In this document: piece by piece, positions 1 through 64,000 of the stretch
Position numbering within the stretch: the stretch's first letter is position 1
Layout of the letters: each line of letters starts with the position of its first letter
Notes under the pieces: generated by a model
Told to the model about the DNA's origin: nothing
What the model saw: only the letters and a program-made list of their open reading frames with translations
Database searches by the model: none
Assembly (NCBI GenBank): GCA_020833025.1
Contig: JAJHRB010000001.1
Location: forward strand, 1 to 64,000
Length of the DNA: 64,000 bases
Reading direction: 5' to 3'
Origin: Thermoproteaceae archaeon
GTDB taxonomy: Archaea > Thermoproteota > Thermoprotei > Thermoproteales > Thermoproteaceae
Position numbers and translations under genes: made by a program

Positions 1-101
1 GCGCCGTGGTGCTGCTGGGGTTAATAAATATTCGAAGCAGCGCTAAGCGCGAGCGGTGCAGAAAAAGAGCGGATTGGGGCCTCGCCGTCTGCAGCAATTC
101 G

Positions 102-560
102 TCAAGGCGCCTCTGCGCTAACATTACGACGAGGGAGGGTGGCTTCAACTCTGGTATCGTTCCACTTGGTCTCTGCCAGGCTCCTCATGTGGGCCGCGGC
201 GTAGTTAGCCACCTTGAGGTCCGATGGCGGGGCTCGGAGGCGCCTATCTGGGCGGTGGGGACCATGTAGATCTTGTCTGCGGCCATGGCTATGAGGGCCC
301 CGGCAGAGGCGGCCTTGACGCCGGGGGGCACGTAGGCGTAGACGGGAGTCTTGGCGTTGAGAAGCATCCTTGTCCATGGGGGCCAGGTAGCCGCCGTAGG
401 TGTCGAGGACCGCCACGAGGGGCGCCCCTGGCCTCGGCGTCGGCCAGGGCCTTCTGCACAAGCGAAACAGCGGTACTGTCTATGGTACCGCCTAGAGTAG
501 ACCGGCGCCGCCGTCTTGTTGGCATATACCAGCGCCACCACCAGCAGAGCAGTACGAACA
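102..560 (-). pseudogene. nfeD: NfeD-family (ClpP-class) membrane serine protease N-terminal fragment, frameshifted
   Basis: Segments in three frames join into an NfeD N-terminus: LGGTIDSTAVSLVQKALADAEARGAP / LVAVLDTYGGYLAPM / YAYVPPGVKAASAGALIAMAADKIYMVPTAQIGASEP / KVANYAAAHMRSLAE. Confidence 0.8.
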
Positions 561-593
561 GCCTCCTGTGCGTCTCTTCTCCGCGGCTTGGGG

Positions 594-2432
594 TCAGCGG
601 AGCCGTGTCGCCGCCGCCTGCCTCAGGTCGGTGGTGTATTTCCAGATCTGGGTCCTGCCCACCAAGTATATGGCGTCTTGTGCGAAGAAGGCTCTATCGG
701 CTGTGGCATTTATGGCGGCCTTTAGGGTGAGTCTGTCGCCTACCTCCACGGCCAGGACGTAGCCAGCCCCGTACCCCACCGCGGGCACCATGGCAAGTCT
801 TAGCCTAGGGCTGTAGGCAAAGGCATGGTGGTCGTAAAAAACGGGGGAGAAGAGGCCGGTGGCGGTTATGTTGGAGGCCTCTCTGGGCTGGGTGGGATTG
901 GAGATGTCGAAGAGGGCTATTTTGAGGCCTCTCTCGTAGGCGCCAACGCCGAGGAGCCTGTCTCCGTCTACGGGGTGGAGGTACTCGGAGAAGCCGGGGG
1001 TTTTAAGGAAGCCGAGTACCCTGGGGCTGGCGGGGTTGGTGAGGTCTACGGCGAAGAGGGGGTCTACCCGTCTGTAGGTGACTAGGTAGAGAGTTTTTCC
1101 GAGGAGTCTCGCGGCGTAGATCCTCTCGCCGAGGGCCAGGCCCTCCAGGGCGCCGGCGATCCCCCCGTCGGGGGCGAGGACGTAGACGGAGTTGCTGGGC
1201 TCGCCTTCTGAGACATACACGGCAGGCGGCGGGGCGGGGGGCGTCGGGGGCAGTATCGTTACCACCGGCTTGCCGTCTTGCGAGATCACTATGGGCAGCG
1301 GCTGTATGATGTGGCGGGGGGCGGTCCTGAACTTGACGGAGGTGACCGTCGTGGCGAGGACGAGGTGACCGTCTAGCTCCTCCATGGCGAACTGGTCGAG
1401 GAGCCTGCCGGGGACCTCCGCGACGGCCCTGAGCCTTATGTTCGGGCCGTCGAGGTCGAAGACGTAGATGTTTGTGGCGGTGGTGAGGTTAGCGGTGTTT
1501 AGCGCCTCAATCAACTTGTCCGCATCTCCTCTCTCCTTGAGGAGCTGCTGGAGAGACTTATAGAGCGTGAGGGGGTTGGTGAGGTTGAGCTTGGTCTTTA
1601 CGTCTGGCAGCAGCCTGTCCCAGGCCTTGGCCGCGGCTTTGTACAGCAGCTGGGGGGTGCCTTGGGTCGCCGCGACGTAGAGCCTGCCGTCTTTCATGTA
1701 GACGCGGGAGGCGGGGCCCGAGACGAAGACGGAGGCGTTGAATCTGTCATTTTTCATGTCGACGGCGGCGACCACCATGGCAATTGGCGGCGTGTCTAGA
1801 GAGAGCAGGGGCGCCTCGGCGACCTTGACGCCGTTTATGGCAACGTCGCTGGGGGGCGCCGTGGCCACGATGTATACGAAGCCGTCTGCCATGCGGGCAG
1901 CCACGGGGAGGACCCCGGAGAAGTTGAACTCGGCGGTTTTGGTAAGGGCAGGCAGGCGGTAGAGATACGCCATGATGAGGCCGAACTCCCTTATGCCGTA
2001 TGCCAGGAGGCGGTCGCCCCACACGAACACGACGCAGTAATGCGCGGGGCACGGGGCGGAGGCCTTGACGGCGAGGTCGGGCCCCACCACGTAGACCCTG
2101 CCGTCCACCGCCACGTAGAGGTTCTCGCCGTCGAACTTCACGTAGTCCTCCTCGTCGACGCCGGTCACCTGCAGGTTTGCCGCCGCGGCGGCTCTTCCCG
2201 TTTGTGCCACGCTTGCCGAGAGCGGCTGTACGGAGAAGGGGGTAGCCGCCGGAACCGCGTATAGGGGATACGTCGGGGACAGAGACTCCAGCTCCGAGAG
2301 CTTGACCACGGGGAGGGTTGGGCTCCGCGCGGCGGGGGGCTGGGTGGCGTTTTGCTGGGTTTGGGGCGCGACGTTGAGCAGGAGGAGGAGCGCCAGCGAG
2401 GCCAGCGCCGCGGCGGCTATTTCACGTTTCAT
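594..2432 (-). CDS. Secreted beta-propeller domain protein (Beta_propel/COG4880-like)
   Basis: Signal peptide, NLQVTGVDEEDYVKFDG, LLDQFAMEE, IYAARLLG..YLVTYRRVDPLFAVDL and GFLKTPGFSEYLHP motifs. Confidence 0.85.
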   Translation of the reverse strand: MKREIAAAALASLALLLLLNVAPQTQQNATQPPAARSPTLPVVKLSELESLSPTYPLYAVPAATPFSVQPLSASVAQTGRAAAAANLQVTGVDEEDYVKFDGENLYVAVDGRVYVVGPDLAVKASAPCPAHYCVVFVWGDRLLAYGIREFGLIMAYLYRLPALTKTAEFNFSGVLPVAARMADGFVYIVATAPPSDVAINGVKVAEAPLLSLDTPPIAMVVAAVDMKNDRFNASVFVSGPASRVYMKDGRLYVAATQGTPQLLYKAAAKAWDRLLPDVKTKLNLTNPLTLYKSLQQLLKERGDADKLIEALNTANLTTATNIYVFDLDGPNIRLRAVAEVPGRLLDQFAMEELDGHLVLATTVTSVKFRTAPRHIIQPLPIVISQDGKPVVTILPPTPPAPPPAVYVSEGEPSNSVYVLAPDGGIAGALEGLALGERIYAARLLGKTLYLVTYRRVDPLFAVDLTNPASPRVLGFLKTPGFSEYLHPVDGDRLLGVGAYERGLKIALFDISNPTQPREASNITATGLFSPVFYDHHAFAYSPRLRLAMVPAVGYGAGYVLAVEVGDRLTLKAAINATADRAFFAQDAIYLVGRTQIWKYTTDLRQAAATRLR

Positions 2433-3139
2433 GTGCGTCGGCTGTGGGCCGCGTTAAAAAGTTGATATACCAGAGTACATTGGGGCTTCTGCGCGCGGCG
2501 TCGCCGTAGCAACGCGGCAACAGCGGCAAGGGCCGTCGCAACGGCAGCGGCCGCGAGGAGGGGGGCCGCGGTGTGGACCTCGGCGTGGAGGCTGGGCGTC
2601 ATGGGGGTCTCTGCTATTTTCCGCTCGATGAGGGTTACCGCCACGCCGGGGCCCGCCGCCTCGATGCCTATGGTGGGGGCGGCGTAGAAGGTGATGTTGA
2701 GCTTGGCGGGGCCGCGGGTTTTAAGCCGCGCGGCGCAGGGCACGTCGGTTTTGAGCTGGGAGGGCTCAGCGCCGTCTGCCCTCACCTCCGCCGTTATCTT
2801 GACCGCGGCGTGTACCCTGAGCTTTACGCCCGGCGCAACCTCCAGCTCCGCTCTGTAGACCTCGCCGGGATTGAGAGGAATCTGGTGCCGCCAGGTCCTG
2901 CTGCCTGTGCCGGGGAGGGTCAGCTGTATGGTGAGGTTTCCGCGGGCGGCGCGGCATCGGAGCTCCACCTCCTCGCCGGGTAGGAGAACCCAGGTCTTGT
3001 CGGTGGCGGCCTCCGCCTCTGCGGCGTATATCGCCGTTATGTTTATGCCGGCCACGGAGAGCTTCCACGTCGCGGCGACCGACGCAGCTTGGGCCAGGGC
3101 GGCCGTGAGAAAGAGAAGGAAAAGGGGCGGGGTCACCAT
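2429..3139 (-). CDS. Hypothetical secreted protein with C-terminal membrane anchor
   Basis: N-terminal hydrophobic signal, beta-rich core, C-terminal hydrophobic helix followed by RRRR. Stop overlaps the start of the beta-propeller gene. Confidence 0.7.
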   Translation of the reverse strand: MVTPPLFLLFLTAALAQAASVAATWKLSVAGINITAIYAAEAEAATDKTWVLLPGEEVELRCRAARGNLTIQLTLPGTGSRTWRHQIPLNPGEVYRAELEVAPGVKLRVHAAVKITAEVRADGAEPSQLKTDVPCAARLKTRGPAKLNITFYAAPTIGIEAAGPGVAVTLIERKIAETPMTPSLHAEVHTAAPLLAAAAVATALAAVAALLRRRRAQKPQCTLVYQLFNAAHSRRT

Positions 3140-3158
3140 GTTTAAATCCAGTATTTAT

Positions 3159-4159
3159 TGGTATTTTGCGAAGAACCCGGTTGAGGTTCTGCGGGAGAGG
3201 AAGTTCGAATCTCTCGAGGTTGCGGATGCCTCTCGCCATAATTGCAGAGCTAGACGCCATTGGTCTCTACCTCCAGCTTGCTAAATGCGTCGAGGACGAA
3301 TGAGTGAGGAGAGTGTTCTGAAGATGTGGCAAGGAGGAGAAGACGCATTTCGGCGGGTTCCTCGCCTTGCTTAAGGCGTACGACTCGGCTCTTGTGGCTG
3401 AGCTGAAGGCGGGAGCGGAGGAGGTGGAAGAGAAAGTTCGGGGTGAAGAGCGGCGACCAGCCTGCTGCGGACGACCGGACCGGGGCGTGGTTGCTACTGT
3501 AAAGGAGGTCTAGGAGGTTCAGGGGGCATCTCGCCGTGTATCATGTGGGGGCTGGGGTGTCGGCTGTGGCGGTGGGCGACGCCGTGGTGCCTCTGTGGGA
3601 GCTTTCGGTGAGGTTTTCCGTCCCGTATAGACGCGTGGAGAAGGTTGCGAGGAGCAGCGGAGTTTTTGCCGAAGCCGCGCCCGCCGCGGCGAAGCTGGCG
3701 GCCAATGGAGGACTCGGCAGTTGCGGAGGTTCTGCTCGGCGGCGGAAGGGCTGTTAGGGCCTCTGGCTGGGATGTGCTGGGATCCGCCGTGGCTGGAGCG
3801 GTCAAGGTCATGGCGGAGCTGTACCGCGCCTACGCGCCCGAGCCGTATATGCTGTTTGTGAGCCCCGGCAGATATGCAAAGCTCGTTGCGGTTGAGGAGA
3901 GGGCCGGCGTAATGGAGCTGACGCGGGGTAGTCCCTTGATTAAGGACGTGGTCGTCGCGCCGCAGTTGCTTGACGACGCGGCCTGCTCATGCCCACAAGC
4001 CCCCGCCGTGATGGATCTGGCGGCGGGCGTGAACTCCGGTGACGTATTTAGGCCCCAACGAGGCTGGGCGCAACTTCCTGTTCCGCGAGACCCTCGCCGT
4101 GAGGCTGAAGAATCCCGAAGGCGTCTGTTGTCCTCAGGCAGCAGCCCCGTTTCTGCTAA
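3159..4159 (+). pseudogene. Encapsulated ferritin-like domain fused to family 1 encapsulin (linocin M18/HK97 fold), multiply frameshifted
   Basis: Joined frames read FAKNP..EVADA-AIIAELDAIGLYLQLAKCVEDE*VRRVF-DVAR-EEKTHFGGFLALLKAYD..ELKAGAEEVEE (EncFtn). Shell segments follow: VPLWELSVRFSVPY, LFVSPGRYAKL, VTYLGPNEAGRNFLFRETLAVRLKNPEGV. Confidence 0.8.
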
Positions 4160-4295
4160 CGGCGCCGCCGCATATCCACGGCATTCAGCGGCGCCTCCAG
4201 AGGCCGGAGACAGAGCTCGAGGGCCGTGGCGGCGGTCCGCGTCGGGACTTCCGGCAAGCGCCGGAGCGGACAAATACCTCCCTTCAGATAGTGAC

Positions 4296-4766
4296 GTGGA
4301 GGAGATCGTCAGGAGACTACGGGAGAGGGGTATCGACGTGGAGGACGTGCTGATCGCCGCTCTGGCCAAGCAGGATCCCCAGGAGAGCGTAAGGCTGAGG
4401 ATCTCTCTTGCCGAGAGGTATATGGCCGAATGCGAAGAGTACTTGAAGGAGGGAGACCCCGTCCAAGCCTCGGAGAAGGCCTACAAGGTTGCTGAGGAGG
4501 TGGTCAAGGCCCTTGCCGAGAAGTTCGGCATTCCGGAGTTCCAGATGGCCTTGAAGGAGGGGAGGTGGTACACCTATCTTTTGGGCAAGGCGTCTAACAC
4601 CCTGGCGCGCATGTTAGGCGGCTGGATCGCCGACGGGTGGAGCAACGCCTACTTCCTCCACGTGTGGGGATTCCACGAGGCGAAGCTGGCCGTTGAGGAC
4701 ATGACGTCCTACGTGAATAGGGTGAAGGAGATGCTGAACGAGGCCAAGAAAGTCCTGGCGGCCTGA
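4296..4766 (+). CDS. PaREP1 family protein (HEPN-like)
   Basis: RGIDVEDVL..GDPVQASEKAYKVAEEVVKALA..GRW..AYFLHVWGFHEAKL is the PaREP1 signature. A GTG start at 4296 is inferred. Confidence 0.85.
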   Translation: MEEIVRRLRERGIDVEDVLIAALAKQDPQESVRLRISLAERYMAECEEYLKEGDPVQASEKAYKVAEEVVKALAEKFGIPEFQMALKEGRWYTYLLGKASNTLARMLGGWIADGWSNAYFLHVWGFHEAKLAVEDMTSYVNRVKEMLNEAKKVLAA

Positions 4767-4829
4767 GGTGAAGCTACGCCGATCCGGGCGACCGAACCGC
4801 CACCGGCTCCTTCACGCCCTGCCTCCTGG

Positions 4830-5149
4830 TCTATCTGCCCCAGTACCCCGTGCGCGCCGTCTCGCCGACTGTGTTGAGCGTGTCTTGGTCGCCCGGATAC
4901 CTCGTCAGCATACGCTCGGCGTTGTCTGTGCACGTAAACGGCGTGCCGATGCGGAACCTCCGTGAGGATTGAGACGCACAGCTATGTATACGGAAAAATG
5001 GGACTATGTTCGTGCCCGGCACGTCCAACGTATCGCTGGACGTCAACGCCCTGACGGCGCTGGCGGTGAGCTGGTCGCTGGGATATCTAGTCTCCGTGGC
5101 GGCTGCCATGCCGGTTTACGTGAACGGCACGCTGACGTGGAGCTATGCT
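4830..5149 (+). pseudogene. Remnant of a surface protein with two tandem beta-repeat units
   Basis: One frame from 4871 reads VLSVSWSPGYLVSIRSALSVHVNG, then TGA at 4970, then ALAVSWSLGYLVSVAAAMPVYVNGT. It is truncated at the IS-like end. Confidence 0.45.
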
Positions 5150-5944
5150 CCCTTCAACCCCCTCCGCCCCCCGGGACAGGAGTTCCCGGAAGGCCTATCG
5201 GCGGTGCAAATTGCATCCCGCGCGCCTGACCCGTCCGCCGTGCAGCTCGTGCATTTTCGCGCCGCACTCCGAGCACGCCGTGCTGTATAGCCTTGCCTCG
5301 ATGTACGGCACCCCGTGCCACTCTGCCAGCTCCTTAATCAGTCTCCTTAACCTGCTAAAGTCCAGCAGCGCCTCCCTCCCGGCGGGATGGCCTCCGCTCT
5401 CCTTCAGCTCCCTCATCGAGCTGTCGTCCGGCACGTCGAGGACGATAGCCGCCTTATACTGCAGCGCCAGCCAGACGGTAAGCTCCGCTTTGTTTTTCAC
5501 CCACTCGCGGAGCAGGCGGTAGAGCCTGCTATTGGCAGCCCTTGCCTTCTCGCAAAATATATGCCTCCCTTTTTCGCGCACATTGCGTCGAGCCTGCCTA
5601 TCTCGCGCCGCAGCCTCGCGATCTTCGAAACGCCCGGTCCCAAGATGCCGTTGTGGAGGGCGTCAAGATCGGCGGCGAGAAGCCTCCCCGCAGCTTGCAT
5701 CCCTCTCGCCGCCCGGCCTTAGCTGCGCGCCGGGCACGAGCGGCGGCCTCGTGCCGCGCTTTGTGGCGCGCACCCTCAGCCACTCCAGCGCCCCCATGCG
5801 TGCGCGAACTTCTGTGCGAGGCGCCTCAGCGGGCTGCGCCCCGGCAGCGGCACTCTGCCGTTGCTCTTGGCTGCAGTGGGCGAGAAGTTTTCGAGAACTC
5901 CACGCGCTTCCGGGACCCAGAGAGCAGCGGGAGTTGAAAGGGGG
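5150..5944 (-). mobile_element. tnpB: Degenerate IS200/IS605-type TnpB-like remnant
   Basis: Frameshifted pieces: GRSPLRRLAQKFAHAWGALEWLR, LLAADLDALHNG, AAIVLDVP and LRRLIKELAEWHGVPYIEARLYSTACSECGAKM (C-terminal Zn ribbon). Confidence 0.7.
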
Positions 5945-5977
5945 TGTGAGTGAGCGTCAGGGGATGCGAATTCTGAC

Positions 5978-6163
5978 TTACTCGCCGAAATCCTCTATGT
6001 CTCCCCTGAACTCCTCCAGCGTGACGGCGCCGTTTCTCAGTCTCACAATGTATCTCATTCCACAATTGGGGCAGCTTGTGATTTCGCCGTCCAGGACATC
6101 GTTGGGCACCTCAAAGCTGGAGCCGCACGCACTGCACTGGACGCTGACGCCCCTTGAGGCCAT
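5978..6163 (-). CDS. lysW: LysW amino-group carrier protein
   Basis: CxxC..CxxC zinc ribbon and acidic C-terminus DIEDFGE. TTTAAAT box lies upstream of ATG 6163. Confidence 0.9.
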   Translation of the reverse strand: MASRGVSVQCSACGSSFEVPNDVLDGEITSCPNCGMRYIVRLRNGAVTLEEFRGDIEDFGE

Positions 6164-6221
6164 AGGCCACGCCTCGTGCCGTATATTTAAAAATTTTGCC
6201 TGCAACAAGCAGTAGTGCCGG

Positions 6222-7004
6222 CTACCCGCTGATAATGTGCGTGCCAGAGCCGGCGATAGCGGCATCTATTGGATTCTCGACGAGCCCGCTGGATATCGTT
6301 ACCTCCACGCCGAGTCTGGCCGCCTCTGCGGCCACCAGAAGCTTTCTTTTCATGCCGCCTCTCACCTCCTCGCTCCTGGAGAGCTCCTCGGCCTCTCGCG
6401 CCGTGAGGCGCGCTACTACCCTGCCCCCGATTATAATCCCGTCGACGTCACTAAGGATCACGAGCCTCTCTGCTCTCAGGCTCTTCGCGATCTCGAGCGC
6501 GAGCTGGTCTCCATCGACGTTCAAAAGCTCTCCCCTGTCAGACACGGCAACCGGCGCCAGGACCTTCAGGGGAGGCGGCGCCAGCTTGGCCGCATCGACG
6601 TGAAGTATGCGGCCGGAATAGCCCCCATCGACTACCCTCTGCCTTCCTCTCTCGTCAATGATAATAACTCTCTCCTTCCGCCTCGCGCGGACGACCCCCA
6701 TGTCAGCCCCAGAGAGGCCCAGTGCGTCAACTCCCATTGCGTGGAGCGAGGCGACTAGCTGCTTGTTTATCCACATCATTGCCATTAAGAAGGCTCTCAG
6801 CGACTCTAGGTCAGTATAGCGGCTAGTGACGCCGCCCGGGTGGGTGAGGTACTTCGGCTCAATGCCCATCCTTCTCATCACCTTGTTGACCAAACAGCCG
6901 CCGCCGTGGACCACTACGGCCGAGCTGGCATGCTTAGGGAGGTTTCTCACGACGCTAGACACGTCCTTGCAGATAACCGAGCCGCCAATCTTGATTACCA
7001 TCAT
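6222..7004 (-). CDS. lysZ: [LysW]-aminoadipate/glutamate kinase
   Basis: [26 protein letters not shown] and GGMKRKL motifs; lies next to lysW and lysY. Confidence 0.9.
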
Positions 7005-8065
7005 AGCGGCGCCACAGGTATCTGACTGAGACCCTCGCCCTCGGGAAAGCCCATCACTATGTTAAATGCTTGCACTGCCTGTCCCGCGGCGCCACGCACC
7101 AAGTTGTCAATTGCCGCGAATGTTATTACTCTGCTCGTGCGCGGGTCGAGCTCGAATCCAACGTCCGCGACGTTTGTCCCCAGTACGTACTTGACGTTAG
7201 GGTAGTGCGACAGACCGAGCCTGTCCCTCACTACTCTAACGAACTTGGCGTTGCCGTAAAGCGCCCTGTAGTATTTCCACATGTCGACCTCCGAGGGCAG
7301 TTTATCGACGAAAACGTGGCCTGTCGTGAATATCCCGCGTACCAGGTCTACCGCGTGCGGCGTGAACGCAACTCTCACCTTCCTGCCTGCGAGCAAGCTG
7401 AGCTCTTGCTCTATCTCGGCGATATGGCGGTGGCGGGCGGGTTCGTAGGGTCTCACGACGTACGTTCTGTAGCTGTGCAGGTCCACCACGGACCCCTCGG
7501 CGCCCGCCCCGCTTGAGCCTATCTTCGCGTCAATGACTGGCGGCACGGCGCCTATCAGCCCGAACTTCGCCAGCGGCGCGAGCATCAGCACCGACGCCGT
7601 GGCCATGCAGCCGGGCACTGCAATGAGTCTTGCATTGACGAGCTCGTCTCTGTGCAGCTCCGGCAGGCCGTACACGGCTCTCTCGAGGAGGTCCGGGTAC
7701 GGGTGCGGGCCCGGCCACCCGTACCACTCCACGTACGCGTTCGGGTCCTTCAGCCTGAAGTCGGCGCTGAGGTCCACCACCGTGATGCCTGACTCGTAGA
7801 GCTTGGGGGTCCACTTGACAGACTCGCCGTGTGGCAGCGCCAGAAAGGCGGCGTCTGCCTTCAGCGCGGCGTCTAGCGAGGGCTCCACAAACCTCAGCTG
7901 GGTGAAGCCGCGCAAATTTGGGTGCACCCTGTAGACGTACTCGCCCTTAAACCTTCTCGACGTAGCGCACACTACCTCAACGCCGCTGTGCTGCAGTAAT
8001 ACCCTAAGCAGCTCGCCTCCCACGAATCCCGACGCTCCTATAATGCAGACCTTGACGACCTTCAT
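7001..8065 (-). CDS. lysY: [LysW]-aminoadipate/glutamate-phosphate reductase
   Basis: [38 protein letters not shown] and [14 protein letters not shown] (ArgC/LysY). Confidence 0.95.
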
Positions 8066-8735
8066 ACTAGCCCTGCGATGAGTTCTGCCTCCTCTCTACT
8101 CTCAACCGGCGGCACGGGGTCGATATCTATTACACGCATATCGCCATTGTAATCCCCTAGCGTCACTCTCGCGTAGAGGAGGCCCAGGTGCGAGAGCGCG
8201 TCCGCGACGAGCCCCCTGGCGCTATTGATCGTTGCGAAGACCGACAGCATTCTGCTTGGTCTCGGCGCGATGACTGTCACTCTCGCGAGGGGATTGCGCA
8301 TGTAAGCGCGATGCTCGAGCACGCTTTTCGCGCCCTCCATGCTTGTCACCGGACCGTCTAAGTTCAGCCTCCACGCAGTCAGCAACAGCCACGGCCCCCT
8401 CATATCGACCTTTTCGAGCGAGGCGTCTGCGCATACAACCGCATACGGCGGGCCGAACTTCGGGAGCCAGCTCAGCCTGTTGACGGCCAGTAGAGATGCC
8501 ACTGGCGGGTTTATGCTGCGCTTTGCCAGAAGCCCGTAAGCCGCTGCCACGTACGGGTTCCTGATCCTCACTACTGCCGTGCCCGGAATGCTTCTGACGG
8601 GCATCTCTGTCACGTTCAGCGTCACTGCCCTGAGGCCCCTCCGCGCCAGCGACTCAACTATGAGCCGGTCGGAAACAGTCGGGGTGTCTGTGATGATATA
8701 TACTGCATCGTCGCCGCCCGTGGCCCCTGATTCAT
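8062..8735 (-). CDS. Degenerate LysX/ArgX-like ATP-grasp protein; 5' end out of frame
   Basis: Weak LysX similarity (SINPP..AVNRLS, SVLEHRAYM, VIDIDP in place of the VNEVN motif) and operon context. ATG 8735 follows a TATA box but needs one extra G at 8724-8727. Confidence 0.55.
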
Positions 8736-8819
8736 GGCGGGTCGAGGAGGCGCGCTTTATATAGGTTGTGCTATTGGCTTAGCGCGGCAAGTTTAAAAAA
8801 GACGGGGACCTAAAACATT
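8736..8819. promoter_or_regulatory. Divergent promoter region for the lysX-like operon and thrC
   Basis: TATATAAAG on the minus strand and TTTAAAAAA (8791-8799) on the plus strand, each 19 nt before an ATG. Confidence 0.6.
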
Positions 8820-9973
8820 ATGGACGTGCCATCGGGGACGGCGCGCCGTACCTGAAATGTGTACTGTGCGGAGCTAGATACGAGCAGAACTACAGGCTGT
8901 ACACGTGCCCCAGGTGCGGAGGCCTTCTTGAGGTGACCATCCCGCACAAATACTGGAGCCCGCGGGGCAGAGGCATCTGGCGGTATGCATCAATGCTGCC
9001 GCTAGGGAGCGGCATCTCGCTGGGAGAGGGCGGCACTCCGCTGGTTGAGTCGAGTCTGAGTAGTAACCTCTACATTAAGTTTGAAGGGACTAATCCCACC
9101 GGGAGCTTTAAGGATAGAGGAATGGCCCTTGGCGTTACAGTTGCGAGGGAGAGCAGGGCCGAGAAGGTGATAGTCGCGTCCACAGGAAACACTGCGGCGT
9201 CTGCCGCAGCGTATGCCGCGAGGGCTGGGCTGAAGTGCTACGTGCTGCTGCCCCGGGGCAACGTCGCGCGCGGCAAGCTCATACAGGCAGCACTTCACGG
9301 CGCTGAGATAATTATGATTAACGGCTTTTTCGACACTGCTCTCAGGTACGTGCTCGAGCACGGCACCAAGTACGCATATCCGCTGAACAGTTTCAATCCG
9401 TGGAGGCTGGAAGGCCAGAAGACAATTGCATTTGAGATATACGAGGAGCTTGGATGTCCAGATTACGTAATAGTGCCCGTTGGAAATGCAGGCAACATCT
9501 CTGCAATATGGAAGGGGTTTAGAGAGCTGGGAGAGCTCGGTCTCTGCAGAAAGCTTCCTAGAATGGTAGGCGTGCAGGCAGAGGGCGCGGCGCCGCTTGC
9601 CGTGGCGTGGCAGAGAGGTCTCAAGAGCCCGCTATTTGTTGACAAGCCCAAGACAATAGCAAGTGCAATTAGAATAGGCAGGCCGATTAACTGGCCCAAG
9701 GCAATGGCGGCAGTAGAGCAGTCAGGCGGCCTCTTCATCGCGGTTTCCGACAGCGAGATTGCCGAGGCTCAGAGGCTTCTGGCATCTAGAGACGGCATCG
9801 GGGCGGAGCCGGCGGGGGCTGCCTCCGTTGCAGCCGCGCTGAGGCTCAAGGTGAGCGGCACTGTAGTGGCCGTCGTCACGGGGCACGCACTCAAGGACCC
9901 CGACGTTATCGAAATAAGCGTCAGGGAGATAAAAGATTCAAGAGAGCTCCTCCTACTGCTGGAGGGAGCGTGA
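8820..9973 (+). CDS. thrC: Threonine synthase; 5' end out of frame
   Basis: EGTNPTGSFKDRG, ASTGNT and VPVGNAGN motifs. The Zn-ribbon N-terminus YLKCVLCG..CPRCGG lies upstream of the called GTG 8933. ATG 8820 needs one extra G at 8834-8837. Confidence 0.9.
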
Positions 9974-10968
9974 AACCCGTCGTGAAGATAGGAGGCTCTC
10001 TCCTTAAGAGCGCCGAGGATTTCGTCAGAGCTGCCCGCTTCGTAGTCTCACAGAGAGAGCCGCCGGTCGTGGTAGTCTCGGCGATGAAGGGCGTCACAGA
10101 TGCCTTGCTCGAGCTTGAGAAGTCCAGAAGCATTTCGATCTACTACGAAATCGCGCGGAGGCACGCCTCTGTTGCTGAAGCACTCGGCGTGCTTGAAGCC
10201 ACGAGAGCACCGCTCAAGGAGCTGAAAGACGCGCTGAAAATGCCGAGAGAGGCTTGGACGCGCGATTACTTCGCCTCATTCGGCGAGAGACTCTCCGCGA
10301 TAATATTACACGCCGTGTTGAGGAGGCTTGGCACTCCCGCAAAGCTATTCACGGCTCCGCTGCTCACAGATGACAATTACGGAAATGCAGAACCGCTAGC
10401 GCTTGAGAGTGCAGACGAAATAGCGGAGCCAGGGACTGTGGCGGTCGTCACGGGGTATATAGGCAGGAGCAAAGAGGGGAGGTTCACTACTGTTGGGCGG
10501 GGTGGCAGTGATTACGTGGCCACCTTCATCGGCAGGGAAATAGGCTCAAGGAGAGTCTCGCTAATAACGGAGGCTCTCGGTGTGATGACCGCAGACCCCA
10601 GAGAGGTTGAGGGTGCAGAGCCGCTCCCGCTGCTCTCGATTTACGAGGCCCTTGAGGCCGCAAAGCTTGGCGTCAAACACTTCCACCCGCGAACGTTCGT
10701 GCCGCTGCTGGATGCAGCAAGCACAGTAGTTGAAGTGAGAAGCTATGAAAGCCGCGGGACGCTCATTGGACACTTCTACCCGCCGCCTCCCTGCAAGGTT
10801 GTTATAAGGTGCGAGGGAGGTAGTTACATCATAGGGCTGGCGGCGTACGAGCTAACAAAGCTCGGCGGCGTTCTACTGAGCAGGTATGCCGTAAGGCTAA
10901 ACATGGCGCCGCGAGACGCTCACGAGCTCTTCATCAGGCCGCACCTCAAGACGCTCTTCAAGCGGTAA
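9970..10968 (+). CDS. lysC: Aspartate kinase
   Basis: VVKIGGS, VVVVSAMKGVTD, SFGERLSA, GRGGSDY, GVMTADPR; start overlaps the thrC stop. Confidence 0.9.
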   Translation: MKPVVKIGGSLLKSAEDFVRAARFVVSQREPPVVVVSAMKGVTDALLELEKSRSISIYYEIARRHASVAEALGVLEATRAPLKELKDALKMPREAWTRDYFASFGERLSAIILHAVLRRLGTPAKLFTAPLLTDDNYGNAEPLALESADEIAEPGTVAVVTGYIGRSKEGRFTTVGRGGSDYVATFIGREIGSRRVSLITEALGVMTADPREVEGAEPLPLLSIYEALEAAKLGVKHFHPRTFVPLLDAASTVVEVRSYESRGTLIGHFYPPPPCKVVIRCEGGSYIIGLAAYELTKLGGVLLSRYAVRLNMAPRDAHELFIRPHLKTLFKR

Positions 10969-11136
10969 TCCCTGCCCCTCAGGACTGGGCTGCCGGCCTT
11001 CAGCAGCGGCCCGCAGTGCTCGCCCAGGCCGTTTCCAAAATCCCAGCCGGAGGGACCAGCAAGGGCGGGGCGAGGGCGCCTTCTCTGGGACGCGGGAGCG
11101 TCTGCCCTTTAGGGCGGGAGGGGGATTGGCGGGACG

Positions 11137-11185
11137 TCAGTTCGTGGGTTCCTCCTCACGGGTCAGAACTAAAGACCCTCGTCAC
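11137..11185 (-). ncRNA. C/D box guide sRNA
   Basis: C GUGACGA, 12-nt guide GGGUCUUUAGUU, D' CUGA, CCC, C' GUGAGGA, 12-nt guide GGAACCCACGAA, D CUGA. Intergenic. Confidence 0.85.
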
Positions 11186-11217
11186 CCGAGAGCTCGCGCG
11201 CCGCTCCAAAAATTCAC

Positions 11218-11586
11218 TCACGACGCCTCCATTTTTCTTAGCAGTCTGAGCCACGTGGCAATGGACTCTCCCCCGGCCACTAGCTTGCCTTTAATAAGTC
11301 TGTACTGGCTGACGGCGCCCTTTTTCACTAGATACGCTGCAAACATGTTGACCAAGACTTTTGCCTGACCTCTCCTCACAAGACCCTTGATGTACTCACT
11401 AGGATAGTCTCTGGCGACAGGATTTCCCTTTTCGGCTGCCTCCTTAGCGCGCAGTGCCAGAAGCTTGACGCCAACCTCCTTGAGCCATGCCTCAAATTTA
11501 TCCAGCTCATCGCGGAACTCTCTTGCTATTTCTGAGCCGAGAAACTGGCTCCAGTACTGCCTTAGCTCACTTAGCGCTGACTCCAC
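11218..11586 (-). CDS. Conserved hypothetical protein
   Basis: 122-aa ORF with typical codon usage; TTTTAAAG box 18 nt before the GTG. Confidence 0.7.
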   Translation of the reverse strand: MESALSELRQYWSQFLGSEIAREFRDELDKFEAWLKEVGVKLLALRAKEAAEKGNPVARDYPSEYIKGLVRRGQAKVLVNMFAAYLVKKGAVSQYRLIKGKLVAGGESIATWLRLLRKMEAS

Positions 11587-11717
11587 GCTTCTCTGTGCGC
11601 GCTACTTTTAAACTTTGGCACTTAACGTGGCTCAAGCGGTGCGGCTCGCAGCACGGGGCGTCGTGTTATTACGTAGGCCTCAAGCGGCTGCCACGCGGTC
11701 GCACGAACGCCTAGGAG

Positions 11718-12278
11718 CTAGAAAAAAGAAGCATAGTACCCCACTGCAATTTTCCTCGCCGCCTCCGCGGCGCACGAGGGGCAGACAAGAGCCATGCCGT
11801 GTCTCTTTAGCGTCGAGCCGCATTTAGGACACCGCGAGAGAATAACGCCATAAGTGGGCCCGCGTATTGAAACTATTAGCGGGGGGCCGTGAGCTGAGAC
11901 GACCCTCGCCCTTATGTAATCGCCGATGCCGAGCCTCCCGTCAGCCAAGAAGTGAGGCAGAATACCTGTAAACTGATACTTCAAGTCCACGGGCCCTCGC
12001 TTGCCCTCAACGGCGAAGCACTTAAGCTGGTACGCCCTCTTGCCCTTGCCGGTGACCTGGCAGTAAACTACCGCGCCGGGTTGCGGCAGCGGCGGGTTCC
12101 TTACAGGTCTTACCACTGCTGTATGAGATTTATCGTCATAAAGTGCTACACAAAGCGTGCATGCAATGTACTTGTAGCCGGCATAGTATGCCGAGCCCCT
12201 CACATCGTACTCCTCTGCATACGCGACAATCTCACCCGGCGTGACTACTGCACGCTTCACGCACAGGCTTGCGCCCAT
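11718..12278 (-). CDS. csl4: Exosome complex RNA-binding protein Csl4
   Basis: VVTPGE N-terminus, S1 domain (LGIGDYIRARVVS), C-terminal CPKCG..CPSC ribbon, next to rpoL. Start 12278 is inferred. Confidence 0.85.
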   Translation of the reverse strand: MGASLCVKRAVVTPGEIVAYAEEYDVRGSAYYAGYKYIACTLCVALYDDKSHTAVVRPVRNPPLPQPGAVVYCQVTGKGKRAYQLKCFAVEGKRGPVDLKYQFTGILPHFLADGRLGIGDYIRARVVSAHGPPLIVSIRGPTYGVILSRCPKCGSTLKRHGMALVCPSCAAEAARKIAVGYYASFF

Positions 12279-12313
12279 AAGATTAAGCTTTTTACCGCGC
12301 CGTACTGTACCTC

Positions 12314-12925
12314 GTGCTTGTTGAGCTGTCATTTAAGTTCAGCAGCGCGAGTGAGGTCGAGAAATTCTTGTCATTTCTCGAGAGACACGTGAGGAATGTT
12401 CGATATTCCGTGAGCGCGCGTCTGACGCACGTTTACGTCCAGCTGCAGGGAGAAGGCAAGGAGCTTCAGGACGCAGTTGCGCTGGTGAAAATGCTCGCAG
12501 GTCTCGCGAGAGCTCGGCGCGCCGTTAGACGGGTGCCGCTGTTGGTACTGTTCAGAGACGCTGAGCTGGCAAGGCCTGTGCCGCCGGACGCGATAGCCGA
12601 CGCGCTGACGTTATCCGGCATTCCGTCGAGAGTGCGTGGCAGCTTCCTCGAGACAGAGGCAGACTACGAGAAGGTCCTACAAGTGGCTGAGGAGCTTTCT
12701 AGGCTCTACAAGATCTCCGAGAGGTACCCGATAACGCCACACGCAAAGAGAATTGTCGTGGTGCACGCGTATGCTACAGGCAAGCCGGTCGACGCGTCAA
12801 TAGAGGAGCTAGTAAGTGCCGGGTTGCTAAATCGCGGCGCGGCTATCAGCCTTAGATACCCCATTGAGGAGACAAAGAGGCGCTTGCTCAGTGCTGCTAG
12901 CGTTAGGCAGGGGCGGTCGGCTTAG
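12314..12925 (+). CDS. Conserved archaeal protein (DUF2067-like)
   Basis: 203-aa ORF between csl4 and rpoL, the usual neighbourhood of this family; TTTTTA box 19 nt upstream. Confidence 0.55.
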   Translation: MLVELSFKFSSASEVEKFLSFLERHVRNVRYSVSARLTHVYVQLQGEGKELQDAVALVKMLAGLARARRAVRRVPLLVLFRDAELARPVPPDAIADALTLSGIPSRVRGSFLETEADYEKVLQVAEELSRLYKISERYPITPHAKRIVVVHAYATGKPVDASIEELVSAGLLNRGAAISLRYPIEETKRRLLSAASVRQGRSA

Positions 12926-12952
12926 TTTAAATACTGCCGCGTAGCCGCGTGC

Positions 12953-13246
12953 GTGCTTCAGCTTGAAATACTGAAACTTGACGACAAGTACTTGGAAATC
13001 AAGGCCCGGGGAGACACGTACACTCTATTCCCGCCTATCGTAGAGTATCTGTCTCGCGACCCGGACGTGGAGTACGTGCAGTTTGACGTTGACCACCCGC
13101 TACTCGAAAATGTACATTTTAAGGTAAAGGTTAGAAGCGGCAATCCCCTTAAGGCCGTGGAGAGGGCCGTGAGGGCCATACTGCAGGATCTAGAGGAGCT
13201 CGAGAGAGGATTCCTCGCGGAGAGTCGCCAGGCCGGGAGCATGTAG
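12953..13246 (+). CDS. rpoL: RNA polymerase subunit L (Rpo11)
   Basis: GDTYTLF..VEYVQFDVDHPLLENVHFKVK motif. Confidence 0.9.
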   Translation: MLQLEILKLDDKYLEIKARGDTYTLFPPIVEYLSRDPDVEYVQFDVDHPLLENVHFKVKVRSGNPLKAVERAVRAILQDLEELERGFLAESRQAGSM

Positions 13247-13267
13247 AGAGCCCCGGCCGCCGCCGTT

Positions 13268-13936
13268 ATGATGCGCCTAGTACTGGCAGAGGCCTCGCTC
13301 GAGCTCGTGCCGCCAGAAATACGGAGCCACCCAGCAATAATAGCCGATGCCAGGAGGCGGGGCAGGAGGCCGGAGGAGATGCTACTCGACCGGGCCCGGC
13401 ACCATCCGGCAATGCTGGCACTTAAGGACTCTCTCAGGCGGGGGAGGCCGGACATAGTGCACCAGGCATTACTCGTGTTCCAGTATAGCCTCCTGAATAG
13501 GCGCGGGCTGGGCAGAGCATACGTCCACACGCGCGATGACTACGTTATCGTGATCCAGCCGGAAACGAGAATGCCCCGGAATTACAATAATTTCATTGCA
13601 TTAATCGAGCAACTCTACGCCATTGGCAGGGTCCCGCCCCGAGGGAAGCCTCTCATCGAGCTTCAGAGAAAGGCCCTGCAGTCGCTGCTCAGAGAGCTCG
13701 GAAACCGCTGGATCGTGCTTCACGAGAATGGCGTGAAGGTGTCTCTGGCTGAAATTGGCAAAGCGCTTCTGAGCTCTGTCGTCGTGATCGGCGGCTTTCC
13801 GCACGGAGACTTCTTAAATAAGTGGGTCATCGAAGCGGCCGAAGCCGTGTACAGGCTAGGCGACGAGGTCATGGATGCGGCGCAGGTGATCTGCAAGGCC
13901 GTCACTGCCGCAGAGACCGCCGCCGGCCTTCTCTAA
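13268..13936 (+). CDS. nep1: 16S rRNA pseudouridine methyltransferase Nep1/Emg1
   Basis: LAEASLELVP, RGRPDIVH, RMPRNYNNF and IGGFPHGDF motifs. Confidence 0.92.
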   Translation: MMRLVLAEASLELVPPEIRSHPAIIADARRRGRRPEEMLLDRARHHPAMLALKDSLRRGRPDIVHQALLVFQYSLLNRRGLGRAYVHTRDDYVIVIQPETRMPRNYNNFIALIEQLYAIGRVPPRGKPLIELQRKALQSLLRELGNRWIVLHENGVKVSLAEIGKALLSSVVVIGGFPHGDFLNKWVIEAAEAVYRLGDEVMDAAQVICKAVTAAETAAGLL

Positions 13937-13944
13937 CACTAGCC

Positions 13945-14724
13945 ATGTCCGTGGAATTCCTGGTATATCTGAAGCGGAAGGGGCGCTGGCAAGAGCTAGC
14001 GAGATATGTGGAGCAGATCGGTGTGCCGTGCGTTCTCGACGTGAGCCATCTCGACACGTCGCGCTCGCCGATAACAACTGCGGTGGAGATAGAAGATGCA
14101 CTACTCGAGAGCAGAATTGACGCGCTGGCTCTGCCGAGAGTCGGCGTGAGCGAGCTCGACTGGTACATCATGCTGGCAGACGCACTTGGTACGACAAGGC
14201 TTGTAATACCACCTGCACCCACAATAGACGATATAGCTGCGGTGTATGACAGGGCTGTGGGACATGGTATGCACGTTAACTGGATTTACGGAATTCAGCC
14301 GCTTGCGAGCATAGACGACGTCGAGAGAGTGGCCCGCGAGGTGAGGCACACAGCGGCGAGAATAACGTACGACCCGGTCAAGGCGAGAGGCACGAAAGAG
14401 ATTTACAAGACTATAGTAGCGCTGAGCGGGTACATAAGAGAAATATATATGTCGAACAGACGCGGAGGGCGCAGCCCGCGCCTCCCGCCATTTGACCCCT
14501 CAGGCAGGGTAAACTTTGCTGAGATTATGCAAATATTGCACTTGATAGGCTGGGAGGGCAAGCTTACCATTAGGCAAGCTCCTGCGTACTTCAGCGAGCT
14601 GGAGGTTCAAATTAAAATAGGCATGGAGGTTCTCGAGAGCACAAAAAGCTCCGGCGCCTCTAAAGTAGTGCGGAGACGGGTGTCGGCGATACTCGCCGAG
14701 CTTATGTCTCGAGGAGCTCCCTAA
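13945..14724 (+). CDS. Sugar phosphate isomerase/epimerase-like TIM-barrel protein
   Basis: ITYDP, RLPPFD..GRVNF..IGWEGKLTI resemble the AP-endonuclease-2/xylose isomerase-like fold. ATG 13945 is inferred. Confidence 0.55.
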   Translation: MSVEFLVYLKRKGRWQELARYVEQIGVPCVLDVSHLDTSRSPITTAVEIEDALLESRIDALALPRVGVSELDWYIMLADALGTTRLVIPPAPTIDDIAAVYDRAVGHGMHVNWIYGIQPLASIDDVERVAREVRHTAARITYDPVKARGTKEIYKTIVALSGYIREIYMSNRRGGRSPRLPPFDPSGRVNFAEIMQILHLIGWEGKLTIRQAPAYFSELEVQIKIGMEVLESTKSSGASKVVRRRVSAILAELMSRGAP

Positions 14725-14792
14725 GTCCACTTGAGCGCCGCGGCGGGCAGGCCCCGCGCGACTTGCACACATGTTCAGGACTCCGTGTCAGA

Positions 14793-14897
14793 TCAGAGGT
14801 CCTATGTCAGAGATCCCGTGCCGGGGGGTCCTATGCGCAGGGGCACACACCCATTCATAGGACCTCTGGCACAGAACCTCTGACATAGCATTCTTGA
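14793..14897. repeat. Symmetric array of three direct and three inverted 14-bp units (consensus TCAGAGGTCCTATG)
   Basis: Direct units at 14793, 14807 and 14821; a 20-nt spacer; inverted units at 14856, 14870 and 14884. Confidence 0.75.
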
Positions 14898-14948
14898 CGC
14901 AAGAATCTGGAAATCCGGTTTCCCGTTCAGGCCTGCCGCCGCAGTGAC

Positions 14949-15590
14949 ATGAAAGCATACAGAATGCTCGCGCTGCGCTACGACGTCCTAGAGCTGCCGC
15001 CCGAGGCGCAGCAGAATTCCCGCAGTTACTCAAGGTCCTGGCAGAGTTCCGAGCGCGGGCCTCCGAGCAGGCCGAAAATGGCGGCAGAACGCAACTGCCA
15101 GAGAGAGGGGCCCAGCCGAGGCGTCTCGCAGAGAAATTTTGTCCACGCGTACAACGCGCTGGAGCGACTGAGAGGGCGCGTCATAAGGCGCGGCAAGAGG
15201 GACTTATCGAGGGTCTCGCAGGCGGCACGGAGTGCCGTGCGTTGAGGCGAGGCTCTACAGCACGGTGTGCCCGAAATGCGAGGCGAAAATGGTGGAGCTG
15301 CAGAACAAGCGAGCTGGGTGCATGAAATGCTGCCTCAAGACAAACCAAGAATGAAAGTGCCCATCATGTGGGCGGTGAAGAGATTTGGCGGGCTGCTCAA
15401 AACGGCTCAGGCCTAAAACCACCTCTTTTTTCTTCGCCGTGCCGGATGCTTACTAGCCCGGCAGTTCTCGCAATCTCATGAAAGCACGGCCGAGAGAGCG
15501 CTCCCTGTCAGGCGTGGGGTCCCGCCCGGCAGCGCCGCCTAGCGAGCGGGGCTCCGGCCCCCGGAGTGCGGTAGGGGTTGAAAGGGGGCA
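14949..15590 (+). mobile_element. tnpB: Internally deleted TnpB-like remnant plus putative right end
   Basis: MKAYRMLALRYDVLELPPEAQQ, FVHAYNALERLR, then directly GLIEGLA..HGVPCVEARLYSTVCPKCEAKM. Homologous to the 5.2-5.9 kb remnant. Confidence 0.7.
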
Positions 15591-15778
15591 CGGACACTAC
15601 TACCCCGGCTGGCAGAATTGCGCTATCGCGAAGTTTGCTCTGTTTTCTTATCGCTACGCGACTGTTTTACATTTCCTAGCAAGGCTACTTGAAATTTAAC
15701 AGAGCACATGTGAGAAGATGTAACTGAGTAAGTTAACAATGTACAAATTAATGGCCAAGTTTGACGAGAGGCTTGCAG

Positions 15779-15796
15779 TTAAAGTTAACTTTAAAT
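15779..15796 (+). promoter_or_regulatory. Perfect 16-bp palindrome overlapping the argG TATA box
   Basis: TTAAAGTTAACTTTAA at 15779-15794; TTTAAAT at 15790-15796, 20 nt before ATG 15817. Confidence 0.6.
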
Positions 15797-15816
15797 TCAT
15801 ATTAACGAGAGCGAAC

Positions 15817-17033
15817 ATGGCGAGCAGCGCCTCGGGGCGAGCAGAATAGTACTTGCCTACTCGGGAGGTCTGGACACCACGGTAGCAATAAAGTGGCTAA
15901 GGGAGAAGTTCAATGCAGAGGTTTATACTGTCACTGTTGACGTCGGGCAGGAGGAGGACTTTGCAGAGATTGAGGAGAGGGCATACAAGGCAGGCGCAGT
16001 GCAGCACTTCTACATAGATGCAAAGAGAGAATTCGCCGAGGAATACATATTTCGCTCTATTTTAATGAATGGAATGTATGAAGGGCTATACCCACTGGGG
16101 ACCGCTCTGTCTAGGCCCCTAATAGCTAAGAGGGTTGTCGAGATAGCCAGAAGGGTCGGAGCAGACGCAGTGGCGCACGGGTGCACCAGCAAGGGGAACG
16201 ACCAGGTCAGGTTCGAGCTGACAATTAAGGCGCTCGCGCCTGACCTGAAAATCATAGCGCCGGCGAGAGTGTGGGGCATGACGCGCGCTGAGGAGCTTGA
16301 GTACGCCAAGCGTCACGGACTGCCTGTGAGCGCCGAGCACAGGAAATTCAGCATTGACGACAATCTTTGGTCGAGGTCAGTAGAGGGGGGCCCGCTGGAC
16401 GACCCGGCCGCGGAGCCCTCGGAAGAGGTCTTCAAGTGGACGGTCGCGCCAGAGAAGGCGCCAGACAAACCGACGTATCTGACGCTAGAATTTAGAGACG
16501 GGCTCCCAATTGCGATAAACGGCGAGAGAATGGACCCGCTCGCACTGGTGACCGCGCTTAACGGCATCGGCGGTGCAAACGGTATCGGCAGGATAGACCA
16601 CATGGAGAGCAGGGTAGTGGGGCTTAAGAGCCGGGAGGTATACGAGGCGCCAGCAGCCGTGATACTGTACCACGCGCACAGAGACCTCGAGAAGCTCGTG
16701 CTCACGCCGCGCGAGCTGAGATTTAAGCACGGGATTCTTGACACCACGTGGTCGGACCTAGTGTATCAGGGCCTGTGGGTCGAGCCGCTGCGCGTGGCGC
16801 TTGAGAGGGCAGCAGAGGAGATGGAGCGGTGGGTGACCGGCACGGTGAGAGTAAAGCTCTACAAGGGCGCCCTCTGGATAGTGGGGAGGGAGTCGCCGTA
16901 TAGTAGCTACAGCAGAGAGCTCGCCGACTACAATAGAGGGTGGTATCCGAGCGACGAGGAGGCCAGGGGATTCATTAAAATGTGGGGCCTCCACTCGCTG
17001 ATCGCCATCAGGAGGCGCCGGCTGGCCGTCTAG
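15817..17033 (+). CDS. argG: Argininosuccinate synthase; 5' end out of frame
   Basis: [13 protein letters not shown] lies upstream of the called GTG 15999; also [33 protein letters not shown] 15817 needs one extra G at 15834-15837. Confidence 0.92.
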
Positions 17034-17287
17034 CCGGCGCGAAGAGGAAAGCACCAAAACTGGGCCGGGGAGGGAAAACAGGCGAGGTTTCAGTACCGCT
17101 GCCGGAGCGCAACTCGCGGCAACTGCCGCTAACACTCACGGCGATAATATAATGAGGGAATTGAGGGAGGGCGTTGCATGCCTCAAGAAGTCCGCGCGAA
17201 AGACGCCCCGGGCTTTCTGGCCCCGGAGGGCAGCGAGAGTGAGCGTGTCCTGCCACTCTCAAGCCTCGCTAGCTGTTTTAACTGTGG

Positions 17288-18505
17288 TCATGAGCGCGAC
17301 CCCGAGCCCTCAAAGAAGTACAGCACAGCGGAAGGCCATGACTTTGCTACTGGTGACACGTCGTCCACGCACCCTCCCACTATCTTGAGCGCCGCGAGCG
17401 CCATTAGGCCAATTCTGTGATCGCCGTGTGAGGGCAACACGACGCCGCCTCTCCTGAGGGGCCCCCTCACGTGCAGTGTGCCGTCCTTGTACTCAGCATA
17501 TGCGCCGAGCCTCCGCAGCACGTCGATGACAGAATTTATCCTGTCGCTCTCCTTAAACCGCAAGTGCTCCACCCCGCGGATTACTGAGAGGTCCTCTACC
17601 GTCGCGGCTGCCAGCGCCAGCGGCATGACTAAGTCAGTATTGTGCCTTAAATCTGCGTCAACTCCCCTGGCAAGCGCGCCGCTCACGCGCACGACGCCTC
17701 CTGCCTCGCTGATCCTGGCGCCCATTTTCTCCAGCGCCTCTAAGAGGGGCCTGTCGGTGCTGGCAACCGTGCACGCTATCTCCACGGTACCCCCAGTGGC
17801 GAGCGCCGCCACCGCGAGGAATGCTGCCAGGCTGAAGTCGCCAGGCACTTTAATGCTGCCGGGGCTTCTCAGCGTGCCGGAGACCTCCACGACGCTCCCC
17901 ACGCTGACTCTCGCGCCAAAGGCCTTGAGAGCCTCGGCCGTCGCCTCGACAAAGCTCCAAGATCGCCTCTCGCCGAGGGGCTCCACGACTCCGCTTCCGC
18001 ACAGCGCGGCGAGGTACATGAGGCCTGAGATGTATTGCGACGAGATGTCAGCCCTCACGCGCACGTGAAAGCTCTCGAGGCGCCTGCCCTCAACCACCAC
18101 AAGGCCGGGCGCCCAGACGACTCTGGCAAGACCCCTCAAGGCGTCTACTAGCTCTCCGAGAGGTCTCTTTAGGAGAGTACCGCCGTATAGTATTGCAGTG
18201 ATGCCTGGCACGCCTGTGTAAATGGCCGTGGACGCGCGCAGTACGAACCCGCTCTCCATGACGCTAAAGGCTCTGAGGCGCTCCGGCTCTCTCCTATCAA
18301 TCATCACGCTGGCTCCCTCCAGTCTCACGCTCGCCAGCGGTTTTACTGCCCTCAACGCTGCGATCACGTCATCGCTCAGCTCGACCCCGTCAATTATAGT
18401 CTCCCCGTCAGCAAGCGCGGCGGCAAGGATAAAACGCTGGGAGTACGGCTTCGACGGCGGCGCCGGGAATCTACCCCCGAGAGTGCCTCGCTCAATGCAG
18501 AACAT
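17288..18505 (-). CDS. aroA: 3-phosphoshikimate 1-carboxyvinyltransferase
   Basis: [34 protein letters not shown] and DHRIG motifs. Confidence 0.92.
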
Positions 18506-19523
18506 GAACTACGTAGGAGGTGGCCCTTGCAACATCCTCAGGCCTGACCCTCTCCAGCACCCACCTCCCCAGCCTGACCACTAGCGGCATGTAGATGTAC
18601 TCGCCGCGTCTCTTTTTGTCAAATTTTATCAGCGAGAGCGCGCCGGCAAGCTGCTCCCTCGACGCACGCGCCCGCGTTGGAAGCCCGAGCACCTCAAGCA
18701 GCGACCTCACGTCTGCAACAACGTCCTCGCGCAAGTAGCCCAGGTCGCGCGAGAGGTGGAGCTCTGCAACTATTCCGAGAGACACAGCCTCGCCGTGAAG
18801 GAGGCCCAGCACGCGCTCGAGAGCGTGTCCTACTGTGTGGCCTACATTCAGAACCTGCCTTATTCCCCTCTCCTCAAACTCGTCGATCTCAACCACTCTA
18901 GCCTTTATCTGAAGCGAGCGAAAAATTGCCGTCTCGAGCGCCCTCTCCTCCCGCCTCAGCAGCGCGTCCACGCCCTGCTTTATCCACGCGTAGAGCTCCT
19001 CGTCGAGCGCCACGCCATACTTCACCATTTCGGCAAACGCCGACCGGTACGCCCTATCGGGCAGCGTGTCTAGCCATGACGTGTCGCAGAATATTAGCGA
19101 GGGCTGATAGAAGACGCCTATGAGGTTCTTGATGCTGCCGACATCGACCGCGCCCTTGCCTCCCAGTGCCGCGTCAATCATAGCGAGAAGCGTCGTGGGA
19201 ACGCTCACGAGTCTAAGTCCCCTCATGTAGGTCCCAGCCGCAAAGGTAGCGACGTCGAGCAGCGCGCCCCCGCCCACGGCCACAAGGGCTGTTGACCTGT
19301 CGGCGCCTGCGCGCGCGAGAAATTCATATATCTTGAGCAGCGTGTCGAAACTCTTGACACCCTCGCCGCCCTTCAGTGCCAGCACGGGGACGCCGGGTAT
19401 TGGCGGCCTGAGTCCCTCTTCGATTACCAGCACGGGTCTCTCTACCAGCTCTGAGTACGGGAGATCTCTCCCCACGACGACCTCGGTCATCCCGCGGCTA
19501 TGTCTGTAAGCGAACCGCTTCAT
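18492..19523 (-). CDS. aroB: 3-dehydroquinate synthase
   Basis: [47 protein letters not shown] and DKK motifs. Confidence 0.95.
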
Positions 19524-20464
19524 CGCAGTCTCACGAGCTCCTCGGCCCTCGCCGCCACGCTCTCTGGCGTGAGGCCGAAGTGGTGGTAAAGATCGGCAGG
19601 GCTCTTTGCGCTCCTGCCATAGGACTTGAGGCCCATGATGGCGATTTTCGTCGGCCTTGTCTGGGACAGATACTCGGCGACGGCGGAGCCGAAGCCGCCG
19701 TGAACCATGTGCTCCTCGACCGTGACAATAGCGCCGGCTTTGGTCGCGTATTTCTCCACCGTGGAGTAGTCGAGGGGCTTAACAGTGGGGAAGTGCACTA
19801 CGGCGGCCGATATTCCCCGGTCTTTTAGCAGCTGTGCTGCGTCAATGGCGCACGGCAGCATGATGCCAGTTGTAAATATCGCAACATCGCTCCCCTCTCT
19901 GATAACATACGCCCTGCCCACCTCGAACTTGTCGTAGAGTGAACAGGTAACCGGGACGTGAAAATCCCTCCCGACCCTTATGTAGGCAGGCCCCCTTATT
20001 GCTGCCGATGCCATGACCGCCCTGTATACCTCGCACGAGTCCGCCGGGACTATTATGGTGAAATTAGGGAGAACTCTAAAGAGTGCGACGTCCTCCAGCG
20101 CTTGGTGTGACGGGCCGTCGTACGCGTCAGAAAATCCTGCGTGAGTCCCAACGAGCCTGACGGGAAGCGCGAGCCTGTCAACGGCGTTTCTGGCCTGCTC
20201 CCAGCCCCTTGCTAGGAACGCCGCGAACGTCACGGCGTACGGCATAAAGCCGGCCAGCGCTAAGCCGGCGGCGATCCCGACCAGCGCCTGCTCCGCAATG
20301 CCAACGTTGAAGTATCTCTCCGGGTGTCTCTCAGCGAAGAGCCTGGCCCTTGTGGGCTCCCCCGTATCTGCGACGAGCACGACAACATCCCCCCTTAAAT
20401 CTCCGAGATCCGCCAGCGCGCGCCCCAGCGCCTCCCGGGGCGTTAGCTCTTCTAGCCCCGACAT
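19520..20464 (-). CDS. Transketolase C-terminal subunit
   Basis: [26 protein letters not shown] and [17 protein letters not shown]. Confidence 0.92.
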
Positions 20465-21284
20465 GCTAGAGACTGTGCGTACTGCAGGGCCTCGTCTCTC
20501 GATAGTCTCTGCCGGGGAGTTCCCTCGATGCCCGGCACTCCCCTCCCCCTCGCAGTTCTGGCAATAATCACTGCGGGTCTTGTGCTGCTCTCGGCCCTTT
20601 CAAGCGCCGAGACTATCTGCTCGTGGTCGTGCCCGTCGGTCTCGAGTACTTCAAAGCCGAGCGCTCTGAGCCTGCCCGGCAGGTCCCCCTTGCGCAGTAC
20701 CTCCTCAACGCGCCCGTCGAGCTGTATGCCGTTGTAGTCCACTATCGCGAGGAGATTAGTCAAGTTGTAGTGTGCCGCCGCGGCGAAGGACTCCCAGCTT
20801 AGCCCCTCGTCGAGCTCTCCGTCGCCAGTTATTAAGTACACGCGACCTCTGTTGCCCCTCAGCTTGAGGCCCAGGGAGAGGCCGACCGCCATGCTTATTC
20901 CCAGAGCCAGCGAACCTGAGTTGGGCACGTCGACAAACGGCGTGTCTGCCTCGGGGTGGTTCTGGAGGCGGCTGCCCAAGCTACCGGACTCCCTCAGCTC
21001 GTCGAGCGCTAGATAGCCCATTGCCGCGGCGAGCGCGTAAATCGCGTGCACCGCGTGACCCTTAGACAGCACTAGGTAATTCCTGTTGCCCACGCCATTT
21101 GCTAGATTGAACTTCACTCTGCCAGTGCCGTAGAGCGCTACCAGTATGTCGAGCACCGAGAGAGACGACCCGAGGTGCATCCCGGGGTCGTAGCTCGCCA
21201 TTAGGAGCAGGTATAGTCTCGCCCTGCACGCCAGCTCTCTCAGCTGCTGAACCCCGACCTCTCTAGTGCTGAGTACCCCTGCAT
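20452..21284 (-). CDS. Transketolase N-terminal subunit; 5' end out of frame
   Basis: HLGSSLS, LSKGHA and GDGELDEG TPP motif. The helix QQLRELACRARLYLL lies upstream of the called ATG 21201. ATG 21284 needs one extra G at 21276-21279. Confidence 0.9.
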
Positions 21285-21376
21285 GGCCTGAAAGGGGGTC
21301 CGGTATTTAAGTAATCAGCACGTGCGCGCCACGCGCGCGGGTTTTTGTCCTTATAAGCAGACTAGGTAGCGGCCGC

Positions 21377-22357
21377 GTGGAGCGCTTGTTGAGAAACGTC
21401 GTGGAGGTAGTGACGCCCGAGGAGTTCTCCAGGCTGGGAGGCGGCGTGGCGTACCTCGGCTTCGAGCCGACCTGGCCAATACACGTTGGGTGGCTCGTGT
21501 GGGCTTTCAAGCTCGCAGAGCTCAAGGAAGCCGGCTTCGACGTGGTGCTGCTCGTCGCGACGTGGCATGCGTGGATAAATGACAAGGGGTCCGTGGAGGA
21601 GCTGAGGGAGCACGGCCGTAAAATAAAGTCATTTATCGAGAAAATTAGCAATTTCAAATATGTCAATAGCGACGACATTGTCAGCGACCCGAAGTACTGG
21701 GAGCTGGTGGTCAGGGTGGCGAAGGTGACCTCTCTGGCGAGAGTGAGGCGCGCGATACCAATAATGGGCAGGCAGGCCGAGGAGGTCATGCTCGACTTCT
21801 CGAAACTGCTGTACCCGGTCATGCAGGTCGCCGACATGCTCTACCTTGGTGTCGACGTGGCGGTAGGGGGGCTCGACCAGCGTCGCGCTCACATGCTGGC
21901 AAGGGATGCGGCGGAGAGACTCGGCCTCAAGAAGCCGGTAGCCCTTCATGTGCCCGTGATCACCTCGCTCTCTGGCGTTGGGAGAATGGAGGGCATTCAC
22001 GGAGAGCTTGACGAGATGTACGCAATGTACAAAATGAGCAAGTCGAGGCCGAGTAGCGCAATATTCGTCACGGACTCCGATGAGGAGATTCGCAAGAAGG
22101 TCTGGCTCGCGTACTGCCCGCCGAGGGAGACAAGGTTCAACCCTGTGTTTGAGATCGCAGCATACCTCCTCATCCCATACGCCGGGCCTCTCGAGGCAGG
22201 CGGGCGCCGCTACGAGGACCCGCGCGCGCTTGAGGGAGACTACAGGAGCGGTGCCATCGATCCCAGGACTCTTAAGGAGGCCGTGGCGTCCGGCCTCATA
22301 TCTTTATTCTCCAAGCTTAGGAGCTGCGCCGTTGGCAAGCCCGGCACAGCGGCATGA
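21377..22357 (+). CDS. tyrS: Tyrosine--tRNA ligase
   Basis: YLGFEPT..HVG, YPVMQVAD, GGLDQR.AH and KMSKS motifs. Confidence 0.95.
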   Translation: MERLLRNVVEVVTPEEFSRLGGGVAYLGFEPTWPIHVGWLVWAFKLAELKEAGFDVVLLVATWHAWINDKGSVEELREHGRKIKSFIEKISNFKYVNSDDIVSDPKYWELVVRVAKVTSLARVRRAIPIMGRQAEEVMLDFSKLLYPVMQVADMLYLGVDVAVGGLDQRRAHMLARDAAERLGLKKPVALHVPVITSLSGVGRMEGIHGELDEMYAMYKMSKSRPSSAIFVTDSDEEIRKKVWLAYCPPRETRFNPVFEIAAYLLIPYAGPLEAGGRRYEDPRALEGDYRSGAIDPRTLKEAVASGLISLFSKLRSCAVGKPGTAA

Positions 22358-22400
22358 TGCATTATAAGTTCAATAATGGTGTGCTACAATTCGCCACGAA

Positions 22401-23045
22401 ATGTTTAGATGCCAATCTAACTGTGCACTCTGCTGCAGAGTCAGCCCCGTGACCGTGCTGCCGCACGAAGTTTACGTGCTCCAGAGGCACGCGAGCGAGC
22501 TCGGCGTTAGAGCAGTTTTCACGCCTGCGTACAGAATTGCCGAGCTCAAGTCGGGCATGAGAATTGCCTTGAGCTACTTAATGCAGCTGGACGAGGAGGG
22601 AAAGTGTCCGTTCTTAATGGGCGTTAAGTGCGCAGTCCATGACCTCTACAAGCCGCTGACGTGCCGTGCATTCCCCTACCTGCCGAGAGTAATAAAGTAC
22701 GAGTTACTACCTCACTTGAGGGAGATAAGAATCAACGTCAAGTTTGTGATGTCAACGCTGTGTCCTGTCGTCAGAAGGGACCTCACGCCAGCCGCTGCCG
22801 CCATGATGTCTGACGTGAGCGTTGCCGCGGAGTATGCGCCACACGAGGTCAGGGCGGCTGTAGAGACCCTCAGAGGCAGGTATCTCTACGTTAAAATGCT
22901 TAACGAGCTCTGGAAGCGGGAAGTTGTCGAGCTTGACGAGGAGGGCAAGTATCTGTTCTTCCCCATAGTTAACGGCTTTGTGTTCCTGCGGCGCTTTTAT
23001 CCAGACCTAACGCTGGACAAGCTCGTGCGAGCCCTCAGCGAGTAG
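22401..23045 (+). CDS. YkgJ-family Cys-cluster (Fe-S/Zn chelating) protein
   Basis: CQSNCALCC, CPFL..CAVH..KPLTCRAFP. Confidence 0.85.
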   Translation: MFRCQSNCALCCRVSPVTVLPHEVYVLQRHASELGVRAVFTPAYRIAELKSGMRIALSYLMQLDEEGKCPFLMGVKCAVHDLYKPLTCRAFPYLPRVIKYELLPHLREIRINVKFVMSTLCPVVRRDLTPAAAAMMSDVSVAAEYAPHEVRAAVETLRGRYLYVKMLNELWKREVVELDEEGKYLFFPIVNGFVFLRRFYPDLTLDKLVRALSE

Positions 23046-23084
23046 AGGGACTCTTCACCATTCCGGCCTCACGCGCCACATCAT
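23035..23084 (-). ncRNA. C/D box guide sRNA (less canonical)
   Basis: C AUGAUGU, guide GGCGCGUGAGG, D' CCGG, AAUG, C' GUGAAGA, guide GUCCCUCUACUCG, D CUGA. A CTTAAAAA box lies upstream near 23133-23140. Confidence 0.6.
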
Positions 23085-23569
23085 TGACGGGCCGCCGGCT
23101 CCAGCAATCTGTGCCGTGAGCGCGGCGCGGCTTTTTAAGAGCTCCAGCACTGAGCGCACTCCTGACCGCTATGCAGCGGCGCCTCAAGAGCCGGCGGAGT
23201 GCTGCCCTCGCCAGGCCCCGCGGCAGCCCGGAATCCCGCCGTTTGAGATTTGGCAGAGAGCTCTCGGGCTGCTGGCTTGTAATAGATATTCTAGGCGGGG
23301 CGATGAGCGGGCAGGGGCGTGGAGCTCATTGCGCGACTTGCCGTGCAGTACAAGTGCCGGTCGTCGCAGACGTGCCGGAGGGCTCTCAATGAGAGGGCCC
23401 GGGCGGAGCAATAGCCGCCCCGCCGTAAGGAGGTCTCAATCCGGCATGCTGGAGCTGCAGGGCAGGCAGCTCAGGGTGCCCTCGCCGAATAACCGACCCG
23501 TTATACTAATCCGGATTAATATAATCCGGCCGGGGGCGCTGCCCGGGAGGCGGCCGGATTGAAATGGGC

Positions 23570-24745
23570 CTAGCTCGCGCCCCTTATTACCGCATCGACG
23601 TACTTCTTTCTCTCACTGTCGTATTCATCAGCAGCGTAGGGCTTTATCCTCGCTAGGATCTTCGGGAGGGCTGTGTACTCCAGCTCCTCAGGCGGCAGCC
23701 TGTGCGGCTGGAACGGGCCCATGCGGCGTATGTAATCCGCTATCATTGCCGCCACGTGTCTCGTGTAATCAAAAGCAGGATCGTCAAACATGTCGACGGC
23801 TCCCTCTAGGTGGCCGTCGTGCAGCTGGAAGCCGAGGGCGCCTACCTTCGGCGGCCCGTCGAATCTCGTCATTTTTGGCCCTATGGCCATTCTCCTATCC
23901 GGGTCTATCAGCGCAAATCTTGCCGGCATTAACGGGCCTGCGTGGCTTCCGCGCATCCACCCGTGCACGAGGTGCGGGTGGGCGAACGCCTCTAGAATCT
24001 CGCCGACTGCCGGCAGTCCAGCCTGTGCCCTGGTTATCATGACCGGGTCGTCCTTGCCGACGTACCTGCCGGCTATGAGTGAGAGTCTCTCGACGCTATT
24101 CACTGCCGCCACGAGCCCGTCCTTCCTGTAAACCCTCCTAATGATGTACCTGCCCGTAGTACCCACGAGACCGAGCAGCGCGTAGGACTCCTCGGGCGTC
24201 TTCAGCAAGTACACCTTGTGCTCCTTCACATCCAAGACCTCGAACACGAAACCGTCGTGCATCGCCGGGTCTATTACAAGCCCAGCTGTGTTAAACGGGT
24301 CGGCGAATATCCGGTACAGCGGTAGGTTAAATGCGCCTGGCTCTGTCTTGTCGGCTGCAAAGGCAATTACGGGCTCACTAGGTCTTTCCTCTATTTCCAT
24401 CTCGGCGACTTGCGGCCCCAGGCCGCGTATGTTACCTGAGAAGGCATCTTTAAGAAGATCCTGGCCTGCGCCGTACAGCTTGTACCTCTTGGCGACTTGC
24501 TCCGTGACCTCCTTAAACGTCTCCCACGCGAGTCCGTGAATCTCCGGGCTATCCTCGCCCTTTGTGTGCGTCATTAGCAGCGATATGTCGTCGCCGACGT
24601 TGAAGACGAAGTAATCAATTATGACCCCCCTCCTCTGCGCCTCCTTCAGCTTCGCGGCGGCGTACTCGAGCATTTTCGGGTGGACTTGCGCGTGCCCCGG
24701 AAACCCGCCGACGTCCGCCTTGATCAGCGACACCGTGACCTGCAT
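23570..24745 (-). CDS. fbp: Fructose-1,6-bisphosphate aldolase/phosphatase
   Basis: SLIKADVGGFPGH, DKTEPGAFNLP, YVGKDDP and GWMRGSH motifs. Confidence 0.97.
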   Translation of the reverse strand: MQVTVSLIKADVGGFPGHAQVHPKMLEYAAAKLKEAQRRGVIIDYFVFNVGDDISLLMTHTKGEDSPEIHGLAWETFKEVTEQVAKRYKLYGAGQDLLKDAFSGNIRGLGPQVAEMEIEERPSEPVIAFAADKTEPGAFNLPLYRIFADPFNTAGLVIDPAMHDGFVFEVLDVKEHKVYLLKTPEESYALLGLVGTTGRYIIRRVYRKDGLVAAVNSVERLSLIAGRYVGKDDPVMITRAQAGLPAVGEILEAFAHPHLVHGWMRGSHAGPLMPARFALIDPDRRMAIGPKMTRFDGPPKVGALGFQLHDGHLEGAVDMFDDPAFDYTRHVAAMIADYIRRMGPFQPHRLPPEELEYTALPKILARIKPYAADEYDSERKKYVDAVIRGAS

Positions 24746-24840
24746 GTGCGGTTGCGGGCCGGGTTAGAAATATTTTGCTATTTGCTATATGGGCCTGGAG
24801 AGCCGGCGGCGACATTTAAAGCTGCCGAGTCGCCGGCGGG

Positions 24841-26184
24841 GTGGGCCTTCGCATTTACAGCTTATGCACGGCGTACAAGGACCTAACCGCGGGATCTCCC
24901 CGCGAGAGGGAGTTCCTCCAGCGCATCCTCACGCTTCTCGACACGCCGCGCCTCTGGTTTCACATATCGCCCGTTGAGGTGTTGTACTGGGAGGACGCAG
25001 GCGCCAGGCTTGAGGTCGGGGGCGAGGCCCTCGAGGGGCTCTCAATGCCGTACTCCAAACCGGCGTCGGTGGAGGGCAGGCTCGTCGCGCTGCGCGACAA
25101 CGTGGAGGGCAATATCGTTGTAGAGAGACTGCCAGAGGACGTCGACGACGCCAAGTATATTGTCATAGAGGCAGCGCGCCGGGGCGCCGCCGCGGTGGTC
25201 TTTGCGGACGCGCCGCCGCGGAGGGTGGTCGTCACAGGCGAGCATGGCTTTAAGCTAGACGCTGCGCCGACGCCGATTTCCGTCGCGTGCATAGAGGGCG
25301 CCGATAGATATCTCGGCAAGCGCGCCAGGCTGGACGTGATGACTAGGTCGAGGGTGACATACAGTTACAATCTCATTGCATTTAATTCATTTGAGGACAC
25401 ACCAATGATATCTGCGCACTGGGACCACTGGCTCACGGGCGCCGCGGATAACTGCGCCGGCGTTGAGGCCGCAATCACGGCGTTCATTGACCTCGTCTTA
25501 AGCGACGTGCCAATCGCACTGGGGCTCTTTACTGCAGAGGAGGGCGTGGCGCCGCATGTCCCGTCACTGTACTGGGCGTGGGGCTCGCTCAACTATCTCA
25601 GCAGGCGGGGGCCGACGCTTCTCGTGAACGTCGACGTTGTCGGCGTTGGGACCCCACGCATCTATGCCATGCCTTACTTGCACCACGCGCTGAGAGACCT
25701 GGCCCCGGTCGAGAGCCCAATACCCTACTTTGACAGCGTGCACTACGAAATGTGGGGCATGCCGTCGCTGACGGTCTCCTCGCTGAGAGATGCATGGGGC
25801 ATCTATCACAGCGCGCTGGACGTGCAAGCGTCTCTAGACAGCATTATTCTGTCCGCGGAGCTGGCAAAGCGCGCAGCTAGAATCGAGCCGCGAGCGCCGC
25901 AAGTGAGTCTCGAAAAATACGGCCTTGCCAGAGTCGACGAGCCGTATCTAGCCTGGTCGCTCGTGTATAATTACCTGGTACTGTTCGAGGACTTCGCACA
26001 CTCTGAAATTGTTTACACGGACGTATTTCAATTTTTAAAGAGCAAGGGGGGGAGGTACCGTAGAGTGGACCTGCTCGGAGGCCCCACGCTATGCTTGAAT
26101 AACTGCGAGAGCGCACTTGATACTTATAGAGAGCTTGCACTGCTTGCGCTCTCCCGCGGGGCCCGCGGCCCTCGCGCAGCTTAG
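24841..26184 (+). CDS. M28-family peptidase-like protein with PA-like insert
   Basis: ISAHWDHW..GAADNCAGV, FTAEEG, LVNVDVVG and YHSALD. Confidence 0.75.
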   Translation: MGLRIYSLCTAYKDLTAGSPREREFLQRILTLLDTPRLWFHISPVEVLYWEDAGARLEVGGEALEGLSMPYSKPASVEGRLVALRDNVEGNIVVERLPEDVDDAKYIVIEAARRGAAAVVFADAPPRRVVVTGEHGFKLDAAPTPISVACIEGADRYLGKRARLDVMTRSRVTYSYNLIAFNSFEDTPMISAHWDHWLTGAADNCAGVEAAITAFIDLVLSDVPIALGLFTAEEGVAPHVPSLYWAWGSLNYLSRRGPTLLVNVDVVGVGTPRIYAMPYLHHALRDLAPVESPIPYFDSVHYEMWGMPSLTVSSLRDAWGIYHSALDVQASLDSIILSAELAKRAARIEPRAPQVSLEKYGLARVDEPYLAWSLVYNYLVLFEDFAHSEIVYTDVFQFLKSKGGRYRRVDLLGGPTLCLNNCESALDTYRELALLALSRGARGPRAA

Positions 26185-26651
26185 TGATTGAGCTCCTGCG
26201 GCCGCGCCTCGAGCACGCTCCTGAGGTAAGTTGACGACAGCCTGTTCCCGTACCCGTCTCGAACGGTTGATATCACTACGATATCCAGCGGCCTCATGCC
26301 TTGTCTCGCCCTTGCGTCGTTAATCTCGAAGGCCCTCGGGGCTGTCTCGACACTGACAACAATGGCATCGATTTGGTTGTCTGTCGCGGCAGGCCCGTAG
26401 GGATCGTCGAGCTCCACGTACGCGGCCTTCCTCTCTGGCGCTATCAAGTCCATGAGACCTCTGACGCTCATGAGCCTGACGGTAAAGGGCCTAACCGCAT
26501 ATCGCTTTAAAGACGCCGCAAACCTGTCGCTCGTCACGCCGACCCACACTCTCTCGCCAACTAGCGCCGCGGTTGCCAGCAGCTTTATGTGCCCCGAGTG
26601 CAGTGTGTCAAAGGTGCCGCCGACTGCCACACAGCGGAACCTCAGTCTCAT
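26181..26651 (-). CDS. coaD: Phosphopantetheine adenylyltransferase (archaeal type)
   Basis: VGGTFDTLHSGH, IVVSVET and LSSTYLR. Start 26651 chosen from TATA spacing. Confidence 0.88.
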   Translation of the reverse strand: MRLRFRCVAVGGTFDTLHSGHIKLLATAALVGERVWVGVTSDRFAASLKRYAVRPFTVRLMSVRGLMDLIAPERKAAYVELDDPYGPAATDNQIDAIVVSVETAPRAFEINDARARQGMRPLDIVVISTVRDGYGNRLSSTYLRSVLEARPQELNH

Positions 26652-26726
26652 GCGCGTTCTAGGCATGTGGCATAAAAGCTCGCCCCCAGCTGCCAATCTC
26701 AAATAATATCTTGCGAACACTCCCGC

Positions 26727-27371
26727 GTGAACACGCGCGCGCTAGAGAGACTCCTCTCCGAGAGCCCGCGCGCGCTCGATGCCAGGTACCGGCCCAGGGA
26801 GGTCATCTGCGAGCCGGTGCGCGCCCCGTTTGCAGTGCGTCTCGACGGCGTGAGCTTCGGCAAGAGGCTAAGAGACTTCGAGGCTCCCCGGAGTGCGTTC
26901 GTGCACGCCGCGCTTGTCGGCGCGGCGAGAGCTCTTGCCTCGACTTATGGCGCTGAGATTGTTCACGTGGTGAGCGACGAGATAAACCTCGTGTTTCTCG
27001 CATCGGCGCCCTACGGCGGCAGAGCGGCTAAGGTCGTGAGCGTCCTCGCCGCGCACGCGTCAGCCGAGCTAACGGCAAAACTCGGCAGGCCTCTGTACTT
27101 CGATGGGAGGGCCCTCATGCTGGATGATGCTTGCGATGCTGCCAAGTATCTCATTTACCGGGCTAGAGTGGGGCTGAATAACTATGTAGTGAAGCTAGCC
27201 AGAATGTCCGGTCTCGTAAGCTCGCGCACTCCCAGGCTGGCAGAGCTGCTGGGCAGAGTGAAAATAGAGCGCGAGGACTTGGCCTGGGGCACGTTCATAG
27301 TTAAGGAGAGCGGGTATAGAGAGCATACCGATATTTGCGCCTTGGTGGCCCGTTTCTGCGGCTCATGCTAG
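26727..27371 (+). CDS. thg1: tRNA(His) guanylyltransferase Thg1-like protein
   Basis: VRLDGVSF, VSDEINL, FDGRA and Y..R..NN motifs. Confidence 0.85.
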   Translation: MNTRALERLLSESPRALDARYRPREVICEPVRAPFAVRLDGVSFGKRLRDFEAPRSAFVHAALVGAARALASTYGAEIVHVVSDEINLVFLASAPYGGRAAKVVSVLAAHASAELTAKLGRPLYFDGRALMLDDACDAAKYLIYRARVGLNNYVVKLARMSGLVSSRTPRLAELLGRVKIEREDLAWGTFIVKESGYREHTDICALVARFCGSC

Positions 27372-27421
27372 GGTGCAGCTCAGCACGCCAGCGCGCCTTC
27401 TGCTCGGCTGGGATTGAGGTA

Positions 27422-28933
27422 TTACCTAAATTTCTCTTCGAGGTACCGCACTAGATACTCGGCGTTGTACGCCTCGCCGAAGCTACGCGCGAGAAGCTCC
27501 TTCGGCGCGTAAATGCTGCCCCACTTATGCACTTTCTCGCGTAGATACTCCCACAGCTGAGCGAAATTCCCTGACATCACAAGCTCCCCGACCCTTCCGT
27601 GTTTGTAGTATATCATTGCCGCGATGGCATTGCCTAGGGTGTACGTGGGAAAGTAGCCGATGAGGCCGTTTGCCCAGTGAATGTCCTGCAGCACGCCCTC
27701 AGCGTCATTTCTCGGCCTAATGCCCAGGAGCCTCTCCATTTCATAATTCCAGAGCTCTGGAAGTTGCGAGACCTTTATCTCGCCTGCCACCAGCATGCTT
27801 TCCAGCTTGTACCTCAGTAATACATGCAAGTTATAGGTCACCTCGTCGGACTCAACTCTGATGGGGTATGGCCTCACGGTATTGAAGTAATAAAATACGT
27901 CCTCTTCGGCGTAATCCGACATGAAGGGCAGGCACTCCCGCAGAACAGGCATTATAAGGGAGGCGAACTCGCGGCTCCTACCAACGAAATTCTCGACGAA
28001 TCTTGACTGGCTCTCATGAAGCCCGAGAGAGTTAGGAGTCCCGACAGGCGTCATGAGCAAGGACTCATCAATGCCTAGACTGTAGAGCGCGTGGCCGTAC
28101 TCATGAAGCGCTGAGAACAGCGTTTCTTTGAAGTTAACATCTCTATATCTCACGGTAATTCTTACATCGTAGCGCTGGGTGATTTCAATGCTAAAGGGGT
28201 GTGGCGACGTGTCTACTCTGAGCCTGTCCTTAGGGAGGCCGAGCATCTCGAGGGTCTTTACTACCAGCGCCTCTATCCTCTGCCTCTTGCACGGGACTCT
28301 CTCAAGCGGATGGCTTCTCGGCCAGCCCAGCGCCTCGAGCCTCCTCAGCAGCCCTTTAATGACGGGCTCCAGCGTGGAGAAAATCTGCTCGATGTCTCTG
28401 CGCGTGAGCCCCTCCTCGTACAAATCGAGTAGCGCGTCGTAGGGGTGCTCCTCGTAGCCGAGCCTCTCCGCGATAACTCTCGAGAGCTCGACTATTCTCT
28501 CTAGATGTGGCGCTAAGATTTCAAATCTTGATCTCTCCCTCGCCGCTCTCCACGCTACAGACGCCTCTGATGTTACTTTATTAAATTCTCTTATTACATC
28601 GGGAGGCACTCTCTGGAAATATTTTAATTCTCTACTTAGCACTCTTATAATTCCTCTTTCGATATCTGTCAAGTCCTTTTCCTCCTTGGCGCGCTCGACG
28701 AGACGCACGAGCTTCTCGTCAAGCATAATCCGCTGGATTAACTGCGCTATCTCTGCCCGCGCGATTGCGCGTCCCACGATCCCCTCACGCGGCATGTACG
28801 TCTCGAGGTCCCACTGCATTAGTGCCAGCGCGTGCTCCAGCGCCCAGATCGCTCGGTAGTGCTCGAGTATCTGCCTTACAGTCTCCGACCTTATGGCGGT
28901 GCTCTCTCGCCGCGGGGATGGCGCCGAAGTCAC
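27422..28933 (-). CDS. Carboxypeptidase M32
   Basis: HPF, HEYGHALY, HESQS, IRVESDE, LQDIHW and GYFPTYTLG. Confidence 0.95.
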   Translation of the reverse strand: MTSAPSPRRESTAIRSETVRQILEHYRAIWALEHALALMQWDLETYMPREGIVGRAIARAEIAQLIQRIMLDEKLVRLVERAKEEKDLTDIERGIIRVLSRELKYFQRVPPDVIREFNKVTSEASVAWRAARERSRFEILAPHLERIVELSRVIAERLGYEEHPYDALLDLYEEGLTRRDIEQIFSTLEPVIKGLLRRLEALGWPRSHPLERVPCKRQRIEALVVKTLEMLGLPKDRLRVDTSPHPFSIEITQRYDVRITVRYRDVNFKETLFSALHEYGHALYSLGIDESLLMTPVGTPNSLGLHESQSRFVENFVGRSREFASLIMPVLRECLPFMSDYAEEDVFYYFNTVRPYPIRVESDEVTYNLHVLLRYKLESMLVAGEIKVSQLPELWNYEMERLLGIRPRNDAEGVLQDIHWANGLIGYFPTYTLGNAIAAMIYYKHGRVGELVMSGNFAQLWEYLREKVHKWGSIYAPKELLARSFGEAYNAEYLVRYLEEKFR

Positions 28934-29109
28934 GCCCTCCCGGCCTTGAGCCCTCCGAGGAGAGCCCTGACACTCGTGCCGCCAGTCAGCAGCCCTATCG
29001 CACCGCTGAGGACTGCTCCGGTGCCTGCCGGCATTTCAATCCTGGCCCGCAATTTCTCCCGCGTGCCCGGCCCGAGCTTAGTGACCTTGAGGCGTCCCTT
29101 ACTAGTCAC
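28930..29109 (-). CDS. Putative 59-aa small protein coupled to the carboxypeptidase gene
   Basis: GTG 29109 opens MTSKGRLKVTKLGPG..GAVLSGAIGLLTGG..KAGRA. Its TGA overlaps the carboxypeptidase GTG (GTGA). Confidence 0.35.
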   Translation of the reverse strand: MTSKGRLKVTKLGPGTREKLRARIEMPAGTGAVLSGAIGLLTGGTSVRALLGGLKAGRA

Positions 29110-29200
29110 GCCAGTAGGTTAATGATACAAAAAGAGCAGGACGGAGGCCGGCACAGCCGGCTCACGCAGCATCCTGCCGCGCACGTGCGGCTCAACTCGG

Positions 29201-31327
29201 CTAGTGGGGACGGCTTGAGAGCAGCTGGCGCGCCTGCTCGACTATAGACTCGGCGAGTCTCTCGCCGAATCCGGGCAGGGATGCTATCTCGCGCGGGGAT
29301 GCGGCCGCGACGTCCCTCAGCGTCCTGTAGCCAAAGTTGTGCAGCACTCTGGCCCTGACCCTGCCGATGCCTGCAAGCGACGTGACGAGCTCCAGCAACT
29401 CCTCTCTGACGCCGTACTTGACCCGCAGCGTCACGGTCCTGAGCCCGCGCTCGTGCTCCCTAAGGCCGAGCATTCCGGCGAGTCTCGACGCAGCGCCTCC
29501 CAGCCACTCAAAGAGGTCTATGTAAACGCGCAGGTCTCCCGGCGCGACGTCAAACTCCCTGAATATCTCATCCTCGTCCCCCTCCTCAATCCACGCCATC
29601 AGCATTGCAGCAGCTCTCACTACGTCCTCGAACTCCTCACCCGGCCAGGCCCCAAGCGCCGAGGCTATCTCCTCGGCTATTCTCTCATCTGCGGCGCCGC
29701 GCCTCACTCTGGGAAAGTCGGGCGCCGTGAGTACTATGTAGAGGTACGCCGGAGTGCTAGGCCTCTTGAGCGACCTAATCATGTTGATGTACCCGGCCGC
29801 GACCTCTGGATCCAGATAAAGCCTCGCGACGTGCCTCCCGAGCTCTGTTGCGTAGATCCTGCCCCCCTCGCGCCTTATGAAGCCCCACTTCTCCAGGCTC
29901 TCCACCGCTCTCGTTATCTCTGCCTTGAGCAGTGCGCGCCTGCCCCGCAATTTAAGCTGGTGAAAGCCGAGCGTGTTCGAGAAGAACGCGACAAGGTCCT
30001 CGACAAGCCCGGCATACCCCCCGCCCACTGCTCCCAGCACGTGCGACCTCAAGCACGGCTCGCTGAGTATGTGCGATTTCACGGGCTCCACGCCTCCCCT
30101 CACGTACCTCACCATGAGGTACTCGAGCTCCCTCCTGCTCCTCGCCACTATTACCGCCTCGCCGTAGGGATCGAGCCCGGGCCTCCCAGCGCGCCCCGCC
30201 ATCTGCTTGTACTCGAGAACTGGTATCTCCTCGCGCCCGACCGCGGGATCGTACCTCTCGTGGCTGGCCACCACGACTCTACGCGCCGGCAGATTAACGC
30301 CGGCCGCCAGCGTTGTGGTGGCCACTACAACCTTTATGACTCCACGCCTGAAGCCCTCCTCTACGAGTCTCCTGACCTCAAGCTCCAGCCCAGCGTTGTG
30401 GAAGGCGACGCCCCTCCTGATGACCTCGGCGAGCTCCCTGCCTATAATCTTGCTGGACGACGCGCGCGCCACTTCCCCGGCGAGTCTGTGCGCCTCCGCA
30501 GCGTCGACGAGCCTAGAGGGGTGAGACGCGATGGCGCTTGCTATCGCTCTGGCCAGCCGCACGGTTGATGGCCTGCTGTTCGTGAACACCAGCGCCTGCC
30601 CGCCGCCGAGCACGGCATCAAGCGCGAGGGCGACCTCAGCCTCGCCGCTCACGGCAACCCGCAGCCTTGTCCCGTCGGCGAAGACTATCTCGCCGTTGTG
30701 GTAAACGCCCTCTCTGAGGGGCACGGGCCTCCAGCTGGACGTCACGAGTGCCGCGCCCAGCCACTCTGCGACCTCGCCGGCATTTCCCACCGTGGCGCTC
30801 AGCCCGACGAACTGCGCGCGGAGTCTTAGGTGCTTCAGCTTTGCGACTATCGACTCCAGCACCGGCCCGCGCTTCGGGTCCCCGAGGTAGTGAACCTCAT
30901 CGATTATCACCGCGCCGACCGAGCCGAGCCAGCCTGGCCTCTGCCTAAGCACGCTGTCGAGCTTTTCGTACGTCATTACAATCACTTCATACTCATCCAG
31001 CTTTCTGTCCTCGAAGCCGAAGTCCCCCGTGGACACACCAACGCGCGCGAGTCCGCCGTAGTGAGAGAAGTGGACAAGCTTCTCGTACGCGAGAGCCTTG
31101 AGAGGCACCGCATAAATAGCCATTCCGCCCTCCAGCGCCGTCTTCACAGCCACTATCTCGGCAAGCAGCGACTTCCCTGACGCTGTCGCCGTGCACAGCA
31201 CTATGCTCCTCCCGTTGAGAATTCCGGCCTTGACGGCCTCCTCCTGGGGCGGGAACAGCTTTCTAACGCCTCTCTGCCTTAGCGCGTCTACAAGCCTGGC
31301 GTCAAGCGGTAACTCCGAGACCTCCAT
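29201..31327 (-). CDS. hel308: Hel308/Ski2-like ATP-dependent DNA helicase
   Basis: ATASGKS, DEVH, LSATVGN, GVAFHNAGL, QMAGRAGRPG and C-terminal HhH. Confidence 0.95.
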   Translation of the reverse strand: MEVSELPLDARLVDALRQRGVRKLFPPQEEAVKAGILNGRSIVLCTATASGKSLLAEIVAVKTALEGGMAIYAVPLKALAYEKLVHFSHYGGLARVGVSTGDFGFEDRKLDEYEVIVMTYEKLDSVLRQRPGWLGSVGAVIIDEVHYLGDPKRGPVLESIVAKLKHLRLRAQFVGLSATVGNAGEVAEWLGAALVTSSWRPVPLREGVYHNGEIVFADGTRLRVAVSGEAEVALALDAVLGGGQALVFTNSRPSTVRLARAIASAIASHPSRLVDAAEAHRLAGEVARASSSKIIGRELAEVIRRGVAFHNAGLELEVRRLVEEGFRRGVIKVVVATTTLAAGVNLPARRVVVASHERYDPAVGREEIPVLEYKQMAGRAGRPGLDPYGEAVIVARSRRELEYLMVRYVRGGVEPVKSHILSEPCLRSHVLGAVGGGYAGLVEDLVAFFSNTLGFHQLKLRGRRALLKAEITRAVESLEKWGFIRREGGRIYATELGRHVARLYLDPEVAAGYINMIRSLKRPSTPAYLYIVLTAPDFPRVRRGAADERIAEEIASALGAWPGEEFEDVVRAAAMLMAWIEEGDEDEIFREFDVAPGDLRVYIDLFEWLGGAASRLAGMLGLREHERGLRTVTLRVKYGVREELLELVTSLAGIGRVRARVLHNFGYRTLRDVAAASPREIASLPGFGERLAESIVEQARQLLSSRPH

Positions 31328-31353
31328 GCCCGCAGCCGGCAGACCCGGCGGGA

Positions 31354-31809
31354 TTACTCAATGATGAGGTCTGGCGTTGCGTACCACGCGAGGGCCCACC
31401 TGCCCTCAGCCCCCCTCACGAGAGCCACAACGCCCGAGTACCTGAACTTTATAATCTCCCTGGAGGGATCCCCGAGGAGCAAGAGCGAGGCCAGTCTGGA
31501 GAGGTGCGGCAGGTGCCCAACCAGCATCACGTCATCGAGAGTGGAGAGCCTCGACGCCCATATGCCTGGATCGTCACTAGGCCCCAGCCCCGTCTCCTCT
31601 CTCGCGCTGCACCTGAGATGCCTAGCAAAGATCTCGGCTGTTTGTCTGGCCCTGGCCCTCCCGCTGTGCACTATCTCGCGCACTCTAATGCCAGCACGCG
31701 CGAGGAACCTCGCTACTCTCTCGGTCTCGGCAGCGCCCTCTGGCGTCAGTCTCCTTTCCGGGTCCTCAGCCTCACTGTAGGCCTTGCCGTGCTGTGCCAG
31801 TAGTATCAC
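31354..31809 (-). CDS. sixA: SixA-type phosphohistidine phosphatase
   Basis: QHGKA..RRLTPEG, HSGRARARQTA and LVGHLPHL. Confidence 0.85.
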   Translation of the reverse strand: MILLAQHGKAYSEAEDPERRLTPEGAAETERVARFLARAGIRVREIVHSGRARARQTAEIFARHLRCSAREETGLGPSDDPGIWASRLSTLDDVMLVGHLPHLSRLASLLLLGDPSREIIKFRYSGVVALVRGAEGRWALAWYATPDLIIE

Positions 31810-31904
31810 AGACTCTCGCACGGGCGCATTTTAAGGCTTTGCCAAGCCTGCCGCAACTGACAGTTGAAAGAATTGCAGCTATATTAGCGCTTGCATCGAG
31901 GGGC

Positions 31905-32621
31905 GTGAGGAGAAGGAGGCTCGGGCAGCACTTCCTCCGCGACAGATCGGTCGCGGAGTATATAGTGAGCCTGGTGCCGCCCGGCCTTGATGTCATAGAA
32001 ATCGGGCCGGGCAGGGGGGCCCTGACGCTTCCCCTCGCGCGCAAGTCAAGGACTGTGTATGCGATAGAGGTCGACAGGAGGCTCGCAGAGACCCTCAGGA
32101 TGCTCGCGCCGCAGAACGTCGTGGTGATAGAGGGAGACGCGCTTGAGGTCGAGTGGCCCCGGGCGGATTTCGCGACTTCTAACGTGCCATACTCCATAAC
32201 GTCGCCGCTCCTGCTGAAGCTCGCAAGGCACAGGCTCCCGGCCGTGCTCACGGTCCAGCGCGAGGTGGCCGAGCGCCTCGCGGCGGGGCCCGGCGATGAG
32301 AACTACGGGAGGCTCACAGTGGCTGTTAGGTGCCATTATGATGTCGAGATTCTGCGAATTCTGCCGCCGTGGGTCTTCGAGCCGCCCCCGAAGGTTTACT
32401 CCGCCGTGATCAGGCTCATGCCAAGAGAGCCGTGCGTTGACGACTTTGACGGCTTTCAGAGCTTTACGGCGTGGCTCTTCTCGGCCAGGCGGAAGACGCT
32501 GAGGAGGCTGGGTCTCGCAGAATCAGAGAGAAGGGTGCATCAGCTCTCCTTGCGGGAGATCGCCGAGCTCTATGAGTCCGTGACGCGCGCGGCCGCGCCA
32601 GGGCGGCGGGGGGCGGCATAG
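31905..32621 (+). CDS. rsmA: 16S rRNA dimethyladenosine transferase
   Basis: LGQHFL, EIGPGRG, SNVPYSI, YGRL and PPPKVYSA. GTG 31905 chosen from TATA spacing. Confidence 0.93.
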   Translation: MRRRRLGQHFLRDRSVAEYIVSLVPPGLDVIEIGPGRGALTLPLARKSRTVYAIEVDRRLAETLRMLAPQNVVVIEGDALEVEWPRADFATSNVPYSITSPLLLKLARHRLPAVLTVQREVAERLAAGPGDENYGRLTVAVRCHYDVEILRILPPWVFEPPPKVYSAVIRLMPREPCVDDFDGFQSFTAWLFSARRKTLRRLGLAESERRVHQLSLREIAELYESVTRAAAPGRRGAA

Positions 32622-32633
32622 TGCGGCGCGGGC

Positions 32634-33497
32634 GTGCCGCTGCTAAAGCTCGTGTTCCTTGGCACCGGCGGCGCGGTTCCGAGGCCCGGGAGTGCGCTGC
32701 CAGCGATATACCTAGAGGACTGGCTCGGCAATAGAGTGCTGCTTGACGCAGGCGAGGGCGCTCAGTACAGGCTGCTGGAGGCTGGCGTGTCCCCCGCCTC
32801 GCTGACTCTCATCGCGGTGACCCACATGCACGAGGATCACGTGCTCGGCCTCCCTGGCACTCTGGCCACAGCGTCACTTTTCGGCGGCAGGCCGGTCGTG
32901 CTCGCGCCGAGATCTGCCCACGACGTGCTCAGGGGGCTTGGAGTCGAGGTGATGGAGCGATATGAGTCGCGCCGCTTCCGGGTCTCGTGCGTTCGGACGT
33001 GCCACACCATTGATGCATGCGGTTGGCTCCTTGAGTGGGATGCCGGCATTAAGTTCAGCCGCGATAAGATAGCGGAGCTCCCAAGGTGGGCCGTGGCGGC
33101 GCTGGCCAGGGGCGAGGCCGTCGAGGTGGGAGGCAGGGTCATAAGGCAGGATGACGTGGTGGAGGGCCGCCAGAGGAGGTTCAAGCGCCTCCTGTACACT
33201 GGAGACACGGCCCCATGTCCGGAGGTGTGGAGCGCCGTCGGGGAGGTCGATGTGTTAATACACGAGGCGGCGTTCGCAGATGACGTGAGCCCGCGGAAGG
33301 CGCACAGAGAGGGGCACTCGACAATAGTCGACGCGGTAGAGGCCGCGAGGGCGCTCAGGGCCAGAGTGCTCGTGGTTACGCACGTAAGCGCGAGATATCC
33401 GGACAAGAGTAGACATAAAGCACTTGCCAGGGTGGTCAGGCCGCCGCCTTACGTCTACGTGCCTGACGACATGGACGCGCTCCTCATATCTCTCTGA
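32634..33497 (+). CDS. rnz: Ribonuclease Z
   Basis: FLGTGG, LDAGEG, THMHEDH..GLPG, YTGDT, LIHEA, GHST and THVSARY. Confidence 0.93.
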   Translation: MPLLKLVFLGTGGAVPRPGSALPAIYLEDWLGNRVLLDAGEGAQYRLLEAGVSPASLTLIAVTHMHEDHVLGLPGTLATASLFGGRPVVLAPRSAHDVLRGLGVEVMERYESRRFRVSCVRTCHTIDACGWLLEWDAGIKFSRDKIAELPRWAVAALARGEAVEVGGRVIRQDDVVEGRQRRFKRLLYTGDTAPCPEVWSAVGEVDVLIHEAAFADDVSPRKAHREGHSTIVDAVEAARALRARVLVVTHVSARYPDKSRHKALARVVRPPPYVYVPDDMDALLISL

Positions 33498-33499
33498 AC

Positions 33500-34252
33500 T
33501 CACACTCTGACTGCCACGTAAATTACCGTCGTGGAGAGGGGCGCCAGGCACTTCAGCACGTCAAACTTCTCAAAGAACTTCAGCCTGAAGCCCCTTTGCA
33601 GGAGTCTCGACGGGAGGGGCGGGAGCAAGTACACGGGCCTTGCCTCGACGAGCTTAAAACCGGCCCGTCTCATTGACGATACCACATGAAAGTATGAGTA
33701 GTAAGTGAACGGCACCTCTCTGCCGGAGAACTCCCACACTCCCCTGACGGCACCTCTGATGAGTGCCGCGAGCAGCTTACGCACTCCCTGGTATATCGCG
33801 TACTCGAAGAACATGTCGAGACACACCGCATTGTCGATATCAGCAATGAACACGCCGCCGCGCTTAAGCACGCAAGCAGCGGAAGTAAACGCGGCATCTG
33901 TGTCGGGCAGGTGGTTGTAGACGCTGCCAAGCGCCACCACCGCATCAAAGCTCTCGCACTTGAAGGGCAGCGACGCGGCGTCTCCTTGTATTCTCTCATC
34001 ACACGGCTTGCACCTCTTCAGCGACGCGCATGATATATCAAGCGACGTGACGTGGGCGCCCCTGCGCCTCAGGTAGATGCTCCAGAACCCAGTCCCCGCC
34101 CCGACGTCAAGGACGCGCGTCCGCGGCTTTATATATGCATCCAGCACGTTGCCAATCTTCATGTACAGCGTCCTGTAGTACTCCGAGCCGAGATACAAGC
34201 TCTCGTAAAACAGCGCTATCGAGTCGTAATACTCCGCTACCCTATTCCTCAC
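33500..34252 (-). CDS. Class I SAM-dependent methyltransferase
   Basis: VLDVGAGTG, QGDAASLPF..FDAV and LKRGG. Confidence 0.88.
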   Translation of the reverse strand: MRNRVAEYYDSIALFYESLYLGSEYYRTLYMKIGNVLDAYIKPRTRVLDVGAGTGFWSIYLRRRGAHVTSLDISCASLKRCKPCDERIQGDAASLPFKCESFDAVVALGSVYNHLPDTDAAFTSAACVLKRGGVFIADIDNAVCLDMFFEYAIYQGVRKLLAALIRGAVRGVWEFSGREVPFTYYSYFHVVSSMRRAGFKLVEARPVYLLPPLPSRLLQRGFRLKFFEKFDVLKCLAPLSTTVIYVAVRV

Positions 34253-34254
34253 CG

Positions 34255-35832
34255 TTATCTCGGCTCGATCTTGAAGTCTACGGAAAACTTCTTCCTGAGC
34301 TTCTCGAGCTTTGCCGCGCTGCGCGAGAGAACTATATTAAGGTACTCCTCAGGCACTCTTATAACTACAAGCCCGTCGCGCTCCTCGATCCGTATTTCAT
34401 GTGGCGGCACGTAGCGCTTCAGTGTAGATATCACCATGGAACGAATCTTTCTCGACAGCGCCCCTAGCTCGGCCCTCCCCACTGGCACAATGAACGTCTC
34501 CTCGCCGAAAACGTAGATTTCATACTCCACCTCGTCGCTCAGGAAGTCCTTGACTAGTATTACCGGCCTCGCGAGATCCTCCTCCCTCATGCCGGCGGGC
34601 ACCTTAACAACCATTGACAGCGCATACACCTTCCTAACCTCTCCCTCCCTCATGAAGATCACTGTGTCAATTATTGACGGTATCATGCCCAGCTCTACTC
34701 TCGTGATGAAGCGCTGGATGGCATCAATGGGCGACGTTGCGTGGACAACGCCGACCATGCCTATGCCCGCGAGTCTCAAGTCGACATAGAGTTGAAAGTC
34801 AGTATCATTTCTCATCTCATCGAATATTGTATAGTCGGGGCGCGAGAGCAGCAAGATGTCGTGTATCTCCTCAGGGGAGGCTGCGCTCTTGGACAGCTGG
34901 GTTATCGCGGGGCTCAGGACCATGTCTCTCGGCGATTCTATTGTCTTCACTATTTTGCCCTTGCTCAAGTAGAACTCCGCCAGAGCCTGGGCAAACGTCG
35001 TCTTGCCCGCGCCCGGCGCGCCTGCAATTAGTATACCCTCGGCGCTCTTCTCGAGACGCTCTATCACCTTGACATTGAGACCGTAGTCCTCAATCCTCCT
35101 CTTGAGTATTGGCCTCGTCGCCGTTATTTCGAGCCTCTCCGACACTGGCGGGAACGTCACAACAATTCTATACTCCTTGTGCTGTAATATCAGCGAGTGC
35201 GGCCTCCTTATTTCAATCCTCGTCCTGGATTCCGGTCTCGACGCCTCGGAGATCAGCTCCCGAGCTATCTCCTCGAGCTGTCTCCGCGTGACCGGCTCTT
35301 GGGACAGCTGCACGAGATGCCAGCTGCCTGGCCTGCCGATCTTCCCCATTGGCGGGAGACCCTCCTTGAGGTGGACTGACATGACGTCTGCGTTAAAGAA
35401 CTTCTCGATTGTCAGCACGTCGCGCGGCCTCCCTAAGTACAGCACCTCAATGCCCTGAGCCAGCGCTGCGTCTCTGGCAAGCTCGTCGCTCGTGACGTAA
35501 GTGCAGTTGTTCTCTCTTGCGAACTGCCTCGCGCGGGACTCGATGTCGGGAAGCTCCGGGCGCCCCCGCGCCTGCACGACCTCAACCCTCACGAAGTCCG
35601 AGAGCCCGAGCTTCTCGATCGCGCTGCGCAGCTCTCTCAACTCCTCCACGGCAATCAGGCCGATGCCGTCGCCCTGCCTAGCGAGCGAGACGAAGTGCTC
35701 GACCATCTCGGACAGGAGGAACACCGTGCCCCGTATCACGCCGCCGACAACTGCATCCTTGAGGCTCCCGTCGAGTATCGCGGAGCTGCCAGCCACATAT
35801 TTGCTCACCGGCCTCTTACGGCGCGAAGGCAT
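34255..35832 (-). CDS. PINA ATPase (PIN-like domain, PilT/VirB11-type ATPase, KH domain)
   Basis: N-terminal PIN-like domain, GAPGAGKTTFAQAL, TIESPRD, FDEMR and VVHAT. The true start may be GTG 35808. Confidence 0.9.
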   Translation of the reverse strand: MPSRRKRPVSKYVAGSSAILDGSLKDAVVGGVIRGTVFLLSEMVEHFVSLARQGDGIGLIAVEELRELRSAIEKLGLSDFVRVEVVQARGRPELPDIESRARQFARENNCTYVTSDELARDAALAQGIEVLYLGRPRDVLTIEKFFNADVMSVHLKEGLPPMGKIGRPGSWHLVQLSQEPVTRRQLEEIARELISEASRPESRTRIEIRRPHSLILQHKEYRIVVTFPPVSERLEITATRPILKRRIEDYGLNVKVIERLEKSAEGILIAGAPGAGKTTFAQALAEFYLSKGKIVKTIESPRDMVLSPAITQLSKSAASPEEIHDILLLSRPDYTIFDEMRNDTDFQLYVDLRLAGIGMVGVVHATSPIDAIQRFITRVELGMIPSIIDTVIFMREGEVRKVYALSMVVKVPAGMREEDLARPVILVKDFLSDEVEYEIYVFGEETFIVPVGRAELGALSRKIRSMVISTLKRYVPPHEIRIEERDGLVVIRVPEEYLNIVLSRSAAKLEKLRKKFSVDFKIEPR

Positions 35833-35859
35833 TAAAAATCCTCAGCACCGCGTGCTCCC

Positions 35860-36040
35860 CTTCAGCTCCCGGCAGCCTGGGGCAGGGCCTCGGCTTGCCC
35901 AGCGCGTTAGCACGTACTGACGCGGCCCCGCGCCATTACTGGCGCGCTCGGGGCTTTGGCTGGTGGCACCCTCACTAGGCGGCGCCCGCCAGTGCCTCCG
36001 GCGACAGACTGACCGGGAGGGTTGCCGGCTGCGGTTTTTT
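35860..36040 (+). ncRNA. Candidate structured ncRNA of unknown class
   Basis: TTAAAAA at 35832, closing stem 35869-35877/36020-36028 enclosing five hairpins, T6 at 36035-36040. Confidence 0.45.
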
Positions 36041-36060
36041 CACTATTCCCTCCGCGCCGG

Positions 36061-36888
36061 TTAGACGCCAGCGCACTTCATCAGTTTCGCTACGTGGAGC
36101 AGCAGCCTGGAAACCTTAACGGCCGTAATGTCCGAGACGTCATTGAGCGGTGAGAATTCCACAATATCAACGGCAATGGGCTTAAGGCTCAGTACTAAAT
36201 CCGCGACTAGGCTCTCGAGCACCGAGTAGCTAATTCCGCCGGCCTCGGGCACACCAACTCCAGGGGCCTGTGAGGGGTCAAGAACGTCCACGTCAATGCT
36301 TACATAGACTCTACCAGATGCTGTAGATACGGCGTCGGCAATGGCGTCGCGGCCGAAATTGCTGCCCTCCACGACAAAAAACCCAGCGCCGTTAGCGTAC
36401 GTGTACTCCTCGTCGCCATAGGCTCTGACGCCCACGACGATGGCGTAAAACCCCAGTCTCTCGTGAGCCCTCCGGAGAAACGTCGCGTGCGATAGCTTCT
36501 GGCCTGGCGGCCACTCGTCCCGCAGGTCGAAGTGCGCGTCCACGTGGACGTAGGTGTCGGGCCTTAGAGCCTCCAGCGCCGCGAGCGTTACTGTATGCTC
36601 GCCGCCGAGCATGATAAACGGCGTGCCTACTCCCTCGACGAACCGCTTCAGCCTTGCCAGGTTCTCCTCCACCGCGCCGCGCAGCAGGTTAACGTCTCCC
36701 ATGTCGCACAGCAGCCTCTCGGCGCTTCCGAGCAGCGTTGTCGGCTCAATGTACGGCATCACAAACCGCACTCTCTGGGGCGCAAATCTCGTGCCAGGCC
36801 TGAAGCTGACAGTGTCCTCCATGGGGGCTCCAAAGAGTTTCACCTCCTGGTCCCTACATGTGCGCATGTATACATTGTTTCTCTGCAC
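36061..36888 (-). CDS. speB: Agmatinase
   Basis: RPGTRFAP, GGEHTVT, DAHFDLRD, SIDVDVLDP..PG and VEFSP. The start may be 36867. Confidence 0.92.
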   Translation of the reverse strand: MQRNNVYMRTCRDQEVKLFGAPMEDTVSFRPGTRFAPQRVRFVMPYIEPTTLLGSAERLLCDMGDVNLLRGAVEENLARLKRFVEGVGTPFIMLGGEHTVTLAALEALRPDTYVHVDAHFDLRDEWPPGQKLSHATFLRRAHERLGFYAIVVGVRAYGDEEYTYANGAGFFVVEGSNFGRDAIADAVSTASGRVYVSIDVDVLDPSQAPGVGVPEAGGISYSVLESLVADLVLSLKPIAVDIVEFSPLNDVSDITAVKVSRLLLHVAKLMKCAGV

Positions 36889-37759
36889 GTTTGCGCGCTT
36901 TGCGCTTGGGAATTATCTTTATGTCGACGTGTACTACTAGTGGGTGGAGTTTCATGACGCTCCTGATAATCCTAGACCTCAGTACGTGCAGCTGGCCCAC
37001 CGTCATCTCGGGGCTCACCGCGATGAGGGCATACACCACGAGAAAGCTGCCGGCCCTTCTAATCTTTAGATTAAGCGGCTTGCCGATGCTCAGTAGCTTT
37101 TCGCGTATCTTTCCCTCCAGTGCCGGATCTCTGTACAACACGCCCAGAATCCCGTAAGTGGCATCTCTGCTAAGCCTTGCGAACTCATACAGCACGTAGC
37201 AGTACGCTGCAATCACCGCGATCATCTCGGCTGCGAAGAGCTTGAAGAAGTTGCTCGCGCAGACCGCCGCGGCGAAGCCGGCCGACAGGATGGTGTCGAC
37301 CTTTGCGTGGAGGGCGTCTGCCTTGAGCACGGTGAGCTTTAGCGTTTGGTAGTTCCGGCGCTCCCACACATACATAGCATATGTCAGCGCGGCGCCGGCG
37401 AGAAAGAGCGGGGCAGCCCACAGCGGCGTTGGCGTGCCCTCCAGCCTAGTGGACGTGACGAGCATGTAGGTGTAAAAGCCCAGCACTGCAAGCACCGAGA
37501 GCAGCGTCACTAAGCTCTCAAGGCGGTAGACTTCCCACGGGAATGAGCGGCCCCGCCTCGACGCGTAGTACAGCCCGAAGCCGGAGACATAGGCAATCGC
37601 GGCGTCCATGAAGCCGTGAAGCGCATCGCCAATTATGAGCAGGCTCTCGTACATGACGCCGAGCACCAGCTCAATAAGTGTGTACGCTAGCGAGATGGTG
37701 CCCATTATGAAGAGATAGAGAGACGCTATCCACAGTCTGATGTGCGGTCTCACACTCAA
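36854..37759 (-). CDS. Cation diffusion facilitator family transporter
   Basis: Six hydrophobic segments, GDALHGFMD, KADALHAKVD and a C-terminal dimerisation domain. Confidence 0.88.
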   Translation of the reverse strand: MSVRPHIRLWIASLYLFIMGTISLAYTLIELVLGVMYESLLIIGDALHGFMDAAIAYVSGFGLYYASRRGRSFPWEVYRLESLVTLLSVLAVLGFYTYMLVTSTRLEGTPTPLWAAPLFLAGAALTYAMYVWERRNYQTLKLTVLKADALHAKVDTILSAGFAAAVCASNFFKLFAAEMIAVIAAYCYVLYEFARLSRDATYGILGVLYRDPALEGKIREKLLSIGKPLNLKIRRAGSFLVVYALIAVSPEMTVGQLHVLRSRIIRSVMKLHPLVVHVDIKIIPKRKARKRAEKQCIHAHM

Positions 37760-37890
37760 AGTTTACAATACAATGTTAATAAGCAGGATCCCGCGATGGC
37801 AGCCGGCCACTGCCGCGCGGCTCTGGCGCGTGCCTGGCCCCGCGAGACTACCTTGAAGCACATCTTAAATACGGCGCGACATGCAAACTA

Positions 37891-39648
37891 ATGCGCCGCG
37901 CCGAGCTGCTCGATGACATAATAAAGCGCCGCTTGATTTACTGGCCGTCGTTTGAGATTTACGGCGGGGTTGGCGGTTTTTACGACTACGGCCCTCTCGG
38001 AGCTCAGCTCAGGCGTAATATAATTGAGAAGTGGAGGAGCGTATTCATTCTGCCATATCAGGATACCATAGTTGAAATTGAAACTCCCATCATAATGCCG
38101 GAGCCCGTCTTTAGGGCGTCAGGGCACCTGGATCACTTTACGGATTACGTTATAACGTGCACTAAGTGCGGCAGAAAGTACCGGGCAGATCACTTAGTGG
38201 AGGAGGAGCTTGCAAAGCGCAGACTCAAGGTCTCGGCCGAGGGCCTCCCGCCTGAATCTCTCCAGCAGCTGGTCGATGAATACAAAATTTCATGCCCGGC
38301 GTGCGGGGGCGCGCTAAACGGCGTCGAGACGTTCAACTTGCTCTTCAGGACAACGGTGGGGCCCTATAGCAACAGCACTGGCTACTTGAGACCAGAAACG
38401 GCTCAGGGAATTTTCGTGGCCTTCCCGCGAGTAGTGGAGTACATGAGGCGCAGGCTTCCGTTCGGGGTTGCCCAGATCGGGAGAGTCGCCAGGAACGAAA
38501 TCTCGCCGAGAGGGGGTCTTATCAGGCTTCGGGAGTTCACGCAGATGGAAATAGAGCTCTTTTTCGACCCGCTGAGCCCCAAGTGCCCGTACTTCGCTGA
38601 GGTGGAGAATATCGAGGTGCCCGTGGTCCCCGAGGAGCTCGTCGCTAAGGGCCAGAGCGAGCCGCTGCTTCTAACTGCGCGCGAGATAGTAGAGAGGAAT
38701 TACGCCAGCGAGTGGATGGCGTTCTTCATGGCGCTCTCGGTGAAGTTCCTCAGAGGGCTCGGCGTGCCGCTCGAGAGGCAGAAGTTCGTAGGCAAGCTTC
38801 CGCACGAGAGGGCCCACTACTCCTCCAAGTCTTACGATCAGGTAGTGCTGACGGAGCGCTTCGGCTGGATAGAGGTGTCCGGGCACGCGTACCGCGCTGA
38901 TTATGACCTGTCGCGGCACAGCAAGTACAGCGGCTACGAGATATATCTAGAGAGGAGGCTCCCAGAGCCCAGAGAGGTTGAGGTCGCCAGAGTGTATCCC
39001 AATCCGGCCGCGATAAGGGAAAGGTATGGCGAGAGAATCGGCGAGGTTATAAAGGCAATTAAGGAGGGCGGGGATGTTATCGCCAGCGCGTTCAGGAGTG
39101 AGGCGGACAGGGTTAGCCTCGGCCCCTACGTGATAACCAGAGACATGGTGTTCATAAAGGTTGAGAGAAAGAGAGTGGAGTTCGAGAAGTTCGTGCCTCA
39201 CGTGGTCGAGCCGTCTTTCGGTCTCGACAGAGTCCTTTACGTAACGCTGGAATTAGCCGTGGCGGAGGAGGGGGGCAGAGTTTACCTCAAGCTCCCGCCG
39301 GATATAGCACCCGTTAATGCATGCATTCTGCCCATTGTGAGACGCGCCGAGTATGTCGAAATAGGCAGCAGGTTAATGAGGGAGCTCGCGCGGGAGGGCT
39401 TTATAGTACTTTACGACGACGAGGGGACAATAGGCAGCAGGTATGCAAGCTGCGACGAAATAGGGACGCCTGCAGCAATAACAATCGACGAGCGGACGCT
39501 TGTAGACGGCACAGTTACGGTCAGGGACCGCGACACAAGGAGGCAAGTGAGAGTGCGCATCAGCGACGTGGCCAAGTTCGTTGAGCTCGTAAGGCGGGGA
39601 GTTGGATTTGACAGCGCGGCAAAAGCGCTCGGCGCCGCGCCAGCATAG
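37891..39648 (+). CDS. glyS: Glycine--tRNA ligase
   Basis: YGGVGGFYDYGPLG, LRPETAQGIF, RNEISPRGGLIRLREF and VEPSFGLDR. Confidence 0.96.
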   Translation: MRRAELLDDIIKRRLIYWPSFEIYGGVGGFYDYGPLGAQLRRNIIEKWRSVFILPYQDTIVEIETPIIMPEPVFRASGHLDHFTDYVITCTKCGRKYRADHLVEEELAKRRLKVSAEGLPPESLQQLVDEYKISCPACGGALNGVETFNLLFRTTVGPYSNSTGYLRPETAQGIFVAFPRVVEYMRRRLPFGVAQIGRVARNEISPRGGLIRLREFTQMEIELFFDPLSPKCPYFAEVENIEVPVVPEELVAKGQSEPLLLTAREIVERNYASEWMAFFMALSVKFLRGLGVPLERQKFVGKLPHERAHYSSKSYDQVVLTERFGWIEVSGHAYRADYDLSRHSKYSGYEIYLERRLPEPREVEVARVYPNPAAIRERYGERIGEVIKAIKEGGDVIASAFRSEADRVSLGPYVITRDMVFIKVERKRVEFEKFVPHVVEPSFGLDRVLYVTLELAVAEEGGRVYLKLPPDIAPVNACILPIVRRAEYVEIGSRLMRELAREGFIVLYDDEGTIGSRYASCDEIGTPAAITIDERTLVDGTVTVRDRDTRRQVRVRISDVAKFVELVRRGVGFDSAAKALGAAPA

Positions 39649-39745
39649 TGGCGGTCTCGCGCGCCGGCGGGCGGCCCGGGCAGCAGGGGCGCACTCCCAA
39701 GACTCCCGCAGTTCGGTTTTTAAGAGCGGGCGTTCAGGAATTTCA

Positions 39746-40096
39746 ATGAGCGGAGCGGAGGTAGAGAGGGGGAGGAGACTGCTAGTGCCGTCATTCCTAA
39801 CTCCGCAGCAAGAGCGAAAAGAGCCGAGGCGCGGCGAGCGGAGAGTGAGAGCCAGGGGAATCGAGGGAATTGACAGAGGGTTTGTGAGGATATCTGCCGA
39901 GCTCCACGAGGCTCTCGAGAGGCCCGCCGAAATTGAGATTGTCGTGCCAGGAGGCTCGACGCATACTAGGCGCGAGGCGTTCAAAGTAGTGGTAGATAGC
40001 AAGGTGCCGAGCAGCGAGATTCATATGAGCCGAGACGACATGCGAGCGCTAGGAGTTGCCGACAATACCGTCGTGACCGTCAGGAGGAAGCTATGA
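39746..40096 (+). CDS. Small double-psi beta-barrel (CDC48 N-domain-like) protein
   Basis: [33 protein letters not shown] 39746 follows a TTTTTAAG box; the stop overlaps endA. Confidence 0.6.
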
Positions 40097-40644
40097 TCGG
40101 CGTGCTGAGGGGTCTGGCCGTAATTGTTGATAATGTAGAGTACGCTAGGAAGTTATACAAAGAGGGCTTTTACGGTAGATTTCTGGGCTACGATAAGATA
40201 AAGCTAGAGGATATAGATAAAATAAATACGCCGCTCATACTGTCTCTCTTCGAGGCGGTGTACTTAGCAGAAGGGGAAAGGCTAAAGGTTTTATCCGAAG
40301 ACGGCATGGAAATACCACCAGAGAAGCTTATGCAAATAGGAAGGGAGAGAATTAAGGACTTCGAGGAGAAGTACAAAGTGTACAAGCACTTTCGCGACTT
40401 GGGCTATATTGTGAAAAGCGGCCTCAAATTCGGCGCGATGTTCTCCGTCTACGAGCGGGGGCCGGGTATTGATCATGCGCCTCTAGTCGTTGTATTCCTA
40501 GAGCCAGACAGGGGGATTTCCGCAATAGACATAACGCGAGGGGGTAGATTGAGTCACAGCGTGAGAAAGACGTTCACGCTGGCAACAGTTCTGAAACAAA
40601 CAGGGGAAATAGTTCTGCTCGGCTTTACGTGGGCCAAGCTCTGA
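40093..40644 (+). CDS. endA: tRNA-splicing endonuclease catalytic subunit
   Basis: [34 protein letters not shown]. Confidence 0.92.
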
Positions 40645-40784
40645 CCCCCTAGGGGCGCTTGGGCAATGCGTACATAATGCAGCGCGCCATCGCTCTGCAC
40701 CCCCTCATGGAGTGGCCGCGAGCTCCTGCACAGAAGGGCGGGGCTTAAATATAGTGCCCTGAAGGGCAGGACCGTCGCGATGCG

Positions 40785-41174
40785 CTAATCGATCTTTACC
40801 TCTGCCGTCTCGCTGTATTCGCCGGCCTTTGCCACTGTAACTTGCAAAACGCCGTCCCTGTACACAGCCTTCGCGCTGTCTATTCTCAGTCTGAAGGGGA
40901 GCTCTACCCTTCTCGACACCGCGAAATTCGAGATTCTCTCCTGTCTGAGCGGCTTTGCCTGAGAGTCACGCTGGGGCGGCGATGCGGCAATCTCCACGGC
41001 TCGCTCGTAAACCCTCACCTTAATGCTCTCCTTTTTAAAGCCTGGCATGTCAATGTATATAGTCACGCCGTCTCCCGTGTCGTAAATATCGACATCAGGC
41101 ATCCTCTCCGCCGTGCCGGCTTGCAGGCTGTAAAGCGCCTTCATTCCCTCCTCGAGTCTCTTCAGCACGTCCAT
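40785..41174 (-). CDS. Small heat shock protein Hsp20
   Basis: DIYDTGD..IDMPG, RRVELP, AVYRDGVLQV and C-terminal VKID. Confidence 0.92.
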   Translation of the reverse strand: MDVLKRLEEGMKALYSLQAGTAERMPDVDIYDTGDGVTIYIDMPGFKKESIKVRVYERAVEIAASPPQRDSQAKPLRQERISNFAVSRRVELPFRLRIDSAKAVYRDGVLQVTVAKAGEYSETAEVKID

Positions 41175-41257
41175 GCGCACATGCAGTGGCTGTGCTTATA
41201 ATACCAAGGCACGGCTTCAGCAAAGGGCTAAAAACGCTCCACGCCCCGGTGTTGCTG

Positions 41258-41482
41258 CTAGGAGTATTTTGGCTCGACGGTGCCTATAATCTTGCCGTGG
41301 GCGTTTATGGGAAACGAGCGGCCGCACTTAAGACAGCTTATCGTGAAGCCCATGCTATACCAGCTCTCGCCTATTTCGGTCTCAAATTTGTATTTACAGT
41401 GCGGGCACGTCACGAGCACTTTGAGCGTCCTCTCGAGCGTGCCCCCCGAGTATTCCCAATCCTCTGGAAATCCCTCGGCCAT
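41258..41482 (-). CDS. Small zinc-ribbon protein
   Basis: CPHC..CLKC; TTTATAT box 21 nt before the ATG. Confidence 0.7.
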   Translation of the reverse strand: MAEGFPEDWEYSGGTLERTLKVLVTCPHCKYKFETEIGESWYSMGFTISCLKCGRSFPINAHGKIIGTVEPKYS

Positions 41483-41563
41483 GAGAGGTGGCGCCGGAGT
41501 CTCATATAAATATGTACCCGCGGGATTTGGGTAAATTTATATGCCGCGCCGGCCCTTGATAGC

Positions 41564-41905
41564 ATGCCTACAATCAGGGGAGTTGTGGTATCTAAGCAGC
41601 TAGTTTACGACCCCACAGGGACTAGGTATATCAAAATCGACATTATGGAGGAGAGAGAGATCCCGGGCCCCATTGCCACATTCCCGGCCCACGACGAGCG
41701 CGCAACGCACTTGGCGCGTGAGGTTGTGCCGATACTCACGCAGATTATCAAATCGTTGCCATTCGGCGGCGGCAAGATTCCAGTGCCTAGGCTGACTGCG
41801 TGGCTCACCGACGAGGAGGCCGAGGTGCTTGGCGACATCGATGTGGGAGACACGGTCGTCATAAGCATTGAGGGCGGCGAGGTGAGAGTAAGGCGAGAGG
41901 GCTAG
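41564..41905 (+). CDS. Arcadin-1
   Basis: 113 aa, [24 protein letters not shown]; first gene upstream of crenactin. Confidence 0.85.
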
Positions 41906-41941
41906 CCAGTGTGCCTGCCGGCGTGTACTAAAGTTATTTAG

Positions 41942-43896
<1,955 letters not shown>

Positions 43897-43953
43897 GAGC
43901 TGCGCGCCCAGCGCGCAAGGACCTTCTACCGGACCTCCTGCAGCAGCATATTA

Positions 43954-44165
43954 ATGGACGTCAAAATATATACTCTGCGACAAGCCCCGTGCTTGTGAAT
44001 ACAATAATCGAGGAGCTCAGGAAGGTCTTCGGAAGCGGCGACGAGGGAAGGCTTGCAGAGCGGCTGATCTTGGCATACAAGGACGGCGGCACGCGCGCTG
44101 TGAGGCTCGTGCTTCACGAATATCTCAAGACACTCGGCGTCAATGTGGAGAGTAGAGAGAATTGA
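43954..44165 (+). CDS. Arcadin-3; 5' end out of frame
   Basis: Small helical ORF between arcadin-2 and arcadin-4. ATG 43954 needs one extra A at 43963-43966 to read MDVKNIYSATSP. Confidence 0.65.
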
Positions 44166-46521
44166 GATTGAGAACTTCAGGTCCTACAGAGGGAGGCATG
44201 TAATCCTGTCTGGCGATGTGAACATACTCTGGGGGCGCGTTGGCGCGGGCAAGACGAGCGTGCTCTACGCAATCGAGTACGCGCTCTTCGGCAGACAGCT
44301 CGAAGTGAAAGAGAGAGTTGCAAGGCTTGTGGACTTGATACACAGCGGCGCCGATGAGATGAGAATTGCGCTCACGCTGCGCAGCGGCAGCAGCACGCTC
44401 TGCATAGAGAGGCAGCTCGCGCGCGGCGGCGAGAAATTAATCGTGAGGCACGGCGGCGAGGAGCTGAGGGGGGGCGAGGCCGAGAGCAGGCTGCTGGAAC
44501 TCATCGGCGCCGATGAAGACGTATACGAGAGGCTCGTCTACATATCTCACAGGACTCTGGAGGATTTCATTTACGGCACTGCGCGCAAGCGGTCCACCTC
44601 TGTCGACAGACTTTTCGGTATAGACATAGTGGACGGTGTTGTCAGGGTTATAGCCGCGTTCGAGCGGGCCCTGATAGAGCGCGCTGAAAATCTCAGGAGG
44701 CGGCTGTCGGCCTACGAGAAGTACAAGGAGGTAATAAGGAAGTATGGCGGCTACGCCGGTGCGGTCTCCAGGCTTAGCGAGCTTGATAAGGAGATCGCGG
44801 CCCTAAGGGAGAGGGAGCGCGAGCTCACAGTGATGCTGGACGAGCTGGCGCAGAGGCGGTCTGCGCACCTGTCAAGGCTCAAGGAGAGCGAGAGCATTCT
44901 CGTTGAGTACTACAAGGCGAAGTCAGAGCTAGAGGCCCTCGAGGCGGTCACTGGAGGCGAGGACGCGACTGCATCGACGTTTGAGAAAATCAGAGAGGCC
45001 ATTAAGGAGGCTGTCGAAGAGTACGAGCACGCGCTCGGCCGCGAGCTCCTGGACAAGCTCACCAAGTCTCAGGATCTCGAGGCCCTATCGGCTGCGATGA
45101 TGGAGGCGCACGACGCGCTCGCCAGACTGCTGAGAGACATGGAGGCACAGGTGTTGGAACTTCGAAAATTCCACGAGCAGTACGCAGCGAAGGCGAGGAG
45201 GCTCGAGAGCGAGATTGCGGACATGGAGGCAAGGCTGAGAAGGCTGGAGAGGGGCCACCAGCGGTTTAGGGAGCTGCAGAAGCAGTACGGACAGCTCGAG
45301 TCGGCAAAGGCTGCTCTGTTGGAGTGCAAGAGGAGATTCGAGGAGCTAGAGAGAGGCCTTGCGCTCTTCTCGGCGCTAAGGACGATCGCTCATTACATCA
45401 CAGAGACAGGGCTGGAGAGGTGCCCGGTGTGCGGCTCGGCGCTTAGCAAAGACGCCATTGAGGCGCTCGCCAAGAGCGTAGACGAAAAATTCGGAGGCAT
45501 GATACGCGAGGCGGAGAGATACAAGGAGAGGGCGAGGGAGCTAGAGAGGGCTATCGAGGAGATGGAAGCGCTAAATGCCGAAGTTCTGGAATACCTATCT
45601 GTGCGGTCGAGACTTGAGGAGCTGAGAGCGGAGAGAGACGAAACAGTCAGGAGGGCAGTGCAGGCCGAGAAGGCGCTGCGAGAGCTTGAGAGAAAGGGAG
45701 AGAGGCTGAAGATGCTCCTCTCCAGAATTGACAAGCGGGCGCTCCTCGACGCGGTCGCGAGATACAGCAGGGCGGCTAGAATTAGAGAGCTGCGCAGGAG
45801 GCTTAGAGAGCTTGAGGACGCGTTGAGGCGCGCCGGTCTAACGGGCGAGGCAATTGAAATCGACATGAGGTGGAGAGAGGCCATTGAGAGCCTAGAGAGA
45901 GTGACAAGCCGTCTGGCAGAGCTCTACAGAGAGAGAGCCCTTCTGGAGGATGTGACAAAAAGTGTTGGCGGAGAGGCGGAGGAGCTGAGGAAAGAGCTCG
46001 ATGCGGCGCTCTACGCGTACAGCAAGCTGGAGGATATAAAGTCCAAGCTCATGCTTGTTAAGCTCCGCGCGCGGGAGAGACTCCTCGAGGCTGCGAAAAG
46101 CAAGCTGAATGAGGTGTTCCTGTCGCTCTATAGATACGGCGACATAGTCAAGGTCGGCGCCGACCTCGAGGGCAGGAGGGGGTATTATGACTTTCACGCA
46201 ATAGCGCCAAACGGCGAGCGGTACGGAATCGCGAAGCTTAGCGACGGGCAGAGGCTCTCCATCGCGCTCGCACTAGCGCTGGCGCTTAGATTTATTTCGA
46301 ATGTGCAGCTGGGCTTTTTAATATTTGACGACCCAATACCGTACATTGATGTCAATATACGCAAGGCATTTATTGAGCTAGTGAGGGGCCTTGCAGAGCA
46401 ATATCAAGTATTCGTGGCAACGCAGTCTGAAGAGCTGGCGCGAGCACTGAGGGCCATCATGCCGCGCTCGAAATTATTCGCAGTGGTAAAGAACGGCAGC
46501 TCAGAAGTGAGAGAGGAATAA
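44143..46521 (+). CDS. Arcadin-4, SMC/Rad50-like ATPase
   Basis: IENFRSY, GRVGAGKTS, coiled coils, CPVC hook, LSDGQ and IFDDP. Confidence 0.88.
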   Translation: MWRVERIEIENFRSYRGRHVILSGDVNILWGRVGAGKTSVLYAIEYALFGRQLEVKERVARLVDLIHSGADEMRIALTLRSGSSTLCIERQLARGGEKLIVRHGGEELRGGEAESRLLELIGADEDVYERLVYISHRTLEDFIYGTARKRSTSVDRLFGIDIVDGVVRVIAAFERALIERAENLRRRLSAYEKYKEVIRKYGGYAGAVSRLSELDKEIAALRERERELTVMLDELAQRRSAHLSRLKESESILVEYYKAKSELEALEAVTGGEDATASTFEKIREAIKEAVEEYEHALGRELLDKLTKSQDLEALSAAMMEAHDALARLLRDMEAQVLELRKFHEQYAAKARRLESEIADMEARLRRLERGHQRFRELQKQYGQLESAKAALLECKRRFEELERGLALFSALRTIAHYITETGLERCPVCGSALSKDAIEALAKSVDEKFGGMIREAERYKERARELERAIEEMEALNAEVLEYLSVRSRLEELRAERDETVRRAVQAEKALRELERKGERLKMLLSRIDKRALLDAVARYSRAARIRELRRRLRELEDALRRAGLTGEAIEIDMRWREAIESLERVTSRLAELYRERALLEDVTKSVGGEAEELRKELDAALYAYSKLEDIKSKLMLVKLRARERLLEAAKSKLNEVFLSLYRYGDIVKVGADLEGRRGYYDFHAIAPNGERYGIAKLSDGQRLSIALALALALRFISNVQLGFLIFDDPIPYIDVNIRKAFIELVRGLAEQYQVFVATQSEELARALRAIMPRSKLFAVVKNGSSEVREE

Positions 46522-46529
46522 CCCGCGTC

Positions 46530-46580
46530 TCAGTCCCTGACCCCCTCCTCATGCCACTCAGACTGGTAAGTTCTCGTCAC
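46530..46580 (-). ncRNA. C/D box guide sRNA
   Basis: C GUGACGA, guide GAACUUACCAGU, D' CUGA, GUGGC, C' AUGAGGA, guide GGGGGUCAGGGA, D CUGA. A TTTTAAAC box lies upstream on the minus strand. Confidence 0.88.
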
Positions 46581-46712
46581 TAGCGCTGCCGGAGGGTGCC
46601 CGCATAAGTTTAAAACTAATGCAGGGGCACGACGGGGGCGAGGCCAGGCTGAGCGGAAAGCACTCAGTCCTACAACTAAGAAGTATATATACCTCGCGCG
46701 TGTCTTTCTCAC

Positions 46713-47711
46713 ATGACGTCCAAGAAGAAGAAACAGGAGGCAGAGGCGGCAGCGCAGGTTGCCGTGCAGGCGAGCCCAGAGCTAGATGTAGAGGAGCTAG
46801 AGGGCGTGGGGAGAGTCACCGGCGCGAGACTCAAGGAGAGAGGTTACTATACTGTGCACGACGTGGCGTTTGCATCAGTTAAAGAGCTTGCAGAGATCTT
46901 GGGGAACGAGGAGCGCGCGCAGCAGATCATTAACGCGGCCCGGAAAATGCTGGGCCTCAACGCATTCATAACAGCGCTTGAGGTGTACGATAGGAGGAAG
47001 AAGGTAAGGCGGATATCGACTGGCATAAAGGCTCTCGACGAGCTGCTAGGCGGCGGCATAGAGACAAAGGCCGTGACAGAAATTGCCGGCGAGTTCGGCT
47101 CCGGGAAGACACAGCTATGCCACCAGCTAGCGGTGATGGTGCAGCTGCCCGAGGACAGGGGCGGGCTCAACGCCAAGGCAATTTACATCGACACAGAAAA
47201 CACGTTCAGGCCGGAGCGAATAGTTCAGATAGCCAAGGCTAGAGGACTGGATCCAGATGAGGCACTGCGCAACATACTCTACGCGAGAGCCTACAGCTCT
47301 GATCACCAGATGCTGCTGGTCGAGCAGGCAAAGTCCATGGTCAAGAGGCAGGGCGCGTCACTCCTAATTGTGGACTGCGTCATAGCGCACTTTAGAGCCG
47401 AGTACCCGGGCAGGGAGAATCTTGCAGAGAGACAGCAGAAGCTGAATAAACATGTCGCGGACCTGCTCAGAATAGCTGACGCGTACGACGTCGCCGTCGT
47501 GATAACAAACCAGGTCATGGCACAGCCTGATGTGTTCTTCGGCAACCCGCTGAGACCGGCGGGCGGCAATATTCTGGCTCACGGCGCGACGTACCGCATA
47601 TGGCTCAGGAAGTCCAAGGAGAACATCAGGATAGCAAAGATTTTCGACAGCCCCTACCACCCAGAAGGAGAGGTCTCCTTCAGGATCACCGAGGAGGGCC
47701 TTGTCGATTAG
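46713..47711 (+). CDS. radA: DNA repair and recombination protein RadA
   Basis: HhH N-domain, [30 protein letters not shown] and DSPYHPE. Confidence 0.97.
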
Positions 47712-48313
47712 GTGTTCCGACCGCCGTGCATTAACAACAGCCAGTTGTACGCCGGCAGGAATTTAAAATTTGTCGTGACAAAGTCCCAGAACTTGCGGTA
47801 GATCTCGGCCGCTGGGTGCGACGATATTAACGCAAGCAGTCTAGCTGCCTCCGAGAAGCGGCCTGCAATAGCTAGACTCGCTGACACGTCAACGGCGAGA
47901 GTCCTCACGAGAGTGAGGGGGAGAGTCTCGCCCTCGATTATCTGGGCACGCGCGCGCTCGACTACGAGCTCCGGGCTCGCTCTCGCGACTATCGAGTCGA
48001 CAAGGCGCTTGAGCATGGCAAGCGAGAGCTCGTAGGCGAGCTCGTCGGCCTTCACGCCGCTCGGCACGGCCCAGACTTCTATTAACTCCGGCTCCGTCAC
48101 CGCGCGGGCGGTTGCAGCCTCTCTCATTATTGCGTAGTCGTTGGGCGGTAGTGACACCTTGAGTATTATCATGTCGCCAATTTCTAGCTTTGTCCGGTCA
48201 GCGCCCACTATCACAACATCAATAGGCGCTGGCCCGACGAGCTCTATACTTCTTTCAATTCTCTTTAGGGTCTCCTCTCTCACTTCGGCGGTAATAATGA
48301 AGTCGGCACTCAT
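47708..48313 (-). CDS. Hypothetical protein
   Basis: 201-aa ORF convergent with radA, normal composition. Confidence 0.65.
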
Positions 48314-48366
48314 GACTTCACCTGACCTCCTGAGGTTAATGTTTTATATGCGAAATAAAGGGCCGC

Positions 48367-49977
48367 GTGGGCGCGCCAAAATTTGACGTGATTATCACGA
48401 CAGATCGCTCCATGATGTCGAACTACCACCACAAGGAGTTTCTCGGGTTTGGCACAACAGGGCCCGTGTTCGTAGAGCTGCCGCTCGGGCTCTCGGAAGT
48501 ATTTCACTCCTTTCTGTTTGCCCCTAAGGTGAAGACCGACAGGTGGGGGAGGCCTCTTGAGGCGCCGTACGGGATGAGAAAAATCGAGGCAAAACTGCTA
48601 GATGCCGGCATCAACGCGGCAGTGATAGACCCCAGCCACGTCCACAAGCACATACCGCGCGCTAAGGTGCTCATGTTGAGCCACCACGACTACTTCGGTC
48701 TTAACCCTCCAAGCAGCACTTGGGGCGTGATTCTCAATAGAGAGCCGATGAATGCCATGTTCTTCAGGAGGTTCATGGAGAGAATCGCGCCGCTGGTTAA
48801 GAGAGCCAAGGCGGAGAACGGGCTCAGAGTGATAGCCGGGGGGCCGGCAGCGTGGCAATGGCTTTACTTCCCCGAGCTTATAGAGAGGTGGGGCGTAGAT
48901 ACAATATTCGACGGCGAGGGCGAGAGACACATCGTGTCGCTTGTGAAAATGGCACTGGAGGGGGAGCCGCTCCCGAAGTACTTGTACGTCGGCGCCGACG
49001 AAGCCCCCAGCCTCTCTGAAATCTCGACGATTAAGTACCCGAGCATAAACGGGCTCGTAGAGATAGGCAGAGGCTGCCCCAGACGCTGCGCGTTCTGCCC
49101 CGTGACATTACGCCCCCTACGATGGTACCCGCTTAGCAAAATTGAGGAGGAGATTAAAGTGAACGTACAGGCAGGGGTCGTAGACGGCATACTGCATGCG
49201 GAGGACGTGCCTCTCTACGGCTCCAGCGGCATCGTGCTGGACCCCGAGAAAGTAATAGCTCTGCATAAGCTGGCCAAACGTTACTACCGCAGGGTAGGGT
49301 GGAGCCACACGGCGCTGGCCACGGTGTACCACGGAGAGAAGAAGATGGGGCGTCTCTTCACAAAGCTGGCTGAGATCCTGCTTGACGAGGATCAAGAGTG
49401 GTGGGGGGCCCAGGTGGGCCTTGAGACTGGGTCTGTGCGCCTGATTAAGAGGTTCATGCCGGGGAAGGTAGCGCCGTACCGGATCGAGCAGTGGAGGGAG
49501 ATAGTCGTGGAGGCTGCTGCTATAATGCACGAAATCAGGCTGATACCCGCGCTTACAATAATAGTAGGGCTGCCAGAGGAGCGGCCGGAGGATGTCATTG
49601 AGACCATCGAGCTGGTGGAGCAGCTCAGGCCGTACAGGAGCTTAATCGTGCCGCTCTTCTACGTGCCCATGAGCCACGTTACGAGCGGGAAGACCGGGTG
49701 GCTTGACAGGCTGAACCTGTACCCAGAGCACCTCGACCTGTTAAAGCTCGTCGCGAGACACTCGATACACTGGGCCCGGGATATAGTTAACAGGTTTTAC
49801 CTGCGGGGGATGCGCTACGCTCTTGTGAGATTTTTAATAAATTATTTCATTAACTATGTCGAGAGGAAGTTGAATGAGATAGAAGATGTCGTGGAGAGCT
49901 ACAAGGAGAGGCTAAAGCAGTTCAGAGAATCCGCTAGGAGAGAGATCCTACTGTTTTCGGACATTAAGTGCCGTTAA
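48367..49977 (+). CDS. B12-binding domain radical SAM protein
   Basis: EAPYGMRKIEA, IAGGPAAWQ, EIGRGCPRRCAFC and GLETGS. Confidence 0.88.
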   Translation: MGAPKFDVIITTDRSMMSNYHHKEFLGFGTTGPVFVELPLGLSEVFHSFLFAPKVKTDRWGRPLEAPYGMRKIEAKLLDAGINAAVIDPSHVHKHIPRAKVLMLSHHDYFGLNPPSSTWGVILNREPMNAMFFRRFMERIAPLVKRAKAENGLRVIAGGPAAWQWLYFPELIERWGVDTIFDGEGERHIVSLVKMALEGEPLPKYLYVGADEAPSLSEISTIKYPSINGLVEIGRGCPRRCAFCPVTLRPLRWYPLSKIEEEIKVNVQAGVVDGILHAEDVPLYGSSGIVLDPEKVIALHKLAKRYYRRVGWSHTALATVYHGEKKMGRLFTKLAEILLDEDQEWWGAQVGLETGSVRLIKRFMPGKVAPYRIEQWREIVVEAAAIMHEIRLIPALTIIVGLPEERPEDVIETIELVEQLRPYRSLIVPLFYVPMSHVTSGKTGWLDRLNLYPEHLDLLKLVARHSIHWARDIVNRFYLRGMRYALVRFLINYFINYVERKLNEIEDVVESYKERLKQFRESARREILLFSDIKCR

Positions 49978-50424
49978 GTGCAAAGCCTAGAAGCCTGCCG
50001 CGCAGCGAGCCCCTCACGTCGACAAGCGAGCCCGCGCGAGCGAAACCCAGCACTGCAGCCAAAATGCAAGCTGTGCCGCACTGCACGCAGCACGAAAGCG
50101 GGACTTCCTTGTCGCACTCAACCTCGCCGTGCTTGCAAACAAGCTCCTCGATGAGCTTCCAGGCCTTCCTCAATAGACTCTCGCGCGGGACTTGAAGCTC
50201 GAGCGCTAGAGATGTTGTAATACCGTAAATGTCAGTAATGTAGAGTATCGACTTGACGCCGAGGCGCGAGGCGAGCGACGACATACACGGCAGAGTCCTC
50301 CTCTCCAGCCTGCCGCCGCAAAGCCGGTATATTTCCTTAAACCGCTTTAGCGCTTCGGCGTCTGCCTCGACATACGCTAACAGCCCGCTTCTCCAGTCAA
50401 CAAGCGCGACTCCCCTGCACGCAT
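49964..50424 (-). CDS. Hypothetical Cys-rich protein; probable 5' frameshift
   Basis: The called GTG 50440 abuts the TATA box. ATG 50424 is at TATA spacing but needs one extra G at 50412-50415. Confidence 0.55.
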
Positions 50425-50471
50425 ATCCGTCAGCGTGCACGATTTATATGTTGCCGCAGGGCTTAAGCGGC

Positions 50472-50767
50472 GTGGCGACGGTGTGTCTCGCGTGCGCAGA
50501 GCACGAATATGCCAGACCGTCGGCCGCGGTGCGGTGCACTATCTGCGGGGCCGAGGTCGGCTGGAGGAATGTGATATCCCATTACGTGGAACACGGCAAG
50601 AGGGACGGGGATGGCGTCGCGTGCACTATATGCAATGAGCGAGTAAGCCCGGCGATTACAGGCAGCACGTGAGGGGGCACTTTGTGGTGAGGCGCGAGTC
50701 TTACTACACGCGCGGCGTCTGCGGGAGAAGCTTTATTGTTGTCAAATCGCTTATTGTGCGCAAATGA
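50472..50767 (+). pseudogene. Tandem C2H2-type zinc-finger protein, frameshifted or degenerate
   Basis: CTIC..SHYVEH, CTICNERV then a frame change to KPGDYRQHVRGH; third finger degenerate (RGVCGRSF..LIVR). Confidence 0.55.
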
Positions 50768-50777
50768 GATCGCACGA

Positions 50778-51275
50778 ATGATAGACATAGTCGGCTTCCT
50801 GCTTCTCATTTGGCCCCCTTATGTTGCCAACGGCTCTGCCGTTCTGGCCAGCAAGCTTAAGTGGCGCCACCCCGTGGACTTTGGCAGGACGCTTCCAGAC
50901 GGTAGGCGGGTTTTTGGAGACGGCAAGACTTACGAGGGGCTCCTGATCGGGATCTCTGCCGGCACGCTGGTGGGCTACCTGCCTAACATTGCATGCCCGC
51001 GTCTAGCGCTTCATGATGCCTTAATTCTGTCGGCGGCGGCAATGCTGGGAGACCTGCTCGGCGCCTTCATAAAGCGCCGCCTCTGCATGCCCCGGGGGTA
51101 CCCCGCTGTTCCCCTCGACCAGCTCGACTTCATACTCACGTCGCTGCTGGTGTACAGCATATACGCCGACGTGCCACTGGAGTTCATAGCCGCAGCAGCA
51201 GTAATAACGCCGCTCATGCACCGCGCAACCAACCGCATAGCACATCTAGTGGGACTGAAGGGCGAGCCGTGGTAG
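50778..51275 (+). CDS. carS: CDP-archaeol synthase
   Basis: PYVANG, PVDFG..DGRRVFGDGKTYEG, GDLLGAFIKRR and LDQLDF. Confidence 0.92.
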   Translation: MIDIVGFLLLIWPPYVANGSAVLASKLKWRHPVDFGRTLPDGRRVFGDGKTYEGLLIGISAGTLVGYLPNIACPRLALHDALILSAAAMLGDLLGAFIKRRLCMPRGYPAVPLDQLDFILTSLLVYSIYADVPLEFIAAAAVITPLMHRATNRIAHLVGLKGEPW

Positions 51276-51313
51276 GGACTGAATATTTTAATAGTGCCGC
51301 CATGCACTAATCC

Positions 51314-51604
51314 ATGTACATTGTTATCGGCGACAGGCTAACGGTGGCGCTATTCAAGTTAATGGGGTTTGAGGGCACTGTCATGGAGGATCCGAAGGAG
51401 GCGCTCGCGTTCATGGCCAAGGGAATCGAAACTTATGATATTATCTTCATTGCGTCCAAAGTCGCAAAGCCAATACGGAGGGAACTCGACGACATCAGAC
51501 TCAAGAACCCGCGCAAGTTTATAGTGGAGATCCCGAGCGTAGAGGAGAGCATCGAGCGCGAGGTTAACTACCTCTGGCTCGTCAGACAGGTTCTCGGCGG
51601 CTGA
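51314..51604 (+). CDS. atpF: A/V-type ATP synthase subunit F
   Basis: IVIGDRLTVALFKLMG, IVEIPS; upstream of subunits E and A. Confidence 0.85.
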   Translation: MYIVIGDRLTVALFKLMGFEGTVMEDPKEALAFMAKGIETYDIIFIASKVAKPIRRELDDIRLKNPRKFIVEIPSVEESIEREVNYLWLVRQVLGG

Positions 51605-51635
51605 ACTCTTTTTAAGTGGGCAGATAGCACCCTTC

Positions 51636-52211
51636 ATGTCCTCGCTCTTTGCGAGCCTGGTGAGCAGCAAAATAAACGAGCTCGAGGAGTTGAAGAAAAA
51701 CATTCCAGTCGAGATCGAGACGAGACTCAAGCGGGAGGCCCACGCAGTGTTGTCGAAATTCTCTGAGAAAATTTCAAGCGTAGAGAGCGAGGTCGCTCTC
51801 GAGCGAGAGCGCTTGCTTTTCGAGGCGTTAATCCGGTCGAGAGAGGTAGTTGCGGAGACGTACGAACAGATGCTCAGAGACTTAATAGAGGCTGTGTACA
51901 GCGAGATAGACAAGCTTAGGGGGTCGGAGAGGTACGCGAGACTGCTAGCGAGACTTCTTGAAAGCTCGCTCAAGTACGTACAGTCGAGGGACGTCGTGAT
52001 ATATGTCTCGCCGAGGGACAGAGGTGTTGTGGAGGCCGTTGCGAGAAACATGGGCATTACCGGCATCGTAGCCGAGAGGGACATCAGGGGCGGCATCATA
52101 GTTGCCTCTAAAGACGGCTCGATCATGGTCGACTACTCAATTGAAACGCTCCTCTCAAACATGATGGAAGACTTAAAACATCTAGTATACGCGGAGGTAC
52201 ATGAGCGGTAG
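51636..52211 (+). CDS. atpE: A/V-type ATP synthase subunit E
   Basis: Helical N-terminus; IRGGIIV..DGSIMVDYS. Confidence 0.85.
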   Translation: MSSLFASLVSSKINELEELKKNIPVEIETRLKREAHAVLSKFSEKISSVESEVALERERLLFEALIRSREVVAETYEQMLRDLIEAVYSEIDKLRGSERYARLLARLLESSLKYVQSRDVVIYVSPRDRGVVEAVARNMGITGIVAERDIRGGIIVASKDGSIMVDYSIETLLSNMMEDLKHLVYAEVHER

Positions 52212-54006
52212 TGGAGTCGGCAAGATAGAATACATCTCTGGCCCCGTCATCAAAGCAGACCTTCCCGGCGCTAAGCTTTACGAGCTCGTCTTCGTCGGCG
52301 AGCTTAAGCTGTTCGGCGAGGTTGTCAGAATACAGGGAGACAAAGTATTCGTTCAGGTCTACGAGGACACCACCGGTCTCAGGCCGGGCGAGCCGGTCAT
52401 AAGGACCGGCGAGCCGCTCAGCGCGTGGCTCGGGCCGACGATAATGGGCAAGATTTACGACGGGGTGCAGAGGCCTCTCAAGTTCATCGAGGAGATATTC
52501 AAGAGGCCGTTCGTGGCACGAGGCATAGGGTATGACAAGGCGCCGCCGCTCGACTTGAACGCAGAGTTCGAGTTCATGCCAGACGTGAAGCCGGGCGAGG
52601 AGGTCTGGCCAGGCGACATCCTGGGCCACGTCAAGGAGACAGAGCTGACCACACACTACGTAATGTACCCGCCGCTGCCGGGCAACACGCCAGGCGTTGT
52701 CGAGTGGATTGCCGAGGGCAAGCATAGGGTTGACGACGTCATAGCCAGGGTCAGAACAAAGCACGGAGTGGTGGAGGTCAAGATGTGGCACAAGTGGCCC
52801 GTTAGAAAGCCGAGGCCCTTCAGGGAGAAGCTCCCGCCGACGGAGCCTCTAATTACAGGCCAGCGGGTCATTGAAACCATGTTCCCGGTAGCCAGGGGAG
52901 GCACTGCCTCGGTTCCCGGCCCCTTCGGCACCGGCAAGACGGTTCTTCTCAGGGCGCTGTTCCTGTTCGCGCAGGCCAGGATAATCGTGCCAGTGCTCTG
53001 CGGCGAGCGCGGCAACGAGGCTGCCGACGCGCTGCACACGCTGCTGAAGCTTAAGGACGTCGCGACCGGCAGATCGCTCCTGGAGAGGACTATAATTATC
53101 GTCAACACGTCTAACATGCCCGTGGCCGCGAGGGAGGCGTCAGTCTACATGGGCGTAACGATTGCCGAGTACTTCAGAGATCAGGGCTACGACGTTCTCC
53201 TGACGGCGGACTCGACGTCGCGCTGGGCCGAGGCCATGAGGGAGGTCGCGCTGCGTATAGGCGAGATGCCGTCAGAGGAGGGCTTCCCGGCTTACCTGCC
53301 GACCAGGATTGCCGAGTTCTACGAGCGCGCCGGCCGCGTGAGGGTTCTAGGCAAGAAAGAGCGCGTCGGCTCCGTCACGATATGCGCCTCCGTAAGCCCG
53401 CCCGGCGGCGACTTCACAGAGCCGGTCACGTCGCACACCCTCAGGTTCGTGGGCACGTTCTGGCCGCTGTCCGCGAAGCTCGCCTACGCGAGGCACTACC
53501 CCGCAATAGACTGGCTCCTCGCGTTCTCGCGCTACGTCGACACGGTCGAGGTGTGGTGGTCCGCGAACGTATCGCCGGAGTGGAAGAAAATACGGGACGA
53601 GTTCCAGTCTCTGCTGGTCAAGGAGGCCGAGCTCGCAGAGATCGTCAGGATCCTCGGCACAGAGGCGCTGAGCGAGTACGAGAAGCACATAATGAACGCT
53701 GCCTATCTGATCAGGGAGGGCTTCCTGAAGCAGGACGCATACAACCCAGTAGACACGCCGTGTTCGCCCCTCAAGAACTTCCTACTCGCCAAGGCTATCC
53801 ACACGTTCTACGAGGAGGGCTTGAAGGCCGTTGAAGCCGGAGTTCCGGCGTCGGTGCTCAGAGAGCTCGAGACCGTTAAGCGCTTGCCGAGGCTCAGAAT
53901 GGAGGTGACCAACGAGGCAGCCAAGGAGGAGATAACGAAATTCATCGAGAAGATGGTCGAGGAGATCCGGGCCGCGGTGGCCAAATACGCTGGCAGGAAG
54001 GTATAG
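52201..54006 (+). CDS. atpA: A/V-type ATP synthase subunit A
   Basis: GPFGTGKT, CGERGNE, NTSNMPVAAREASVY and DSTSRWAEA. Confidence 0.97.
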   Translation: MSGSGVGKIEYISGPVIKADLPGAKLYELVFVGELKLFGEVVRIQGDKVFVQVYEDTTGLRPGEPVIRTGEPLSAWLGPTIMGKIYDGVQRPLKFIEEIFKRPFVARGIGYDKAPPLDLNAEFEFMPDVKPGEEVWPGDILGHVKETELTTHYVMYPPLPGNTPGVVEWIAEGKHRVDDVIARVRTKHGVVEVKMWHKWPVRKPRPFREKLPPTEPLITGQRVIETMFPVARGGTASVPGPFGTGKTVLLRALFLFAQARIIVPVLCGERGNEAADALHTLLKLKDVATGRSLLERTIIIVNTSNMPVAAREASVYMGVTIAEYFRDQGYDVLLTADSTSRWAEAMREVALRIGEMPSEEGFPAYLPTRIAEFYERAGRVRVLGKKERVGSVTICASVSPPGGDFTEPVTSHTLRFVGTFWPLSAKLAYARHYPAIDWLLAFSRYVDTVEVWWSANVSPEWKKIRDEFQSLLVKEAELAEIVRILGTEALSEYEKHIMNAAYLIREGFLKQDAYNPVDTPCSPLKNFLLAKAIHTFYEEGLKAVEAGVPASVLRELETVKRLPRLRMEVTNEAAKEEITKFIEKMVEEIRAAVAKYAGRKV

Positions 54007-54059
54007 GCCAGCCGGCTCCAGCAGATTTTTTATAAACTAAGCTGGAGATCTCTTTCTCT

Positions 54060-54287
54060 GTGGGCAGAATAGTCATTGGCGTTAAGGACGTTTCTGTCAT
54101 ACCCAGAGAGCAGGCAAAGGAGCTCCTCAAGAAGCTGAGACTGAAGCCGTGGCAACTCCCCTGGATCAGAGCCAGCGACCCCCTTGTTAAGTATGCCGGC
54201 GCGAGGCCCGGAGATATACTGAAAATAGTCGAGGAGTTCCCGACGGCCGAGGAGGTAGTGTGTTACCGCCTCGTCGTGCCGGGATAG
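54060..54287 (+). CDS. rpoH: RNA polymerase subunit H (Rpo5)
   Basis: QLPWIRASDP..GARPGDILKI..YRLVV. Confidence 0.93.
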   Translation: MGRIVIGVKDVSVIPREQAKELLKKLRLKPWQLPWIRASDPLVKYAGARPGDILKIVEEFPTAEEVVCYRLVVPG

Positions 54288-54293
54288 GCAGCC

Positions 54294-57200
54294 ATGCCAG
54301 AGCTCTCTCTACTCCCGGTAATCAAGAGCTCGCGAGAGGAGGAGTTCCCGACTAGTGACGACAGGTGGGCCCTAGTCGAGAGGTTGATTAAAGACCGGGG
54401 CCTCGTATATCACCAGATAAAGTCATTCAACGATTTTCTTGAAAGGAAGCTGCATAAAATAATAGAGGAGTTCAAGGTTATTGAGACAGAGATAAAGGGG
54501 CTCAGAATAATCCTTGAGAGAATTGAAGTAGAGTGGCCCAGAATAAAGGAGAGCGACGGCTCCGAGTCGCTCATATTCCCGATGGAGGCAAGGCTTCGCA
54601 ACGCGACTTACGCCGCGCCGATGAAACTTGTTGCAACTCTATATGTTGACGACGAGCCCTATATCACTGACAAGTTCTACATTGGTGATCTGCCAATAAT
54701 GGTTAAGTCTAAGAGGTGTAACTTGACGAGACTCAAGCCAGAGGAGTACGTTAAGAAATTTGAGGACCCAGAAGACTTTGGCGGCTACTTCATAATTAAC
54801 GGCAGCGAGCGAGTGGTAATATCTCAAGAGGACCTGGTTACGGACAGGCCGATTTATGATGAGGGTGACAGGCCATCTGTTAAGTACATCGCAAAGGTTG
54901 CCTCGACAGGCATAGGCTACAGGAGCACGGTAACAGTAGAACTGCACAGAGACGGCATTATTTACGTCATACTGTCAGCAATACCCGTGAGAATTCCGTT
55001 CCCGATCTACATGAAGGCCTTGGGCCTTGCGACAGACGAGGAAATAGTCAGAGCGGTGTCGGACGACCCCGAGATACAAAAGGAGCTCCTGCCGTCTCTA
55101 GTGATCGCGAGCCAGCTGGCCGCGACCCAGGAGGACGCGCTGGACTACATAGGCGGCAAGGTTGCCGTGGGGCAGCCCAGGCCCGTGAGAGTTGAGAGGG
55201 CCCTTCAGATGCTGGATAAATACTTCCTGCCGCATCTGGGCACGACGGCGACAGACGAGAAAAAGCAACAGGAGATCCGGCTGAGGAAGGCCCTCATGCT
55301 CGGGCAGATAGTCAAGGGGCTTGTGGAGCTGCAGCTCGGCAGGAGAAAACCTGATGACAAGGACCATGTGGCAAATAAGAGGGTGAGGCTCGTTGGCGAC
55401 TTGATAGCGCAGCTCTTCAGGACAGTATTCAAGCAGTTCTTGCAAGAGCTAAGGAGCCAGCTTGAGAAGTACTACGCCAGAGGGAGGATACCGCACCTGC
55501 AGACAATAGCAAGACCGGACATCATAACCGAGAGAATAAGGCAGGCGCTGGCCACCGGGAACTGGGTCGGCGGCAAGACCGGCGTCTCGCAGCTGCTCGA
55601 CAGGACTGACTACCTCTCGACGCTTAGTTATCTCAGGCGGGTGGTCTCGTCGCTGTCCAGAGCCCAGCCGCACTTTGAGGCGCGCGACCTCCACCCGACG
55701 CAGTGGGGCAGGCTGTGTGCCGTCGAGACTCCCGAGGGCCAGAACGTGGGCCTAGTGAAGAACCTGGCCTTGCTGGCTGAGGTGACGGGCGGAATTGACG
55801 AGGAGGAGGTAGAGCAGTTACTGTACAGCCTCAAGGTCGTGCCAATACTGAGGGCGAGAGAGAAGGGCGTGCGCGGCGCCGAGGTGTACCTCAACGGGAG
55901 GTTGATAGGCATTCACACAAATCCCGAGGAGCTTGTGAATACAGTGCGGAGCCTCAGAAGGCAGGGGAAGATAAGCTACGAGATCAATATCGCCTACCTT
56001 AACAACGCGGTGTGCGTGAACTGTGATGGAGGGCGCCTCAGGAGGCCTCTTCTCGTCGTTGAGAGTGGAAAGCTCAAGCTGACGGAGGAGGTAGTCGAGA
56101 GAGTGAGACGCGGCGAGCTCAGCTGGGACGACCTAGTAAAGATGGGCGTTATTGAGTATCTCGACGCGGACGAGGAGGAGAACGCGAGAATAGCAGTAGA
56201 CCCCCGCGGAGATCTTAGCGGCTACACGCACGTAGAGATAATACCGTCTGCTATACTCGGCGCCGTGGCGTCAATCATACCGTACCTAGAGCACAACCAG
56301 TCGCCGCGCAATCAGTACGAGGCGGCCATGGCAAAGCAGTCGCTGGGCCTGCCGCAGCTTAACTTCCTCTACAAGCTCGACCCGAGAGGCCACATGCTCT
56401 ACTACCCGGAGAGGCCTATAGTCACCACGCGCGGGCTGGAGCTTATTGGCCTCTCAAGAAGGCCGGCGGGCCAGAACGCTGTGGTGGCGCTTCTAGCCCT
56501 TGCCGGCTACGGCATGGAGGATGCCGTTATCCTGAACAGGGCAGCTGTTGAGCGCGGCATGATGCGCTCCGTGTTCTACAGGACCTACGAGACCGAGGAG
56601 CAGAAGTATCCGGGCGGCGAGGAGGACAGAATAGAAATACCTGATAGCTCTGTCAAGGGCTACAGAGGGCCCGAGGCATACAGCCACCTAGACGAGGACG
56701 GAATTGCACCGCCCGAGGTTTATGTGAGCAGCGGCGAGGTGATTATAGGCAAGACGTCGCCGCCGAGATTCTACACGACGCTTGAGGCCGAGCGCATCAT
56801 AAAGGAGAGGCGGGACTCGTCCGTCGCCGTGAGGCGCGGCGAGAGAGGCATTGTCGACAAGGTCGTCATAACTGAGTCGCAGGAGGGCAACAGACTTGTG
56901 AAGGTGAGACTGAGGGAGCTTAGAATTCCCGAACTGGGGGACAAGTTTGCATCACGCCACGGGCAGAAGGGCGTTGCCGGAATGCTGCTGAGGCACGAAG
57001 ACATGCCGTTCACTGAGAGCGGCACAGTGCCTGACATCATAGTGAACCCACACGCACTGCCGTCGCGCATGACGGTTGGCCAGCTTCTGGAGAGCATGGC
57101 GGGGAAGGTCGGCGCCCTGATGGGCGCGCTTGTTGACGCGACGCCGTTTGAGGGCATTAAGGAGGACGAGCTGAGAAGGCTCCTGCTGAAGCTCGGCTAC

Positions 57201-57677
57201 AGATGGGACGGGAAGGAGGTCATGTATAGCGGCATGACCGGCGAGAAACTCGTTGCCGATGTGTTCATAGGCATTGTGTACTACCAGAAGCTGCACCACA
57301 TGGTTGCTGATAAGATTCACGCAAGGGCGAGGGGGCCCGTGCAGATCCTCACTAGACAGCCGACTGAGGGGCGCTCGCGCGAGGGCGGGCTTAGACTCGG
57401 CGAGATGGAAAGGGACGTCTTCATAGCGCATGGAGCCTCTGCGCTGCTTTACGAGAGGCTCGTGGAGTCCAGCGACAAGTACGCGATGTACGTTTGCGAG
57501 CTCTGCGGGCTTCCCGCTTATCTGGACGCGAGGATCAATAGGCCGAGGTGTCCCATTCACGGCGATGCGGGTCAGTTCGCCAGAGTTATAGTGCCCTATG
57601 CATTCAAGCTCTTGCTGCAGGAGCTCATTGCGCTTGGCATATATCCCAGGCTGGAATTAACGGAAGTACTGGAGTAG
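54294..57677 (+). CDS. rpoB: RNA polymerase subunit B (unsplit)
   Basis: GGYFIINGSER, ETPEG.N.GL, GDKFASRHGQKG and RLGEMERD. Confidence 0.98.
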   Translation: MPELSLLPVIKSSREEEFPTSDDRWALVERLIKDRGLVYHQIKSFNDFLERKLHKIIEEFKVIETEIKGLRIILERIEVEWPRIKESDGSESLIFPMEARLRNATYAAPMKLVATLYVDDEPYITDKFYIGDLPIMVKSKRCNLTRLKPEEYVKKFEDPEDFGGYFIINGSERVVISQEDLVTDRPIYDEGDRPSVKYIAKVASTGIGYRSTVTVELHRDGIIYVILSAIPVRIPFPIYMKALGLATDEEIVRAVSDDPEIQKELLPSLVIASQLAATQEDALDYIGGKVAVGQPRPVRVERALQMLDKYFLPHLGTTATDEKKQQEIRLRKALMLGQIVKGLVELQLGRRKPDDKDHVANKRVRLVGDLIAQLFRTVFKQFLQELRSQLEKYYARGRIPHLQTIARPDIITERIRQALATGNWVGGKTGVSQLLDRTDYLSTLSYLRRVVSSLSRAQPHFEARDLHPTQWGRLCAVETPEGQNVGLVKNLALLAEVTGGIDEEEVEQLLYSLKVVPILRAREKGVRGAEVYLNGRLIGIHTNPEELVNTVRSLRRQGKISYEINIAYLNNAVCVNCDGGRLRRPLLVVESGKLKLTEEVVERVRRGELSWDDLVKMGVIEYLDADEEENARIAVDPRGDLSGYTHVEIIPSAILGAVASIIPYLEHNQSPRNQYEAAMAKQSLGLPQLNFLYKLDPRGHMLYYPERPIVTTRGLELIGLSRRPAGQNAVVALLALAGYGMEDAVILNRAAVERGMMRSVFYRTYETEEQKYPGGEEDRIEIPDSSVKGYRGPEAYSHLDEDGIAPPEVYVSSGEVIIGKTSPPRFYTTLEAERIIKERRDSSVAVRRGERGIVDKVVITESQEGNRLVKVRLRELRIPELGDKFASRHGQKGVAGMLLRHEDMPFTESGTVPDIIVNPHALPSRMTVGQLLESMAGKVGALMGALVDATPFEGIKEDELRRLLLKLGYRWDGKEVMYSGMTGEKLVADVFIGIVYYQKLHHMVADKIHARARGPVQILTRQPTEGRSREGGLRLGEMERDVFIAHGASALLYERLVESSDKYAMYVCELCGLPAYLDARINRPRCPIHGDAGQFARVIVPYAFKLLLQELIALGIYPRLELTEVLE

Positions 57678-57789
57678 AAGGCAGTATGTCGCTAAATTCC
57701 AGCCGGCGGCCCTCGCGTACCGGGAGGGCGCCCAAAAAGGGCTGGGGGGTCGTTCTGCTAGAGGCTTTTTATACTGATGCGCAAAGAGA

Positions 57790-60456
57790 TTGGTGTCGCT
57801 CGCTGAGAGCGTAGAGACAGTGCCACTCAAAGCCATCAAGTCAGCTAAATTCGGGCTGCTCAGCCCAGAGATAGTGAGAAAATACGCAATCATGGAAATT
57901 ACGACATCAGAGGTCTACGACGAGGGAGGCCTGCCCGTGAGGGGTGGTATTACTGACAGAAGGCTCGGCGTTGCCGAACCCGGGGCGCGCTGCGAGACGT
58001 GCGGGCACGCTTACGACACGTGTCCCGGACACTTCGGTTATATAGAGCTTGTCAAGCCCGTAATTCACGTCGGGTTTGCCCGCATGATTTATGACATACT
58101 CAGGGCCACGTGCCCAAACTGCGGGCGCATAATGTTGAGAAATGACGAGATAAAGCGATACAGAGAGAGGCTAGCTAGGCTCAGGCAGAGGTGGAGGCTC
58201 CTTGCACTCAACCTCCACGAGAAAATACGCAAGAAGGCCTCCGAGAGAGCAGTATGCCCGCACTGCGGGCATAAGAAGAATAAGATGAAGTTCGAGCGAC
58301 CGTACTACTTTTACGAGGAGACAGAGGGCGGCGCGCTAGTAAAGCTAGATCCAGAGACTCTGAGAGAGAGACTCGCCAAAGTCCCCGGGGAGGACCTAGA
58401 GCTGCTGGGCATAGACCCGGCAGTCGCCAGGCCCGAGTGGGCAATACTGCGGCTGCTGCCAGTCCCGCCGCCGCACGTGAGACCATCAATACAGCTTGAA
58501 AGTGGCGTGAGGTCAGAGGATGACTTGACGCACAAGCTCGTGGACATTATACGGATGAATGAGAAGCTGAAAATGGCGATAGAAACTGGCGCTCCTACGA
58601 ACGTCATTGAGAGCCTGTGGGACCTGCTGCAGTATCACGTCGCGACGTACTTTGACAACGAGCTGCCCGGCGTACCCGTGGCTAAGCATCGCAGCGGGAG
58701 GCCCCTAAAGGGCCTGGCGCAGAGACTTAAGGGCAAGGAGGGGAGGTTCCGCGGCTCGCTCTCCGGCAAGCGCGTGAACTTCTCGGCCCGCACCGTAATA
58801 AGCCCGGACCCGAACATCAGCATAAATGAGGTGGGCGTGCCCTACGAGATTGCAAAGATTGTGACCGTGCCCGAGAGGGTGACCGAGTGGAATATTGACT
58901 TTCTGCGGGAGCTCGTGATTAGGGGGCCTGACGTGTGGCCAGGCGCCAATTACGTGATAACACCAGAGGGGAGGAGAATTGACTTGAGATACGTGAAGGA
59001 CAGGAAGGCGCTTGCCGAGCGGCTGGCACCCGGCTGGGTCGTTGAGAGACACCTGATAGACGGGGACGTCGTGCTCTTCAACAGGCAGCCAAGTCTCCAT
59101 AGGGTGTCAATGATGGGACACATTGTCAAGGTGCTGCCCGGCAGGACTTTCAGGCTTCACCTGTCAGTATGCCCGCCTTACAATGCTGACTTTGACGGGG
59201 ACGAGATGAATCTCCACGCCCCTCAGACTGAAGAGGCAAGGGCGGAGGCGAGGACGCTCATGCTGGTGGAGAAGCAGATAATAACCCCGCGCTACGGCGG
59301 CTCCATAATCGGGGCGAGGCAGGACTACATCATAGGTGCCTACCTGCTGTCGCATAAGAGCACGTTTATCACAAAGAGGGAGCTGGCATATCTCCTAGGC
59401 GCCGGGATGTCAGCAGAGGACCCGCCTGAGCCGGCAATATTGCACCCTGTAGAGCTGTGGACGGGCAAACAAGTTATCTCTCACTTCCTCCCGAGGGACT
59501 TAACTTGGGTGCAGCCCACGGCGTTTAAGAGCAAGTGTCAAGACGCGTTCAGGTGCGACAGGGACGAGTGGATTATTGTAATTAATGGCGAGCTCGTTAA
59601 GGGAGTTCTTGACAAGAAGTCCATCGGCGCGGAGCAGATCGGCTCCCTATGGCACAGAATCGCAAGGGACTACTCACCAGAGGTTGCGAGGCGGTGGCTC
59701 GACTCGTCGCTGCGGGTGTTTTTGAGGTTCCTGGACTTGCACGGCTTCTCTCTCGGAATGGACTCGCTGCACTTGCCGCGGGAGGCGTATGAGGAGATAG
59801 ATAGAATTGTAAAGAGCGGCATTGAGAAGGCCTACGAGCTGCTGAACGACTACAGGAGTGGGCGTCTTGAGGCGATGCCCGGCCTCACGGTTCACGAGAC
59901 ATTCGAGAATAGAATTGCCGAAATTCTCTCGAAGGTGCGCGAGGAGGCCGCCTACGTCGTGGAGAGGTACCTCGCGAAGAACTCGGAGGGCTACCTAATG
60001 GCCAAGACTGGGGCCCGGGGCAGTATCATAAATATCGTGCAAATGGTCGCAGTTCTGGGCCAGCAGACTATTAGAGGCGAGCGCATCAGGCGGGGCTTCA
60101 GGACACGCACGCTGCCGCACTTTCCCGCTGACGACATAGGCCCGCACGCCGGCGGCTTCGTGCAAGGCGCCTTCAAGTTTGGGCTCTCGCCGATTGAGTA
60201 TTTCTTCCACGCAGCTGCAGGCAGAGACGGCCTCATTGACACGGCAGTGCGCACGGCCCAGTCTGGCTACATGCAGAGGCGCCTAATAAACGCGCTGCAA
60301 GATATCTACGTGGCGTACGACGGCACGGTGAGATTCGGCGGCACGCTGCTATTGCAGCCACTCTATGGCGGGGATGGAGTTGACGTCAGCCGCTCTGACC
60401 ACGGTAAGATTATTGACATGGGCGTGTTAAGGCTGGCCGCGAGGGTCGGGACATGA
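57790..60456 (+). CDS. rpoA1: RNA polymerase subunit A'
   Basis: CPGHFG, GKRVNFSAR, NRQPSLH and YNADFDGDEMN. Confidence 0.98.
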   Translation: MVSLAESVETVPLKAIKSAKFGLLSPEIVRKYAIMEITTSEVYDEGGLPVRGGITDRRLGVAEPGARCETCGHAYDTCPGHFGYIELVKPVIHVGFARMIYDILRATCPNCGRIMLRNDEIKRYRERLARLRQRWRLLALNLHEKIRKKASERAVCPHCGHKKNKMKFERPYYFYEETEGGALVKLDPETLRERLAKVPGEDLELLGIDPAVARPEWAILRLLPVPPPHVRPSIQLESGVRSEDDLTHKLVDIIRMNEKLKMAIETGAPTNVIESLWDLLQYHVATYFDNELPGVPVAKHRSGRPLKGLAQRLKGKEGRFRGSLSGKRVNFSARTVISPDPNISINEVGVPYEIAKIVTVPERVTEWNIDFLRELVIRGPDVWPGANYVITPEGRRIDLRYVKDRKALAERLAPGWVVERHLIDGDVVLFNRQPSLHRVSMMGHIVKVLPGRTFRLHLSVCPPYNADFDGDEMNLHAPQTEEARAEARTLMLVEKQIITPRYGGSIIGARQDYIIGAYLLSHKSTFITKRELAYLLGAGMSAEDPPEPAILHPVELWTGKQVISHFLPRDLTWVQPTAFKSKCQDAFRCDRDEWIIVINGELVKGVLDKKSIGAEQIGSLWHRIARDYSPEVARRWLDSSLRVFLRFLDLHGFSLGMDSLHLPREAYEEIDRIVKSGIEKAYELLNDYRSGRLEAMPGLTVHETFENRIAEILSKVREEAAYVVERYLAKNSEGYLMAKTGARGSIINIVQMVAVLGQQTIRGERIRRGFRTRTLPHFPADDIGPHAGGFVQGAFKFGLSPIEYFFHAAAGRDGLIDTAVRTAQSGYMQRRLINALQDIYVAYDGTVRFGGTLLLQPLYGGDGVDVSRSDHGKIIDMGVLRLAARVGT

Positions 60457-61592
60457 TGTCGAGACAGGAGCTGCTGGCTAAGCTCTTGAACTTACTGCCG
60501 AAGCCGCTCTACAGGGAGCTCGAGAGCGCAATACGCGACCTAAGCGATGAGAAAGCGCTGCAGCTTGTGTACCGCGTTCTAAAGTCCTACATCTCGTCGC
60601 TCATAGATCCCGGCGAGGCCATCGGAATAGTCACGGCGCAGTCAATCGGAGAGCCCAGCACGCAGATGGTCCTCCGGTCTTTCCACTACGCGGGTCTCAA
60701 GGAGTTCTCGATGGCCAAGGGCCTGCCGAGAATGGTAGAGATCGTCGACGCCAGGAGGGCGCCCTCGATACCGCTGATGTACGTCTACCTCAAGCCGCCG
60801 CACAACAAGAGTAGAGATGCGGCGGAGTCTGTCGCGAAAAAGATACAGCAAGTGACTGTGAATGCCGTCGCGAGGGAGGTAGACGTCGATTACCTAGCAG
60901 GCACTATTACCATAACACTGGACTCAGAGCAATTGAAATACCGCGGCTTGAGCGTAGAAGACGTCAGAAGGGCCGTGAGCAAGATTCGGGGGAGAGACTT
61001 GAGCGTGGCGGTGCAAGATTGCAGTATCACGATAATGCTGAACACGCCGGATATACTGAAGCTCAGAAAGGTTCGCGACAAGGTTCTTAACACAAGAATC
61101 TCAGGCATAAGGGGAGTAAAGAAGGTCGTGATACAGTATGACTCGACAAATAATGAGTGGTTCATAATCACGGAGGGCACGAATCTTGAGGCAGTGCTGC
61201 AGCTTGAGGAAGTCGACAAGACCAGAACTTACAGTAACAACCTGCACGAGGTTGAGGAGGTTCTGGGCATCGAGGCCGCGAAGGCACTAATTGCGAGAGA
61301 GATAAAGCGCGTCCTCGACGAGCAGGGGCTTGACGTCGATATTAGGCACATGTACCTGGTGGCTGATGCAATGACGTGGTCAGGCAGGGTGAGGCCCATC
61401 GGGCGCCACGGCGTCGTGAGGGCCAAGGAGTCGCCGCTCGCGCGCGCTGCGTTTGAGGTAACCGTCAAGACACTGCTCGAGGCAGCAATGAGGGGAGAGC
61501 CCGAGCACTTCAAGGGCGTCGTGGAGAGCATAATAGCGGGGAAGTACACACCCATAGGCACCGGCATGGTGCGCCTGCTGATGCAGCTATAA
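60453..61592 (+). CDS. rpoA2: RNA polymerase subunit A''
   Basis: PGEAIGIVTAQSIGEPSTQM, RAAFE and IGTG. Confidence 0.97.
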   Translation: MMSRQELLAKLLNLLPKPLYRELESAIRDLSDEKALQLVYRVLKSYISSLIDPGEAIGIVTAQSIGEPSTQMVLRSFHYAGLKEFSMAKGLPRMVEIVDARRAPSIPLMYVYLKPPHNKSRDAAESVAKKIQQVTVNAVAREVDVDYLAGTITITLDSEQLKYRGLSVEDVRRAVSKIRGRDLSVAVQDCSITIMLNTPDILKLRKVRDKVLNTRISGIRGVKKVVIQYDSTNNEWFIITEGTNLEAVLQLEEVDKTRTYSNNLHEVEEVLGIEAAKALIAREIKRVLDEQGLDVDIRHMYLVADAMTWSGRVRPIGRHGVVRAKESPLARAAFEVTVKTLLEAAMRGEPEHFKGVVESIIAGKYTPIGTGMVRLLMQL

Positions 61593-61623
61593 CTTTAATT
61601 AGGGGCGCGAAAACTTGCGTGCT

Positions 61624-61932
61624 ATGATTGACATAGGCAGGGAGCTCCAGGTCGCAATGTCGACAGGCAGGGTGGCAATAGGATTTAAGGAGGCGAAAAA
61701 GGCGCTCTTGACCGGCTCCCCGAAGCTTGTGATAATAGCTGCAAACGCTCCCAAGTGGGCGCGCGACGACATCGAGCACTACGCCAGGCTCGCCGGGGTT
61801 CCTGTGTTTATCTTCCCGGGCTCCAGCATTGAGCTCGGCGCCGCCGCGAAGAGGCCGCACAAGATAATGGCCATGGCAGTTATGGACCCAGGGCAGAGCG
61901 AGATCCTAAAGCTGGTTGAGCGTCATGCCTGA
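61624..61932 (+). CDS. rpl30e: 50S ribosomal protein L30e
   Basis: [24 protein letters not shown] and DPGQS. Confidence 0.95.
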
Positions 61933-62359
61933 GATAAGGCTAACCGAGGAGGAGATCCGATTCGCAACGCTCTTCGAGAGCGTAACTGGCGTGACGCCGC
62001 TCGACGTCATTCTCGACAGCGAGTACTCCAGGGTCATTTACGTGGTGCCAAAAAACCAGGCCGCGATGGCCGTGGGGCGCGGCGGCTCTAATGTAAAGCT
62101 TCTCAGGCAGGTTATTGGGAGGGACGTGGAGGTGGTGGAGACCGGGGACACGCCGGAGGAGCTCATCAAGAACAGCCTCTACCCCGCGAGAGTTATCATG
62201 GTGAAAGTCGTCAAGGCGCCGTCCGGCACGAAGACTGCTATTGCGACAGTGGCTTCTGGGGACAAGGGCATAGCCATAGGCAGGAACGGGCGCAACATAG
62301 CAAGGGCGCGCCTGCTGGCAAAACGATACTATGACATTGACAAGATAGTGCTCACGTGA
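61925..62359 (+). CDS. nusA: Archaeal NusA (KH domains)
   Basis: AVGRGGSNV and [11 protein letters not shown] motifs. Confidence 0.95.
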
Positions 62360-62401
62360 GCGCCTGTGCTAAGGCTTTTATACGCTGGGAGCGGCACTGC
62401 C

Positions 62402-62845
62402 GTGCCCGGCAAGAAGTCGCCTAGCGGTTTGTTTGCGGGCGGCAGGATCAAGAGGAAGAGACAGAAATTCAGATGGAGCGATATAAACTACAAGCGGAGG
62501 ATGCTCGGCCTTGTCGAGAAATACGACCCGCTGGAGGGCGCGCCGATGGCGCGGGGCATTGTGCTCGAGAAGGTAGGCGTCGAGGCGAGGAAGCCAAACG
62601 CCGCCGTTAGGAAGTGCGTTAGGGTTCAGCTGGTTAAGAATGGCAAGGTGGTCACGGCCTTCGTGCCGCTTGACGGCAGTCTGAATTACATCAATGAGCA
62701 CGACGAGGTGATAATTGAGCGCATAGGCGGGCCTGAGGGGAGGTCGCTCGGCGACATTCCCGGCGTGAGATTCAAAGTGACTAAAGTGAATGGAATTTCT
62801 CTCTACGCGATCTGGAGGGGCAAAAAGCAGAAACCCACCAGGTAG
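62402..62845 (+). CDS. rps12: 30S ribosomal protein S12
   Basis: [32 protein letters not shown] 62402 chosen from TATA spacing. Confidence 0.97.
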
Positions 62846-62860
62846 GGGTCGCTCGCAGTA

Positions 62861-63646
62861 ATGCCGGCGGTCAAAGTCGTAGAGAAGACTCCCCTGTTCT
62901 TGAAGGCAATAGTGGACGGCGTTAGCCCATCGCTCGTTAACGCGCTCAGAAGGGTCATCATCGCAGAGCTTCCTGCACTCGCAATAGACACTGTGATCGT
63001 GATAACAAACACCTCGGCCATGTATGACGAAATGCTGGCACACAGACTCGCGCTAATTCCGCTGACAACGCCGCTTCACGCGCTCCCGTCAATTGAGGAC
63101 TGCGAGACGGGAGTAGTGGACCCCTCTGAGTGCACTGTCAGACTGACGCTAAACGTCACAGCTAGCGATGACGTGATGGTCTACTCCGGGCACTTAGTCT
63201 CCGACAGGCCGGACGTGGCCCCGGTCTACAAGGAGGTTCCCATTGTGAAGCTCGTCAAGGGGCAAAGCATAGTGCTAGAGGCCTACGCAAGGCTCGGGCG
63301 AGCGAGAGATCACGCAAAGTGGCAAGCAGCCCTTGCGAGTTACTACTACTACCCAAGAGTTGTAATCAAGGACGATAGGTGCAGGGAAATTTGCAAGGAT
63401 ATATGCAAGAACCTCGAAGACCCGCTGGAGTGCACATTCAACAGGGCGTGGGCGTGCAAAGATATATGCGGCGACGGGCTGGTAGTCGAGTGGGACAAGT
63501 ACAAGTATGTCTTCTGGATTGAGTCATTCGGAAACTACGACATTGATACAGTATTGAGAGAGACGTTTAGTATCATCAAGAAAAAGATGTCCAGATTTCT
63601 GGAGACTTTAATGCAGAGGGCGGCGGACTACTCTCAGGGCAAGTGA
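62861..63646 (+). CDS. rpoD: RNA polymerase subunit D (Rpo3)
   Basis: NALRR, DEMLAHRLALIP, IVKLVKGQ and HAKWQ. Confidence 0.96.
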   Translation: MPAVKVVEKTPLFLKAIVDGVSPSLVNALRRVIIAELPALAIDTVIVITNTSAMYDEMLAHRLALIPLTTPLHALPSIEDCETGVVDPSECTVRLTLNVTASDDVMVYSGHLVSDRPDVAPVYKEVPIVKLVKGQSIVLEAYARLGRARDHAKWQAALASYYYYPRVVIKDDRCREICKDICKNLEDPLECTFNRAWACKDICGDGLVVEWDKYKYVFWIESFGNYDIDTVLRETFSIIKKKMSRFLETLMQRAADYSQGK

Positions 63647-63687
63647 GAGGCACCTAAGCCTTTAAAGCATGCCCAGAGCCGGCAGGC

Positions 63688-64000
63688 ATGCCGCCCAATC
63701 CAACCGGCCCCACCAACAGGCAGCTGAGGATGCTGACTAGATTCCTGCGGAAGGCAGCGGCACTAAACTCTGCTAGAATCTGGAGCGCCGTTGCTGATCT
63801 GCTCGAGAGACCCGGCAGGCGGAGAGTTGTGGTCAACGTCGGCAAGCTTGAGAAGCTATCTTATGTCAAAGATGGCGACAGTGTTGTAATACCAGGCAAG
63901 CTTCTGGGCGGGGGTGTGCTTAGGAAGAGAGTTACCGTCGCGGCGTACAAGGTCTCGAAGAGCGCTGTACAGAAGGTTCTCGAGGCGGGCGGCGAGGTGC
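63688..64000 (+). CDS. rpl18e: 50S ribosomal protein L18e (runs off the window end)
   Basis: MPPNPTGPTN, RRVVVNVGKL, VIPGKLLGGG and KVLEAGGEV. Confidence 0.93.
   Translation, partial: MPPNPTGPTNRQLRMLTRFLRKAAALNSARIWSAVADLLERPGRRRVVVNVGKLEKLSYVKDGDSVVIPGKLLGGGVLRKRVTVAAYKVSKSAVQKVLEAGGEV

Follow-up and report, generated by a model that had tools for sequence, protein, structure and literature searches.

The window, 64,000 nucleotides of a Thermoproteaceae archaeon (assembly GCA_020833025.1, contig JAJHRB010000001.1, positions 1 to 64,000), contains four amino acid biosynthesis loci that begin in the same manner: thrC, argG, a transketolase-led aromatic operon and a lysX-like gene (Table 1). 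At each of them an AT-rich TATA-like box, located with an AT-rich 8-mer filter, begins 27–30 nucleotides 5´ of an ATG; this ATG opens a short frame of 10–25 codons and the enzyme is encoded in the -1 frame. In all four genes the enzyme frame contains no ATG, GTG or TTG from its upstream stop codon to the conserved N-terminal motif (such as the Zn-ribbon cysteines of ThrC and the AYSGGLDT motif of ArgG), so that a -1 frame ORF without a start overlaps a short zero-frame ORF. The first canonical in-frame starts are GTG 8933 in thrC and GTG 15999 in argG, both already behind the respective motif, and the lysX-like frame has no in-frame start upstream of GTG 8625. Each leader carries a GGGG tract, always phased NNG-GGG, and the next codon encodes Thr in thrC, Arg in argG, Tyr and Phe at the two tracts of the transketolase leader and Pro in the lysX-like leader.

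Table 1. Positions of the four leaders, of the genes they precede and of two further sites in the window.
Feature	Coordinates	Strand	Remarks
Amino-acid kinase	6222-7004		downstream of lysX-like gene
Semialdehyde dehydrogenase	7001-8065		downstream of lysX-like gene
lysX-like enzyme frame (-1)	8062..8726	-	220 aa after the putative slip
lysX-like leader ORF	8658..8735	-	ATG 8735, 25 codons, stop 8660-8658; three-frame reading and scan
lysX-like putative slip tract GGGG	8727-8724	-	CAG-GGG, then CCA (Pro, 8723-8721)
lysX-like TATA-like box	8756..8763	-	~28 nt upstream of ATG 8735; AT-rich 8-mer filter
thrC TATA-like box (TTTAAAAAA)	8792..8800	+	begins 28 nt upstream of ATG 8820
thrC leader ORF	8820..8855	+	ATG 8820, 11 codons, stop TGA 8853-8855
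thrC putative slip tract GGGG	8834-8837	+	TCG-GGG, then ACG (Thr, 8838-8840)
Threonine synthase, -1 frame	8835..9973	+	NCBIfam TIGR00260 thrC, 264.9 bits
argG TATA-like box (TTTAAA)	15790..15795	+	27 nt upstream of ATG 15817
argG leader ORF	15817..15849	+	ATG 15817, 10 codons, stop TAG 15847-15849
argG putative slip tract GGGG	15834-15837	+	TCG-GGG, then CGA (Arg, 15838-15840)
Argininosuccinate synthase, -1 frame	15835..17033	+	NCBIfam NF001770, 556 bits, aligned from residue 2
Aromatic operon, from -1 frame	17288..21278	-	NCBIfam and Pfam matches
EPSP synthase	17288-18505	-	aromatic operon
3-dehydroquinate synthase	18492-19523	-	aromatic operon
Transketolase C	19520-20464	-	aromatic operon
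Transketolase N (tkt-N)	to 20452	-	aromatic operon
Aromatic-operon leader ORF	21240..21284	-	ATG 21284, 14 codons, stop 21242-21240
tkt putative slip tract 1 GGGG	21279-21276	-	CAG-GGG, then TAC (Tyr)
tkt putative slip tract 2 GGGG	21255-21252	-	TCG-GGG, then TTC (Phe)
Aromatic-operon TATA-like box	21305..21312	-	~28 nt upstream of ATG 21284
Arcadin-3-like small gene	43995..44165	+	ordinary in-frame GTG start; outside the system
Hypothetical gene	49964..50440	-	orthologous ATG 50424 out of frame in this genome only

The lysX-like gene leads a LysW-pathway operon. Its protein had no match in Pfam, NCBIfam or PDB, and a protein atlas offers a RimK-like ATP-grasp assignment as a lead only. Public gene calls give a truncated product of 187 amino acids.

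A sequence-only reading of this DNA had grouped six ATGs as out-of-frame starts that are restored by one base added to a short homopolymer. All six ATGs are present, and at the four sites described above a one-base shift at G4, within the first codons of lead genes of amino acid units, is indeed needed; two sites do not belong to the set. The ATG at 43954 was rejected as a frame problem, since the arcadin-3-like protein has an ordinary in-frame GTG start that is conserved in 17/17 relatives (as ATG in one of them) and corresponds to GTG 43995 here. The TATA spacing proposed for the starts holds for lysX-like, thrC, argG and tkt-N and fails at the arcadin-3-like gene, where the ATG precedes the TATA-like box (43965-43975). 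The ATG at 50424 is out of frame as claimed, and was nevertheless rejected as a member: the frame break is specific to this genome, the run is phased GGG-G, and there is an in-frame GTG at 50440 as well as an in-frame ATG or GTG at this place in most relatives. The hypothetical gene concerned had no family match.

The arrangement is kept in thrC of 17/17, argG of 17/17 covered and tkt of 18/18 genomes of the genus, among them finished ones, although same-genus genomes are not independent samples. TCG GGG AC(A/G) is found in all 17 thrC genes, 12 of which carry a further G_GGG, before ATT (Ile), upstream of it, and G_GGG CGA in all 17 covered argG genes. Among the 18 tkt leaders Tyr follows the tract in 18, Trp in 15 and Phe in 15, and the leaders of a sister genus have Tyr plus Trp in 6/6 covered genomes. 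Leaders of lysX-like genes in relatives contain G_GGG before Pro, Lys and Arg codons, with all three present in 11 of 15 covered genomes. The LysW pathway is not known to yield proline, the amino acid at the site in the present genome; Lys and Arg are added by the sites of the relatives. The motif of homocitrate synthase extends to three genera of the family (28/28 covered genomes). In a wider search the leader motif was present at 16 of 77 homologue loci, all at least 71% identical to the query, and at none of the 61 loci with identities of 56% or less, most of which have an ordinary ATG or GTG in frame close to where the start is expected. In some orthologues, namely carA of the finished relative G016 and several of the thrC and tkt genes, an in-frame start follows a few codons further on, and the ileS motif in 12 genomes of the genus is accounted for by an in-frame ATG 3–4 codons upstream together with a conserved His-Gly-Asp.

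In this genome the same motif heads leuA, cimA, ilvB, homocitrate synthase, carA, pheA, trpB/D/E, trpS, ileS and a CysK-like gene. The codon after G_GGG, the key feature, which the sequence-only reading had overlooked, encodes the product of the pathway at 17 of 18 sites (1.1 expected; Poisson-binomial P = 1.7e-24), with cognate amino acid sets that follow textbook pathways and were fixed after the codons had been seen. At all 13 genes shared with G016 the amino acid after the tract is identical, even where the codon differs (ACG/ACA, TAC/TAT, ATC/ATT). Furthermore, 196 of 205 G-runs of at least four in 124 leaders are exactly G4 and phased NNG-GGG, and this counts for a -1 slip because only in this phase can tRNA-Gly re-pair perfectly at -1. 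The matching tRNA-Gly(CCC) was found in both genomes examined, so phase and tRNA together provide the P-site re-pairing expected for single-tRNA -1 frameshifting. The putative sensor codons are little-used synonyms (CGA 3% of Arg, AAA 17–24% of Lys, CCA 10–12% of Pro), and at the homocitrate synthase site the Glu of the enzyme frame is GAA in 28/28 genomes, compared with 9–12% genome-wide. Both biases point to selection on the leader frame. Cognate and rare as they are, these codons could well be slow or starvable in the A site.

A genome-wide scan that kept only cases conserved in a second finished genome yielded 13 N-terminal GGGG sites and one internal false positive. The control tracts of the same scan gave no conserved N-terminal case (CCCC one, internal; AAAA two, doubtful; TTTT none), and the +1 direction gave none for any of the four bases. 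The clustering at gene starts suspected earlier is thus above chance. Among His, Met, Ser, Gly, Asx and Glx genes no sensor turned up. Two unrelated genes of G016, an ABC permease and Cas4/Csa1, share the ATG..G_GGG TGG appearance.

From the leader anatomy and its conservation, together with the constant phase and the rule of cognate codons, we infer a slip that responds to starvation, and the four genes of the window are, in our judgement, probably frameshift leaders sensing amino acid supply. As judged from the TATA spacing, the mRNA would begin at or near the ATG, where the ribosome would start and read a few codons to NNG-GGG. With peptidyl-tRNA-Gly on GGG in the P site, the A site would show a codon for the end product of the pathway. 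When the cognate aminoacyl-tRNA is plentiful this codon would be read, and a peptide of 3–30 residues would end at the stop codon without enzyme being made. When it is scarce the A site would stay empty, the tRNA-Gly could move one base back onto the identical G-GG triplet, and translation would run on in the -1 frame into the enzyme. The idea of an on/off switch, already raised for these sites, is therefore plausible. Several tracts in one leader would act as an OR gate, with Tyr/Trp/Phe at the common aromatic operon, Pro/Lys/Arg at the LysW-pathway operon, Ile/Thr at thrC and Val/Leu at ilvB. At the family level, it seems rather likely that a frameshift regulon operates across the Thermoproteaceae (Pyrobaculum, Thermoproteus and a third genus). 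The enzymes at the head of the Thr, Ile, Leu/Val, Lys, Arg, Pro, Phe, Tyr, Trp and Cys pathways, along with two aminoacyl-tRNA synthetases, would then be made only upon a starvation-induced -1 slip at G_GGG within the opening codons of the mRNA, with tandem sites as OR logic and proline coming from the LysW pathway. The Pro site on this operon predicts that proline is drawn from that pathway in these archaea.

The sites do not have the features of canonical -1 frameshifting. An X_XXY_YYZ heptamer is absent, since re-pairing at -1 is impossible for the codon after GGG (ACG, CGA, TAC, CCA and others), and fold energies and z-scores gave no stimulatory structure 5–9 nucleotides downstream. A conserved downstream hairpin was not found: consensus fold energies were -0.95 to -8.6 kcal/mol, and the mean z of the downstream 70 nucleotides in the homocitrate synthase, thrC and argG sets lay between -0.25 and +0.17. 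This fits single-tRNA slippage at a hungry codon, which is described as independent of a stimulatory element in the excerpted text of a 2021 review (PMC8211752).

Control by a leader peptide without frameshifting is the first alternative to be weighed. Here the ATG frame would be a sensory uORF rich in cognate codons, and stalling on it would modulate a separate start of the enzyme in its own frame, at ATA, CTG or the GTG formed by G+TGG. A comparable arrangement exists in another family of the order, where tkt follows a leaderless uORF that contains codons for Phe, Tyr and Trp and whose stop codon overlaps a normal in-frame ATG (4/4 loci). Public annotations of the window genes already use ATA or CTG starts, yet no start codon in the enzyme frame is conserved (argG has ATA here and GTA in G016) and the NCBI start of tkt lies upstream of the TATA-proximal ATG. 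At every Trp site the -1 codon is GTG, so that an ordinary GTG start could serve there; however, the fixed-phase G_GGG before every cognate codon, the tandem sensors that all keep the -1 frame open and the lack of conserved alternative RNA structures are difficult to reconcile with such a model, which we consider unlikely.

Transcriptional slippage, put forward earlier as reiterative transcription, is still harder to defend, and we give it little credence. One G added to G4 would yield the same protein as the -1 slip, and the runs do lie within the first 7–40 nucleotides of apparently leaderless transcripts, but a G4 is short for polymerase slippage, and such a model would give no role to the strict reading phase or to the cognate codon that follows the tract. 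The tracts are neither long homopolymers nor phase-independent runs at the transcript start, and in 15 of 17 genomes the argG run lies outside the initially transcribed region because the ATG is located inside the 3´ end of the preceding gene.

The G4 is also the DNA state in four metagenome assemblies from two studies (depth 45–260). Their contigs, which can hide rare variants, show no indel at the four sites, compared with 11 indels elsewhere in the 14 kb; three of the runs come from an independent study. Under-calling of G5 as G4, or heritable switching of run length by slipped-strand variation, both considered in the sequence-only reading, would suit a draft of 126 contigs, perhaps site 50424, and the unstable G runs that Fitz-Gibbon reportedly described in 2002 for a species of this genus, but both can be dismissed at the four sites because the same G4 and out-of-frame ATG recur in all 16–17 other genomes of the genus, single-contig ones included, and in the four assemblies.

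Starvation-dependent frameshifting, the explanation we prefer, has parallels in several known systems. T-boxes are structured 5´ RNAs that bind tRNA and are found on aminoacyl-tRNA synthetase and biosynthesis genes of Firmicutes; there, as proposed here, uncharged or scarce cognate tRNA is the signal to which trpS, ileS and biosynthetic operons respond, but here there is no leader RNA, and the window contains no Rfam match. The bacterial release factor 2 gene, prfB, is controlled by an autoregulatory +1 frameshift in which a P-site tRNA slips on a slowly decoded A-site codon when the decoder is scarce, the shift makes the factor that relieves the scarcity, the site is close to the start of the gene and the zero frame stops soon after. 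All this would apply here too, whereas the shift would be -1, the sensed decoder would be an aminoacyl-tRNA instead of a release factor, no Shine-Dalgarno stimulator is apparent, and a whole regulon of genes, with sites in tandem, would be involved, in Archaea. The cellular archaeal gene fucA1 of Saccharolobus solfataricus is likewise expressed via a -1 shift, at an A-rich slippery heptamer; however, it is a single gene with no link to amino acid sensing, and its shift is not at the gene start. In the excerpts of the 2021 review fucA1 is the only -1 case reported in Archaea (PMC8211752), and prfB is named in a part of PMC6028130. Attenuators (trpL/hisL; the leaderless poly-Cys sORFs of mycobacteria) similarly use a short, sometimes leaderless ORF with codons of the regulated amino acid, at which pausing reports supply (10.1101/834739, in part). 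Such leader ORFs are present here, but in attenuation mutually exclusive hairpins act on a separate downstream gene, whereas here the leader overlaps the first codons of the enzyme, the output would be a change of frame, and no conserved structure was found. Leftward frameshifting at hungry codons (Gallant and Lindsley 1992; conditional P-site slippage in dnaX), as summarised in the same excerpts (PMC8211752), also involves a -1 slip of a single tRNA next to a vacant A site, under aminoacyl-tRNA limitation and without downstream structure. There, however, the shifts are starvation-induced errors on reporters or side products, whereas here at least 13 conserved enzymes would be made in no other way, and the shift would serve to regulate them.

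Our literature searches retrieved nothing like this system. To our knowledge, the regulation of amino acid biosynthesis in Archaea with leaderless mRNAs is poorly understood, and such mRNAs leave no room for attenuators, T-boxes or riboswitches. If correct, our proposal would describe the first natural frameshift system that senses amino acids, a functional counterpart of attenuators and T-boxes for leaderless mRNAs, and would provide a complete mechanism for this control in these Archaea that can be read from the sequence, in which the codon after G_GGG labels what each operon answers to, for instance proline for the LysW operon. Hungry-codon frameshifting would then turn from a laboratory error into a physiological switch, and the archaeal -1 frameshift genes would rise from the one given in the excerpted 2021 review (PMC8211752) to more than a dozen per genome. 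Gene callers shorten these enzymes or assign invented ATA or CTG starts, and public databases therefore carry wrong annotations for core biosynthetic genes of this family.

Four out-of-frame starts in the window are part of a set of frameshift leaders conserved across the family, which appear to sense the amino acids cognate to their pathways. The sequence-only reading had listed six such starts at short homopolymers and had proposed a slippage or phase switch, or an artefact. Three-frame translation confirmed four of them (the lysX-like gene, thrC, argG and tkt, the transketolase N gene leading the aromatic operon), while those at 43954 and 50424 fall outside the set. In the four genes the ATG opens a short frame, the leader, and the enzyme is encoded in the -1 frame relative to it. 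This -1 frame contains no ATG, GTG or TTG from the upstream stop to motifs that have to be part of the protein, namely the ThrC zinc-ribbon cysteines, the ArgG [11 protein letters not shown] motif and the first transketolase helix. An AT-rich box begins 27–30 nucleotides upstream of each of the four ATGs, the spacing that would be expected for leaderless transcripts. Enzyme identities and operon partners were confirmed by family searches. The lysX-like protein had no sequence match in Pfam, NCBIfam or PDB, and a protein atlas gave leads only, to RimK-like ATP-grasp proteins; downstream of it, the operon continues with two genes of the LysW-type Lys/Arg route, for a semialdehyde dehydrogenase and an amino-acid kinase. 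In public annotation the leader-bearing genes are truncated or have been given ATA or CTG starts; in the window the called lengths are at odds with each other (see table), and the longer calls read their first residue from ATA or CTG.

Coordinates, sensor codons and sensed amino acids of leader genes and neighbouring features (window positions unless a genome or locus is named)
Feature	Position	Strand	ATG frame (codons)	Sensor	Public calls (aa)	Basis
lysX-like gene	8062-8735, ATG 8735	minus	25	CCA (Pro)	187/180	window
thrC	ATG 8820		11	ACG (Thr)	346/369/326	window
argG	15817-17033, ATG 15817		10	CGA (Arg)	344/395	window
tkt	20452-21284, ATG 21284	minus	14	TAC (Tyr); TTC (Phe) at second tract	249/284/234	window
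Divergent stretch (repeat or variable spacer?)	17075-17110 and 17207-17240					metagenome contigs
Arcadin-3-like gene	ATG 43954, GTG 43995					window
Hypothetical gene	ATG 50424, GTG 50440					window
LeuA				Leu		G000 scan, family search
Citramalate synthase				Ile		G000 scan, family search
IlvB				Leu		G000 scan, family search
Homocitrate synthase (L027)	G000:C39:6021-7668			Lys		G000 scan, family search
CarA				Arg		G000 scan, family search
TrpE				Trp		G000 scan, family search
TrpB-like enzyme				Trp		G000 scan, family search
IleRS				Ile		G000 scan, family search
CysK-like PLP enzyme				Cys		G000 scan, family search
Prephenate dehydratase				Phe		wider lists, outside 20-site filter (AT-rich box scored 6)
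TrpRS				Trp		wider lists, outside 20-site filter (distant upstream in-frame starts)
L-aspartate oxidase, nadB (L021)	G000:C9:30148-31246					G000
3-Dehydroquinate dehydratase-chorismate mutase fusion	L074:5539-6426 (G016)					G016

The key feature, overlooked in the sequence-only reading, is that in the ATG frame the tract always reads NNG GGG and the codon after it, the sensor codon, specifies the pathway's end product. A cognate match was present at 17 of 18 sites in the draft genome, compared to 1.1 expected from the trinucleotides after GGGG anywhere in the genome (P = 1.7e-24, with textbook product sets assigned after the codons were known). The leaders of six genes, 124 in total, contain 205 G-runs of at least four, of which 196 are an exact G4 phased NNG GGG, one per leader being so by construction; the codon preceding GGG is most commonly TCG (78 of 196), and the leader peptides have a median length of 12.5 codons (range 4–30). 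Sensor codons are rare synonyms, with CGA making up 3% of Arg, AAA 17–24% of Lys and CCA 10–12% of Pro codons. At the homocitrate synthase site all 28 of 28 genomes use GAA for the Glu codon of the enzyme frame, compared to 9–12% genome-wide, as an AAA in the leader frame would demand. The fixed phase, the rare sensor codons and the GAA bias suggest that the leader frame is under selection.

An artefact is refuted by comparison with 17 other species genomes of the genus Pyrobaculum, many of them single-contig, and with metagenome assemblies. The thrC layout, an out-of-frame ATG and then TCG GGG AC(A/G), is identical in all 16 other genus genomes, and the distance from ATG to tract varies only by multiples of three. 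Out-of-frame ATG and tract were also found for argG in 17 of 17 covered genomes, for tkt in 18 of 18 and for the lysX-like gene in 14 of 15 covered genomes by script and in the fifteenth by eye. Metagenome contigs from four runs (three from another study, one maybe the source run) fully span window positions 8000–22000 and differ from it by 11 indels, all of which lie outside the slip tracts; together with the genus-wide layout, this also contradicts phase variation at the window tracts. Where argG and the EPSP synthase gene converge, each of the four assemblies includes contigs that exit the window sequence or swap 93 bases for 67 other letters, which looks like a repeat or variable spacer.

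Several leaders carry more than one tract. Across the genus the aromatic leader has Tyr tracts in 18 of 18, Trp in 15 of 18 and Phe in 15 of 18 genomes (all three in 12 of 18), the lysX-like leader combines Pro, Lys and Arg tracts in 11 of 15 covered genomes, and an additional Ile tract is present in the thrC leader of 12 of 17 genomes. In 15 of 17 genomes argG is preceded by a small LysW-like ORF (L128–L143, recognised by eye through a Zn-ribbon and an acidic C-terminus); the argG leader ATG lies within the last codons of this ORF, which shares one frame with argG, separated from it by a single TAA. Stop-codon read-through from lysW into argG, an idea that this layout raises, is not favoured, since the draft genome has no upstream lysW and yet has kept the leader.

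The draft genome (G000; 1.56 Mb, 126 contigs, 62.6% G+C, the window being contig C61) was scanned for an ATG that opens a short frame and is followed, within 11 codons, by a homopolymer codon with the same base just ahead of it; the -1 ORF had to span at least 100 codons. Twenty G-type sites combined a TATA-like box with the absence of an in-frame start further upstream. Fifteen of these fall in 13 amino-acid genes, the four window genes included, and the remaining five, for which no family was found, look non-coding. Homocitrate synthase carries a C-terminal LysM-regulator-like domain (NF040947, residues 380–460), thus lysine may be sensed at two levels, through the protein as well as through its leader. 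The profile match of L-aspartate oxidase is limited to positions 203–489, after ATG ATG GGG GTG, and the gene seems to be split at a G5 run in the draft, as a pseudogene, a miscall or something else.

For replication, a site was required at the orthologous N-terminus in both the draft and the finished genome of a relative (G016; 1.77 Mb); ARAGORN found 18 tRNA genes in the draft versus 49 in G016. Fourteen loci passed, of which 13 are amino-acid genes (including trpD, excluding ileS and trpE) and one lies inside a protein that by eye resembles an aconitase. At 13 of 13 amino-acid genes both genomes sense the identical amino acid, sometimes via a different synonymous codon. With the same procedure, CCCC gave one conserved pair, inside a long conserved protein, AAAA two weak and doubtful pairs and TTTT none, and the +1 direction yielded zero for any base. 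Leaders opened by GTG or TTG were nearly all internal false positives, with the exception of trpB, which sits at the end of a contig. Used by itself, the AT-rich TATA filter was unspecific, as 11 of 18 filtered G016 sites were unrelated or non-coding, and it missed several true sites. In G016, the gene for the dehydratase-mutase fusion is preceded by ATG GGG TAT TGA at TATA spacing, possibly an extra Tyr sensor, although a TTG is found one codon into the enzyme frame.

The homocitrate synthase leader was found in 28 of 28 covered genomes from all three genera of the family. In the sister genus Thermoproteus, 6 of 6 covered genomes have the aromatic leader, which is absent from the third genus, where an in-frame ATG is found instead. 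Among wider homologues the motif occurs in 16 of 77 covered loci. Identity to the query is 71% or more in all 16; the other 61, with 56% identity or less, lack the motif, and most of them have an ordinary in-frame ATG or GTG close to where the protein should begin. The existence and the conservation of the leaders are firmly established. ATG GGG TGG is found at trpS in 24 of 26 covered genomes; the -1 codon there is GTG, which may be a plain start. For ileS, the recoded type is found in G000 and 8 of 8 sister-genus genomes, and in 12 genomes of the genus the motif is explained by an in-frame ATG 3–4 codons upstream. In two other families (L019 and L020), short ORFs upstream of thrC begin ATG GAA AC(A/C), with Thr as the third codon, and stop just ahead of, or overlapping, the in-frame thrC start.

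A hungry-codon -1 frameshift is the most economical reading of how the leaders might work, given the tract phase, the vacant-A-site precedent and the absence of a conserved structure. Only the NNG GGG phase allows a peptidyl-tRNA-Gly on GGG to pair again without mismatch after moving back by one base. A 2021 review on archaeal recoding (PMC8211752) describes the vacant A site as the trigger of single-tRNA -1 slippage, with downstream structure being unnecessary. A search for downstream stimulatory structures revealed none that is conserved, and no Rfam family is located within the window. If the cognate aminoacyl-tRNA is scarce, the ribosome would slip to -1 and the enzyme would be made; if it is plentiful, the ribosome would finish at the leader stop, and tandem tracts would provide OR logic. 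It might also be possible that the leader is a sensory uORF and that the enzyme is started separately at a non-canonical codon. Such a uORF is present in another family of the order, where in one genus (L209–L212) a leaderless 12-codon uORF with Phe, Tyr and Trp codons precedes tkt and ends with TGG TAA overlapping the in-frame ATG of the tkt homologue; it is a cognate-codon leader without frameshift, possibly related by evolution to the G_GGG leaders. A sensory uORF leaves the G_GGG phase unexplained. The ribosomal -1 slip and its response to starvation are inferred. Transcriptional slippage of the polymerase at G4, as proposed in the sequence-only reading, is not supported, since it accounts neither for the fixed tract phase nor for the cognate codons nor for the operon-internal argG sites.

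Full-text literature searches returned no published account of such leaders. The 2021 review lists fucA1 as the only -1 frameshift reported in Archaea and does not mention Pyrobaculum, for which the first 300,000 characters of a 2016 frameshifting survey (PMC5009743) likewise have no entry. The nearest known systems include the autoregulatory +1 shift of RF2, laboratory hungry-codon shifting, T-boxes and leader-peptide attenuators, among them the leaderless poly-Cys sORFs of mycobacteria (abstract of 10.1101/834739).

The arcadin-3-like gene has no frame problem: all 17 relatives have an in-frame GTG start (ATG in one), with stops three codons upstream in two of them, a matching in-frame GTG is present in the draft genome, and the ATG selected previously is located upstream of the TATA-like box. 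At 50424 the ATG is indeed out of frame, but in G000 only; at the corresponding position an ATG or GTG is in frame in most relatives. The phase of the run is GGG G, an in-frame GTG is present at 50440, and the relatives read M-(R/H)-R-G, which one additional G in the run or the loss of two bases would match. This out-of-frame ATG is a genome-specific difference, be it a mutation, a miscall or an alternative start.
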